Position numbers and translations under genes: made by a program. A DNA stretch of 64,000 nucleotides from Podarcis erhardii. Taxonomy: Eukaryota. Of this stretch, positions 1-64,000 are shown piece after piece (positions within the stretch are counted from its first letter, which is position 1; every line of letters begins with the position of its first letter). Below the pieces are notes generated by a model that saw only the letters and a program-made list of their open reading frames with translations, searched no databases and was not told where the DNA came from. The stretch lies in the NCBI GenBank assembly GCA_964252035.1, contig OZ176200.1; one strand, 5' to 3'.

Positions 1-108
1 AGCTTTTGCAAAGAAGTTATAACATTTGAAGAGTGCCAGGACCAAGTAATTGTGTCTACACATGCCTGAAGGAAAACCCAAGAAAGCTTCTGTCAAAGAT
101 AAATCTAC

Positions 109-3100
109 CTGGATAGTCTGCCTATGCTCTTTGAACACATTCACTCTGACGACTGCTTTGCTAAATTCAGGGTTGAGAGACTGAATGATCTCATAATCCA
201 AGTGTTCCTGAAAACGACAGACATAAACCACATTAGAAACACCAAAGAAAATACAACCTAGCTTGTACAAAAAAAACCAACCCTTCAGAGCTAGTTTGGT
301 TTCAAAGGTCATCTGAAGCTATAATTATCTAAAATTGTTCCACATATTTGGTAACCCCATGCTTTGTAAAAAAAAAACCCACAAAAACATTATTCCACCA
401 GGCCCTTAGTGCGTAAGAATTTCCCCCCTACCCACTGATGGTTCTGTTGTTGTTTTATTCCATTGATTGCATAATTTGACATTTTCAGTATGGCTTTGAC
501 TGTTATTATTGCAATTTGTATTATCAGCCACGCTTGCAACCCACTGGAAGGAAGGGCAGGATATAAGCCTATGGGAAATAAATACAAAAATAAGGAACTG
601 AATCTAGAAAAACATGACCAGAACACCACTAATGGAACAGGTTTCTTGTATTCCCATTGCTGCTGCAGAAATCTGCACAGCCTAAAAGCAGCTCCTGAGA
701 GTCACAGAACTCTCTGGAATTGTGTGGGTTATACACAGGCGTTTGTAAGGGGCAGGGGGAAGAAATTCAGGAGGATAACCATGTGCAATGTACACAAAGG
801 CACTCTGTAGAACCAGTCAATATCTGCTCATATTACCTGATACTGCAGAGCATCAAAGCCTTTAAATACAAATTCAAACAGGGTGTGAAGGTTATCTGGG
901 CTGGGAGATGTGACAAAAATGTTGGAATAGCTGCAAAAAGAAAGAAAAAGAAAAAGATGACAGAAATGAACTTTACAATCTTTTCTTATTATTGAAACAG
1001 TAATATAAATAATTCAGCACGTTGTAAAAGCGGCAAAATAATTTATCAGCTTTTTAAAAGAAATACTGTTATAACATGTCCCAGCTTTTAGAGAAACTGG
1101 AACTGAAGATGGTTTAAAGCAGAGTTTACAAAACAATACAAAAACCTGATGTAAGAAAAATGCTCCCCTATTGCATGCACATGTGCTGCAGAACCAAGTA
1201 CTGAAGTACTCCTACAGTAGTCTTTGGTCATGTTTTCACTGGAGTGGTAAATCTCTGTACTGTGGCACTTCAGAGCTACAGCAAATTTTAAACAAGTGAA
1301 GAGCTACATTTTCAGCCATGTCCAGACTCAAAAGAGAATGTGGATTTAACATCACCTGGAGCCTCTTGAGGGAAGAACAAATTTTTACATCAGTTATTTT
1401 GCAGTGTTTTTTAAATTGTTGCCTCTGGGCTGAGAGCACAGCATATTTGAAATCATTTCTGATTTCAGCCTTAACTAAGTAAATCATTGGTTTGACACCA
1501 ATTCTATAGCTAAATGTGGCAAAAGTGAGCATAAGGACCATTTTGATTTTTATTTATGGCTCATAACTTGGCAGCAGGGGGCAATTACCTATGTATATTC
1601 ATTATTACTGACTCAGTTCTTTTCAGGCTTATGTGGAGAGTCCAGTTATCAAAAAATACCTTCATGTTTTACCTTTTAAACACACAGCCATTCTTAAAAC
1701 ACCCCAGAGCAACTTACCCAAAAGCCACTGCTCCAGCTATGGCCAACCCCAAGGCAGCTGATTTACCACGACCTCGGGCGGCTGTTAAAGCCACGGTGCT
1801 TCTCAGCGTCTTCTCAGAAATGGCTTCAATGAACTTCAAAACAGCTTTGGCCTAGCAACAAGAAAGCATATTAAAACAGTTTTGGCCAGAAAACCAGTTT
1901 GACCACAAAACTAGAGAGCTGCAAGCAATAGCATATGCTAGTAAAATTTCAAGTTCATTCACTTATTCATTCAGTAATATTTCTTACACATACTTATACA
2001 GTTATAAAAAAAGAGCAGACAAGTAAAAATAATTCCAAATGGAAGCTGCATGGCATGGGTTAAACAAAAAAGTAGAAATTGGTCCAATAAAGTAGCTTAA
2101 CTATCTAAGGGTCTTTGGCACACAGAAGCTGAATAATGACGATGCAAAACGTACTTCTGTATTAATATCAGACACCAATTTCATGCATAAAACCCCATCT
2201 GCTGAGAGCAGGAGGAGATTCTCCAGCAGCTGGCAATATCTTTCATTCCCCCTCGTATCCTGGCTCCTCTCACTATCCTGAGCTTCACCAAGCTTCATGA
2301 AGAGGGCACATGGGGGTGAGGGGCTCAAATAACTGCATCACCTGATTCCTGTTTCAATGCAATACTTGCCTGATCCAGGGTTTTACAACCATCCACGAGC
2401 ACTCCTACGGGCTGGGTGTCCTGGAGGCTCTCCTTTAGTTCCTTCAGCTCCATGTCCTGAGGACTCAGACTATCCTCCTGTAAGCAAGAGAAGTGACACC
2501 TAAATCAGAAAAGACTGCTACCTTGAATGCAAAGAGACACTACAATCCACAAGTAGCTCGCCTGCACAAATTTGTTTTGATGGGGAAATGAGCATCCTAC
2601 TGCTCATTAACCAAACCTGGTGGATTGTCCCTCAAAGAGATACAACTCAGAGCACCTGCAAGTGTGCAAATTAGCTGCATAGGAGCATTCTGACTTTGAA
2701 TATATATGAAGAGATGAAGGCAAGTGGGTTGGGGCGGGGAACCCTCCAACACTGCACTCCTTTTCCAAGGCCTGTTTGTTATTGTTATCAGGACCTGCTG
2801 CTCCAAGCACAACTCCAAAAACTTTATTTGTAATTCTGGAAATACAGCTTTTAAGCCCTGTGCCTTTGGAGCAAGAAGCAACAGAGGGCTCTCCTGTCGG
2901 AAAACAAGAGGAAACAAAATAGAACCTTTCGCCAAGTCCTAAAAATCATGCATTTATTTTAGCAAGCGCCTAAAAGAAGTTGAAAAGGCAAGTCCTGTTA
3001 TTCCAAACTAAACATCCGAAAATCTGAAGTTAAAATCTGAATTATATGAATTCAAACTACTTACCTGAGACCGGGGTGGAATAGCAGCAATGTCCGCTAC

Positions 3101-6100
3101 ATGGGTAGAGATTGGGAGGATGTTAAGCTGATCGTCAACCACCATGCAGGTTTTGCAAGATGCCAAAGAAAGAATGAACCTGTGCGATGAGACAGAGGAT
3201 ACAGCACCATTGTCACTGTTGTACTTGACTGGTTCTTCACCTGCAAAATGATTCCTCGAGCTACAGCTCGTGTACATGGATGGATTAGGTGATCCAAGAA
3301 TAGTGTTTCCGGATGGCACATCAAGCCAGATAGCATAGACTGCTTCTGTATAGTAGCTCCCTTCAGCATTAATACAGTGCTAACACACAGGCCCTGACAA
3401 CTTCACAGCATAGCTTAGGGAAGAGTCAGCCTTGGGACTCAAAGCCACATTTCCAACAGGCAACAAAACACTTTGTTCAACAGCATTTCACTTCCTGCAC
3501 AGGTAAGTTTCCAAAAAACAAATGTGGGGGTTGGCAGAGCATTTGTTGGGAAATTTCAAAGTGAATCTACATAGCAGAAATCATGGACATCCCAACATTT
3601 TGTTATTGTAAATTAGACCTTGTTTAATTTAGTCTGAGCACAGCCACCCTACACAACAGGTGTGGGGAACCTGTGGCCCTCCATGTATTATTGGACCACA
3701 ACTCCCATGTTCACTGGCCTTGCTGGCAAGGGCTGATGGGAATTGGAGTCCAAAGGTATCTCGTGAGCCAGGAGTTCCTCACTCTTGCTGTGCATTTTCC
3801 TACTAGTCAAGACTGTATACAGCTTCATGAATGATCTCTTGGACACAAGGTAATAATAATGAATGCAATTGGGTTGGGGGGAATTCACATTTAAAGTTAC
3901 AAACATGCACTTAGAATCATACAGACTTCTGAAATGATAAGACAAATCTAAGCAACAGGGCTAGAGCTTCTAAGATTCACCACCCCATTATACTTAAATT
4001 GAACATAATAGTCCTTAAAACTTCCACTAGAGGGCAACAAGTACTTGGGCCAACATGGAATCCCTTCTAATCCAAGGCTCAACAAACACACTTTTCCCTT
4101 CCAAGGGTTGCTAGTATTTGTGCTCAAAATAGTTCAGCAGCCTACCTTTCATTGAATCGGCCGACCACATCCTGATGTGCTTCTGTCCGGTAGCGAGAGT
4201 GTACATCCTGAGGAGAAGAAATGTTGTTTGTACGAAGCCTGAAAGAAGCCTTGACCCTAACAATTTCAATGAAGTACAGGCACAGAACAGCCAAATATTC
4301 CACTGTCTCAGTTAGACTGTGCTCCTTTCCAATGCCCACATTTTACTGACTGCTCTTTAAAAGGTTCTCAAGTTTACCTCTCTAATTCCCAAGCAAAGGC
4401 CCAAGTAGAGATGGACACTGGCCCTCATTAGCACATAGCCCTCAGCCAGACCAGTCTATGGCTTAGGGTGCATGAGCAAGTGTGCTGCCTGCTATTGTGT
4501 GACTGAGTAGGCCAGCCTACTTTTCTGTCAGGATGCTTGCACTTCCAGCACCTGCATGTCTAGAAATTCTGCATCTAAAGCTTTCCCCATAACTGCATCT
4601 CCACACCGAGAAAAACTCCACATGCTTGCCGCTTTCTTAGCAGCTAAGTGCAGAAATAAACAAACAGCTTTAATGACTCTGATACGCATGTTCAGAAAGG
4701 ACACTCATTGCATCCAATATGTGGTATGTTTCACCACATATTTCTCAGCACTACAAAACAGGTGGCAGCACTGAAAAGCTCCTTTTAAGCTGGCATTATC
4801 TCAAGCCCCTAGTCCAGCTGTACATATCAAATGGAACACAAGAGAACACGCCTGTACTACTTTCCCATGCAGTCCAGCACTGTCTGCTCTGATTGGCAGT
4901 GCCTCTCTGGGCCCTCAATATTTCCAGTTACATGCAACCTCATCTGTTTCTAACTGGAGGTGCCAGGAATCAAACAAGGGACCTGCTGTATGCACCGCAT
5001 GGGTCCTACCACTGAGTCATGGTCCCGAATAGGAGAGCTGGCCAATTTTCTGTTAAGCGCAGATAAAAACATCTCAGGAGGCATACATACCATGGTCATG
5101 GTGTAGAGCTGCTTCAGGGAGTTCATTGTTCTCAGAAGAATTGCCACGATGCCGCCGCCTTCCACGGTTTCAACTGTACGAGCCAGCAAATTGGGCGTCA
5201 AAGCTTCAAAGTCCTGGAAAAGATTGTGCCAAAAATTAACGCACCGTCTTCAGTAATGTGCCCACAACAAATCTGCAGTGCCAAGAATGGACGTGCTAGA
5301 TGGAACAGTAAACTTGGGAAGGGGCCTTACAGCGGTCAGGCCACTGATCTATTTTGCTCAATACTGTCAAGAGTGACTGGCAGCAACCCTTCAGGATTTC
5401 AGACATGGGTCTCTCCGAGCCCTGCTTAGGGATGCCAGAGACTGAACCCAGGACCTTTGAGATGCAAAGCACACACTCTTCCACTGTGATACTTAGCCTC
5501 TCCCAACCCTTGAGCACTTTGAACCAATGCAGGCTTGAATGCCTTCTTCTCCCCACAGGACAATGTACCCTTAAAAGCCTTTGCAGATTTGTGTGCTTTT
5601 TTATTTTAGGGGGCTGGTGGAATAATTGAGTTGTAATACAGAAGGAAGCAGAATGTTCCTTAAGTTTATCTATTGGGAGTTGTTTATCGAAAGGCATGAC
5701 CGGTATGGACTTTCATTATTCTTGTACAAATGGAGTCAGGCAACAATCTGCAACATGATGGTCCAGTTTAGATGGATCATATCTTAATAAGCAGAGATAG
5801 ACGCAAGACTTTTGCTCACACATGCGGTCCCTTCTCCCTTGTGGTGTATCTGAATCGAGGTCTGCAATTAATCATAGTTTCTTTTTTAGCTGAACCTGGA
5901 ACTTCAAAGCACGATTTAAGATGAAGGCTTGTTCTGGAGCTGGTAACCAGTTTCATGGTTCACCCAAAATGAGAAACTATGGTTAATTGGAGACTTCTGT
6001 GTTCAGCTGAGATATTATCCTGAGCATGGCTTCTATTTCACGGAAGTATCCAATGTCATTTTATTTTTTTATTTTTTTTAGTAATGCAATGTGGAAAATA

Positions 6101-6914
6101 TGTTTGGTACAATTTTGCACTCAAGAGTAAAGATATCTGCTACAGGGAACATTATGGATAGTGCAGATGAAGACTAGAGTTAAGGAGCAAGTAGATTGCT
6201 CAAGTAACTTGAAGAAAATGACTCTCCTATATTGAACATCTTCCTACCTGGAGGACGCACATGCCGAAAGTATTTCCAAGAATTTTGTGTGTCTCGTTGT
6301 AGTAACAGTACCGAATGTTTGTGGCTGCTATGAACAACTCAAATGGGTCATCTTGTTTCAGATCTAACATTCCAGTTTTAATCTTCTTCTGCAACTGCCT
6401 CATTCGTTTTTTACGGTGGCTGGAGACAAGATACAGGAAATTAAATTGGAAGTCCTCACTGAGGAAATTATCACATACTCAAATATGCAATTCTCTCTGT
6501 GTTAACTCAGAATAAAGTCCCACCAGGTTCAAGGATTTAATACTTTAGAGCCTCACCACATAGTTGCAATTTTTTTTTAAAAAAAGAAAGAAAAGTCATA
6601 CAAATGTTTTTACCTGCTGAAGCCAAGCTCTTTCTTATAACACCATAATACTGATGGTCTAGCCTTTACAGCTGCTTTAGACAACATATGATGAAGTATG
6701 ACTACCTGTAAGGCAATAAAACCTATCATTACCTCCAAACAAAGACAACAGCACCCGGATGAAGGTTATATACATTAGAGAAAAGAAGTCACGGGCTGCA
6801 CTTCACCTGATCTTTGCTACGATCCCCTACGACAACAAAAAGTGTCCTGTGCCGTGCAGCTACTCCATTCTCGATCAGTATCCGGATGCGATTGTCCACT
6901 TTCTTGCGCTGCAT
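109..6914 (-). CDS. NAT10: RNA cytidine acetyltransferase NAT10, N-terminal 369 codons (gene continues beyond the left edge of the window)
   Basis: Coding exons in transcript order: 6807-6914, 6614-6705, 6248-6419, 5091-5213, 4146-4207, 3065-3179, 2370-2477, 1718-1851, 837-930, 109-207 (108, 92, 172, 123, 62, 115, 108, 134, 94, 99 nt; 1107 nt, frame intact). Translation MQRKKVDNRIRILIENGVAARHRTLFVVVGDRSKDQ...DFEALTPNLLARTVETVEGGG...TAARGRGKSAALG (Walker A)...EHLDYEIIQSLNPEF matches vertebrate NAT10 as I recall it. All introns are GT-AG except a GC donor after 2370. Confidence 0.97.
3657..3787. mobile_element. Decayed palindromic hAT MITE related to 59073-59207
   Basis: GGGGAACCTGTGGCCCTCC...CAACTCCCA...GATGGGAATTGGAGTCC motif. 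Related fragments lie at about 11665-11770, 34755-34865 and 63325-63459. Confidence 0.6.
4024..4036 (+). promoter_or_regulatory. Candidate CTCF site
   Basis: CCACTAGAGGGCA is an exact match to the core CCASYAGRKGGCR. It lies in a NAT10 intron. Confidence 0.5.
5335..5515 (-). mobile_element. tRNA-derived SINE in a NAT10 intron
   Basis: Minus strand: CACAGTGG...GCTTTGCAT...GGTCCTGGGTTCAGTCTCTGGCATC head and CTGCCAGTCA...CAGTATTGAGC body. Related copies at about 4860-5020 and 57150-57340. Confidence 0.65.
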
Positions 6915-7399
6915 TTTCAGCTAGAGATCCTGTAAATTTTTTAAGAGATATTGTAGCGATTCAGTGCAGGGTGGCTTCAGTTTTCACGGAGACAGCAGTC
7001 TGGGGGTGGGGGGAATAGCAAATACCATCCATCCCAAGATTGCATTTTTCATCCTAAGCATAAGAACACCAATCCTCCAGCACCTCTGACACGTCTCCCC
7101 ACCTCAACTCGTCACCCTAACCCCTAAAATAAAAATCCCCAAATGTTGTAACCTTTTCTCACAGAGGAGTTTCCCCACCCGCTGCTCATTCCGATTGCCC
7201 AGTCAATTATTATTATTATGATTACTGCCCTTTTCGGGACCGTCTTGCTGCTCTCAACAATACCTTGGGTACACAAACTTGGAATCGACACGTGCAAACA
7301 AGGGAGAGGCCTCCAAACCCAGCCGCTGACTCGGAAACTGTTTCCTTGCCTTTTCTGCTTCCTTCCTTACAGAAACCAGCTCTATAAGCCAAGAGGACC

Positions 7400-8390
7400 C
7401 TGGTGCCTTTAAACTCTGGTGCCAGCTTCCCACGTGCAGGGGGGGGGGACCCACATGGGCTGCGCAGCAGAGAGGAAGGACCCGGGCTGCTGACTCAGGC
7501 ACAGCCTGCAAGGATGCCCTTCCGGAAAGAGGCGGCGCTGGGGCCGCCAGGCGCAACACGGCCGGCAAGGGCTTTACGCCGAGCCGAGGCCTATAAAGGA
7601 TTCTAGGTACGGAGCGGGGGGGGAGATGGAATTCCAGCCGGGGGCCTTTTCCGCCTGGGCGCTTCCTGATATCGTATTGGCCACGAGCAGGAAGAGGAGG
7701 AGCAGGAGGCGCCGGCGGTCCTCGTGCGTTTAGCGTCCGCCCGCTTGCGAAGCGGGCTGGAATTGGTACCCGTGGGCCTTTCTTTCCATTACATACAGAT
7801 CTTGAGCGTCCCAGTGCCTTCGAGCCCAATCCTCGGCACTTGGTCCCCTATTGGAGACTCTCAGCATAGCGCTGAGCTGAAACCTGCCAATAAAACTGCA
7901 ACCCCGCTATTTTCAGGTGACAGCAAAAACTGCAAGGTTTTTCGCAGGAGCAATTAGAGTAAGATCTACTATTTGATTATTGATGTAAACCCCCAAAATG
8001 CATTGTACATTTTATTCAGTACATTTTATTTTATTGCTATGGCTACTGGCTGATGCAAAGATTCTTCTGATTCTGCAACCCCGTATTTTTTTTTCCCCCG
8101 GGAGCGCCTCCACGTTCCGTTTCCAGCTTTGCTTCTCAGCCATGTGCGTTGCCCGCTTCCGTTCCTCGAAGGGCTCCCGTGTATTTTATCCTCGCAAAGA
8201 AGAAAAGATCTCACCCTGTGATGCACTCCGTCGTTAACTATCGCCACAACGCAAATAGCGTTGCTGAGAATATAGCCCTGCAGGATGAACTCCCCAAAGC
8301 CCATCTGAGTCCAGTATCCTGTTCCTACAGCAGCCAACCATTCGGAAGCCCGTAATCGGGACCTGAGTGTAACAGCAACACTCTTCCCAC
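7400..8390. promoter_or_regulatory. CpG-rich promoter/intron-1 region of NAT10
   Basis: Marked local rise in GC and CpG just 5' of the first NAT10 coding exon. CCAAT/ATTGG boxes near 7676, 7850 and 7887, plus ETS motifs. Confidence 0.6.
8215..8350 (-). other. NAT10: Candidate first exon of NAT10
   Basis: Best minus-strand donor in the upstream CpG-rich region (CAGG|GTGAGA at 8215|8214), with ETS-type CGGAAG motifs near 8155 and 8343. The 5' end is a guess. The next exon's acceptor is TTTACAG| at 6930, with a second AG at 6921-6922. Confidence 0.35.
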
Positions 8391-8393
8391 GTT

Positions 8394-8629
8394 CCAGTTA
8401 CAGATAGGTAGCCGTGTTGGTCTGCCATAGTCAAAACAAAATAAAAAAAATCCAGTAGCACCTTAAAGACCAACTAAGTTAGTTCTTGGTATGAGCTTTC
8501 ATGTGCATGCACACTTCTTCAGATACCTGAAGAATCTGAAGAAGTGTGCATGCACACGAAAGCTCATACCAAGAACTAACTTAGTTGGTCTTTAAGGTGC
8601 TACTGGAAGGATTTTTTTTATTTTGTTTT
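8394..8629. mobile_element. Fold-back Penelope-type hammerhead element, copy A
   Basis: 74-bp inverted arms at 8451-8524 and 8534-8607 with one mismatch and a 9-nt spacer. Pairing extends about 20 bp further. 12-bp TSD TCTTCCCACGTT at 8382-8393 and 8630-8641. Contains CTGAAGA-A-GTGTGCATGCACAY-GAAA-GCTC on both strands. Confidence 0.88.
8488..8527 (-). ncRNA. Minimal type I hammerhead ribozyme motif
   Basis: The minus strand reads GGTAT CTGAAGA A GTGTGC AT GCACAT GAAA GC TC|ATACC. Stem I is GGUAU/AUACC, the core is CUGANGA plus GAAA, stem II is present, stem III is reduced to the palindrome AGCU, and the cleavage triplet is CUC. Activity is untested. Confidence 0.75.
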
Positions 8630-9100
8630 TCTTCCCACGTTGTAATTCCCAACTGGCATTTAGAGGTAGCGCACATAGCTGATACAGGCAGGAGTCCCTG
8701 GTAGCCTTATCTACCAAGAAGGCTCAGAATCATGGCCAAAACTTGATGCCAGTCTCTCCTACCTCTTCCTCAGCCTACACAAAAATAAATATATACAGGC
8801 CATGCAATTCTTTCTGCTGAATTTTAAGTTTTTGAATCATTGGCTTGACTTAAGTGTTTGTGTGTGTGTTTACAAACACCATTCCTGTTTACCATTTGTA
8901 ACAGAGCTACCTTTTTAAATAGCTTACAGAAACCACTTTTCCCCCAGAATAGAAACCTCAAAATCTCCAGTAGTAAGACTTAGTAATGAACTTCCAATAA
9001 TGAGGTTTGGGATAGGGATTAACAGTACAGTTCTAGGCCTGTCTACTCAGAAGTCTTGTTGAATTCAGAGATAACTCCCTGCCAGATAAATATGTATGGG

Positions 9101-9402
9101 TGTTATGTACTGAGTTGAATAGGATCCAAACTGCAGCAGTCTGATTGGTCCTAGAACAATAGGATCCAAATTGCAGCAGTATGATTGGTTGGCAGGAACC
9201 ACCCAATCATGCTCCAGATATAACTGAATCCACAACCTGATTGGCTTACAGTAGAATTCCAGAATTAGCCAATCATGTGCAGCCCATTGTGTAAATAATA
9301 TATATAAAGCAGATACTTTGAGGGGACTTTCATTCATTCCTCCTCACCACTATGAGCTGAATAAAGAGCATGAAATCACTTTGCGACTCTGAGTATATTT
9401 CA
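9101..9402 (+). mobile_element. Solo LTR (probably Gypsy or ERV type)
   Basis: Starts with TG and ends with CA (302 bp). Contains five CCAAT/ATTGG boxes, an internal 40-bp-period duplication, TATATAAA at about 9301 and AATAAA at 9360-9365, in U3-R-U5 order. No clear TSD. Confidence 0.7.
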
Positions 9403-11015
9403 GCATTGTAGTCTTATGGCTAAGCAAATTAACTTGAGGTTCAGGAACACAGCTGCATTATACAGTCTATATCAATTGATTCATCTGGCTCAGTATTGTG
9501 TACACTGGCCGAGGGGGGTGGTGATTCAGGTATGGCACAATTTCCAGTTTAGCCTACAAGGCAGGGGCAGCCCAGTCCATTTTGTCACCTGAGGTGAATC
9601 AGAAATTGCCACCTCCTGTCCCCACTGCTGTCACACCCCCACACACACACTTTCACTGCCACTGAGAGGGGGGCATTCTGGCAGTGGTGGAAGCGGGCAA
9701 AACGCTGCCTCTTGTGCTTCCGCTACCAGAAGCAGGCATTTCATCACATCTCATGGGCAGGCTGGCTCTGCTACAAGGCATTTTACCCAACTGCCCCACA
9801 CCTGGGATCTACATCGTGGGCAGGTGGAGATGTGGCTGTGGTAGCCAGTGAACAATTAGGAGCCTTAAAGTGCATTGTCAATAAACACGTACTCTACCAC
9901 AGAGCCATGGCCCTTACTGATGGTATTGTCAAGATGCAAGCCTCACATGCACACGATTGTGTTTTCAAATTGCTCCCCAGCAGGGCTTTTTTCAGCCAGA
10001 ACTCAGGTCCAGCACCTCTCAGATGGGCGCCTCTAAAATGACAAGAAAACAAGGGGAGTTCATGGAAAGTTCCAATACCTATTTTTCAAGAAAAATAGCA
10101 CTGCTCCCTAGTTTGTGGGTGCTTTACAACATAAGCCTGTGCTTTACTCTGAAGTGAGCTCTACATGGGACAAGTGCCTAGTGAGTAGGAAGTGTAGGTA
10201 AATAACTTATTTAAATCACCTGTCTTTTAGGCACATACATGTAAAGTACCTTCTCGAATAGAACAAATCATTTTAGTGTCACGTAGCACACCCTACATAT
10301 TTTCATTGTAGTCCACCAACTAGATCAAGGAAGTTTGATTTAGTCCCAGATGTCTGTTTGCGGGGACGGAAGCGCAGGGCTGGAAAGCAGGAGTCCTATT
10401 TTTCTCCATTCACACTCAAGATATATAAAACATGACTACACAGTAAACAAATATAACTTCTCAAAAGACAAATATATAGCATAATGGTTATCAGGACTAG
10501 GTGTCATTTTTCAGCCATTTGTAATACGGGTCACATTCAGACCATATATAACACACTAGGATATCACTCTTAAGGGTGCTGAGGGTTGTGAGACCACCGG
10601 TGTTCCCTTGCCAATTTCCTGAGAATAGGGATTGTTAAATCACTGGGAATTATAGTTTTGGGAGGGGATTAGAGGTCTCCAAGAAGTCTCAGCACACTTA
10701 ACAAGTATTACAGTGGTATCAGTGTTTTAAATGTATGGCATGAAGGTGGCCATTCTCTGTGTTTTCTTCTCTATTCAGGCTTGAAACAGTTGCTGCAAAT
10801 GAAACAAGTATCCCAGTGTAGTTGTTTCTTCTGTGTAACCTTTAGCAATGTGGATGATCATTGTGAACTTCAGAAGTGTATCCATGAACATTGAACCACA
10901 GTATTAAGAAGATTCAAAATCACAGAAAGGAGACAGGCTTAAGATGAATGGAAGTGTTGAACATTAGGCAGTTGCACAGGGCAGTTCAACAGGAAATACA
11001 ACCTTCATGGAGATT

Positions 11016-11021
11016 TTTATT
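11016..11021 (-). terminator. Candidate distal CAPRIN1 poly(A) signal AATAAA
   Basis: AATAAA followed about 15-30 nt later by the GU-rich GGTTGTATTTCCTGTTG on the minus strand. Confidence 0.45.
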
Positions 11022-12941
11022 CCTAATGTTTGTTTTTAAAAAGAGTAACAAACTGAAGACAAATACATGACTAATTTGACATTAGTTTCAGAGTTGGATC
11101 TGCAGAGATCAGCCCTATGTATGCAGTTTATAACAGATGGGTGTTGCTACGTTGACACGCTATTCGGCTTGTGCTGCTGCCATTATAGAATTTTGCTTGT
11201 AGAATGGTGCTTAAAAGGGGGGCTTCGTTGACAAAAAAAGGTAGTGAGTAAACATGTTGAGCATGAATTTCCAATAGCCAAAGACTGTAGTATTGGGTAA
11301 GAGTTTACTACTTCCTGAATCAAGGCAAAACAGCATAACAGCAAAGATGCTGCAGAATAAACAGAGGTGGGAATTCAAGCATCTTCGTCATGGTATCGAA
11401 TGAACTGACCATCAGTTCATTTCACTGCAGGTGAAATATTATGCAGCTTCTCTATTCAGGCATTAACACCCTGAAACATGGGTTTCGTTCACATATCCAC
11501 TTTTACATTAACTATAGTGTTGTGAGTGTCTTCTCAATTTAATTAAAATCAGTTCTGGAGCCTAGTTTTAACTAGCATTATCTTTTGAAAACTTTGTACT
11601 TAATAAGCTAGAGTTTTGACTCTTCTGAAAAAGTAGACTTGTGTCTATAGTAATTACTCTGAAGACGGGTGGAGAACCTGTGGCCTTTCCAATGTTGCTC
11701 AGCTCCAACACCTATCAGTCCCAGCCAGCACGCTCAATGCTCAGGAATGATGGGAGTCTCAGGTTTCCTGAAAATACTAGGTGTACCTAATTGCCTGTCT
11801 ACATTTACATTAGAAGTGTAGTCCCATGTCAGATTCCTTTACTATACGCTGAAATTTCACAACTGTGCCAGCAGTGTTATTTAAATATTACCTGACTTTC
11901 ACCCTAAAATTATAGGATGGGTTGTGATTTAAAATACATTTAGAAGTTTTAAAAAACTTATTACAAAAATGCAATCACAAAATTTAGGTGAGAAATTATG
12001 CAACCACATGCTTCTTCTTTGCACACACACCCAGTTGTGTTTAAAACCAGGCTTCCTTCCTTTCTGTGATCTAGGATGCAAATTATCTGTACTGGCAGAA
12101 GTTCATTTGGAAGAAACTGGTGGCGAGATTTCAAGTAAAATCATGATTGCTGGTGATGTCAGTGTGAAAATAATAAAGCTTATAATAATTTAAATTACAT
12201 TGTTTTAATGAAAATCCCAGTTCTCACGCTTTTCCCATACAAGAACTACAAAATAAATGCCTCATTGGGCTGGAGCAGTAAAAGGCAATGGTTCACCAAT
12301 CTGATCTGCAGTCAAAAGTGCAGAATACAGCTGCATAGGCACTAATTTCAATTTCTTCCAGGAACGTCCAAATTAATCACTACTCTCAAATCTCTAATTT
12401 TGAAAATTCACAATATTTGCATAGATATATTATTACAAGCTTGGCTTTGAACAATTCTAACACAACATGCAATTTAATAGTCACATTAGGCAACAGTCAC
12501 AAGAGGGGCAACTTACTATACTTTTAATGTACTACTGTAAGCACCTCTTCCTATCCAAATGAAGTGTGTCATTTTTAAAAATGAAGATTGTACATTAATT
12601 AAAAGAATGCTAAGCTGATTGCAACAGTAAACTTTGTGTGGGTGAAAAGAGATGAAGAACATTACAATGGCAACACCGAAATCACAGAAAAGGCAGGCAA
12701 GGTTTTAAAATGTAATTTCTGTTAAGTGGCAATAGAAACAGGAATGACCCAACACACATTTGAATGTACTGGTGGTATTTAACAAAAAGTAGAATACCAG
12801 AGAAAGATGCAGGGCAAAGCTTTGAAAGTTTTTTTTAACACCAGTGGTATTTTAACATACACTGAAGTTTAGGAATGTAGGCTGCAGTGGAATTTTTTAA
12901 AAATATACATCCAGAGTGTTTGATTCTAAATGTCATTGTTT

Positions 12942-12947
12942 TTTAAT
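12942..12947 (-). terminator. Candidate CAPRIN1 poly(A) signal ATTAAA
   Basis: TTTAAT on the + strand. The minus strand continues ...CTCTGGATGTATATTTTT. Confidence 0.35.
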
Positions 12948-13179
12948 AAAGTCATCAGCTTAAAGGTACTGCAGTTAAAAAACAAGGCGCGAAAACACCA
13001 AGGCAGACAAAACAGTTCCATTCACTTAATGTCTACAGATTTTACACATGAGCACTTTTCCTTAGTCTCATATGCAAATATAACTCCTACATTGCCTTCA
13101 ATATGTATTTGATTTCTGTTAAACTGTTTGCCCCACTTTTAACACCATTCAGATGCAGAAAAAGTAATAGGAGGGACTC

Positions 13180-13480
13180 AAACTGCTTTTCATCTTGACT
13201 TGTGAGAAAGGTCTAGGAGGATGTAGATGAACAGTGAATCAATCATGAAGACTGAACACGGAAATTCTATTTTGATGATAAAGCAGTAACTCTAGAATGG
13301 GCACCACAGACAGACACACCTTTCTTAAAACAATTCACAAAACATCTGTAGATCTCATTACTAGAGACTGTTGTGAAGGGCAGTAGTTTTGCCAGATTAA
13401 AAAGGAATTAGCAAGTGTATTATTGTATCAATATATTAGTTAAGAGCCTGAAGATCATAACTGAACTTTTGGATCCTGAA
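13180..13480 (+). mobile_element. CR1-like 3' fragment, antisense within the extended CAPRIN1 3'UTR
   Basis: Decayed similarity to CR1 3' ends (TTTCTT...CACAA...TTAAAAAGGAATTAGCAAG). Confidence 0.4.
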
Positions 13481-15151
13481 AAATAATGGGAGGAAAACAC
13501 TATGGTTGGCATCTGCCTCTCTCGGGAGAAGCACTATCACATGTCTTTTTGATGGCTGGTCACGGAAGAGGACAGGATTCTAACATACAAAGTGATGATC
13601 TGAATAAGGCAAATAAATACATCTAATACTGCTCCTAAGTTGTTTGAACTGTAGCTTTTCTATCACAAATAGGCCTCTATTAAATAGTACTTCACTTTTT
13701 TCCAAGCTATGAAGGTGGATGACAATTTCCTAATTCAATATAATCATTTAAGATCCAGTGATCATAAAGATTACCACCAGTGAAGTCAAAACATCACCAT
13801 GTTGGTCTCCAACTCAGGGGTTGCATCCAGAAGTGGAACTCTATTAATTGTACACTTCAATGGACAATGGGGAGGTGATGGTTTGATTATTCCTCTTCAT
13901 GCCCAGCAGCCTCCTATGCACCCTGCAAATCTGCTCCAGAGGCTTGGATGACCCTTTGGAACAGAATGGAAGGTAACAATTAAGGAAAGGGGAAATGAAA
14001 ATTCTGTTTCCCTCCCTTTAGCGGAAGCGTCCATTACGGTGATGTCCCATCGGCAAACAAAATAGATACAACCCAATGCCTTCTGGTTATGTTGAGTCAA
14101 TATGGCGAACATAAGGAATCGATAATATTTAGAAGAGTAGAGCTCAACTTTAAGAAGTGTACTTTAGTTTGATTATATTCAAATATAGAAGAGATGAAAC
14201 ACTGAAAAGTTGGCAAAGTAAAACAGTCAACAAATATTCCTCAAATTGGTTTTCCCAATCTTCTCTGAATTATTCCGTAACATTGAATGAGAATCTTAGT
14301 GCTGTGTTTTGTTTTTAAATACAGCAAGGGATTCTGGCCTTTATAGCTACAATATTGGCCCTGAAAGTACAAAAATAGTTGGGTAAAATCTAAGAAGCCA
14401 AAGAGGGAGGTTAGCAGTATTTCCAAAGTATTCAGAATGTATGGCTTGATTGTGTTGCATGGCTCCTTACAGCCAAAGCTTGCAAAAAATTGTGTAAAAT
14501 AACCACAAAGCATGCTATTTGCATAATTCATATTTGCACAGCTTTTCTAGTAAAAATTGGGTGTGTGGTTGTGTGTATAATCACACCACAAATTTCTGCC
14601 TATTTAGTTCCTAAATCTGAACCTTTGGTTTCAGATACTGTACCAACCTGTTAAAAGACTTGCTTAGCTGTATAAAATGGATGGGGGTCACTTTTTAGAA
14701 ATGCAAAAATGCTACTTGTAAGTACTTAGTAATTGCAACCTAGGGCAACCTCAAAGATGAAAGTAGGCAATTCTCATGGTGATAGCTGAAGTCTTTCTCC
14801 TTTCTAGACAAATGGAGGTGGGCACAGATGCTAAGTAATTTAAGAAGAAACCACTACTTGCCAATCAGATTTTAAAAATCTCTTCTCTTTTTCAGTTCAA
14901 TTAACTATATCCATGAAACAAAAACAGTCTTAAAAGGGGATCGGCACCAATACAAAAAGGGCACTGTGCACACAGAATCAGCCTTCTGCAAATATATTCC
15001 CAAATAATTCAGAAACTCTTGTTCAGTGGGTTCCATGGGCTGGACTGCTACATTCAACAGGTGCCATGAATACAATTCTCACTACCAGCTCAAACTTTTA
15101 TGTACAGCTCATGAGATGGCTTGAATGATCAGCTTCAACAGTCTTCAATTT

Positions 15152-15167
15152 GGGGGGGGGGCAGAGA

Positions 15168-15219
<52 letters not shown>

Positions 15220-15239
15220 GAGAGGGAGAGGGAGGGAGA
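15152..15239. repeat. G-run plus (AG)n purine tract; (CT)n in the CAPRIN1 mRNA sense
   Basis: Seen directly: about 88 nt, almost entirely purine on the + strand. Confidence 0.95.
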
Positions 15240-15416
15240 TGACTGCATCTCCTCAGAAGATAAGTTTCAAGACTCCACAGAAGATAATACACCTGAATAT
15301 CTTTGAACGTTAACATTTAAAGTTCTGGGAATGTGCTTCTGAAGTTTCTGTTTCCCTATTACATTTGCAGTAGTCACTTAAGATACGTTAAAGAATACAT
15401 TTTTTTATAAACATGT

Positions 15417-15422
15417 TTTATT
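15417..15422 (-). terminator. Candidate proximal CAPRIN1 poly(A) signal AATAAA
   Basis: TTTATT on the + strand, about 1.1 kb past the stop, followed on the minus strand by U-rich sequence. Confidence 0.5.
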
Positions 15423-16531
15423 TATCTTGCTTAAATCTGTAACTGCTGGCTGTAATTTCCCTTAAAGGGGAAACCGATCCAAACACATACTGGTGCTTTT
15501 CAAAAGAGAGCAATTTAAAAGGGCAGCAGCAGGGATTTGAGATTTCTTAAAACCTTCAGGCTGCAAAATAGAAATAATGTAACCAAAAGTGTTATGAATA
15601 TCCATTAATTCCCATCAGTACCGACATCAGTTATTTGGGGCAATAATACAGCAAGATCAAGTATCAGTGGCAGACAAGGGGGGAAAATAAGGAAAGATAA
15701 GAATACCAATCCTTACAAATGTCATTGCTATCCCAGAAATGTGTTCAGGAGAGAATTCTTTAACACTTCACATTGCAAACAAATGTGGCCATTCAGATTA
15801 CATCTTCTATTTCTTACAGAAAAATTTAAAGTGCCAATCAAAGCCTAATTCTGGGTTTACACAATTATATCAACAGCTACACAAACCAATTAATGCATCC
15901 CTGTCGTCACAGCAAGTCAGGCCTAATAAAAAAAATGCTGTAACTAAGGGTGTGCCCTAAGCTGTCCATCAGCTTATTAGTTGGGGTATAGGCATCATTT
16001 ATTATGCATCACAGATGTTCAGTGCTTCAGTCTAACAGAAAAAGCTGAAATGCAGTTGCTCTGTCAAACCACAATTCGCTTCTTCCATCTTCCTTTCATG
16101 GAAAAGTTTAAATACACCAATTTTCTGAGTAAAACATTTAGGGATTTAGATATTTTTATCCGAATTTGCTGCAGCACTATATAATGTCAATGGAGTCAGT
16201 GGGGTTATTTCTGCCTGTTCAGTTAACTATGGAGATTTTCATAACCCTAAAAACTGCCATTTTTGCTTTTAATCAGAGCAAGGGTAAAAATTCTGGATCT
16301 CATGTGCAAGGCTCAAGATGATGCTTAGGATAGAACATGCAGAGTAAACGTCGTTTCTTTCCATATCCAGGTATAAAGCTGACAACTGTAGTCTTGTCTT
16401 TATGGGCAATGAAAATAATCCCTTTACTATGAACTTCCTATAAAGGAGAACCAAGAGATAACTCTTCTGGAACATGTATGGTACACTGGCCAGTGTGTTT
16501 TTGGCGTTTAAATGTAATCCTGTGAATTAGT

Positions 16532-19500
16532 TTAATTCACTTGCTGAGCATTCATTTGAGGCATCCCTCTGTTGGGTCTTGGGGGCCCTCCACGACCTAG
16601 AAAATAAAAATAGCATTTTATTTTTGGATCAAGTGAGATCCTTTAATAGTCAGAATGGCTGCCTCTCTAAAGTCTGGTCCCCTACTATGTTTGTCTAATA
16701 AATGCCTAGAGACAATAAGAAGAGGAATGATACCTATTCGCTCACCAGGTGAAGACAGGCTCTGAATGTACACAAACTTACTTTCATCAGTCTTAAATCT
16801 AACCTTTGTTCCAAATGCCCACCAATCTACCACCAATAAGCCATAAACTATATTTCAGTGGCACCTGAGCACAACTACAAAGTGCTATTGAAATGTAGTA
16901 ACTGAATAGCAGTATTGTATACAGTTCTAAAACAAAATATAGTATAGACAATTGCTAGTGTGCTGATCAAAGAGACTAAAAGGGCAGTATCTGGTTAGAA
17001 CAACTTCCAGTGGTTCTATTTCATAGTTCGGTACATCAAAGCAATCATAAGAAATTCCTGTAATTCACTTTCGTTCAATGGATTTTCTGGAAGGATTTAA
17101 TGAGATTTAGCTATCTTTTTTGCCTCATCTTACATCCATTTTCAGCTGGTGCACTAAAAAATGATTGGCTTATATCCACTCAAGAGCAGGCATAGTGCCA
17201 ACATGTAGAGTCCCTCACCCACAAGACTAAAGAGCCCTTCCTCCCACCAAGTATGCATACATTGGTGACATAAGGGGGCACTGCAGGGAACTAAATACCT
17301 GTTTATGTGCTTCCTATAGCACCATCCAGCTTCCTTCTGCACATCCTGTGCCCAAACTGGCAAGGGAAATTTGGGGTGGGGTGGGGTAAGAGGCTCTACT
17401 GAGCCCTCTGGAATGAATTCTTGCACAAGGAGTACACCCACACTTGACTGAACTGCAGCCACTGCTTTGCTTATTTTCCAATTGCAAACTATTCTGTACA
17501 TTTAAGTATAAAGCAGCAAACAGAATAAAGTTGTAAATATGTATGCTATTTACATGCGAAACTGAGTAGGTCTTTTTCAACAGATTCCATCTGGATACAA
17601 GAATATAGCATCTTATGTAGCTGAAAACAGAATTTCTGAACAGGCTACAAATAATGCAAGATCTTTATTGAAATCCAAGTAGCAATAGCAAAATACAAAA
17701 GCAGACACTATTGGAGCTTGCCAAACATTTTTCACAGCAGAATTACACACCTCACAATTGGGTAAGCTTACATTTTCAACAGTTGCTTGGGCAAGGAATA
17801 AAAAGCAACCTAGTAGCCTTAAATAAAAGCCGAGAAAGGAAGTTTAACAATATACAGATCAAAAATCAAATTCATGAACAACTTTCAACAAATGTCTACA
17901 ACAGTTAAACACATGGGAACTGAAACAGCTGAAAGTCTGCAACTCCTAAGAACCTCTCTACAGATTCAATCAGAGATTCACCACTTGAATATTACCTCGA
18001 GGGGCTCCCCGAGGACCACTTTGTCCAGAGCCACGCTTGAAATTCTGTTGATATCCATCCTAGAAAAAAAGATGACCAAAGAGAAGTGCAACAAGTTTCA
18101 TTAAAATGGTTTTAAAAGTTTGTCATTTCAGTATTTTATTTCAGGATATACCATATTTTTCGCTCTGTAAGACGCACCCGACCATAAGACGCACCTAGTT
18201 TTAGAGGAGAACAGGAAAGAAAATATTCTCTCCCTCTCTGCGCAGCGCCCCTTCAGCGAAGTGGCAGGAGAAACGGAGCCCCTTCCATTTCTCCTCCCGC
18301 TTCGCTGAAGGGGCACTGCGCAGAGAGGGAAAGCTGCACAGCACCTCTCCAGCCAAGTGAAGCCAGGAGAGCAAGAGGGATCGGTGCGCACCGATCCCTC
18401 TTGCTCTGCTGACTTCAGTGAAAGCTGCGCAGCCTGCATTCACTCCATAAGATGAACACACATTTCCCCTTACTTTTTAGGAGGGGAGTGTGTCGTATAG
18501 AGTGAAGAATACGGTAATTTTTGGAAATCCCTGTCCAGGATTCAAATGGGCATATGTGCTATTTCAGTCACACCCTTAAAAGCCATTTCAGAAGATTGGG
18601 GGACAAGGGGATGCAGCTAAAGAGAAAGCCATTAGCACCCTTCCTTTCTTGTGCACACATAGAAATGCTTTCTGTTCACACATGGGGCAGATGGAATTCT
18701 GGCCCCAGGGAATCAAAACCCAGAAAATGACAAGTTGGAATTTGAACGCAATATTGCAATGTCCCTAAGAACAGAATTCTAGTCAATCTAGAACAAGAGA
18801 CTTGCAATGTTGCTCAGGAGGGGTGTGGTAGGGGGAGAAGACAAGAATTTGGAGTGGTGAAAGAATACCTTTTTTCTCAACTTCCACCCATCCCCGGGTG
18901 ATCCTATGCCGTTCCATATAGCACTAGGCAGCTGCCCACCCCAACCCACAGTATTTTATAACTATTATTTGAGGCAGGAGAAGAGAAGCACAGGCATCTT
19001 TTTTCATTTCCTTCCTCCTGAGAAAGCCACCACTTCGCTTAGGGAGAAGAGTTGGGCTTTTTAACCGCACAGCACTCATTCCCTCCCAACTTGAACCCTC
19101 TGCAGCTCCAGGGCACTTACTATATGCTGCCAGGGGCTTGAGTAGGCCAACTTCCTATCTCTGTCTGCCCTCTCCCTCCCTTCAAATGACACACTTTCTG
19201 TGTCTCAACTCAACCAGAGGTATAACTGGTAAGATTCTCAAAGGCTGTTGGACCTTTGATGGGAACCTTTGGCTCTCCAGATGCTGCTGAACTACAACTT
19301 CCATCAACCTCAGCAAACATGGCTATTGGCTAGGCATGATGAGAATTGTAATCCAAAAACATTTAGAAGACCAAAGCTCCCCCACATCTGCTCTAGACCC
19401 TCCTCTCTCTTAGCCATTAGCAGTTCAAGTTCACAGATTGCTGTCAGATATTTTGGGGTGGCTCAAGTTAACAAACTGCCTTATATTTGGCAGTATAATT

Positions 19501-22500
19501 CTATACTTCTACATACTTGAGTTATGTAGAAACTTCTCCCTTATTCTTTGGTGAGCTCATTTTGCTTCTCAGGAGCAAACTTTGCAGACTAGGAGGCAGA
19601 AAGTATATAGGCAGTGGCCTATTTGTACCCAATGAGAAAACTGTTAACCAAGAATTTCTAAAAGTAGATTTTATCTTTAGGTTAAAAATCAATCCAAATA
19701 TTAATTTCTTATGCAATGAAACTTTTATTAAAATATGCATTTTCTCAAGCATTATAAACTAAGGAACTCCTTCCACTGTCCCATCAACTTACCCGCTGGT
19801 AGGTGGAATAGTCGCGAGGAGCACTGAATTGTGCCTGTGTGTAACCACTATTTGGAGTGTTGGAAAATGAAGGGCGGTAGCCATCATAACCTCCTAAAAA
19901 TCAGAGGGGAAAACTAATTGAAAAGTATTGCATACCTTATAAAGGATATATGTATATATTCAGAATAAAACAATATTCAATTTAAGGAAAAAATATTCTG
20001 TATTAAAGAAAGCAATCCAAAGGTCATCTAAGAGATTGAGAGAGTAAACACACTGGAAGGAAAAATTTCAAGCTGGTAAGCTTTCAGTATAGACATTGTA
20101 GTTGTAGTCCAATATCATCTTGGGACCCAAGGTTAAAAAGCACAGTGACAGGCTTTTACAATGTAATAATGTGCAGCAGAAAAATACAGTATGCATCACA
20201 CCTAACCCTTCCTGATACAAAGTAAGTGGATACACGTTTAAACTGCACCTGGGCTCCTGGGCACTATTCATTGTCTTCAGTTTTGTTCAAGACTTCACAT
20301 TGTGTGTAATATATATTTAGCAATGTCATTATTTAAAGTGATTTAATAAATGCAGGCACCAAAATAAAGAATCCCACCAAATGCCATAGTCTGAATAAAT
20401 GAAAGACTTGCTTTTGTAAGCCAAGGAAGTAACAAGCCCTGAAAAAGATGCAGCCATTTAGCAGGTTACAAAAATGGAAAGTCAGTTTCATACTACATCA
20501 TGTTATGTTTCCAGTCAAACAACTCCATTGTTAGTTCATACTCATAGCTTGCTGTCATGTAATTTTTACTTAGTCCCATATGCACTAATATTATAGCAGA
20601 GCAAAAGCAGCAGCAAGCTGACCACTCTGTAGTATATTAAATAAAATAAAAAAATCAAAGCATGCCACTACAATGCTTAAGCTTCTGGACAGTTTGCATT
20701 TCTGGAAAACATTCAGAATTAGTCTCAAAAGGTTTTTAAGTTTTTACCTCTAAACCCATTGGCTGGTCCCCTGTATCCATTCATTAAGCCTCGAGTGCCG
20801 CGTGATCCACCACGAGACACTCCTCGGCTGTTATAATAAGGCTGACTGTTACGTGGGAACCCAGTATTCTGTTGTGGAGGCTGCTGGTGGTTACCTGCCA
20901 CTTGATGGGACTGGTCCGGGGAACCATGGTAGGTGCCAACCACTAAAATGAAGAGAGAGAGAAGAAAGAAGTGCAAAAAGCTTGAATTTACTTATAATTC
21001 CAGTTTCCTAAAGACTCAAATAATATCAAGCTAACTCACCAATGAACTTTGCTTAAGAGCCACCAAGTACGACAGTAAATGTTTACCTACCTAAAGAAAG
21101 ATTGTTTGCAGAATTAAATTGAACATTGCAGTCTAAATACCCTGATCATTGAGAATGCTCTCTGGATGTCCTTTGGCATAACCACACAGATTTAATTTGA
21201 TAGTGCTTAACATTTGGGAGGTGAATTTTTATTTCATGTAGTGCATAAATGTACCAAACTGCACTTTTCTCCTAAGTCCCTAAAAATACTATAAAACTTC
21301 CTTCCACCTCACCATACATGCTTGAAATGCTACTTCAACAGCATCAATCAAGATATGCTTTGTTTGGTCTACATTATCTTGAAAACTTATCTTTTCAGAA
21401 TGAAGCATTTAAGTTCTATCTTTCACAAGTTTACCTGTCTGAAGCTGCTGTTCTTGCTGAAGTTCCGATTGCTCTACTTGGTGAGGCTGATTGGAGAAAG
21501 GCTGGCTGTAACTGGTCTGGTACTGATTTTGTTGCTTTAAAGTTTCTGGCTCATTGACAGGAGGAACAGGTGCATTCATGTTAAATACCTATATGAGAAG
21601 TAAATGAGAACCAAAGAGATTCAATATTCTGAATAAATTGATAAATTACCACGTACACTTTGCAACTTTTAGAAAGTTAAATGTCTTGGAAACTATTACT
21701 ACTGTCCACGGTACAATTAACCATTATGTAATCAAGATGCTGACTTCCAAATGTTTTGCAGTCTATAATAAATATGATTGTTTAATACTTACTGTCTGCA
21801 TGGACTGGAATGGAGCTGCATTAACATTTATTCCGCTGCTATGCAAAGGTTTGCTAGAGGCAGCCTGAAATACCTGAGGCTGGGATGCAGCTGGAAGAGG
21901 CGATGATGTTGGTGTCTGATCTGCACTTAAGGTTATTGAAGCCTGCCAAATAAATTTCAATCTGATGTTAGCAAGCCATGAATCAACTTCGTGTGATATC
22001 ATATTATAAAAGCATAGGTAACTGATGGCCAAGCGTTCCCAAGACAAGGATAAGCTAAGATCCCTACTTATCTAACACTTATTATCATGCTCTATGTCTT
22101 TGAGATATGGACCTAAGTATTGTCCCTCTGCACTATACCCATATACAGTTACACTGAATCAGTAATGTCCCTCCTCCCCTTGCCAAGCAAAATGAACTTG
22201 CCTGAATCTGGTCAATTGATTCTTTCTGAGGCCGTTGTTCTGTTGAATGAGAAGGCTGATACATGGGCTGGGATGCTGTATATCCCTCACTTGTGGAAGA
22301 AACCAAGGGGACCTGTCAAAGTTTTAAAATTAAGCAGATACTCCTGCCAGGGCCTCTGGGTAAATTTCTTGCTATTAATCTCATATGGTTTTACTGACAT
22401 CTGCACTAACAACATTCTTTTGCTCAGTTTGACAATTACCTTTAGATTACCTTTAGTATTCATTTCTCCCAGTAAACAATTACAAGTTTTGCCAAAAGTT

Positions 22501-25500
22501 TTATTTTGCAAGTTTCCATCACAGCCAGATGAAAAAAAAAAAACATTTTGCTAAAATTTTGCCACATTTTAGTATCTGCAGAACTGCATGCAAACATAGA
22601 TGTTTATGCTCCTGAGTGCAGGCTAATACTAATTTCAAAATACTTGGGCCTAGGATAAGGACTTTCACATGATGAGGGCAGGAATAGGCCTCAGACATTC
22701 CTGACAACACACAAATTAAGAGCTTGTTATGAGCTAGGTGAACTGAGCTTATAATACACACATTAATCATCAGATACAGGTGTTTCTTTCAATTCCTTGT
22801 GGGTTGGGAAGAAAACACTGATAGGCAAAACGTTCACATGGGGACTCCTGAGGACAAATCCCAGGCCCAAACATGTAATAACAGGAATCTTACAGAGCAC
22901 CAAAAAACTGATGTGCCTCTGGCTTGCCTATGCCGACTGGCAGCAGCTCTCCAGGGTTTATGGGGAACAGAGAGGAAATTCAGCCAATAGTTGTCCAGGT
23001 ACAGTTCTTACCTGTGTGGCTTCAGGTTGGACAGGAACCTGGGTGGACTGCGCAAGCCTTGATTCAGTATGAACTGGAAATACAGTAATATTACCCATAA
23101 TAAAATAGTGTGTGTATGAGATGTTATCTGAACTACTGTCTGTTTAATATAAGCTTATACATTTCTGCTGTAGAATACTGCATTGAAATTAAACATTCGT
23201 TTTCCACATAAAACCTAATAGCTGCAAGCACAGCCTCAGATTGTATCCGATTTTTTATTAATCAACTACTTGCTCTTTGTTCAGTATTTACAAGCCTGCC
23301 ATCAAACAGACTTCACTAGAATATAAAAATTAGTTCACATCCTACTAGCCTCACTTGAAAACCTAGAAGATGACAAATGTTTCTACCAATCAACTCCCTT
23401 GACAATAATGCACATTTCTAGATTTAGATTTCTGAATTTTTAGTAACTTAGTAGTTCCAACTATACCAAAATCTTACTCCAACTAGATATTAATTTGATT
23501 TTACCAACCTGGAGGGCAAACCATCTGGGGTATATCCAAGTTTTGTGCTGCATTCATAGGCTGAGCTGAAACAATAGCAGGGTCGAGGGCCTGATTCTCA
23601 AATTCCAACATGGAGTCCTAGATAAGTAAGACAAGATTCAAGCAAACTACACAAGAAACAAGATCCCTTCAAAAGTACCATATATACTCGAGTATAAGCC
23701 AATGTTTTCAGCACATTTTTTATGCTGAAAAAGCCCACCTTGGCTTATACTTGAGTGAGGCGGGTGGCGGCGGCGGCAGAGGGACGAGCGACCCGAAAGG
23801 AGCCCTTTCTTGCCGCTGGTCCCGCCACCTCTCACAAGGGCAGGCACAGGAGCCACGGTTGGGAGAGGTGCTGCGCTGTGCCTTTCGGGCTGCTTGTTCT
23901 TCCTCCGCCGCTGCCGCCACCACCAGGTTTGTGGTGTCAATAAGTTTTCCCAGTTTTTTGTGCTAAAATTAGGTGCCTCAGCTTATATTTGGGTCGGCTT
24001 ATACTCAAGTATATACGGTAACCAGCAAGCCAGCCAGGGCTGACCTCTCTGAATTAAATGAATGCAAGTGAAATGTGCCCAATTTCAACTGGACTGTAAT
24101 TCCCGAGAATCCCTTTTGACCAAATCCAACTATGAATAAGGAAAATAACATACCTGCATGAAGTTGTAGGGGCCTTGCATTTGTGCCATAAGGTCCTGTA
24201 CTCGTTGTCTCCTAACAAGAGGATCTGCTTGAGCCACAGCAGTAAGCATATGGGCATCTGGAACTGGAGGAGATGTAGCCTGTGGCTGTTGCTGGAGCGA
24301 ATTTACCACCTACATCAGAAATGGCCAACACTGAGAGTCAGTCTGTCAGTTTCAGCTACTGGCCCACTATTATTATCACAACCGCTAAACTGGATGTGCA
24401 AAATATGATATGTAAAAGAATGCATTTCCTGCAAAGGAAAGCATTCTCTTTTAAAAATGAGTGTCATAACTTAGTATCGCTGTTTGTTCAGCTTCACTAA
24501 AGATAGAGAAGTGAAAGTTGGCTGTAGTGAAAGTCGAGGGCACTAACACCTGACAATCCACCACTGAAACCCCTTTATTGTCAGCATCTATTTTGCTCAC
24601 ATGCTTTTGATGTTGATTGGTAATATAATGAATAATGTTAATTTTAATCCAGACTGACAAATAATCTAATGGGTTCTGCTTGTGTTCAAGAATCTTTATC
24701 AAACATTCCCACTCATCAGTTATTCTGCAGGAATATGAGGAAAACTGGCTCTGATGTTGTGCACAGTATATAAATGCAGTTCTTTCCTCTGCAAGAATAT
24801 ATGTTGCAAGATCAAAGCAAAAAGGGAAATGTATCAACAGAATTAATGTGTGTTCCTTGAAAATATGTAAAATGTGCCCATGCGTTTTGCAACTGCGTGC
24901 ATGCATGCTGCTTTTAGAATGCAATTGCATTTTGACATTTGAGGCTTTGAATAGCTGTAAGGCAAGGCTTGACGTTCAGTTGTGCATTGAATTATTTCCA
25001 TTCTTCAAGAAAGATTTCAAAGTTCTTTTTGCCTTTTGCAGAATCAGGAAATATTGGACTGGAGATACTTTATTTTAAGGAACTTTATACTACAAATGCC
25101 TGTGGAGAAAATGGAAGGTGAAACTTGAGCAGTGTTACTAATAAAGTTGTTTCCACAGGAAACAGGTGTTCGTGTGTATAAGTTGCTCAAAGTATATCTA
25201 CAATTAGCCCTATAGCATCTAAAGCAGTGATAGGAAATTTCTGATTCTCCAGATGTTGTCCCAGCAAACCCAGCCAGCATCGCCCACAGTCTGGGACAAT
25301 GGAAGGCATAGTCCAGCAACAGCTGGAGAGCCAAAGGACATTCAACCCTGCTCTGATTAAACACTTGTGGTGCCACAAGTTAGAGGCATTAAGGCAAGCA
25401 ATGCAGTTTTAAATAGTCAAGGAATCACCAGCATTATCCAATACTTTCAAATTTTATAAGATTGAACTCCAAAATAGAGTGGACTTCAAAACCTGGTTAT

Positions 25501-25817
25501 CCCAGAACCAACATTTAAAGTCACATCATGGCTCAAAATGCACTGGTAATACTGCTGTAGTAATGTAACTTGTACATATATTTCATTGCACTTTTTATTC
25601 TATTTAAATTTAGCTCTTTTTTGTCTACTAATGCAGACATTTGGGGCTAGGTTTCCTGCCAAAAGGTTTTCTTCTAGTGCTAGAAAGTTCTGAGTGTTTC
25701 ACTGAGCATGCAGAATCCATATGTGAGACTGCAGAGACCATGAAGAATTAAAATAGCTTTAATATTCTTATTATCCAGAATTTCAAGTGTAACATTTTAA
25801 TCTCAAGAACAGGAGAA

Positions 25818-25857
<40 letters not shown>

Positions 25858-28800
25858 ACAATCTTAGGTAACAATTCTTCTTTTTTAAAAAACTATTTCA
25901 TTTGATAACCATCAACATTTATCACAGATAGCCTGGCAACTACAAATGTTAAATGCGTGTGGCTTTTAATGATATATTGAAATTCCACATAAAATGCTGC
26001 ATCCTGGCTTTAAGGTAGATGAACAAAATGTTACAAAGTCTACTTCAGATAGTCAACTGACAGATGCACCATCTCTTCAAAGGCTGAAGACAACTGTGGA
26101 CAAAGCTGTAAAAATTACAATTAGTTTATATTCTAGAGTTAGAGTGAACCAATGTTTTATAGAGTTCTACCATTCTGAAAACATCTGTTCTCCCTAATGG
26201 ATGGGTTCATTCCAATTTGTTAATGGAAACTATCTTAGGACAAACAGCATGCTGTAATTAGTCTTCCAATACCAGCAATACAAAGACTCCTGGAATATCA
26301 ATATAAATCTCAATTACACTATTTTACATATGGGAAGGTTTAGTGACTGTAGGAGAAAATTATAAAGCAGCAGTAGAGCGTTTAATAACAGATATAGGCT
26401 TGGATCCCCTTCCTGCTCACTTCAACCCCCTGCTCAATCTAAAAAACTACTTCTAAGTCTCAGATTCTACAGAAGAATGTCAGAAGTAGTACTGAGAGCT
26501 ACAGAGGAAGTGGGATACTGGCAGAAATAAGAGGATGGAACTTGTATAAACACCTTTGTATCTGAGCCATTTTCTTCGAACTTGTCAGTCTACTTTTAGT
26601 TGTGTACTAGCTTATGAAATGTGATTTAGTTTACATACTGAATTTTCGAAATTAACTGTGGGCAATAGCTAGCACTGACAAGGGGACTACCAGCTCAATC
26701 ATGCTAAAAGACCACAATTCTCTTTAGATTTACAGCTGCATTCAAGCTACGAGGGAATGAAAACAGATTGTAATGTTACCTAAACATTCAGAACACCTTA
26801 CCTCAACAGTTTCAACTGTCCACTCATCTACCTGTTCCTTCTCACTACTGCTGAACTGAGTCTCTGCCATGAACTGTCTGTTTACATACTAAAATAAAAG
26901 TGAGAGAGTACAACAGTAAGACAGTAGCATTCATTTTTAAAAGGTGCCTACAATCTTTCCACTGTTTAGTACCTCTGTTGATTCAACTTCACTGGGTTCA
27001 GTGTATTCTTCCGTTGGTTCTGGCTCTAAGAGGAAAATACATGATTTTAGGTAATGCTATACTGAAACATAATACATAACTTTTAGTTTACCGTTACCTT
27101 ACAATTTTAATTTACTATTAACAATTTTAGTAGAGAAACATTCATACAAGAAACCACTTTTTGCAGTGTTCTGAGCTTATATTTGGTGCTTTTGTTTGCT
27201 ATTTATTTGGGGGTTTTTATTTTGAAGCTTTTTCAGTTAATTTGTTTTTGCGACTGTGTGGATCCCAGTTCAGAAATTGATTGATTGATTGATTGATTGA
27301 TTGTGTGACTGCAGAAATGTATAAAAGCCCCCCCATCCAAACAATGACTATCATCAGTGCAGGTAAGAAATTTTTTTATTTTTATTTTTATCATCTACAA
27401 TACTGTTTTATTTATTTTATAGTACAGTATGTTGTTTATTGCTTTCATTTGATGGATCAATGGTCTCGTAAGATAGTAAAATTCATGTTAAATTGCTGTT
27501 TTAGGGGTTGTTTTTGAAAGTCTGGAACGGATTAATCAGTTTTGCAATACTTGCTATGGGAAAGCACGCCTTGGTTCTGGAACTCTTTGGTTTTGGAACA
27601 GACTTCCGGATGTTTGAGAACCAAGGTACCACTGTAGTTAAATTTTAAGTACTTAAGAATTTAGTATGCATACAAGACGAAGGTTGGTCATAATAAGCAC
27701 CCTGTAAAGGAAACATACCCACACTACAAACTTTATCTGGTTTAGAGAACTACAGGTTGTTTGGGGAAAGCCATAGAAAGTTTTTTTAAATCAGTTTAAG
27801 TTTGTAGGATACATATAACCAGTTACACAAGATTCTAGTTTTGTTTTCCATGGCCGGCTCCAATAAAATAGTAAAGGTTTCAGTAAGCCTATAAATCTAC
27901 TGAAGTTGCAATTCTATGCACATTAACTTGGAAATAAAACACATTAACAAGCCTAGGATTAGGCTCCAAATATATTTTTTTAGTTACCAGTTTCTGCAAC
28001 AGCATCTTCAACTGTAGGTGCAGACACCGTCTCCTCTTCTTCACATAATCCATTCTGCTGGTTGTGAGTGTCAAAGTAACTTGTTTGAAGAATACGTTCA
28101 ATAACTTCTCTTAGGGCTTTATCTGTTATAAAAACACATATATTTTTAAAACTGTTTCACCCACTAAATACCTGAGCATTTTAATTTTATCAAATTATTT
28201 TATTATTATAACACTAACAAAGGGCATTGCAGATACCTTGCACTACCTACAGCACAATGATCTATTTTGCAAATTTCTGCATTGTTTATTTTTAAATAAG
28301 GACTTTACTTAAGATGAAAGTCATTGTATGTAAATCCAAATTCTTCAAGAATAAATTTGTGTATCAATGGATGATGCACACACAATTCAACAAATTAGAA
28401 TTTTGGCTCTTCAGTGTTTCTGGAAGTTTAAAACTATCTAAAGCCTACATGCAGGAATAAGAACTGACTTGTTAACTTTCACTAACATGAGAATGGAAGA
28501 AAGGCACATGATAGAATAAAAACGAGAATTACTTGTCTAAAGGTTAATGTTAATCTTACCCACTGAAATCAATGGCTCCGAGTAACGTAAGTACATTGCT
28601 TTCAATGGGTCTACTCAAAGTATGACTTGGTCAGGTATTATCCTAAGTAGCCATGCCACATATTAAAATAGGCAAGGGCAAAAATAAATCATCTGAAGAG
28701 AGAAAAGGAAACAGAACCTCTACAGAAGAATGAGACAATTTTTCTGTGGTGTTAAATGGTGCAATTTGTCTGTCACTGAAGCCACAGGTGTATGAAGTAT

Positions 28801-31800
28801 AAGAAAAAAACTGATAGGCCAAGCTCAAGCTTAAATAGAGGAACTGAGTAGTCAGGACTAAACTAAGGTCTCAAGTAGGTAGAGGATCCCAGTAAATGTC
28901 TGTAATGAACAACATTTTGAGAAGGGTGTGAACTTGTAGCACCATGCAAGACAACAGGTACTGATAGGTATTTGTATACTATTTTGACAGATAAAGCAAA
29001 ACAGGATCAGCAGAGAAGAAACAGCATTTTTTGCAAAGAAAGGATATGGACAATGGACATAAACCTACAGGAACCTCTCAATAGAAAGGACTTTGATATG
29101 AAGTGATCACAAATTCTAAGGTATACACTTTACTGATGATCCTGAGTGAAGAGGAACACAGCAAACCTGCTCAAATATGTGGGAGGTAACTATTCGGTCT
29201 TGGTCAATCAGACCAACATGCAGTACGGACAGTCGTCTCCACTGAAATGCTACCTTGATGCTCGCCAAAGGCAAATTCAAAGCTCTGGGTGAAGTGACTA
29301 CATGTTGACACTTGAAAAGGACAAGAAGTATATGCCTAGCAATGATATAATTGTAACTTGAGTATGCTTTTGCAGGTGGGATAGGAAGGCACAGGGGCAA
29401 AAAATTATCAGTTGCATCTGAACAATCTTGACAATTCTGCCAAAAAATGCCATGGCATAATAAGCAGTCTAGGGATCGAACAATCCCCTAGACATGATAG
29501 GCACCTATTGTGCATTTCCAAGGAACAGAAAAAGCTGTTGAGTTCATATTTCTAAGTTCCAGCCTTCCCCAAGGATTCAGTAGAAGCATGTATGAGTGAT
29601 GCATCCCTGCAAAACTCTTAAGACATCTTATAAATAAAATGTAGACAGAGACAGCAATGCAGAAGTGTTTAGAAAGTTGTGTTCAAACCAACAACTGTTC
29701 ACTTAATACCAAGTTGAATTTTCCCAGTTAAAGTGGCAGACAGAAGGTTTAAGACACAAAAAGAAATACATTGTGACACAAAGCACTTCCCCCACTGAGA
29801 CAACAAAAGGAGAGAGCTCCTTCAATGACAGGAAGCCATAGCATTCAGGAGAGCAGTTTCCATACACAGAGACAGTACCTCCAAATAACACTAAGTAGTA
29901 GTGTTCAGCAACCACATGTACTGTGTATTTATGTCCTGTCTGAGAGCTATGCAGATCACTCATGAGACCTAGCATAGCAAAATTAGCAGGTCATCCTATA
30001 GGTGGCTTAATCTAAACACAAACATCCTGGACTCAATTTTACATATGCACTGCAAATTAATATTATGGGAGATAAACTATGATCTCAATCACTAAACCAG
30101 TAACTGAAACATGAAAACTATTTAAACCTAGATTATTAAAATGACAAACAGTTTCAACACACAAGTTGTACCCTTTAAACAAAAATAGCTTAGATAAACT
30201 TTTAATGATAAAATTCCTCAGCAAATATGACTAAATATAGTGATTTAAATACACTACTCTTGATTTGGTTTTTGATTACATACTTCCAAATATATCTTCT
30301 ACCATAGCTTCTTTCAGCCACTGTAACAGTTAATTATTTTTGAAATAATGTTCTCCACTCCTTTAACTGAACAATTCTTCAGAAGGCTCTGGATTTATAT
30401 AATATACCAACTATGACTGTATACAGCAATCCCATACCTTTTATGTATGACCACATTGCACTTAGGCATCTGTATGCTGTACATGGGAGATTCCATCAAA
30501 CCATCTGAATCTAGTTTCTTTTAGTGTATTTGCTGCAAAATTTTGCTACAGCTATCAGTTACTACTTGATAGGCCTGTGAAATTATCTGTTTTACTACGT
30601 CAAATGAAACTTTGAAAGGCTTTTTTGCTAACCCAATTTCTGGAAAGCAAGTGTTGCTAAGCGGTCACAAAATACTGATGAACAAACGGAAACCAGCAAT
30701 GGTTTTCATTAAGTGCTGAGTAAGGTTACATGATAATAGAATACAATGTGCTGTAAATTAGCATATTGTCAGCTATTCAGCTACTATATAACCACTGACA
30801 CTGGAAATAGCATGTAACAGAATCATTGTGAATACTCTAAAAGCTTGGTATTTGAAGTGCTACTTTAGATCTAATGTTAAGAAAGATAAACATACTTACA
30901 AGTTGTTCCACATACAGGCTTTTCCTTCCCTTCCAGTAAGTCCCACAGATGAATTGATGCCTGTTCATACTGTTCACTCAACCTTCAACAAAAATATTAA
31001 TGGAAGCATAAGATACCTCAAACATTTGCAAATGTTGCAAAGGAGATTAATTGGATTGTTTCATTAACCATATCAGAATCATTCTGGCAATCACAATACC
31101 TCACATTCATGTCCCGTTCAGGTTCAACTAGCTTGTAAAATTCATCTAGTGTTGACAGTTCCGTCTCTGTTAATACCGGCACTCCATTTGTTCCTTGCTT
31201 TAGGTCATTTCGCACTTCATCGTCACCCAATTTGTCCAAAATAAACTGCAATTCAAGTACTGTTTTTAAACGTTTTTGCTCAGCTTCTTCTCTCATTAGT
31301 TGTTCCCGTCGAGCTGTCTTCTTTATTGTTTTTTGAATCTAGTAATAAAGTACACTAGGGTTAACAATTAACTGTGACCAGTTTAAACTGTTACCCTCTC
31401 TTCACTTATGAATGAACAAAAAGTAAAATATTCCCAGTTTTATCAGCATTTCAAATATTCTCAATGTTTCCCAGAAAGTTTTATGGAATGTGGACAAACA
31501 GGTATGCCAGCTGTCTTTCTCTACTTCCATTCTTCCCAGTCCATTGCTGAAGTCCTCCACTCCCCATCATCTGTGGTTTACCACCTTTCTAGAACTGTAT
31601 CTCTGCCTCACATACTGCACTGCAGCATCATGCACTATCATCTAAAATAAGACTGAAGCATAATGGAACCAGACTGCTGGAACTTATCAAAAACGTCTAA
31701 AGAGATTCTAGAAAACCTGTTTTAATATCTGCATAATGTATGTGAAGACTACATAGGATCACAGACATTTTTAATCTTTCAACGTTTGCGATCTCAACAA

Positions 31801-34800
31801 TAGAAGAAAAATCAACTTTTGACTCATGTTGTCCTCCTCTATTCCTTCTTTTCAGCAGAGCTATGCCAATTTAAAACAACAACAACACCGGATTAAAGGA
31901 AAGGATTTATCATGATTTAAAATGTAAGAAAAATCAGCCCAACACTGCTACTACATACATGAAAGATGGGGGGGGGGATTTTATCCACATCAACCATATT
32001 TTAGGAACGTCATTCACAGGTACCACATTCATTTTGACCAACAGCACAATCCTAACTAACCATGCCTACTCAGAAGTCCTACTGAAATCAATAGGCCTAC
32101 TCCCAAGTAAGTGGAATCAGGAGTGCAGTCTAAAACGTTAAACATGAACAGAGAAAAAAAATCTCCCTGTCCAGTTCACAAATCACGGTCAAACCATGGC
32201 TTGGGAACATGGTGAGTGCTCATTTTATTTCACCTTGCTAAAATGATTCCCTTTTCCACTTCCTGATTCACAGTAGTCAGTTTGCCATGACACATAAAGC
32301 AGTTTGTTGCCTCTATGCAGCCTGTGCCCTAAGTGTCGTCTGAACTGAACCATCAACTTTTTACTTACATCCTGGCTCAGGGCCATGAAACTCCTCTGCA
32401 GTTCCTTAGCAAATTCCAGGTTATTACTGACTTCTTGGTGCTTGGACACAGCATCCTGGGGGAAGGAGGAAAATTAATGTTGCCTCTTTTGAAGTTTGAA
32501 AACTTGGAAGACTTTCCCAGCTTTAATCCTCAAAAAAGAAATCTACTGTACGCTAGTCTTTACTTTAGTGTATAGACTTTCCTCCTAGTCATTTGCATAG
32601 AATAGTTCCATATTTTCCCTAATGGCAGAGTGTGTATAGATATGGTTACAATGCACCTCCGCTGAATATAATAGAATATAATAATATAAAGTACTGTTAT
32701 TAAGGTCTCTCATTATCCATGATAATGCAACAATTAGAACAGAATAAAAGAACAAGGGCTAAAAGAAGCCAATCTCTTATGAAAAATCTTTCAATATCTC
32801 AGTCAAAACATTTACCAACTGGTCTTGGTTAAGGCGTTCTCCTTTGTTCATTCGATCCTGATAATCATCAAGTTTGCCCTGTAAAGAAAGAAAAAAGTTT
32901 CACAATATATATACCTCAAACAAATTTAAATGGAACTGACTGTTATATACTTTATAGAACACAGAAGTCCAGTTTTCCATGTTCCCTTGTTTAACAGGAG
33001 AAATCAAGTGAAATTATTCAGAGAGAAAATATCACAAGAGTTTTCTGAGATTAGGTATTTATTTATGAACCACTAGAATACATCTGGTAAACAAACAGTA
33101 CTAGGATGACATTTGTATTATTTCTTAAAATATAATATGCATTTTCCCAATTTAAAAAGAAAAACAGCTATACTGTAACCTTAAAGGGAGTAGACATGTA
33201 CCGTAAGATCAAAGTTTAAATGTTTATCTGACCATGCAACATTGTATCGAACTGCTGAAATAAATGAGTTATTTATTAGCTGCTTTTCAGGGCCAGGATG
33301 TTATAAAGCAACATACAAAGAAAAGAAAGGCAACATAACAGGGCAGTGTGAAGCACAAACAGATACATACTGAATTAAGCACCAAAGTTCTCTTATAGAA
33401 ACGCAACAGAAAAGGATATGGTGCTATTCCAACATTAGTCCCATTAAAATCAATGGTTAGCACTTAGTATGACTTAGCTGGATATTACCCTTAAGTTTTG
33501 AAGGAGTTACCGAATGCCAGAAATTAAAGAGACAAACAAATATTAACTGGAAGAAAATTCCACAACTGTGGGGCCACTACCAAGAATGCTCTGTATCATG
33601 TGTTCGCCACCCTAGCAGGATAACTCAAAAGCTGATAAAATTATTGAAGTTATATAATTCAGGCTGCAATCCTACACAAACTTACCCAGGAGTAAGCCCC
33701 ATTCCATTCAATGGTGTTAGCTTCTGGGTAGCCATGTGTAGGCTTGAGCTTACAGGCTTTATAGAATAGTTTAAGGAACACATTACATTTGTTTGTTTTA
33801 ACTTGTTCCACAACTTTTTGAGGGTTTTTCTTCCGCTTTCCATTTTTAGCAATTCTTTGCAATATCCAACTTGTCATATGCAAAGTAGACGCATTGAAAT
33901 AAAAGTTACTAAAGTTGCTTACGTCCACAGATTTCAACGCGTCTTTGTCTGATATCACCCATCCTTCCCCACACAAACACACAGATTCCATATGCAACAT
34001 TCACAACACAGAGAACCTCAAGCATTGTACCTGCCCAGGGGATTATTATCACACAAAGCAGTTTTATGTAGGCTCCTTATAGGACCAGTTATATTAAAAT
34101 TAATCATTTTGCTTTGAGTAAGAAATACTGTCATCTAGTTCTTTTCTTTAGGGTAGTATACTGTAGAATCATGAGTTGCAGGAAGTATCAAAGGTCATCC
34201 TGTCCGACAAAGCAAAAATCCATTACCATAACATTCCTGATAGGCAGCTAGCCAGCCTCTGCTTTTATCTTAAAGGAGAATCCATCACCTCCTGAGACTA
34301 TAGTAATGTAAAATGTTCTTTCTATCATTTAGTCATATTTTATTTCTAATTTGATTCTAGTGGTATAGGTTCTACTTCCTTGAAGTGACAGAGAAACAAA
34401 TCTGCTGCATCCTTTATGTGAATGTCCTTCAAATATTTGATTTTTGTATCACCTCTTAAACAGTCACTTGTTCACCCAATTTCTTCAACCATTCCTTCTA
34501 TGACTTGGTGTCCAAACCCCTCAACTTATTTATCCCCCTTCTCTGGACATATTCCAGTTTGTCAATATCCTTCTTAAACTGCACTGCCCATTATCAGACT
34601 TAGTATTCCAGATGAGATCTGATAACGGCAAAATAGGGATACCACCACTTTTCATGATCTGGACATTGTAAAATTGTTTTAGCCTTTCAAACAGCAGTTT
34701 TGTGCTGGTGACTCGTTTTTAGCTAGATCCTAATCCTAATCTACGTACCTTCATGGTGCTTGCCAGATGTTGAATTGTCCAACACCAATCATCTCTGACC

Positions 34801-37800
34801 ACAGGACATGCTGATAGAAACTAGAGTCCCAACAACACTTGGGGGCATTACATTGGCTATCCATAGAATCTTTTTATACATACTATTGTTAAACTAGGTT
34901 CTACCTACCAAAATACATGAATTTTTTCACTGTTGCCAAGGGTCAGCTCTAGAGTAGCTCTTCTTTTTGCCTGTTCTTCCATCTTCTGGAAGATCAAGTT
35001 GTCAACCAAGTTTCATTCTTTTAATAATCTGCCAGTTAATATTTATCCTCATTCCAAAACATTTTCAACTATTAACCTCCTTTCTTGAAATATCCAAATG
35101 CGCCTTACTAGTCCTGAATGACTCCTTCCAGTTTTGATAAAACGGTGCTGTATCCTTTCACTAATGTAGGTTTGCCTATTCCAAAAAGTGAAAATCCAGA
35201 CAGATTTATTTTTAGTGCTGAGCTTTTTTTAGTTTTGCCCGAAGTTGTGGCTGCAGTATTTCAGATGTGTCCGGACATTTGGCAACCCTAACTAAAGAGA
35301 AGCCTCTTCCACTCATAGATCCCAGTCTTCAGATTCAGGAGAATAGCACTTTGTTAGAAAAGTAATTCAAAATCCAGAGGAATGAATCTGTTTGTGCAGA
35401 CTTTTGTATAATAATTTGCAAAAGCTCATTCTCAGTATCTTTATGGTCTGCTGGTTTACACACAACTATCTGTGTGTCCTTATTCACTGCTTCTTGTGCC
35501 ATATGCTAACTGTGATACATTGTGGCACTGAACTGTACTTCTACCTCTTGCATAGGAACTCACAAAACACTGAATTTCCCTCTTATTAAGGACTTCCTCT
35601 CTGCATTGCTGCAAATTATTGTACTTAAAAACAGTGTATCAGGCAATAAATTTCAATTGTCCATGGGAACTAATCAGCAAGATTACCAATTCAAATAATC
35701 TAAAAATGAGTGTTCCATGTGCCTTCATTTCAGTGCTTTTTGTAGACCAATTGTTCTCAAGATGCCAGGTCTAGCCTTTCTGCAATCCAGAAGTGAACAT
35801 GTAATAAATTTTGGACTTCTGCTTTCTGAACAACAGCTATCTCTCCTCCACCCCACCCCCACCATGCTACAAGGCAAATCTATTTGGAAACGGAAGAAAG
35901 TTTCAAAGGCAATCTGGTACAGAGGGCCTGTCATTTAAAGAAAAATGCTTAACTTTCACTAGGCGTGCTAAAATAGCTCTTGGTATCCGAGCTGAAAATG
36001 TGTCAATAACCATAGTATACAAACCTGTTGTTTATGAAGACACTCCTGGTTTGTACTATTAACTGTACTCAGTGCTCATTCACACCTAGACTGTGATTAA
36101 AGCCAGGATGAATTTGTAGGTGGGTAGGTAGGTACAGAGCAGGTAGACTATTTTGCCGCACCACATGTGTAATACAGCAAATGCAGTATTTGCGGAAGAG
36201 ACTGGAGAAAGCATGCAAGCATGCAGCAAGATCCCCTAATCATGGTTGTAAAGTAAACATTTTACATCTGTATGAGGCCAATAACCTAGTACAGTGGTAG
36301 CTCGGGTTACAGACGATTCAGGTTACAGATGCTTCAGGTTACAGACTCCGCTAACCCAGAAATAGTACCTTGGGTTAAGAACTTTGCTTCAGGATGAGAA
36401 CAGAAATCGCGCGGCAGCGGCACAAGGCCCCATTACCTAAAGTTGCACCTCAGGTTAAAAACAGTTTCAGGTTAAGAATGGACCTCCAGAACGAATTAAG
36501 TTCTTAACCTGAGGTACCACTGTACAGTGGAACCTTGGTTCTCGAACGGCTTAATTGGCTAACAAATTGACTTCCGAAAGGCAAAAACCCGGCAGTAAGT
36601 GTTCTGGTTTTTGAACGTTTTTCAGAAGCCGAATGTCCAATGCGGCTGCCAGCTATTGTTTCCAGGGCGCCTGCCCCAATTGGAAGCTGTGCCTTGGTTT
36701 TTGAACGTTTCTGGAGTCGAATGGATTTACGAAGTGGCTTAAGTTCGAAACCAAGGTTCCACTGTAATGTAGTACAGTGGTACCTTGGTATACAAACTTA
36801 ATCCATTCTGGAAGTCCGTTCTTAAACCAAAGGATTCTTAAACCATGGCGTGCTTTCCCATAGCAGCGGGGGACTCAATTTACAAATGGAACACACTCAA
36901 CATGTTCTGCTTCCAGGCAAAGTTCACAAACCAAAACACCTACTTCCGGGTTTGCAGTGTTCTTAATCCAAGTTGTTCATAAACCAAGCTGTTCTTAAAC
37001 CAAGGTACCCCTGTAATATTATTTAACTCTCCTACTACGTGTCCTATGAGTACACCTAGCCGCTCCACTTTTAGAAGAATTTTAGGAACAAACAACTATA
37101 CAAATAAAATGATGAAGAATCCACAGAGTCTCCCCCTCCTGCTGTGACCAGCTCCCCTTCCCCATGTCTCCTAGAACTTGCAGAGAAATGAAACTGGAAG
37201 AGCAGAAGGTGGTTGTGCAGAGACGCAGCCTGATACTTCATGGGAAAGACCCTGGAGAGGAGGCATCTTAGTAGACACTAGGAAAGTAGGGGCCTTTAGT
37301 CCTCGCAACTACTTCATCAGAGCAAGACCTCCTAGAAAGCGTTGCTGAGACCACTAGGCCTGAGCTGTGATTTGTTTCCTTGAATATTTAACTGCACTGG
37401 CCTCAGGTGATTTATCATTTGTGTTGCTGACTCTAGCCTTGACAGTTGATTACACCCAATTCTCTCTTTTCCATTGGATTCCAGTGTTTAATGTCTGTAA
37501 CAGGTGGATTAGGACCAACAAATTGAACCTTCATCCAAACAAGACAGAGGTGCTTCTGTTCAATAGATAAACCAATCTATGATAGGAATTCATCCTATTT
37601 GCATGGGGTTGCATTCCCATTGAAGTTTCAGGTATCTAGTCTATGGTAGTTCTTGATCCAGCTTGCTGAGATGTCAGGTGTTGGCAGGCGTGCCTTAACC
37701 ATCCTAGCTGGTGTGCCCATTCCTAGAGGTGTCCAATGACACACACCTTCAATTATATCCAGATTTACTATTGCAATGCACTCTACATAGGCATGCTTCT

Positions 37801-40800
37801 GAAAAGTGTCCAGCAGCCTCAGTTGGTGCAGCCTGCAGCAGCCAGATTTTTAAGCACAGCTGGTTCATCCCACAGCTGGGATCATCTTGCTAAAATAGCT
37901 ACACTGGCTTCCAAGTTATTTCTAGGCACAATTTGAAGTGCTGGTCATAACCTTTGCAGTCCTAAACAACTTAGAACAAGGATGTTTGGTGGATAGCCTG
38001 TCCTTGTCCCCCATTGTTCAGATCTTCTAAAGAGGCTTCATTGAATCACACCAGTTTCCAAGCTGTAGAAATGAGAAAGGGCATTCTGCTGCACCTGAAG
38101 TGTGTCATTCTCTCCCTTCAAAAGCAGATACCTCACTCCCTTATCCCAGGCTTTGGTTTGTAAGATTATGTGTCTTAGGCTCTTGCTACTGTGTCTACTG
38201 TTAATATTTTATCTGCTCTTTTCTTACAGCTGCTATAGTCTATTAATCCCAGTTGCTTGTATTTTTGCTAGTGCATTGCTATTGTCTTTATTTTTGTATT
38301 TATTATTACCACCTTTAGTATAATTCATAGAAAGATGGGGGTAAAAATATTCATTATAAATGCACAATATAAAGCTTGAAAATGTTGCCTTTATATAACT
38401 GTTTACTACTCTCAAACCTCTCAACCAAAGAGTTCAACTGGAATCAAAGCTAAGTCAACAAAGTAACTATCAAGGAGCAATTTTATATACAGAATAAAGC
38501 AAGAATAAGAATATTAGTTTTAGGCACCAAATTAATTGGACATCACATGAGTGTTATCCAGGCATAAAGATGGATACGAACAGAAGCTTGCAAGATATAC
38601 TCAATTATACTCTATTTTCAATTTTATGCTATCATCTAGTCACCAAATAGACAAGAGAGTTAAACAACCACTACAATTTAACTTATATTTTTCACTGAGC
38701 AAGATTTTTAAAAAAAAAATTGAAAAGCTATCTGGCACAACAATCTCCTTAAGAGTGAATACAATGTTCCAATAGGAAACAGCTTGCCTACATTTTTCAC
38801 AGTGCAGTTTAACTTTGTGTTAAATAGTTCTCCAATACATCCTTAGCTAGCATTAACATTGAAAAGAAGATATTTTCACTTTCTATTCCAAATAAAGCCT
38901 TCTACTTCCTTCACATTAACTTTTACACCTTTAACAAATACTATCTTTTCACTTGACCCAATGCAATCAAAGACACCGAAAACTGCTGTGCTTACTTCTA
39001 AGCTCTATCAGCATGAATGCAACCTATTTAAATGAAAAGGAAATTATCAATTTTAACATAGAAATTTAAAATAAAATAAAAAATAAAATAGTCATACCTC
39101 GGATTAAATCTGCTTCAGGTTGAGCGCTTTTGGGTTGCGCTCTGCAGCAACCCGGAAGTAATGGAACATGTTACTTCTGGGTTTCACCGTTCGCACATAT
39201 GCAGACGGTCAAAATGACGTTGCGCGCATGTGCGGAAGGGCGAATCGTGACCCGCACACACACGCAGTTGCAGGTTGCATTCTGGATGCGAACGGGGCTC
39301 CGGAACGGATCCCGTTCGTATCCAGAGGTACTACTGTATTTGCAACCTGCAAAGTATTTATTATCTGAATCAATAATTGTGGATCATATTTGATTACACA
39401 GCAGATAAAAAAGGTAATCCTTCCTACTTGATGATATTTGGAGCCAGATTTAGCAACAATTTAAAATCGGTACATCCATGACAACCATGTTAGAAAATGG
39501 CAGAGCATTTTCCCAGTTTAAGGGGATGGGGAGCATTACATACACAGCAGCAAGATTGTGTGTACAAATGCAGTGTGTGGCTCCCCTCTCTGTCTAGTTG
39601 CAGGACCCATGGTGCGGAAATCCTGCTACTTGGTAAAGGAAGGATTTTATTCAGTTCCCACACCTATCCTTCCTTAACGTCAGGTAACTTATGAAATTTT
39701 AAACTATAAAAAGGGTTCTGTGTAGCCCTAGCTGATCCCCACATGTATTAATTTGAGGTGCTATTTATACCTAATGCAAGAGTATATACTGTATCATTTT
39801 TTTTACATAATGGACACTATCCATGGAGCTAGCATACAGGTGTTGGTGACAGTGCTGGCACATGAGACGTATTCCATGCGTTCCTTGGAGGCAAGCTTCC
39901 ATGTGCTTTCCTTCCACTATCTATTGGGAGGTTAGACTGGAGAAGCTGCTCAAAGGAAGCTGACAAAATATGTATAAGTTTTGCTTAGGGCAGTCACAGG
40001 ATGAGCCACCAGACTGGGTACTGTACTCTTATAGGTTAATTATAAACACAAAAAGTAAGCTATTTATCTTTAAAGACTTAAATAAAAGTATAATTATCTA
40101 TAATTTGTACCAGAATTTTCATCCGCAGTTGTGTTCTGTCAAGTTCTACCTGCGCTGGAGAAATGGGGCAGGTAGCCAAAGCTGGTAAAACACACCCCTA
40201 GCCACCAAGGCTACATATGTCTCCAGTGACAAAGCTGGGGTATACAACCCTATCCAAAACAGGCAATTGGCCAGTTTCTTGGACATGGGATCCACTCATC
40301 CAGAGTCTTGCCAGGATTTAAGCTCAGCTTAATTTCCCTCATACATCTCAGTGGGTTTTTTTAAAAAATAATTTATTTAACTATTTATAATATGCACTTT
40401 CATAAAGTATATCAAGTGCTGCATTCAGGCACTGGTGCAAAGCCTCCAGCTTCAGATAAATGGAGCTGAGTGTCATCAGTATACTGATAACATCTTACCA
40501 CAAAACTCCTAATGACCACTCCCAACAGTTCTAGAGATATTAAATAGCACAGAGGTTAAAAATACAGCCCTGCAGCACCCCACAGTGCAAGTGCCAGAGC
40601 AGAAAAGCACTCTCCCATGCTCATTCTGGAGGTTATCAAAAGCTGCGCAGATCAAGAAACAGGAGTACAGCTGCACTCCGCTTGTCCCATTGTTGATAAA
40701 AGTCATCCATAAGGGGGACTGAGACTGACTTGGTGTTATGGCCAGGCCTAAAGTCAGATTGAAATGGGTGTAGATCAAGGGTTCCCAAGCATCATACAGG

Positions 40801-43800
40801 TGGTTTGGAGTGTCTGTAATAAAATTTAAGAATCACAAAACATCTAGCACAGCTCATTACAATTGCTACACCAGGCATAAAATTAAGTGATCAGTCAAGA
40901 ACATCAGCAATTTTCAAATGGTTCATGGGGGAAGATTGGGAGCCACTGGCCTAAATAATCTGTGGCATCTAAGAATGTCTTCAAGTTTCCCCACTAGGAC
41001 CCTCTCCACCAACTTTCTAGAAAAGAGGTATTTACAACTAGCTGGTAGTTATTCCAAACCAAAAGGTCCAGGGCTAATTTCCTTGAGAGTGGTCATCCCA
41101 CCACACCTTTCGAATCAGCAGAAACCACACTCTGACACAGAGAAGCATTAACAAATCCTGAACACAATCAGTAAAAGTCTGTTAGATTTAGGAACAGGGA
41201 TCAAGCGGGCACATAGTTGTGAACAAAGTATAGGTGCAAGCACTTTGCCCTTATGTGGCTGCATAAACTAAAACCAATTCCACGAAAATCACAGACTCTG
41301 GCATTGGCTACTTTGACTACAAGCGAAACAAAAGCAGTGTCAAGGTCACTCTGAAGTAAACGAACTTTATGCTCAAAGTGTGCAGCAAGTTGCTCACAGC
41401 AGCTCCCTGAATGCTCCAGAGGTTCTTCCCCCACAGTGGGAGTCAGCAACCTTTGGACGATCTGAAATAGCTCTGCCAAACAACTACTAGATGTAATGCA
41501 AGCTGCGAAATATGCATTCTTTGCCACCTGTGCTGCCACATGGTAGTCACAATTATGTTCACTAACCACTGTTGGTGGGCTTCAAACTATGTCCTGTACC
41601 ATCTGGCCTTTAGTCTTTTGTCCAGCTCATTTCATTGCCTGTAGCTCTCCAGAATACCAAGGTGCCAGTTGGGCTCTGCAACACCAGAAAGGATGCTTAG
41701 GACCAATTGTATCAACCAAACAGCCATATTATTTCAACATCTATAGAAAAGACCAGAAATTTGACAGGCTCAGCAGATTTCTCTACTAGAAGCCCCCAGT
41801 GTGTTCAGGAACCCAGGAGGTTTCATCAGTCTCCAAGGGTGGCCATTCAAACAGGCCCACCATCTTTGCCAGGGAGAATTGCCACCATTTTGCCAAAGTT
41901 TACCTGAGAGTTATCTGTCCATGGCCAGGGAGTGCATTTTACCCCCCTACCTTCAGTCTATCACTCAAGGTAAAAACTGCATCAAGCATGTGCCCTGCCC
42001 GGGGTGTTGAACTGATGACATCTAAGACACCTCCATGGTTGTCATAGAAGCCATGAAGTCCCAAGCTGGCCCTCTAGCAACAGCTATGTGGGTACTGAAA
42101 TTGCACAGGTCTATCGTCCTGGGGTCCTCCAGCACCATGCTAGAGAACATCTTTGTCAGGGAAGCAACTGGCCAGCAGGGAGGTCAATATACCAGCAGCA
42201 TCACCATTCTGTCCATCCGGTACAACACCAGGTGCAAACCTTCTAAGCACACCCAAATGTCAAGAGGTTTTCTGGTAAAGGAGGTGATACTTATGTGGAT
42301 AATGGAAGTACACACTCCCCTCAGTCTGCCCTAGTGCTGTAACAAATACCCAACCTTCCATAATACATACCAGGTCAGTCCTCTCACCACAATCCAATTG
42401 TGAATGGTTCACATAAATTTGGGCTACATATTAAAAACTAGGGACCAATAATAAATGAATCCTACACAGTCAGTTGTTCCTCTCTCTGTTCCCAGTTCTG
42501 GGAAATGCACCATACCCAACCTCTCATCTTGAGTTACGGTCACAGGTTTGTTTCTCCTACAATGCCTATCCCTAACTGAAATACACTGGATGAGAGGGCT
42601 GCAGTCCCAAAATATTTGGAAGGCACCAGGTTGTAGTAAGCAGTCTTAGGCCATCTAATCTATACTTCTCTCCAACATGTGTCATTTAAGGATGTTCCTT
42701 GATGACTATTTGTCACTGGAAGCCTAAATGGCTTCTATGGCCAGGAAGACCTTTTTCCAGTTACAGCTGGGTCACCAGTTACAGCCTTCCCTAGACCAGA
42801 ATAGCTTGGCCACAGTTTTGCAGTTCTAGTAACTTTCCAGACCCTGAAGATGGTTTGGAAACTGAAGCTGGTACAGAACGCTACTTCTAGAGTGCAAGCT
42901 TGAATTTTGATGTAGCGTCACATACTATCTTGCAGAATCTGCACTGGCAGCCTTTATGCCACTAGGCCTCATTTAAGATGCCGCCGCTGACGTATAAAGC
43001 CCTGAGCTACTTGGGACCTGCCTGGCCTTGAGTTCAGCAGAGGATTGCTTGTTGTTCTCACCCAACTTCCAGCAAGTATTCACACTGTTGTTCAGGTATG
43101 AAAGAAAAGGCTTTTGTGATAGCTGAGTCACAGTTAAGGAACTCTCTTGTCCTAGTGGCATGGACACCTACACTTTTATTGAGCTTTCCCCGCTATCACA
43201 TCAATACATCTTTATTTTGCCAGTCCTGTGTTGGATCTGTTTAAGTCTTCTTATCCACAAGTCTTTATATTTTAATTGTTGCCTGAATCTGTGCATTTCT
43301 ATAATGTCTTGAGTTTATAGGACATTTTGTTTGTGTTTACTACTTCTGCTTTTAACTGCTTGTGTTGTTTATACTGTGTTGGCAATTTTGGTACTGGACA
43401 TTCAATGCCATTTTGTGGTCTTTTTCAGTGAAAAATGGAACATAAAAACCAAAATAAATGTGGAGCTTCCTAAAAGTCAATACAGAAAGGTTCCTAAGCC
43501 TGAAATATGATGCTTATACATGGGGTTCTGAAATATTTTCATTTAAAAGATTTGCACATCAAAGTTTGATTCTGGGATCAATATATATACTATTTAACCC
43601 AATGGTGCACTCCCATGCACCTTTACTTGGAAGTAAACTCTGCTAAATTCAGTAATTACTCCCAAGTAAACAAAGTCAAACAGGTTTAAAATTACGTGAG
43701 CCCTACCAGATAAGGCCAAAGACCTATCTAGGCAGCCTTTTTGTTTTCACATGAACACAGCAGTCCTCTCTTGTTGCTTCCTGCCTACTGCTCCTCTGAT

Positions 43801-45900
43801 CATTGAAACAGTATGCCACCACCATGACCAGCAACCATGATTCTGATCCTCTTTTAAAGCTAAACTGGTAGCTATCACTACATCTTGTGTGGTAGCAAAT
43901 TCCATACTCTGTGCTGAACCCTTTAAAATTCGCCTCCATTTGATTACCCCAAGTTCTAACACTGAGAAAACGAGACATTTCCTGTCTGCTTTCTCCATGC
44001 CATGGATAATTCTATTCATCGATAATGTCCCTTTCTACTTGTTTTCTTCTAACCCCCCCCCCAATCGTCAACGAATAAATCTTAACCTTCCTCACAAGGG
44101 AATTCCTACAGCCCATTGATAATTTTGGTCTCCTTTAAACACTTGATCTTTCCATGCCAGCTGGTCATTACAAGAACTCTTAAGAATTTGGTTTTCTTTC
44201 TTCCTCCTCCCCCTCAATCTCTTTTGTGTGATGTTTCATATCATACACCTAGGGACATTTGGAAGCAACCCTGGAAGGCGGCTTCTTTTTTTTTGTTTTT
44301 TACTAAAGAGCTGGATAAACATTCTTTAATTAAATTAATTAATTAATTAATTAAGATTAACCAAATTAACGTGATACAAAGAGCTTGGTGTCTTTAAGAC
44401 TCCTGTGCAGCCAGTGGAACTTTTATCACATCACCCCCATCACAACTATAATAATTTAGCTTTTCAAACTCATTGGTGCTTTAGAAGTGGCATGCCATTT
44501 AAGTTCCACTGAACATGCAGATGAACTGGAATGATTCTCTGGACTGTAGTGCCAGTATTTTTATAAACCCATACAATGTATCAGTTTTGTGGAAGGAAGA
44601 GACTAACTTTTCACTAGAATGGGTTACTCCAGCAGCATAGTCTCAGCTTCCAATCATGTATTCCCCCAAAAGCTCAATTCTAAAGTGCAGCTTGGTCCAA
44701 TGCATGCTGACACTTGAGAGGAAGTCTCACTGTGCCCCAGGTGTACAAAGGCAATTCTGACAAAGAGCATAGGGCAACTTAGGTGGCTATAATTTAAAAA
44801 TGCTGCCCACGAGGGCTGATTTCCCTTCCTGGCCTAGACTTTGCGACAGACATCCTTCCCAACAAAGCAGCCTGAGCTCTCGTCACCCAGGGCCGGAGCC
44901 GCAGCCAGCCCGCCTGAGGCGTTTCATACACGCCGGAGCCCTTTAACGTCGCCGTTAACCAGGGCGCACCCATCTTCAACGGGGCAGCGAGGGCATGTTT
45001 TCATCTGGCGTCTACGACTCGGCTATGGAAATAGTAACTAAAATGGGAGGGCACGGGGGGGGGGGTTGCGCGCACACAGACACAGAGAGAGCGGAGGCTG
45101 CGCGTCTCTGGCAGGAAGGAAGCTTTGCCGGGCCTTTGTGCAGCACCCGCCGTCGCTCACACAATGAGCCTCCCTCTCTGGGAAGAACCGCTGCCTCTCG
45201 CCGCCGCCGCCATGTTGGGTCCTGGCCGGCTCCATGTGCACCGGGGGGGGGGAGGGAGAGAAAGAAAGAGAGGCGGGAAGAGTAGAGAGGAGAAAGAGGG
45301 TCGCTCGTAGTTCGGCCGCCACCGAGCCTTCAAAGCCGCACTTCGGGCGGGAAGCGAGGAGAGGGCGGGGGGCGGATTGGAAAGGCAGTTAAGCCCCCGG
45401 GCTCCAACGGCCCCCCAAACGCGTCCCGTTGGCGGCGGAAAAAAAGAACAAAGGGAGAAGGCCGCACCGCCTCCCCTCGGCCGCGGAAACAAAAGGCGGG
45501 GTAGGCCGGCAGGGCCCCGAAGGGAAGGCACGGCGATAGGCGGCTACGCCTCCCGCCCGGCCCCACCAGATAAGATAGCGGCATCGGCCGGTGGGGGGGG
45601 GGAGGAGAAGAGATTGAGGGGGAGGGGGGGTTTGCGCCTCCGCACCTTTTTCTTCTCCAGGTTGCGCAACTTCTTGTCGATGACGCCCAGAATCTGCTTC
45701 ATGGCCTCGGTCTGCACCGAACTCGTGCTGCCGCCCGGAGCCGACGCCGACGCCGCTTGGGATGGAGCCGCCCCAGCAGCTACCGTTGCCGCGGCTGCCG
45801 TTGCCGGAGGCGCCGCCGACGCCGCCTCGTTCCCGGTTTTGCCGCCGCCGCCGCTGCTGCTGCCGCTGCTCGCCATCGCGCTGCTGGTGGCCGAGGGCAT
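16532..45900 (-). CDS. CAPRIN1: Caprin-1 (cell cycle associated protein 1), complete, 722 aa
   Basis: Coding exons in transcript order: 45646-45900, 32816-32878, 32369-32455, 31100-31338, 30900-30982, 27988-28122, 26973-27025, 26802-26888, 24154-24309, 23509-23617, 23012-23073, 22202-22312, 21793-21942, 21435-21588, 20748-20942, 19793-19893, 17996-18059, 16532-16596 (2169 nt including TAA). Translation MPSATS...VQTEAMKQILGVIDKKLRNLEKKKGKLDDYQ...QGPYNFMQDSMLEFE (G3BP-binding region)...RGG-rich C-terminus ending RGMPQMNAQQVN*. One GC donor after 22202. Confidence 0.98.
17664..17669 (-). terminator. Candidate intronic poly(A) signal in the last CAPRIN1 intron
   Basis: AATAAA 300 nt after the read-through stop at 17970, followed by the U/GU-rich TGCATTATTTGTAGCCTGTTCAGAAATTCTGTTTT. 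Confidence 0.45.
18151..18514. mobile_element. Tc1/mariner-type MITE in the CAPRIN1 intron upstream of exon 17996-18059
   Basis: TA-CCATATTTTTCGCTCTGTAAGACGCAC...GTGTGTCGTATAGAGTGAAGAATACGG-TA. Confidence 0.8.
23678..24018. mobile_element. Tc1/mariner-type MITE in the CAPRIN1 intron between exons 24154-24309 and 23509-23617
   Basis: TA-CCATATATACTCGAGTATAAGCC...GGCTTATACTCAAGTATATACGG-TA with a GC-rich core. Confidence 0.85.
25821..25855. repeat. (CA)n microsatellite
   Basis: Seen directly: about 17 units. Confidence 0.95.
27160..27634. mobile_element. Tigger-like non-autonomous DNA transposon, left end not resolved
   Basis: Right TIR AACCAAGGTACCACTG-TA at 27619-27636. Contains (ATTG)7 at 27276-27303. 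The left boundary is approximate. Confidence 0.55.
34164..34720 (-). mobile_element. CR1 LINE 3' fragment
   Basis: TAGAATCATGAGTTG...GGTCATCCTGTCC tail and decayed CR1 ORF2 3' sequence (CCCCTTCTCTGGACATATTCCAGTTTGTC...TATTCCAGATG). Confidence 0.65.
36292..36522. mobile_element. Tc1/mariner (pogo/Tigger-like) MITE
   Basis: TIRs CAGTGGTAGCTCGG...TGAGGTACCACTG with TA on both sides. Same family as 60781-61022. Confidence 0.85.
36525..36764. mobile_element. Tc1/mariner (pogo/Tigger-like) MITE, second family
   Basis: TIRs CAGTGGAACCTTGGTT / AACCAAGGTTCCACTG with TA flanks. Confidence 0.85.
36775..37013. mobile_element. Tc1/mariner (pogo/Tigger-like) MITE, third family
   Basis: TIRs CAGTGGTACCTTGGT / ACCAAGGTACCCCTG with TA flanks. 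Confidence 0.85.
37430..38110 (+). mobile_element. L2 LINE ORF2 3' fragment
   Basis: Frame fragments WIRTNKLNLHPNKTEVLL and YYCNALYIGMLLKSVQQPQLVQPAAAR resemble L2 RT C-terminal motifs (WM..NKLKLNPDKTE; LDYCNALY.GLP...LQLVQNAAAR). Confidence 0.75.
39091..39336. mobile_element. Tc1/mariner MITE (left TIR degenerate)
   Basis: GTCATACCTCGG at the left and CCAGAGGTACTACTG-TA at the right. CpG-rich interior with internal inverted repeats. Confidence 0.65.
40500..42340 (-). mobile_element. L2 LINE ORF2 relic (endonuclease end to RT start)
   Basis: Fragments AAQVAKNAYFAACITSSS..AELFQIVQRLL...CEQLAAHFEHKVRLLQSDLD and LICAAFD resemble the L2 linker and the LDLSAAFD motif. Many stops and frameshifts. 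Confidence 0.7.
42880..43330 (+). mobile_element. L2 LINE 3' end fragment
   Basis: CACTGGCAGCC...TTTAAG...ACGTATAAAGCCCTGAGCTACTTGGGACCTG corresponds to LHWLP..FK.L.LTYKAL..LGP, followed by a T-rich 3'UTR. Confidence 0.6.
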
Positions 45901-47100
45901 CGCTTAACTGAGGAGAGAAGAGCGCGGCGTTACGGGATTCGAAGGGCAGGGAGGGAGGGAGGGGGCGAGAGAGCGCGCGAGTCAGCCCTTGAAGGGAAGC
46001 GGGCGAACGGACGGGCCGCCGGAGGGGACACGGCGCGCCAGGGGAGGGGGAGAAAGGAAACGCCTCCTGCCCGGAATCCTTTTATTCTGTTGTTTTAATT
46101 ATCTCCCCACCCCCTTTTCTCGAACGCGCGACTCAGACCGCACCTGTCGGCGCGCGCCCAGCGATTCTAAGGCAACCTGACTTGTAAGGTCCGTCAGCGG
46201 AAGGGAGGGGGAAAAAAAGAAAGGCAGCCCTTCGCGCGGGCGCGTGCTCGGCACGGCCCACGTGACCGGCGGCCTGCCCGCAGCGCCGTTCCCTCCTCCT
46301 CCCGCCCAACAGTCTTGGAGGAGCCACCCCTCCTTTAGCTCAATCCTTTCTCCGACAGCGCCCGCCCCCCCCCCCACACGCACTCCCATCGGTCCGTCCG
46401 GCCCTCCTTTCACTCCTCGCTCCCTCACCGTGTGTGCTTGGTGCGCGCGCACGTGTGTGAGAGAGAATGGAAATGAGTATCCCTAGGGCGCGCGGGAGGG
46501 CAAGAAGGGGACGGCCCAATGTGGGTGTCTGCGCGCGCGAGGGGGGGGGAGGGGGACGGCCGCCTCTGCCCACTCCAGCCCCGTCACTTTCGCCGCTCCT
46601 CCTTGTTACCTCTGCGCCGAGATACGGAGGGGAAAGAGAAAGAGGAGGGAGGGAAGGCCAAGAGCGCACGCGCACGCGAGGGGCGGGGCAGAGCAAAAAA
46701 GGAGGGGGCGAGCGACCGGGCTGAGGGAGGGAGCGGGGTCCTCATCCGTTAGGGCTGCCCTCGCAGAGCGCCTGATCGGCAAGCGGCTAAAGCAGCTCAC
46801 GCCCGTCTCCCGAGTGTGCCTTCGCGAGAGCCTGAATATTATGACGCCGGTCTTTCAGGCGCAAGGCCACCTAAGCGGAGGAGCACAATGGTGAGGCGGA
46901 GTGAGACGCTTGCCCTCGCCTTGAAAGGCCGCGGGGCGGAGTTCCCGGTCGGGCTGGGCGGCGAATCTGCTCTCTTTTTTTTTTGGCGTGGTACGTCCGA
47001 GCCCTTAGATGGCGGGGAGGCGGGCCTCTCTGAAAGCGCTGCATTCCCACGTGAAAGGGAATCTCCAGGTTTAGACACGCGTCATTAAAAACCAATAAGA
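44780..47100. promoter_or_regulatory. CpG island spanning the CAPRIN1 promoter, exons 1-2 and the start of intron 2
   Basis: About 2.3 kb of very GC- and CpG-rich sequence (GCGCGC runs, GC boxes, CACGTG, a YY1-type CGCCATGTT at 45209-45215). Confidence 0.88.
46429..46620 (-). other. CAPRIN1: Probable non-coding exon 1 of CAPRIN1
   Basis: Strong donor CACG|GTGAGG at 46429|46428 inside the CpG island. The exon 2 acceptor is CTCCTCAG| at 45908, 7 nt before the ATG. The TSS position is approximate. Confidence 0.6.
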
Positions 47101-47976
47101 TGCTGGTTTCTGTCACTGGCTGGGCAGCAGCTGCTCGCCAGGTATTTACTTGGCGACTGTTTTGCAAGGTTTTTTTGTGGGTTGCTTACTGGAAAGCGAA
47201 GGCGGTTGTTTGTGTTGGCACTTGGAAAATATTCAGTATTAACCTAAGTCTCCGTGGTCCTCTGGGCAAAAGTGTGGCACCCATTTCGGAACAGTGATTA
47301 AGTGTACTGGAAGATCTCTAGCGGTTTTGAATTTTCAACATAGGTACGGTCATGGTAACTGGACTTAAATTTATGTATCCTGGGTACGTGGCTGCCTTAG
47401 TAAAACCCTTATATCTAGGGTGGTTGTTGGGTTTTTTTCAAAACATTGCCCTCTGGACTTTGGAGAAGGGATGGTTAACGTATTAGTAAACCAGCATGAT
47501 TTACAGTCGGTGTGGTGGCAGATGCTACTTCTGTAGGCGGAGGTGCCTAATCAAGGTTTCAAATTCTGAATATTTGGGAACTTGCTTTTGGTAAACGATG
47601 AAATAAATAAATCATATCACAGGAAAATTATCTAAAGTGATAGTGGATAATTATTTGTTTTACAAAAGGCTTTATAGAAGTATTCTTTTTGGCAGCCTGT
47701 TGCAACTAGGTGTAGTCACCAAATCCATAGAGGAGGGCCCAAATTTTCCCCCCAGGAAGTTGTGTTCAGGGCCAGTAGTAAAAAAAGTTAAATGAATAAA
47801 AATATGCCTTCTAGGCAGGAAAATGACCAGGATTTTTAAGTCGTGCAGTGAAGGAACTGAGCTGTAGAAACACCCATACTGTGACGACACACCCTGCTAT
47901 TCAGGTTACAACCTGCACATACACAGGCAAACACAATAACTGTGTTTCCCTAGAGTTGCTTTGACATCCCTTGATC

Positions 47977-48387
47977 TTAAATAATAAGTCTATTGAGAAA
48001 GCAAGAAATAGGTTTGATACACCAGGTCAGGAGAGCTCTGACTAAATATCTGCCACTATTGGGCCAGCCACAAAATATATTCCATCTCTCGAACTTAAAA
48101 CTATAGCAACACCCATTTGAGAGAACTTGCTGGTTTTTTATCCACATCTGGGCACCATAATTCCAAACATCGTGAATGCAAGTCTGCAAACGTACAGGTT
48201 GCTTTGTTCTTCTACTTTTTAATTGTAAAATTACATAGAGATCTTTTCTGCAGTTGTGAAGCAGTTCTACAGCGAGGTTCCAAGAGCCGTGGCAAGTATA
48301 GAGGCAAGGGAAGAAGAGAGTTGAAACTCTTAGAAAGCAGCTGTTTGCAATGAAGCAACGCTTTAAAGATTTTGTGAGACAACTCAA
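47977..48387 (-). mobile_element. Possible decayed non-LTR RT C-terminal fragment
   Basis: Only the motif SW...YGAQMWI resembles the LYGAxxW segment that follows LINE RT domains. The clade is undetermined. Confidence 0.3.
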
Positions 48388-51300
48388 ATAAAAAAAAAAA
48401 ATGCAGGGTGCAGTAGACTGCCTCCCTCACAATCAAAGTTATTTCTAACAATTGCAGTAGATGGGCTTTTATATGTGTGTTCAAGCAATGTGTGCTTACT
48501 ATGCAAATTCTGAACTAACAAGACTCTTGGAACAAGCTGCTCCTCCAGTTACATTCGGAGGTACATAGTTGAAACCAGACATCCTCAGCATGTGCCCTTC
48601 TCAAATACCATATATTTAAATTAAAAGTATTTAATGTGTGTGTGGATAGAGCTTTGAGGGCATTAGAATTAGGTAAGATTCGTAAAATCTTGTCAGCCTT
48701 TAGGAGTCAAGAAATATTTCCACATTTTCCCATTATGAGGCAAGCAAACAGTTTCTCCAGATTTCGCTTGGATCGTATACATTTGATTATGATTTTTTAA
48801 AAAAGCAGAAATGTATATTAAACCCCAGTCATAGAATTATTAGCCATGACTGCATGGAAAGCATCACATTTGAAAGCATGTTTCACAGAGCATTGGGCCA
48901 GGGGGGCTATTGCCCTGGATGCACATTTTTGAGGGGGCGCAATCAGGTGCCCCCATGACAGGCACAGAGCCCTAGCAGCTGAGGCGTGTCTAGTGAGCAG
49001 GTGGATGGAGGCAGCAGTCGAGGAGCCTGTTGGAGGCAGACTCCATCCAAGCTCTGCATGGGCTCTGCATGCGCCCCCCTGGTGCACCCCCCAAAAACTG
49101 CCCATTCCATCAGAGGGGTGCAACATTTTCCCCGCCCCAGGTGTCAGCAAGCAGTGCTATGCCACTGCATTGGGCTGAATACAGTGCTCAGAAATCTCAT
49201 TGGGGATGCTCCTGTAGGGGGCATGCACAGGAGCGTAAGTCAGGTGGCCTGACCCTTTTCACTGTAACACCTGTAGCTGCTTATTCCTCAGTGTGTTGTG
49301 TTAAACCAGTGCTTAGGCCAGAAATAGCGCTAGAGTGTCCTAAAGAGTACAGTTTCCCAGATACTGGTGATTTGGGATGCCTCAAAGCTTATGATGAGGT
49401 GCGGAGGTTTATAAGCCTTAAATACCTATAGCTGAACAATTCTAACCTTGGCTGGAGTCAATGAAGCAGTGGATCCTTCATCACATTTGAAATATTAGCA
49501 GCTTGAGTGGGGATGAGGTTTATTTTGTCTTTTTTAGTATACCAGGTCTAGGCTGGTCTAGCTGCTGTAGCAGAATCCCCACAAAACCAGTAGTGCTTTA
49601 CACTGGTGGAAAAGCAGCACCATTCTAGCCACCTGCCATCAACTGTACCCGGTGCTCAAAAGAATTAGGAAGTAAAGCTTGAAGAAGCTTATAGTTGGCC
49701 CTTTTAGGCAGAATAGCTATGTTAAAAAGGTAAACCTTCCACAAAGTGTTATGTGTGGTAGCTATATCACCGTCAATATCTGTCCACTTATGGAAGAACA
49801 GTTCAGAGATAAATTGGCCAATGTCCAAGTCAACTGCCTTACTGTTCATCAAATCAGTTATTTTCTTTCCGATGGGGTTTTAAGGAGTAATCTTTGAGGC
49901 CTTGATTTGGGGTGTGGCAGATGAGTTTGGTTTAAACAGACAATACAACTGGAGAAATGGCTAGTTTTGGGGCACTTTGGGGGAGGAGATTGTACCAAGT
50001 TAATGGAATAGCATCTGGAAGGTGAAGCTGCTTATATCTGTTTCTGCATACACGAGACAAGATAAATTAAAAACATACACCAGTGAGGTTGTACCCGGCA
50101 TGCCTGTCAATGTCTCCTGGCTGTTGGAAGACTTGTGGTCAATGGGGAGTGCCACAAACAGTAAGATTTTGGATGAGGTACTCAAGGAAATACGGTAAAT
50201 GTAACTTGGGAAACAGTTCTTAAAACACCAAAATTAATGCTGCTTCAACTGTCTGAGTTGCATGGGGAAACAGTACTGTATTTTAGGACTTAAGTAAATA
50301 TGTTAGCTGCTGCCAGGGTTGTGATAACATGGTTGTGGAAGAGCAATAGGATTCTATAGATCTCTGGTACAATAAACTTTGCAAAATGCCATTGCAGAGG
50401 AATTTAGGGATCAAATCTGCATCATCAACAAACAATCAAAACAGGCCCTTTTTTGGGGTGGGGGCAGAATGGAGTAGTTTTGTTTTTCATAAAGACTTGA
50501 CAGTACAAGGACACCACCAGCCCAGTTTGCAACAATTTAGAAAGACTATTAATTATACAAGTGTCTTTGAAATTATAATTAGTTAATGTTGTTCATGATG
50601 CTTTACGTCCCTCAGTTTGATGAATGTGGTTACAGTGATTGTCTTCTATTTTACAGCCATAGTGACAGAGAATAATATGTTAGTTCATGCCATTGTAGCA
50701 TTGGGCCTTTTCTCTGATCCAGAGTTTTATTTGTTTATTGTTGTTTCTGCTTCATACATGCAAATAACTGTAGCTCTCAAAAAATACATTAAATAAATGA
50801 AACATGACTTGGGACTGCATTCTTACTCAAGCTGTTCATGTAGCTGTTCAAGATCTGGCCACTTCAAAAAAATGAAATGAAAACTAGGAACCAACTTCAT
50901 CCTTATATAGTATCCGACCGTGAGATTAAGCTTCCTAGTTCCTTGATTACTGTGCCACGTGTGCCTCTTATATCTTTCTCAATGGATTGCCTTTGAATAT
51001 TTTATTGCTCTTGCTTGCTGGTGCATTAATGTTTTAACATACAAGACCTAATTATAATTCTTGTTTATTTACAAAACTGTCAAGCTTTTAATCCTCAGAG
51101 GATGAAACTTGAATGTAATTTTATTATGAAAACTTAGTTAAGGTGGTATTTTGGACACTAAGAATTTGCTGTTGTTCTCAGGAACACACCTTTCTAGACC
51201 ATTCTATTATTGTTGTTTTATTCCAGCAGAAATTGCACTTTTAATTATTCCAAACAATTTTTTTTATTCCAACCATTTAATTATTTACATTCCGGATGGC

Positions 51301-53799
51301 CAAACATTACAAATTATCTTAACAAGGAAGGGGATTTTTTTTAGTTTTAAAATGCTTTATTTAAAAGTTTTGTTGCCACATTTCTTGAAAGAAAAGGCAA
51401 ACTACTTACTGCAAAAACTTAATATTACAAGGGTTTGCCCTGGATGCCAGTTCTTGGGTCCATTTTTACACATGTAATCTACACCGAAGTGTTGTGGTAA
51501 TGGTGTATTTGAGGTGCAAGCAATTCATACCTTTGACAGTGATTGCGTCAAGTGGGAAAGAAACCTGTGATGAATGAAAGACATGTAGTTGGCACACTTG
51601 CCAGCACCTTCCTTGCAGTATCAGCTTAAAATGCCCCCAACTTTCCCATTGTAACAAAATAATTAATGTTGACATGTGTAAATCCTTGTGCACTCAGATG
51701 AGAACATAACAGATTGAAGTCTAGGTCTTGTGCCTTTGTTTATACTGACCTGCTTATCTTAGACCCGCTTACGCATTTACAATTGTCAACCTCACATAGC
51801 CTCTTCCACGTGACAAAGTTTCATCAGAAACAGAAAAATTAACCACTTCCATGAAATTAGCTGTAACAATATAGTAAAGTTGAAACAGGTACATCAGATA
51901 AAATGGCCCAGTTAAAATGCGATAATCTTGAGCGCACACATTTTCACAGAAATAAAGGAATATTACATCTTTGTGAATACTTTTCTGAACGACAGCATGA
52001 TGATGTCCAGTGTAACCCAGCATAGCACAAAATCATGGCAAGTGGAACCTCAGTGTTCCTTCTGGTGTTGCATAATGTGGTTAGAGGAGAGGCCTTACCC
52101 TTGGCTTATCACTGGCTCCTAGCTTAATCCACTTTACAGGGTTGTTGTGAAGATAAATATAAAGGAAAGGGGAGAGAATCATGTATGCCACTTTGAGCTT
52201 GCTGGGCAAAAGGTGAGATAGAAATGTAAAAAATTAGAAATATATTCCCCTGGAGCTGTTAAAGGTCCCTTTTTACATGAAATTGTAGCCCAGACTTGAC
52301 TCAATAAGGGAGTAAATTTTATGCCATGTACTCAATAAATGTACAGCAACGTGGAGGTTGAGTGCTGGTTTTGTTACTAAGTTTTTTATTTGAATATTTG
52401 TGTGACAAGGCACCAACTTGGCAACTGTTTACAAAATTCTACTGTACCAAATACCGTAGGTTTCTCATTCCATCTTTTGGACTACCTTGGGACTGATGTA
52501 TGTGAATTAAAAAGCCTTCCTACCGCCAATAGCTCTAGAAAGATTTCCATTCTTTTCTATTTCTAAAGGCAGGCCAGCTGTGTGGGAGAGAATTTTAGAA
52601 GTCAGCCACTGAAGCACATGAATAAATTTAATAATTTAGCTCATTGCTATGAAATGGCAGCTAGGAATGTCCTAACGTTCACACATGCACAGTGATGATA
52701 GGAAGGAAAAAGACTATAATCCACCAGACTCAGTAGCTAGTCAGTTAATTCATACTTTTTCCATGCACACCAACTAGCTTTTGCTGCAAAGTATCAAAAT
52801 ACGAACATGATGCTTTATGTCTTTTGTAAGTCTATATTGTGCCATGAAAACAACTTTGAATTTCTCTTCCCAGAGTATGAATAAGTGTAACCACAGTATA
52901 AAGCTCTGGTTCCCATTGAAGCCAGGGATTCTTAGCATATATAATTTGTTCTATGGCTGCATTAACCACATGCCGGGCCGAGTCTAAACACAGAAGAAGT
53001 CTAGTCTTTGCAAAAGTGGAGGCAATTCACAAAGACTTCAGAGAGCAATAAAACAACACAAGAGTTTGTAGCTTTTAAACTGTTAATTGTTTTATTTAAT
53101 GGTTTAAAAAGATTTGTAGAATGAAGAAATGCTCTCACAGTCAAACTCAAGAGATGTGCCAGCTATTAATCATCCCTAAAACAATAAGGGCATTTGTTAT
53201 TACTGTCTACTGCCTGTTCTCAGCTTTAATCTGTCTTTTGAGTTTGACGCTGCCAGATTTTCAGAAGTGGGTCACCCAGTTCTCTCTGGACCCTGTTTTT
53301 CTGCTGAGCAGTTAAAATTAGCATTTTCTATTATGCTGCTGGAGATTTTGGAAAGATATTGAGAGTGAACTTAGTCACATTTTCCTGAACTCCCCCCACC
53401 CCACCCCAATTTCTGGTAATGAAAAAAACCCCAGTTCATAGATAGGGATAAGAAAAACCTCGTGTACTCAAAGAAATGCCTTGTATGACCAGTAGGGATA
53501 GAGGAGAAATCCAGTTCAATTTGCATTTAAAGGTGAACCTACTTAATTTGCCATTTCCAAACAATACAAGTAATGAAACACAGCGTAGCCCATAAACCAG
53601 ATGGATGTATAGTTTGATCACTCAGCAGCTCACCCCATCTCATTCTTGATATAGTTCAGTGCTCAGCTGACATTCACAGCTTTTGTAAGTAGCACTAGTT
53701 TTGGGGGATGCACATGACATCACATTTGGCCAAAGAGTGAAACTCTGAAGTCTGTCTTAGCAGCACCAAAATCTGACAGTTCTGCAGCAAGTGAAATTG

Positions 53800-55100
53800 A
53801 CAAGCACAACATGGTGGAAACCAAAGGCAGGAAAACCATCAGAAACTCCTCCAGAACTATGTTGCTGACCTGGCAGCAGATATCAACCAATTGTATCTAG
53901 ATCTTACAAAGGATTGTCAGAATGCCCTTAAACCTCTTGAATTTTCCTTTAATGATCTTCCAGCAAAAGTAGCTGACATTTCCAAAATGGCGGATGAAGC
54001 CTTGAAATTTGACTTCCATCCCCAAAACCCACATGCAGACAGGTTAGCTGAACAAATCAGCAGGTTTGGCTGGAAGATTAACTGGATCGCAGTCACAGAC
54101 AGGATCACAGTCTTAAGAGGGGTCCTGCGCAACATTGCAACCCCTCCCTTCACTTCCTATCTCTTCCTGCACTTTTAAATGTGTGGCACATCCTTTGTGG
54201 AGCCCGTGCTGTTGGTCTGGAATAAGATGGACTCATAAGCTAGCTCCTCAGTGACTATCTTAACTTTAAGTAGCACCTTAAAGACCAACTGAGTTAGTTC
54301 TAGGTATGAGCTTTCGTGTGCATGCACACTTCTTCAGAAGTGTGCATGCACACGAAAGCTCATACCTAGAACTAACTCAGTTGGTCTTTAAGGTGCTACT
54401 GGAAGGAATTTTTTTATTTTGTTTTGACCATGGCAGACCAACACGGCTACCTATCTGTATCTTAACTTTAAGCATCCTGACAAGTATAAGCAATTAGTGG
54501 ATCGTGGACAAAAGGGACAACTTATGATGGAGGATTTCTGTGATTAGGAGCAAGCCCATTTCCCCTTTAAAACTGTGGCAGCTCCTTTATGGGACAAGAG
54601 TTAATTGGGTTCCAATATTTCAAATAACTTTTTGTGCACAGTCAGTTTATAGATCTGAGCAGCTGCCACACCCATTAACTATTTACAAAAACCCCCAAAA
54701 CTCTGCAAACTGGGCTCTAAGGGGCAGAAGGGTTTTATCTATCTTTTACAAACTCTTACTAGATCTTAAATGTGGAGCAGGGTTCTCCACACGCAAATCT
54801 TGGGGAAAAGACCTCAGCACTTTATTCAGTGATGCTGATTGGGATCATCCATGGGGCAGCTCTCGCCTTAAAGCAACTTCAGCTCTTACATGGGAGGGTG
54901 TGTCGAAACTGATTTATTGTTGGCACTTAACCGCAGTCAGGCTCAGCTATTTCCCTCATTCACTTTCACCAAAATGCTGGTGAGTTGTGAAACTCATGGG
55001 TCATATTTGCACCTGCAGTGAGAGTGTGAAAAGGTGAGGGGCTTCTGGCTTAACCTGCCCAGTCACATAAAAAAAGTTTATCAACCAAACAAATGTCCCC
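53800..55100 (+). mobile_element. Internally deleted L1/Tx1-type LINE relic interrupted by hammerhead element B
   Basis: 54540-55060 encodes LSIFYKLLL...KSWGKDL...DWDHPW...KLIYCWHLTAVRLSYFPHSLSPKCW, then (frameshifted) SCETHGSYLHL.ECEKVRGFW, typical of the non-mammalian L1 ORF2 C-terminus and its Cys/His motif. 53800-54178 is a coiled-coil-like open frame, possibly ORF1 (weaker evidence). Confidence 0.7.
54271..54457. mobile_element. Fold-back Penelope-type hammerhead element, copy B
   Basis: Perfect 65-bp inverted repeat at 54269-54333 and 54336-54400 with a 2-nt spacer. Direct repeat TATCTTAACTTTAAG at 54256-54270 and 54458-54472 (TSD up to 15 bp). The right arm continues with the same terminus as copy A (GGCAGACCAACACGGCTACCTATCTG). 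Confidence 0.88.
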
Positions 55101-56086
55101 AAATAGACTTTAGCTTTCCTTTCCATCTTCCTTAAAAAGTGGTACAACAGACTTGGCAACTAACAGGAACAGAGAAAGGCATGGGGTTAAGGAATCAAAA
55201 CTGATAAATCTATAACAGTCTGATATCATTTTTTGTTAATAACGATAAACCAACTGAAAGGGTACAGCACCAAGCCTTTCTCTTGTTTTGATCTGACATC
55301 TGGCCTACATCTCATTTCTCTAGTAACCCAACTGTAATAGGAGTGGCATAAAACCTTGCCTCCACCCCCCACCCTTATTGTAAAGGATGACACCATTGTT
55401 ATACGCTGATTGCTCCATTTATTGATAATGATATTTTTTAAAAATAAAAATGCTAGAACACAGCTGTACTTCAAAATTGACACCTCTCTAAACTTCACAA
55501 CCCAATTCTGTGACCAAACATTTACAAAGATGTATATATTAGAGGGAAATGTGCCTAATAATATTGGTGAAAATAACATACCAAAATGCGTTATATTAGG
55601 GGAAATTGCTTGCAAAAATGTGTACATTAGTCAAAGTTGCATAGTGAAATGTGTTTATTAGAATTTCACACTAAAATGCAAATCACATTTTAGGAGTATT
55701 TTTTTAAAAAAGCACGAATTGATGCAGAATGTGGAGAACTAAATTTACGATTGGAAAAATGAGAATCTGACCGAACAAGAATTGATAGATCTGTCCATCT
55801 CTAATGGCCAGTGACGGGAACAAGTATAATTCTAAACCTTGACATCATTAGTTGGCATAAGTAAACGGTTCTTACATTGCACTATATGTTACTGCTTTTG
55901 TTCTTAAACCATGCACATTCACACACAGCCTGTACTTCCTACGGTAACTAAGCTCTGTTTAGCTGCCCTTGTAGTAAATAAATTGAAGGAATTAAAAAGT
56001 AATTTCACCCCAAAGCAATCAACTCAATTGCTTGTATCCGGTTTAATTTAAATAGGAAGAAACAGACAATATATTCTGCCTATCTG

Positions 56087-56099
56087 CCACTAGAGGGTG
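56087..56099 (+). promoter_or_regulatory. Candidate CTCF site
   Basis: (TG)CCACTAGAGGGTG, one mismatch to the core consensus. Confidence 0.4.
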
Positions 56100-56356
56100 A
56101 GAGCTCTGTGAGGAAAATAATTGAACATTATAACTAACCTATTCAAAGGCTAATGAATTTTCATTTCAGGAGAAATATTGGCCCATGACCTTGAGAACTG
56201 TTAAAGACAGTTGCTGGCAGCTAAGCTTCAGAATATTCAGCAGCAATATAGTGTACTTTTCATCGGTTTGCAAGCTGACTTTTAGTTTTCGTTATTTTAG
56301 TATGAATGATAGGTAGAGCCAGACAAATTTTCCTCTTCCTAGCTACATACAAGATG

Positions 56357-56609
56357 CAGTGGTGCCTCGCAAGATGAAAATAATTTGTTCCACGAGTCGC
56401 TTCGTCTTGCGATTTTTTCGTCTTGCGGAGCGCGGATTCCCCGGGTATTAACGGTTTTACGAAAAAGGAAGCAAACTCGCCAGATGTTTTCATCTTGCGA
56501 AGCAAGCCCATAGGGAAATTCGTCTTACGAAGCACCTCGAAAAACCGAAAAACCTTTCGTCTAGCGAGTTTTTCGTCTTGCGAGGCATTCGTCTTGCGGG
56601 GCACCACTG
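56357..56609. mobile_element. Tc1/mariner-type MITE
   Basis: TIRs CAGTGGTGCCTCGCAAGA / TCTTGCGGGGCACCACTG with repeated TCGTCTTGCG subunits. Flanked by TG on both sides. Confidence 0.8.
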
Positions 56610-57149
56610 TGTCTTGAAAGCCTTTTGCTCTCAAGTGTTTGCTTGACATTCATAATGTTTGCTTGGAATCAATAATTTCATTATCTTGTGTCTAGTTCCA
56701 AAGTACAGTAAAGAATATTTGGAAGTCATTGGCATAATTTTATACTAAGTTTCCGGTTCTTGTATCCTGGACAATTTGACTTCAGTTATATTCGGAGATT
56801 GAAAATATGCTGCATATGTAACATGTGGCTTTTCTTTAATCTCTTAGAAACATTGAAACGGGAACTCCAGCTAATGAATGGTTCGTGGGACTCCTTAGGG
56901 ACTCTTCTATCTTGTGTAAAATTCCACAAGTGTTTAGGCTACTGTGTGGAAGTGATCAATGAGCATTTAAAGCCAAGATGAGGGGACTTCAGTCTTACAT
57001 GATCTGCTTTGAAAGCACTCCAGCCATGATCCTCTGATGCATTTTAAAATTCTCAGCCTACTCAGGTTTTCCTGAGCCAGTTAAGGAATAACCACTGTGT
57101 GCTAAGACATCCTGATTAAGCACTCTTTGCTTAACAATGAAATAGCTTG

Positions 57150-57340
57150 CTAGATCTGATCAAGATCCATCTCATCCAGCATAGGAAGCTGCCTTATACT
57201 GAGACTTCAATGTCAGTATTGTCCACTCTGGCTGGTAGCAGTGCTGCAGGTGTTCAGACAGAGCCTACCTGGGGATGACAATGAGAGTATCTAGAACCGC
57301 TCACTTGCCACTCATCTGTCCTACCAATGAGCTACCGTTC
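57150..57340 (-). mobile_element. tRNA-derived SINE, decayed
   Basis: The reverse complement contains GGTAGCTCATTGG at the head and CAATACTGA...AGTATAAGGCAGCTTCCTATG at the tail, like 5335-5515. Confidence 0.55.
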
Positions 57341-57707
57341 TTCCCCAAGGCATACTTTGCAGGAATCCTAGCAACGAGCAGGTGCTAAATGGTCCATGGC
57401 TGCTGGGTTTAAAGTGTCATATCCTTATGTCCTAACTGCACTTGGCACAGTGTATTTGCCGTTTAATTCAATAATTTTCAATGACAGTCTTGTTGAAAAT
57501 GGCCCTTGATTGCAGATAGGCCTTGAGTTAAATAATGAGGGACACTAAGTAAATGTAAACAACTTGTTTTGTGCCACCATGTTGTCTTTCCTCTTTGAAA
57601 TGCTATAATCAGCTTAGTGAAAGCAGCTGGTAGTACTGTGCCTCATTAATGAAATGAGCAGGGAGCTCATTTATTCTCCAGCTAAATCCAATGTTTTTTT
57701 CTAGTGG

Positions 57708-57720
57708 CCTCCAGGTGGCA
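57708..57720 (+). promoter_or_regulatory. Candidate CTCF site
   Basis: (TGG)CCTCCAGGTGGCA(C), one common variant position. Confidence 0.5.
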
Positions 57721-58756
57721 CCAGTGCTTAAATGATAAAATCAGGCGTTGACCTTCAGAAAACATGGCATCTTTGTTTTGAGGTTCTCTGTGTCGCAATT
57801 GGATGTGGCTTGCGACCAAGCGACAACTTTCACACAAATGAAACTTTGTCCAGATCACGGGAGGCGGCTCCTCCTCACATCTGGCTCATAGATCAGCTTG
57901 TTTCTAAAAATACATTGTGCGCTCAGTTTGATGTCCTGGGAGTGCGGTAACTCTGCAGCATGCGGCTTTGAACATTTGCCTTATTAAGTGTTGCATCCAA
58001 TTGGTGTCCCGCTGCTCTTTGATACATCTAAACCTTCCGATGTGTTAATACTAAGGCCATTCCCTCTACACATCCCCCTCCCCCAATTAGATTTGCAGAG
58101 AGCTATTTCAGTCAGTTTGAACTTCCGGAGTACAGTGTACAAGGCTAAATTCAAGGTTCTAAAATGCACAAAGAAGTCACCTTGAGTCCCCTTTTCAAAA
58201 GGTCATGTAAATTAGTCTCTGTTTTTGATTCTGTCCCTCTGCAGATGGTTCAAATCTGCAGATAGTCAAGTGCTTTGTATCCAAGTCATTTGAAATCACA
58301 ATGCAGTGTGCTTGGACCATCTTAAGGCCTTGATTTTGTTGCATGTGGCAGCTTTTCTGGAAAAATAATTGTTTTCGTGTTGACCCTTGGAAACCAGTGT
58401 GGGCCTAAATGGGTAGAACCCTCTTCTGGAGAACCTTTAGAACTGAACAATGCTCCTGCAGAACCACCTTCCAGAGCCATCCATCTAAATATGAGTGGAA
58501 CTGCCGCAAAGTTGTGCCTCCAATACCCAACTCAGAGTTACCCTACAAGGATACCCTGGTCAAAGGTATCAAAAGTTGCTGAGATTAAGGCCTGAATGCT
58601 GATAGAAATGGTTTTTAAAAATGGATAACTGCCAAGCCACATACATTTTCCCCATATCATAGTACAGTCTGCGTATGCCTGTTTTGCTGAAACACATTCT
58701 TACATCTCACCACACAAGTAGAGGTTAGGGTAGTAGAGCTCAACATCAAATGTGTC

Positions 58757-58905
58757 CAGTGCTTTTTTTATATAAGAAAAAGTGTTTAGGGGTTCTCTCA
58801 TTTTCCTACTCATGTTGAAATACTGCCCCTCAATGAGGCCAAACTTAGATTCACAAAATGTTTAGGGGTAGGCATACCCCTGCGTCCCCCCAGAAAAAAG
58901 CACTG
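58757..58905. mobile_element. hAT MITE
   Basis: TIR CAGTGCTTTTTT / AAAAAAGCACTG with an 8-bp TSD AATGTGTC (58749-58756 and 58906-58913). Confidence 0.85.
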
Positions 58906-59072
58906 AATGTGTCTATAGAATTAGGTCCCGTCTACACGATACATTTAAAACAGTATCACACCACTTTAAATGATAATGGCTACACTTCTCCAAGTGGTTA
59001 AACAATCAGTCCCTCTCCCCTGGGAACTCTGGGAACTGTATGCTTGTGGGAGAAGTAGGGATCTCCTAACAG

Positions 59073-59207
59073 CAGGCATAGGCAAACTTGGCCCTCCAGA
59101 TGTTTGGGGACTACAACTCCCATCATCCCTAGCTAACAGACCAGTGGTCAGGGATGATGGGAGTTGTAGTCCCAAAACATCTGGAGGGCCGAGTTTGCCT
59201 ATGCCTG
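59073..59207. mobile_element. Palindromic hAT MITE nested in an older MITE (about 58925-59314)
   Basis: Near-perfect fold-back CAGGCATAGGCAAAC...GTTTGCCTATGCCTG with an 8-bp TSD CCTAACAG (59065-59072 and 59208-59215). Confidence 0.88.
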
Positions 59208-59968
59208 CCTAACAGCTCTCAGCAGCCTTAACTAACTACAATCCCCATACTTCTTTGAGGGAAGTCATGAGTGAAGTGGTATAATACCACTTTAAATGTA
59301 GAGTACAGGTGGGGTTTTAGTTTGTCCAGCTTCTGTTTTGTCGCTGCAAGGGGAGAAAGTGTCCTCTTCTTTGTTCAGAACAACAACATGATAACTGCTT
59401 TTTTGGATCCCACTTCAGTTGGTATTGTTTTAGAAACTCCTCTTTTCATGGTAAGTGTTTGTGTGTTGAGAGTGATAATGACAGGAGGGTTGGGAGAAAT
59501 GCCACTCCCAGTCTGACCACAAAGTCTTTTCCTTTCCTTCGCTGTTTTCTTATCCTCACTGCTGGGGTGGCAGGATGTATGGGAGGAGGGATAGCTGTTG
59601 TCTCATTATCATGGTGCTGCAGATAATAAACATGCTGACACCATGTGGATGCCTTTCACAAAAGCTGTCCTTCAGTCAGTTAGCAATTTCTGTGCCATGT
59701 GCATGACTGTAAGCAGGATTGTGCTTGTCTTCTTTCTACACATGTGGGACTGAATGTGAGACGGCACAGAAACTAGTATGGAATTCGTAGAATCTCATCT
59801 GTTTTATTTAATCAATTTGTTTAATCAACACAGATGAGGGAGATCGTTTTGAAATTGTGCATTTGGTGTTTGCAAATACTGTACTGCTAAAGTATTTGGA
59901 GGTGTCTCCTTGTGTGTCCTACATGGCCATCTCTTCCCATGCCAAACCACCTGAAAAGTTCATGCTTT

Positions 59969-60126
59969 CATAGAATTATAGAATTGTAGAGTTGGAAGGG
60001 ACCCTGAGGGTCATCTAGTCCAACCCCCTGCAATGCAGGAATCTTGCCCACAGCCATCTCTGAGTGGGCTTGAACCACTGACCTTCTGGTTAAGAGCCAA
60101 ACACACTGACCCACTGTGCCACCTGA
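59969..60126 (-). mobile_element. tRNA-headed SINE with a CR1-type 3' tail
   Basis: Minus strand: A box TGGCACAGTGG and B box GGTTCAAGCCC, then GGGTTGGACTAGATGACC...CCCTTCCAACTCTAC and an (ATTCTATR)n tail typical of CR1 3' ends. Confidence 0.75.
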
Positions 60127-60140
60127 GAGTTTTTCCAGAG

Positions 60141-60462
60141 CAGGGGTAGGCAACCAAAGCCCGTGGGCTGGATGCAGCCCAATCGCCTTCTCAGTCTGGC
60201 CCGTGGACAGTCCAGGAATCAGCGTGTTTTTACATGAGTAGAATGTGTCCTTTTATTTAAAACGCATCTCTGGATTATTTGTGGGGCCTGCCTGGTGTTT
60301 TTACATGAGTAGTATGTGTGCCTTTATTTAAAATGCATCTCTGGGTTATTTCTGGGGCATAGGGATTCGTTCATTTCCCCCTCCCCCAAATATAGTTTGG
60401 CCCACCACATGGTCTGAGGGATGGTGGACCGGTCCACGGCTGAAAAAGGTTGCTAACCCCTG
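60141..60462. mobile_element. hAT (Charlie-like) MITE
   Basis: CAGGGGTAGGCAACC...GGTTGCTAACCCCTG with an 8-bp TSD TTCCAGAG (60133-60140 and 60463-60470). Confidence 0.88.
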
Positions 60463-60780
60463 TTCCAGAGGATGTGGGATTTAAGACATGCAAAAAAGCT
60501 GGAACCCAGCTGTTTTCATTTCAAAGACATGAAGATAAAGGAGCAACACAGATCAAAAGGAAAAAAATATTATGTATGGCGAGATCAACCTCTTCATCCA
60601 TCACTGATCTTTAGTGTCATCCATTGCATTTATTTATTGCAGGGGAAATCAACCTGGTACCCTTCTGATCTTGAAGTCCAATCCCCATCAAGTCCAGCAA
60701 CATCTATAGGTCACCCAGTTGTTCATTCCTGGTTTATTGTATTTATATTTCAGCTTTCTCTCACTGAGTCCAAGGCAGTA

Positions 60781-61022
60781 CAGTGGCACCTCGGATTAAG
60801 AACTTAATTCGTTCCAGAGGTCCATTCTTTACCTGAAACTGTTCTTAAACTGAGGTACCACTTTAGCAAATGGGGCCTCCTGCTGCTGCCAAGCCGCTGC
60901 CGCATGATTTCTGTTCTCATCCTGAAGCAAAGTTCTTAACCTGAGGTACTATTTCTGGGTTAGCGGAGTCTGTAACCTGAAGCATCTGTAACCTGAAGTG
61001 TCTGTAACCCGAGGTACCACAG
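60781..61022. mobile_element. Tc1/mariner MITE, inverted copy of the 36292-36522 family
   Basis: TA-CAGTGGCACCTCGG...CCGAGGTACCACAG-TA. The interior is the reverse complement of 36292-36522. Confidence 0.85.
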
Positions 61023-61173
61023 TATGTCCTGGGTTCCCATGAAGTTTTCCACCCAGGCACACTAAGCAGGCTTGAACTGCCTTAGAGAGAGATTTTCAGT
61101 GTTAAGCCAACAATAGACTTCTAATGGCTAATTTTGAAGGCCATATAACGTGCACCTATTTCCCTTTGAAATA

Positions 61174-61439
61174 AATTAAATAAATAAAAAAATGTCCAGT
61201 AGCACCTTAGAGACCAACTAAGTTTGTTCTGGGTATAAGCTTTCATGTACATGCACACTTCTTCAGATACAGTGTGCATGCACACTTCTTCAGATTCTTT
61301 GGTATCTGCAGAAGGGGGCATGCACACGAAAGCTTATACCCAGAACAAACTTAGTTGGTCTCTAAGGTGCTACTGGACAATTTTTTAATTTTTTAATTTA
61401 TTTTGACTGCGTCAGACCAACACAGCTACCCACCGGAAT
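61174..61439. mobile_element. Fold-back Penelope-type hammerhead element, copy C (different subfamily)
   Basis: Inverted arms at about 61193-61270 and 61302-61379, with an extra internal core copy at 61272-61295. TSD CTATTTCCCTTTG at 61156-61168 and 61440-61452, extending to AAATA with one indel. Confidence 0.85.
61233..61270 (-). ncRNA. Minimal type I hammerhead ribozyme motif
   Basis: The minus strand reads GTAT CTGAAGA A GTGTGC AT GTACAT GAAA GC TT|ATAC. The core is intact, stem I is 4 bp, and stem II has G-U wobbles. Confidence 0.6.
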
Positions 61440-63324
61440 CTATTTCCCTTTGGAAATACTTGGCCCTCCTAAAACAGTGGATTGGCATTTCTAAAGGCAA
61501 AAATCAGATCCCTGCAAGTGATAAATTGCCTATAGCTTATAACAAGCCACAAAGCCTATGAAACAATTTTGGAGAGCCAAACTTTAGACTTGACTATAAG
61601 AGCACTCATCTGCCCCCTGGCATGTTCAAATTACTCCAGTGTGCTATGTCTTGGGCGCAGTTTTCCCTTTCCTCTCTTTGATAGGAAAATGCGGCATGCA
61701 ATAGAATGGGGGCGGGGAGCGAGCTTTAGTAGTGATTTCGGTGACATGTAGATTGGCAAGTATTTCTGATTTCCAATTTTTTCAACAATCAACAACAAAA
61801 AGAAAGACATGCACACCCTTAATTCAGGCTGCCAAAATGCAGAAAGATTGAGTTAACAATGAAAGGACTGTAAGCTCACTTACGGACTCACTGTTAAAAC
61901 CATGTTTATGGAAGACAATCTTACTTGGCTACGAGTGATCACCAAAGAAGAAGAAGCTCAGTCCAGTTCTGGTATGGAAAAGAAATTCCCAGACTTAAAA
62001 TGTGCTCAGGGGCACCTTGTTCTTCAATTCTAACCACATACCTTTTGCACCTGGCTCTGCTTGGTAGATCTTGGCTTTCTAGCTTAAAATAAACTACACT
62101 CCCATCCTTGCATGCCAGCTCTCATAGGAATGGTAAAGTCCCTGTGAGTTGACACATATGTATTAGTGGCACTGGAAACATGAAGGACATTCTGTTATAT
62201 GTATCATATTCCTCTTTCTTGTTCTCTTCTGAGGAAAAAAATTCTAAAGGAACTTCTTGACAACATTTCATTCCTGAATGGTAGTGATAAAACCATTCAT
62301 TTGATACGTAGGAGAGATTTAACTCATTTAACTCACAAGGTTGCTGTGTGTGCCCTTGCAACCCAAAGGTTTAGGTGTAAATTTATCCTGCACAATACAT
62401 TGCATTGTGCAGGGAGTCATTTATAATAAATTGCAATACTGTCCCTTTCGCAGGACATATAAGCTGTATATAAAATGGTGTTTGTTTCCCATGTTTGTGA
62501 CGACCAATGGTGTTTAATAAAACTTGACATTTCTCTTATAGAACAGAATGAAAAGCCCCAAAAGGCCTGAAATGTGGCCCTTATGTTGCTGGTCCTCTAG
62601 GCTCCTGCCATGATGGCTTTTATTAGCTCTGTTTTCTAATAGCATCTATAATAAATTAGCAAAATTGCGACACCAAATATAACCATAAAGCAGCCACCAG
62701 TAATCAGTATATGAATCTAAAGACTGCACTAGTGCAGCGTTTCTCAAAATCTTTGAATGCAGCCCTCCTTCTGAAATTACGCTACCTTTTGTGACAGCCA
62801 CATGTACCCATGCAAAAATAGCAGTTTGTTCCACAGAGGCATGTGTGTGAAGATTCTCATACACAGTTGAATGCAGCCTCCTGATGTTTGTGTGATGATT
62901 TGTGAACTGGAGTAGTAAAATGAGGAAACTTGTAAAATGGGACATATGATTCCCCTATCCTAAACCAAACATTGATTTTTAAAAAATAGAATAAGCATCC
63001 TCCTTCCAAAATCAGATTTTGATGATGGGCCAGGAGGGATAAAGTCATCCATATAAATACAATGTGAATCAGTGATTGTCCTCTTAAGTTTTGGCTGTGG
63101 AGGGAAGAGGGCAGAATGAGGAAAGTTCTTGGAGTGAAGCGCAAAGAGAAAGCGATACCTTGATCAAGAACCCCATATAACTTATGGAGGCAGTACTGTA
63201 CTGTGGATTCCACACACCCACAAACTGACTGAAAAAGAATGGTGCTAGAGACAGCTCAGCATATCAAGATCAGCAATGGTGAGGAAGAGGCCTATAGCTT
63301 GGGAAGCTTCATCTGACTATAGTA

Positions 63325-63459
63325 TAAGGGTAGGCAATATGGTGCCCTTTGGCTATTGGACCACAACATCTGTCAGCCCCAGCCAACATGGCCCATTGTT
63401 AGGGATGATGAGAATTGGTGTCCAGCAACATCTGGAGGGAGCCATGTTGACTGTCCCCG
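63325..63459. mobile_element. Decayed palindromic hAT MITE
   Basis: Same GGCAA...GGACCACAAC...GATGAGAATTGGTGTCCAGCAACATCTGGAGGG architecture as 59073-59207. Confidence 0.55.
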
Positions 63460-63479
63460 CTTTGGTGAGTGACCCAGAT

Positions 63480-63920
63480 GGAGGCACATATATGAGAAGC
63501 TCCAGCTAGCTTCAGGGTTAAAAAGCAAATCCAAAGAGGGGATTAATACACTCATTTATCTAATGAAGGATTGGGCAGATGTCATTCAAGCTAAGCGAGG
63601 TAGGGTTAAAGAAATCCAATAAAGTAGTGGAAAGTTTCGAAAAACATTTCATTGTGAGGAGCAATGCGATTCATGGACGGGCACAATTTACGGTAATACT
63701 CGTATGAAAAAGGAAAATGAACCTATGGATGATTTTATTACCTCTCTATATTCCCTAGCTGAGCGTTGTGAATGTGATATCCTCCTCTGTGAGATGATCA
63801 GAGACATAATTGTTGTGGATGTCAAAAAACTCAAAGTGTCAAAAAAACTACAATTGGATGAGAGACTTACCCTGGAAAAAGCGTTCATCACTGAAGTAGC
63901 ATGAGAGAGTGTAAAGAGGC
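63480..63920 (+). mobile_element. Ty3/Gypsy gag relic
   Basis: Across frameshifts: INTLIYLM..., KVVESFEKHFIVRSNAIHGRAQF, EPMDDFITSLYSLAERCE...EMIRDIIVV...SKKLQLDERLTLEKA. These match the retrotransposon-gag pattern (ESVDDFIT.LY.LAEHC.YG...EMIRDRIVVG...LQL...LTLEKA). Confidence 0.75.
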
Positions 63921-64000
63921 CACCATTAGACCTTCATAAAAGGAGCAGCATTCCCCACCCCCACCCTCACACTGACAGTATTCATACTCTGAAGAGAAAG

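What the first reader, a model, noticed from the sequence alone, without database searches (positions are those of the whole stretch)
8394..61439. Family of short, TSD-flanked fold-back retroelements made of two head-to-head hammerhead ribozyme modules (3 copies in 64 kb)
Seen: three elements (8394-8629, 54271-54457, 61174-61439) share one plan, a complete arm (hammerhead, spacer, ...CAGACCAACACRGCTACC terminus) joined head-to-head to a truncated inverted arm. Each is flanked by its own 12-15 bp direct repeat, and none has coding sequence. Established: Penelope-like elements (PLEs) carry minimal type I hammerheads with a palindromic stem III in their pseudo-LTRs, and they often insert with an inverted, truncated end. 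Inference: these are either extreme truncations of a PLE or a self-standing non-autonomous ribozyme-SINE/retrozyme-like family mobilised by PLE RT. Three independent copies in 64 kb, in at least two subfamilies, suggest a very high genomic copy number. Whether such a discrete short family is described in this lineage I cannot tell.
Basis: partly seen in the sequence, partly recalled or inferred. Interest (0 to 1): 0.82.

Follow-up and report, generated by a model that had tools for sequence, protein, structure and literature searches.

The report
Mini palindromic Penelope retrotransposon insertions
Three short mirror-image DNA insertions are real and carry hammerhead ribozyme motifs, but they are most likely heavily shortened copies of the tail end of a very abundant Penelope-like jumping gene, a known insertion pattern for this class and not a new kind of mobile element.

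Summary
Three elements share one plan: E1 at 8394-8629, E2 at 54271-54459 and E3 at 61169-61439. Each has one arm running from a minimal type-I hammerhead motif to a CAGACCAACACRGCTACC terminus, joined head-to-head to an inverted arm truncated at its outer end. Each is flanked by its own 12-13 bp direct repeat (up to 15 bp in E2), and none has an ORF. A contig from a related organism joins 8381 directly to 8630. E1 is therefore a real, recent insertion with a 12-bp target duplication.

Two corrections apply. Only two of the six arms carry a complete hammerhead, and Rfam recognises none.

The arm has the same layout as the module defined biochemically for the Anolis Penelope-like element PAc. 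In PAc a hammerhead is followed about 80 nt later by an AC-rich stem-loop where reverse transcription starts internally, with an optional tail. An adjacent inverted 5'-truncated copy is a published hallmark of this class.

Contigs from other runs show more than 10,000 pieces of the family per genome and many different inner junctions. This suggests the second arm is made at each insertion.

The retrozyme, SINE and MITE definitions each fail a tested feature. I cannot exclude a self-propagating non-autonomous family (about 0.2). This scan has reported the same family repeatedly on other DNA of this genome.

Verdict: new member of a known kind, low to moderate interest.

The parts
8382..8393 (.). 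E1 left target-site duplication, TCTTCCCACGTT
   Evidence: Exact 12-bp repeat of 8630-8641. A relative's contig joins 8381 to 8630 and keeps one copy (record 17).
8394..8535 (-). E1 full arm, read on the minus strand: about 11-nt leader, hammerhead, about 78-nt spacer, AC-rich stem-loop, short tail
   Evidence: nhmmer E=2e-42.
8394..8426 (-). E1 3' terminus: AC-rich stem-loop GGCAGACCAACACGGCTACC (8407-8426) plus 13-nt tail TATCTGTAACTGG (8394-8406). This is the presumed reverse-transcription start region.
   Evidence: The small stem-loop appears in the folds. The position and CAACAC motif parallel the PAc RT start at nt 111-118. Contigs of other copies become heterogeneous right after ...CAGACCAACAC, or end at 8391-8396 (table 7).
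8488..8527 (-). Complete minimal type-I hammerhead motif: GGUAU / CUGAAGA / A / GUGUGCAUGCACAU / GAAA / GCUC then AUACC. The predicted cut lies between 8493 and 8492. The 10.1-11.1 pair is G-U in this copy.
   Evidence: Descriptor hit, with 0 hits in 200 simulations. No Rfam hit.
8534..8629 (+). E1 inverted arm. It starts at AUCUGAAG and its outer end is truncated in the T-rich tract just before GAC. It shares the AT at 8534-8535 with the full arm.
   Evidence: It is 98.9% identical to the full arm, with one CpG transition and one 4-nt indel.
8630..8641 (.). E1 right target-site duplication
54258..54270 (.). E2 left target-site duplication, TCTTAACTTTAAG (15 bp if the ambiguous TA is included)
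54271..54337 (-). E2 inverted arm. Its inner end is at C3 of CUGAAGA and its outer end is truncated at GGTGCTA.
   Evidence: It is 100% identical to the full arm over 62 nt.
54336..54459 (+). E2 full arm. It is 5'-truncated inside the hammerhead core, starting at AGAAGUG, and ends ...CAGACCAACACGGCTACCTATCTGTA.
54460..54472 (.). E2 right target-site duplication
61156..61168 (.). E3 left target-site duplication, CTATTTCCCTTTG
61169..61270 (-). E3 inverted arm. It carries a complete hammerhead motif at 61233-61270(-). Its outer end is truncated in the same T-rich tract as in E1.
61271..61295 (-). Reiterated 25-nt tip of the inverted arm (AUCUGAAGAAGUGUGCAUGCACACU), a second copy of the 5' half of the hammerhead
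   Evidence: nhmmer hit at 61272-61295, E=2.6e-4; alignment.
61294..61439 (+). E3 full arm of the older subfamily. The core is mutated to CUGCAGA and the arm ends ...CAGACCAACACAGCTACCCACCGGAAT. Its junction to the inverted piece is the same as in E1, with a shared AT.
61440..61452 (.). E3 right target-site duplication

Best explanation
The three elements are dead-on-arrival mini-insertions made by the reverse transcriptase/endonuclease of an abundant, recently active Penelope-like element (PLE). Earlier notes of this scan call the host genome a lizard; I did not verify that.

Proposed steps:
1. Reverse transcription starts internally on the element's RNA, at the AC-rich stem-loop (CAGACCAACAC...) or some 20 nt further on (the tail). 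This is inferred by analogy with PAc.
2. It copies only about 100-130 nt, to a point at or just upstream of the hammerhead. That point is either the RNA's 5' end or an early stop. This is inferred.
3. The cDNA end then continues on antisense DNA. Either the cDNA snaps back on itself, or it pairs with a second cDNA primed on the other target strand. Pairing uses about 2 nt of microhomology: AT in E1 and E3, AG in E2. This creates the inverted second arm. The junctions are shown; the mechanism is inferred.
4. The staggered target cut leaves a 12-13 bp duplication (up to 15 bp in E2). This is shown, and for E1 it is confirmed by an empty site.

The hammerhead is carried as cargo of the PLE terminal module. 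In a transcript of a whole mini-element it would be locked in a hairpin of about 95 bp.
For: 1. The arm layout matches the module mapped biochemically in Anolis PAc. There the hammerhead is followed by RT initiation in an AC-rich stem-loop about 85 nt after the cut site, with an optional tail between two start sites. PAc also cleaves and extends both target strands. Here CCAACAC lies 77-83 nt after the predicted cut and is followed by an 8-13 nt variable tail.
2. The literature describes high 5' truncation, an adjacent inverted 5'-truncated copy and a tail as typical of PLE insertions.
3. [quoted passage not shown]
4. The two arms of one element are closer to each other than to other elements (100%, 98.9% and 92.2%). 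They share subfamily-specific variants, so both arms were born from one template event.
5. Contigs from two other organisms show many joints. One side is fixed at the hammerhead's 5' edge (8526 or 8534). The other side is variable (8413-8480, or 8583-8603). These are many different inner junctions, which suggests the inverted arm is made anew at each insertion (table 5).
6. E1 is absent from the orthologous site in organism B, so the family was recently active.
7. The elements hold no sequence beyond the terminal module, and no ORF.
Against: 1. No ORF-bearing copy with this terminal module could be examined here. The link to an autonomous PLE rests on motif and layout, and on unverified earlier notes.
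2. Unlike PAc, the module is non-coding in all frames, so the analogy crosses families.
3. The outer end of the inverted arm is not at the canonical start site. In E1 and E3 it falls at the same T-rich position, which neither the snap-back nor the two-strand model predicts outright.
4. E1 and E3, from different subfamilies, share an identical inner junction. That could instead mean descent from a fold-back master.
5. All run data were contigs. Depths, RNA starts and RNA ends could not be read.
Confidence: 0.72

Rival explanations
1. A self-standing non-autonomous family, retrozyme- or SINE-like. Short hammerhead-bearing units, or short masters, are themselves transcribed and repeatedly mobilised in trans by PLE reverse transcriptase.
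For: Copy number is very high and 5' ends cluster next to the ribozyme. The loose-end consensus upstream of 8534 agrees over only about 9-12 nt in the DNA runs. All three copies in this window are short. E1 and E3 share the same inner junction. A 2026 preprint argues that vertebrate non-LTR retrozymes, found in 4 of 5 reptiles sampled, are non-autonomous derivatives of PLE pLTRs.
Against: The copies are inverted rather than tandem, so double self-cleavage to a monomer or a circle is impossible. There is no pol III head, and T-runs lie within the arm before the terminus. The elements have no family-specific body sequence. The inner junctions in other copies are highly variable. In PAc the RNA needed for insertion extends about 55 nt beyond the RT start, and the copies lack that part. 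A copy that begins at a transcription start carries no upstream promoter.
Confidence: 0.2
2. A fold-back master that is inherited. The inverted-repeat structure is part of the source element and is copied as such, with variable 5' truncation of the outer arm.
For: The junction is identical in E1 and E3 (ATTCTTY... joined to CTGAAGAAG with a shared AT). In all three elements the truncated arm lies on the 5' side of the full arm, as expected for 5' truncation of a hairpin template.
Against: The E2 junction differs: it is spacer-less and cuts into the core. E3 has an extra reiterated tip. Contigs from other genomes show dozens of different inner junctions. A template RNA forming a hairpin of about 95 bp (-157 kcal/mol) would be a poor RT template. 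The shared junction is also explained by a fixed RNA end plus AT microhomology.
Confidence: 0.05
3. A MITE or fold-back DNA transposon unrelated to reverse transcription, or an assembly artefact of a palindrome.
For: Long inverted repeats flanked by direct repeats look superficially like MITEs. Palindromes are prone to assembly errors.
Against: The termini are asymmetric, because one arm extends 35-60 nt further, to a specific terminus. The duplications vary in length and sequence. The motif and layout are PLE-like. The structures recur in thousands of contigs from independent runs and organisms, and run X1 holds 92% of the locus words.
Confidence: 0.03

Closest known systems
Poseidon_Ac (PAc), the Penelope-like element of Anolis carolinensis (Frangieh et al. 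2024, PMC11167929)
   Same: A minimal type-I hammerhead at the head of the terminal module. An AC-rich stem-loop with CAACAC lies about 80 nt after the cut site and marks the 3' end of genomic copies. There is an optional short tail. Copies are 5'-truncated. Cleavage and extension of both target strands gives a route to inverted arms.
   Different: The sequence is unrelated apart from the core motifs. In PAc helix II holds the ORF start and the module is coding, whereas here all frames carry stops. The tail here is about 20 nt against about 34 nt. The TSDs here are not notably AT-rich: flank GC is 0.40-0.51 against 0.41 for the window.
Canonical PLE insertion architecture (Evgen'ev & Arkhipova 2005; Craig et al. 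2021, PMC8557442)
   Same: High 5' truncation, an inverted 5'-truncated copy abutting the 5' end, a tail at one end, and variable target duplications.
   Different: The described cases centre on ORF-bearing units with pLTRs. Here the whole insertion is only 190-270 bp, essentially the hammerhead-to-RT-start module plus its mirror image.
PLE minimal hammerheads (Cervera & de la Pena 2014, PMC4209133; Lunse et al. 2017, the latter from my own knowledge)
   Same: The CUGANGA/GAAA core, a bulged nucleotide after A9, a long helix II, and helix III replaced by a palindromic AGCU that would need a second copy to form.
   Different: Helix II is itself a perfect 14-nt palindrome. In silico, two copies prefer an intermolecular helix II duplex. 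Activity is untested.
Metazoan non-LTR retrozymes (Cervera & de la Pena 2020, PMC7229834; Li et al. 2026 preprint, 10.64898/2026.07.22.740005)
   Same: Short, non-coding, hammerhead-bearing, related to PLE terminal regions, with TSDs longer than 4 bp and high copy number.
   Different: Retrozymes are direct tandem repeats with one sense ribozyme per unit, and they yield circRNAs. These elements are inverted pairs with at most one sense ribozyme per strand.

Membership tests
PLE-type minimal hammerhead (min-HHR) | Conserved core CUGANGA ... GAAA with H17, in type-I topology (helix I open) | tested here: met
   Met at 8488-8527(-) and 61233-61270(-), with 0 hits in 200 simulated windows. The other four arms are partial or mutated.
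PLE-type minimal hammerhead (min-HHR) | [quoted passage not shown] | tested here: met
   The extra A is present. G-C is present in the E1 +, E2 and E3 + arms, and is G-U in the two arms that pass the descriptor. AGCU is a palindrome.
PLE-type minimal hammerhead (min-HHR) | Match to curated hammerhead covariance models | tested here: not met
   No Hammerhead family hit at gathering or at E<=10. This may reflect the missing helix III of minimal variants, so it weighs little.
PLE-type minimal hammerhead (min-HHR) | Self-cleavage | not testable with these tools
   Only contigs were available, with no raw RNA reads.
Penelope-like element insertion (EN+ PLE) | RT plus GIY-YIG ORF | tested here: not met
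   There is no ORF in the elements. The nine window ORFs of at least 130 aa have no Pfam hit. The elements are therefore fragments or derivatives, not full members.
Penelope-like element insertion (EN+ PLE) | 5' truncation with an adjacent inverted 5'-truncated copy, and variable TSD | tested here: met
Penelope-like element insertion (EN+ PLE) | 3' end at an internal AC-rich RT start with an optional tail | tested here: inconclusive
   The stem-loop and variable tail are present, and other copies diverge after CAGACCAACAC or at 8391-8396. RT initiation itself was not testable.
Metazoan non-LTR retrozyme | Direct tandem repeats, each with a sense type-I hammerhead | tested here: not met
   The arms are inverted and no direct tandem copies exist in the window.
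Metazoan non-LTR retrozyme | Expression as small circRNAs | not testable with these tools
   No raw RNA reads were available.
SINE | Pol III-type head (tRNA, 7SL or 5S) | tested here: not met
   There is no tRNA, 7SL or 5S match within the elements. Runs of T inside the arm lie upstream of the terminus.
MITE / fold-back DNA transposon | Symmetric terminal inverted repeats and a fixed-length TSD | tested here: not met
   One arm is 35-60 nt longer and has a unique terminus. The TSDs are 12, 13(-15) and 13 bp, with unrelated sequences.

The most novel reading that the evidence does not exclude
The hammerhead-to-RT-start module may be the unit that this PLE lineage preferentially copies, as run-off from an RNA 5' end at the ribozyme. 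Obligatory template switching at that end would then seed tens of thousands of near-perfect 60-100 bp hairpin loci. Their transcripts would feed small-RNA silencing of the element. Alternatively, the mini-palindromes could themselves be a propagating non-autonomous lineage.
Probability: 0.1. Interest if true: 0.6.

Novelty: new member of a known kind. Interest (0 to 1): 0.3.

Why it matters
The copies give clean natural examples of how Penelope-like elements finish integration. That step is still undefined experimentally. Three features are informative:
- The 3' end sits at an AC-rich stem-loop, as in the one PLE studied in vitro.
- The 5' ends lie at the ribozyme.
- The inner junctions show about 2 nt of microhomology, and one copy has a reiterated tip.

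A census of such junctions in this genome could distinguish snap-back synthesis from two-strand priming. E1 is also a young insertion about 140 bp from a candidate NAT10 first exon and is absent in a related organism, so it could serve as a marker or affect that promoter. None of this changes the classification, which is an ordinary product of a known element class.

Tried and rejected
- Rfam at gathering threshold on the whole window, and at E<=10 on E1 and E3, gave no hammerhead family. It returned only generic long-hairpin matches to miRNA precursor models well below their thresholds. I reject these as a consequence of the inverted repeat.
- Two exact-pattern scans of metagenome contigs for conserved 23-25-mers of the arm found no loci. 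No extra copies or ORF-linked copies could be fetched.
- Pfam on the nine window ORFs of at least 130 aa found nothing. I did not search the window with the PAc protein, because that would have meant typing a long sequence.
- A full-text search for four sequence strings of the element found no paper.
- The look-up of sequencing runs returned only Logan contigs, and no run on record as RNA. Depth figures are sums over contigs and I do not use them as copy numbers.
- The search of earlier findings by sequence and by a long word list came back blank.
- In E2 the frame reading through the arm is open, but E1 and E3 have TAG at the same place. I treat the open frame as chance.
- A simple 8-bp snap-back hairpin (UUCUUCAG/CUGAAGAA) predicts a junction ...CTGAAGAA|GTGTGC. 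The observed junction is ...CTGAAGAAT|CTGAAGAAG, so I reject this hairpin as the primer.
Full report
**What is there.** The three stretches were read directly. A BLAST of the 128-nt arm of E2 against the window, and an nhmmer profile of the six arms, both find exactly three inverted pairs. They also find one 25-nt extra piece inside E3, and nothing else in 64 kb.

Aligned in the sense orientation, the arm reads as follows:
- a short leader (ATTCTTYRG),
- GTAT,
- CTGAAGA, then A,
- GTGTGCATGCACAC,
- GAAA,
- GCTC, then ATACC,
- about 70 nt that includes a T-rich tract,
- GGCAGACCAACACRGCTACC,
- 8-13 variable bases.

One arm per element reaches that terminus. The other arm is inverted, abuts it head-to-head, and stops short at its outer end. 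In E1 and E3 it stops in the T-rich tract, at the same position within 1-2 nt. In E2 it stops at GGTGCTA.

**Boundaries and target duplications.**

| Element | Coordinates | Length | Direct repeat | Repeat positions |
|---|---|---|---|---|
| E1 | 8394-8629 | 236 bp | TCTTCCCACGTT | 8382-8393 / 8630-8641 |
| E2 | 54271-54459 | 189 bp | TCTTAACTTTAAG | 54258-54270 / 54460-54472 |
| E3 | 61169-61439 | 271 bp | CTATTTCCCTTTG | 61156-61168 / 61440-61452 |

For E1 the duplication is not just a pattern. A 3,644-nt contig of run X4 (organism B) covers 8150-8381 and continues without a break at 8630-8880, so it lacks the element and one repeat copy (table 8, record 17). Two low-depth contigs of runs X15 and X17 (organisms F and H, guessed to be RNA) appear to bridge the same empty site. 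Their depth is identical on both flanks, and the laid pieces begin at 8641 and 8630, at record positions 67 and 65. E1 is therefore a recent insertion.

**The ribozyme motif.** Rfam finds no hammerhead at gathering or at E<=10. It reports only generic hairpin hits to miRNA models far below threshold, which is what any long inverted repeat gives.

I therefore wrote a descriptor following the published minimal PLE hammerhead. It requires helix I, CUGANGA, an optional bulge, helix II, GAAA, a palindromic A..U in place of helix III, and H17. It hits 8488-8527(-) and 61233-61270(-), and hits nothing in 200 simulated windows.

The motif shows the traits that Cervera & de la Pena list as non-random. 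[quoted passage not shown]

The other four arms are incomplete:
- the E1 + arm has 2 bp of helix I,
- both E2 arms lack the 5' strand of helix I,
- the E2 full arm starts inside the core,
- the E3 + arm reads CUGCAGA.

The two modules lie on opposite strands. An RNA of a whole element would fold into a hairpin of about 95 bp (-157 kcal/mol for E1), not into a ribozyme.

**What it corresponds to.** Frangieh et al. 2024 studied the Anolis PLE PAc in vitro. They report:
- a minimal hammerhead at the pLTR/ORF junction;
- reverse transcription that starts internally, in an AC-rich stem-loop 111-118 nt into the ORF, about 85 nt after the ribozyme cut;
- a second start about 34 nt away, which defines the optional tail of genomic copies;
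- a need for RNA downstream of the start site, up to +172;
- cleavage and extension of both target strands.

In the PAc consensus, nt 111-118 read ACAACACA. In the present arms CCAACAC lies 77-83 nt after the predicted cut, inside a small stem-loop, and is followed by the variable 8-13 nt. In contigs of other copies the consensus after ...GGCAGACCAACAC becomes heterogeneous. Other copies run to 8391-8396 (table 7). This is the pattern expected for two alternative ends.

The arm is thus the hammerhead-to-RT-start module of a PLE, although of a different family from PAc. The sequences are unrelated outside the motifs. Here all reading frames carry stops, whereas the PAc module is coding.

Craig et al. 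2021 list high 5' truncation, an adjacent inverted 5'-truncated copy and a tail at one end as typical of PLE insertions.

**How the second arm arises.** Within an element the arms are 100% (E2), 98.9% (E1) and 92.2% (E3) identical. They share subfamily variants, while E3 differs from E1/E2 by about 7-13%. Both arms therefore come from one event.

In E1 and E3 the junction is the same. The full arm begins ATTCTTY... and the inverted piece begins (AT)CTGAAGAAG, so AT is shared (8534-8535; 61294-61295). In E2 the full arm begins at AGAAGTG and the inverted arm at CTGAAGAAG, and AG is shared. E3 also repeats the first about 25 nt of the inverted arm (61271-61295).

Contigs of organisms B and E show many joints with one side fixed at the ribozyme's 5' edge (8526 or 8534). 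The other side lies anywhere between 8413-8480 or 8583-8603 (table 5). I read this as template switching from a more or less fixed cDNA end onto antisense DNA at variable positions, made anew at each insertion. The antisense DNA could be the same cDNA folding back, or a second cDNA primed on the other strand.

A simple 8-bp self-hairpin does not give the observed junction. The non-canonical outer end of the inverted arm is explained by neither variant. That step remains inference.

**Abundance and 5' ends.** 10,343 contigs (X4) and 18,190 contigs (X9) lie on the element at 85% likeness or more. Flank contigs have depth 14 in X4. The tool warns that summed depths are not copy numbers, so I use them only to say the family is very abundant. 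Three copies in 64 kb point the same way.

The best-supported loose end on the right arm is at 8534 in all four runs. That position is forced by E1's own junction. The informative part is that the upstream consensus agrees over only about 9-12 letters (...CTsTTTCAGTGT) in the DNA runs, with overall agreement 0.41-0.42. Agreement is better (0.60-0.62) in the two putative RNA runs. This suggests that most genomic copies end within about a dozen bases upstream of the ribozyme. A fixed RNA 5' end explains this without invoking a separate family.

**Why not a retrozyme, SINE or MITE.**
- Retrozymes are direct tandem repeats with one sense ribozyme per unit, and they give circRNAs. These copies are inverted.
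- There is no pol III head, and T-runs precede the terminus.
- The termini are asymmetric and the duplications vary, unlike MITEs.
- The elements contain nothing beyond the PLE terminal module. By analogy with PAc they lack the RNA 3' of the RT start that a new round needs.

A self-propagating lineage is not excluded (about 0.2). I could not examine ORF-bearing copies or build a tree of genomic copies.

**Novelty.** The components are published: minimal hammerheads in PLEs, inverted truncated copies, internal RT initiation with a tail, and pLTR-derived non-autonomous repeats. This scan has already noted the same family many times on other DNA of this genome. One search lists 154 notes that hold the words hammerhead and Penelope. 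One search includes a follow-up that calls a 200-bp palindrome a typical PLE scar.

The new details here are the E1 empty site, the identical AT junction in two subfamilies, and the reiterated tip. I rate the finding a new member of a known kind.

**Limits.**
- The organism names were coded. "Lizard" comes from earlier notes and was not verified.
- All run data were contigs.

Noticed in passing
window 8318-8381 and 8630-8773: Low-depth contigs of two runs guessed to be RNA (X15, X17; organisms F and H) seem to span the E1 empty site. The E1 target may therefore lie in a transcribed promoter or 5' region. E1 is absent in organism B and apparently in F and H.
   Followed up: partly
window 8300-8349: A stretch of about 50 bp just left of E1 has summed contig depth of about 2,200 (X4) and about 13,000 (X9), against about 14 for single-copy flank. 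This is another moderately repeated sequence abutting the insertion site.
   Followed up: no
window 60056-60128 (-): An Rfam tRNA match (44.2 bits, E=4e-6) lies about 1 kb from E3. It could be a tRNA gene or the head of a tRNA-derived SINE.
   Followed up: no
window 8496-8509 and equivalents in all arms: Helix II of the hammerhead (GUGUGCAUGCACAC) is itself a perfect 14-nt palindrome. In RNAcofold, two copies prefer an intermolecular helix II duplex (-34.2 kcal/mol) over the helix III dimer expected for PLE ribozymes.
   Followed up: partly
window 8516-8537 (-), leader plus core: The leader UUCUUCAG can pair with CUGAAGAA of the catalytic core as an 8-bp hairpin with a GUAU loop in E1. The pairing is weaker in E3 and in the consensus of other copies. 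This alternative fold would mask the core.
   Followed up: no
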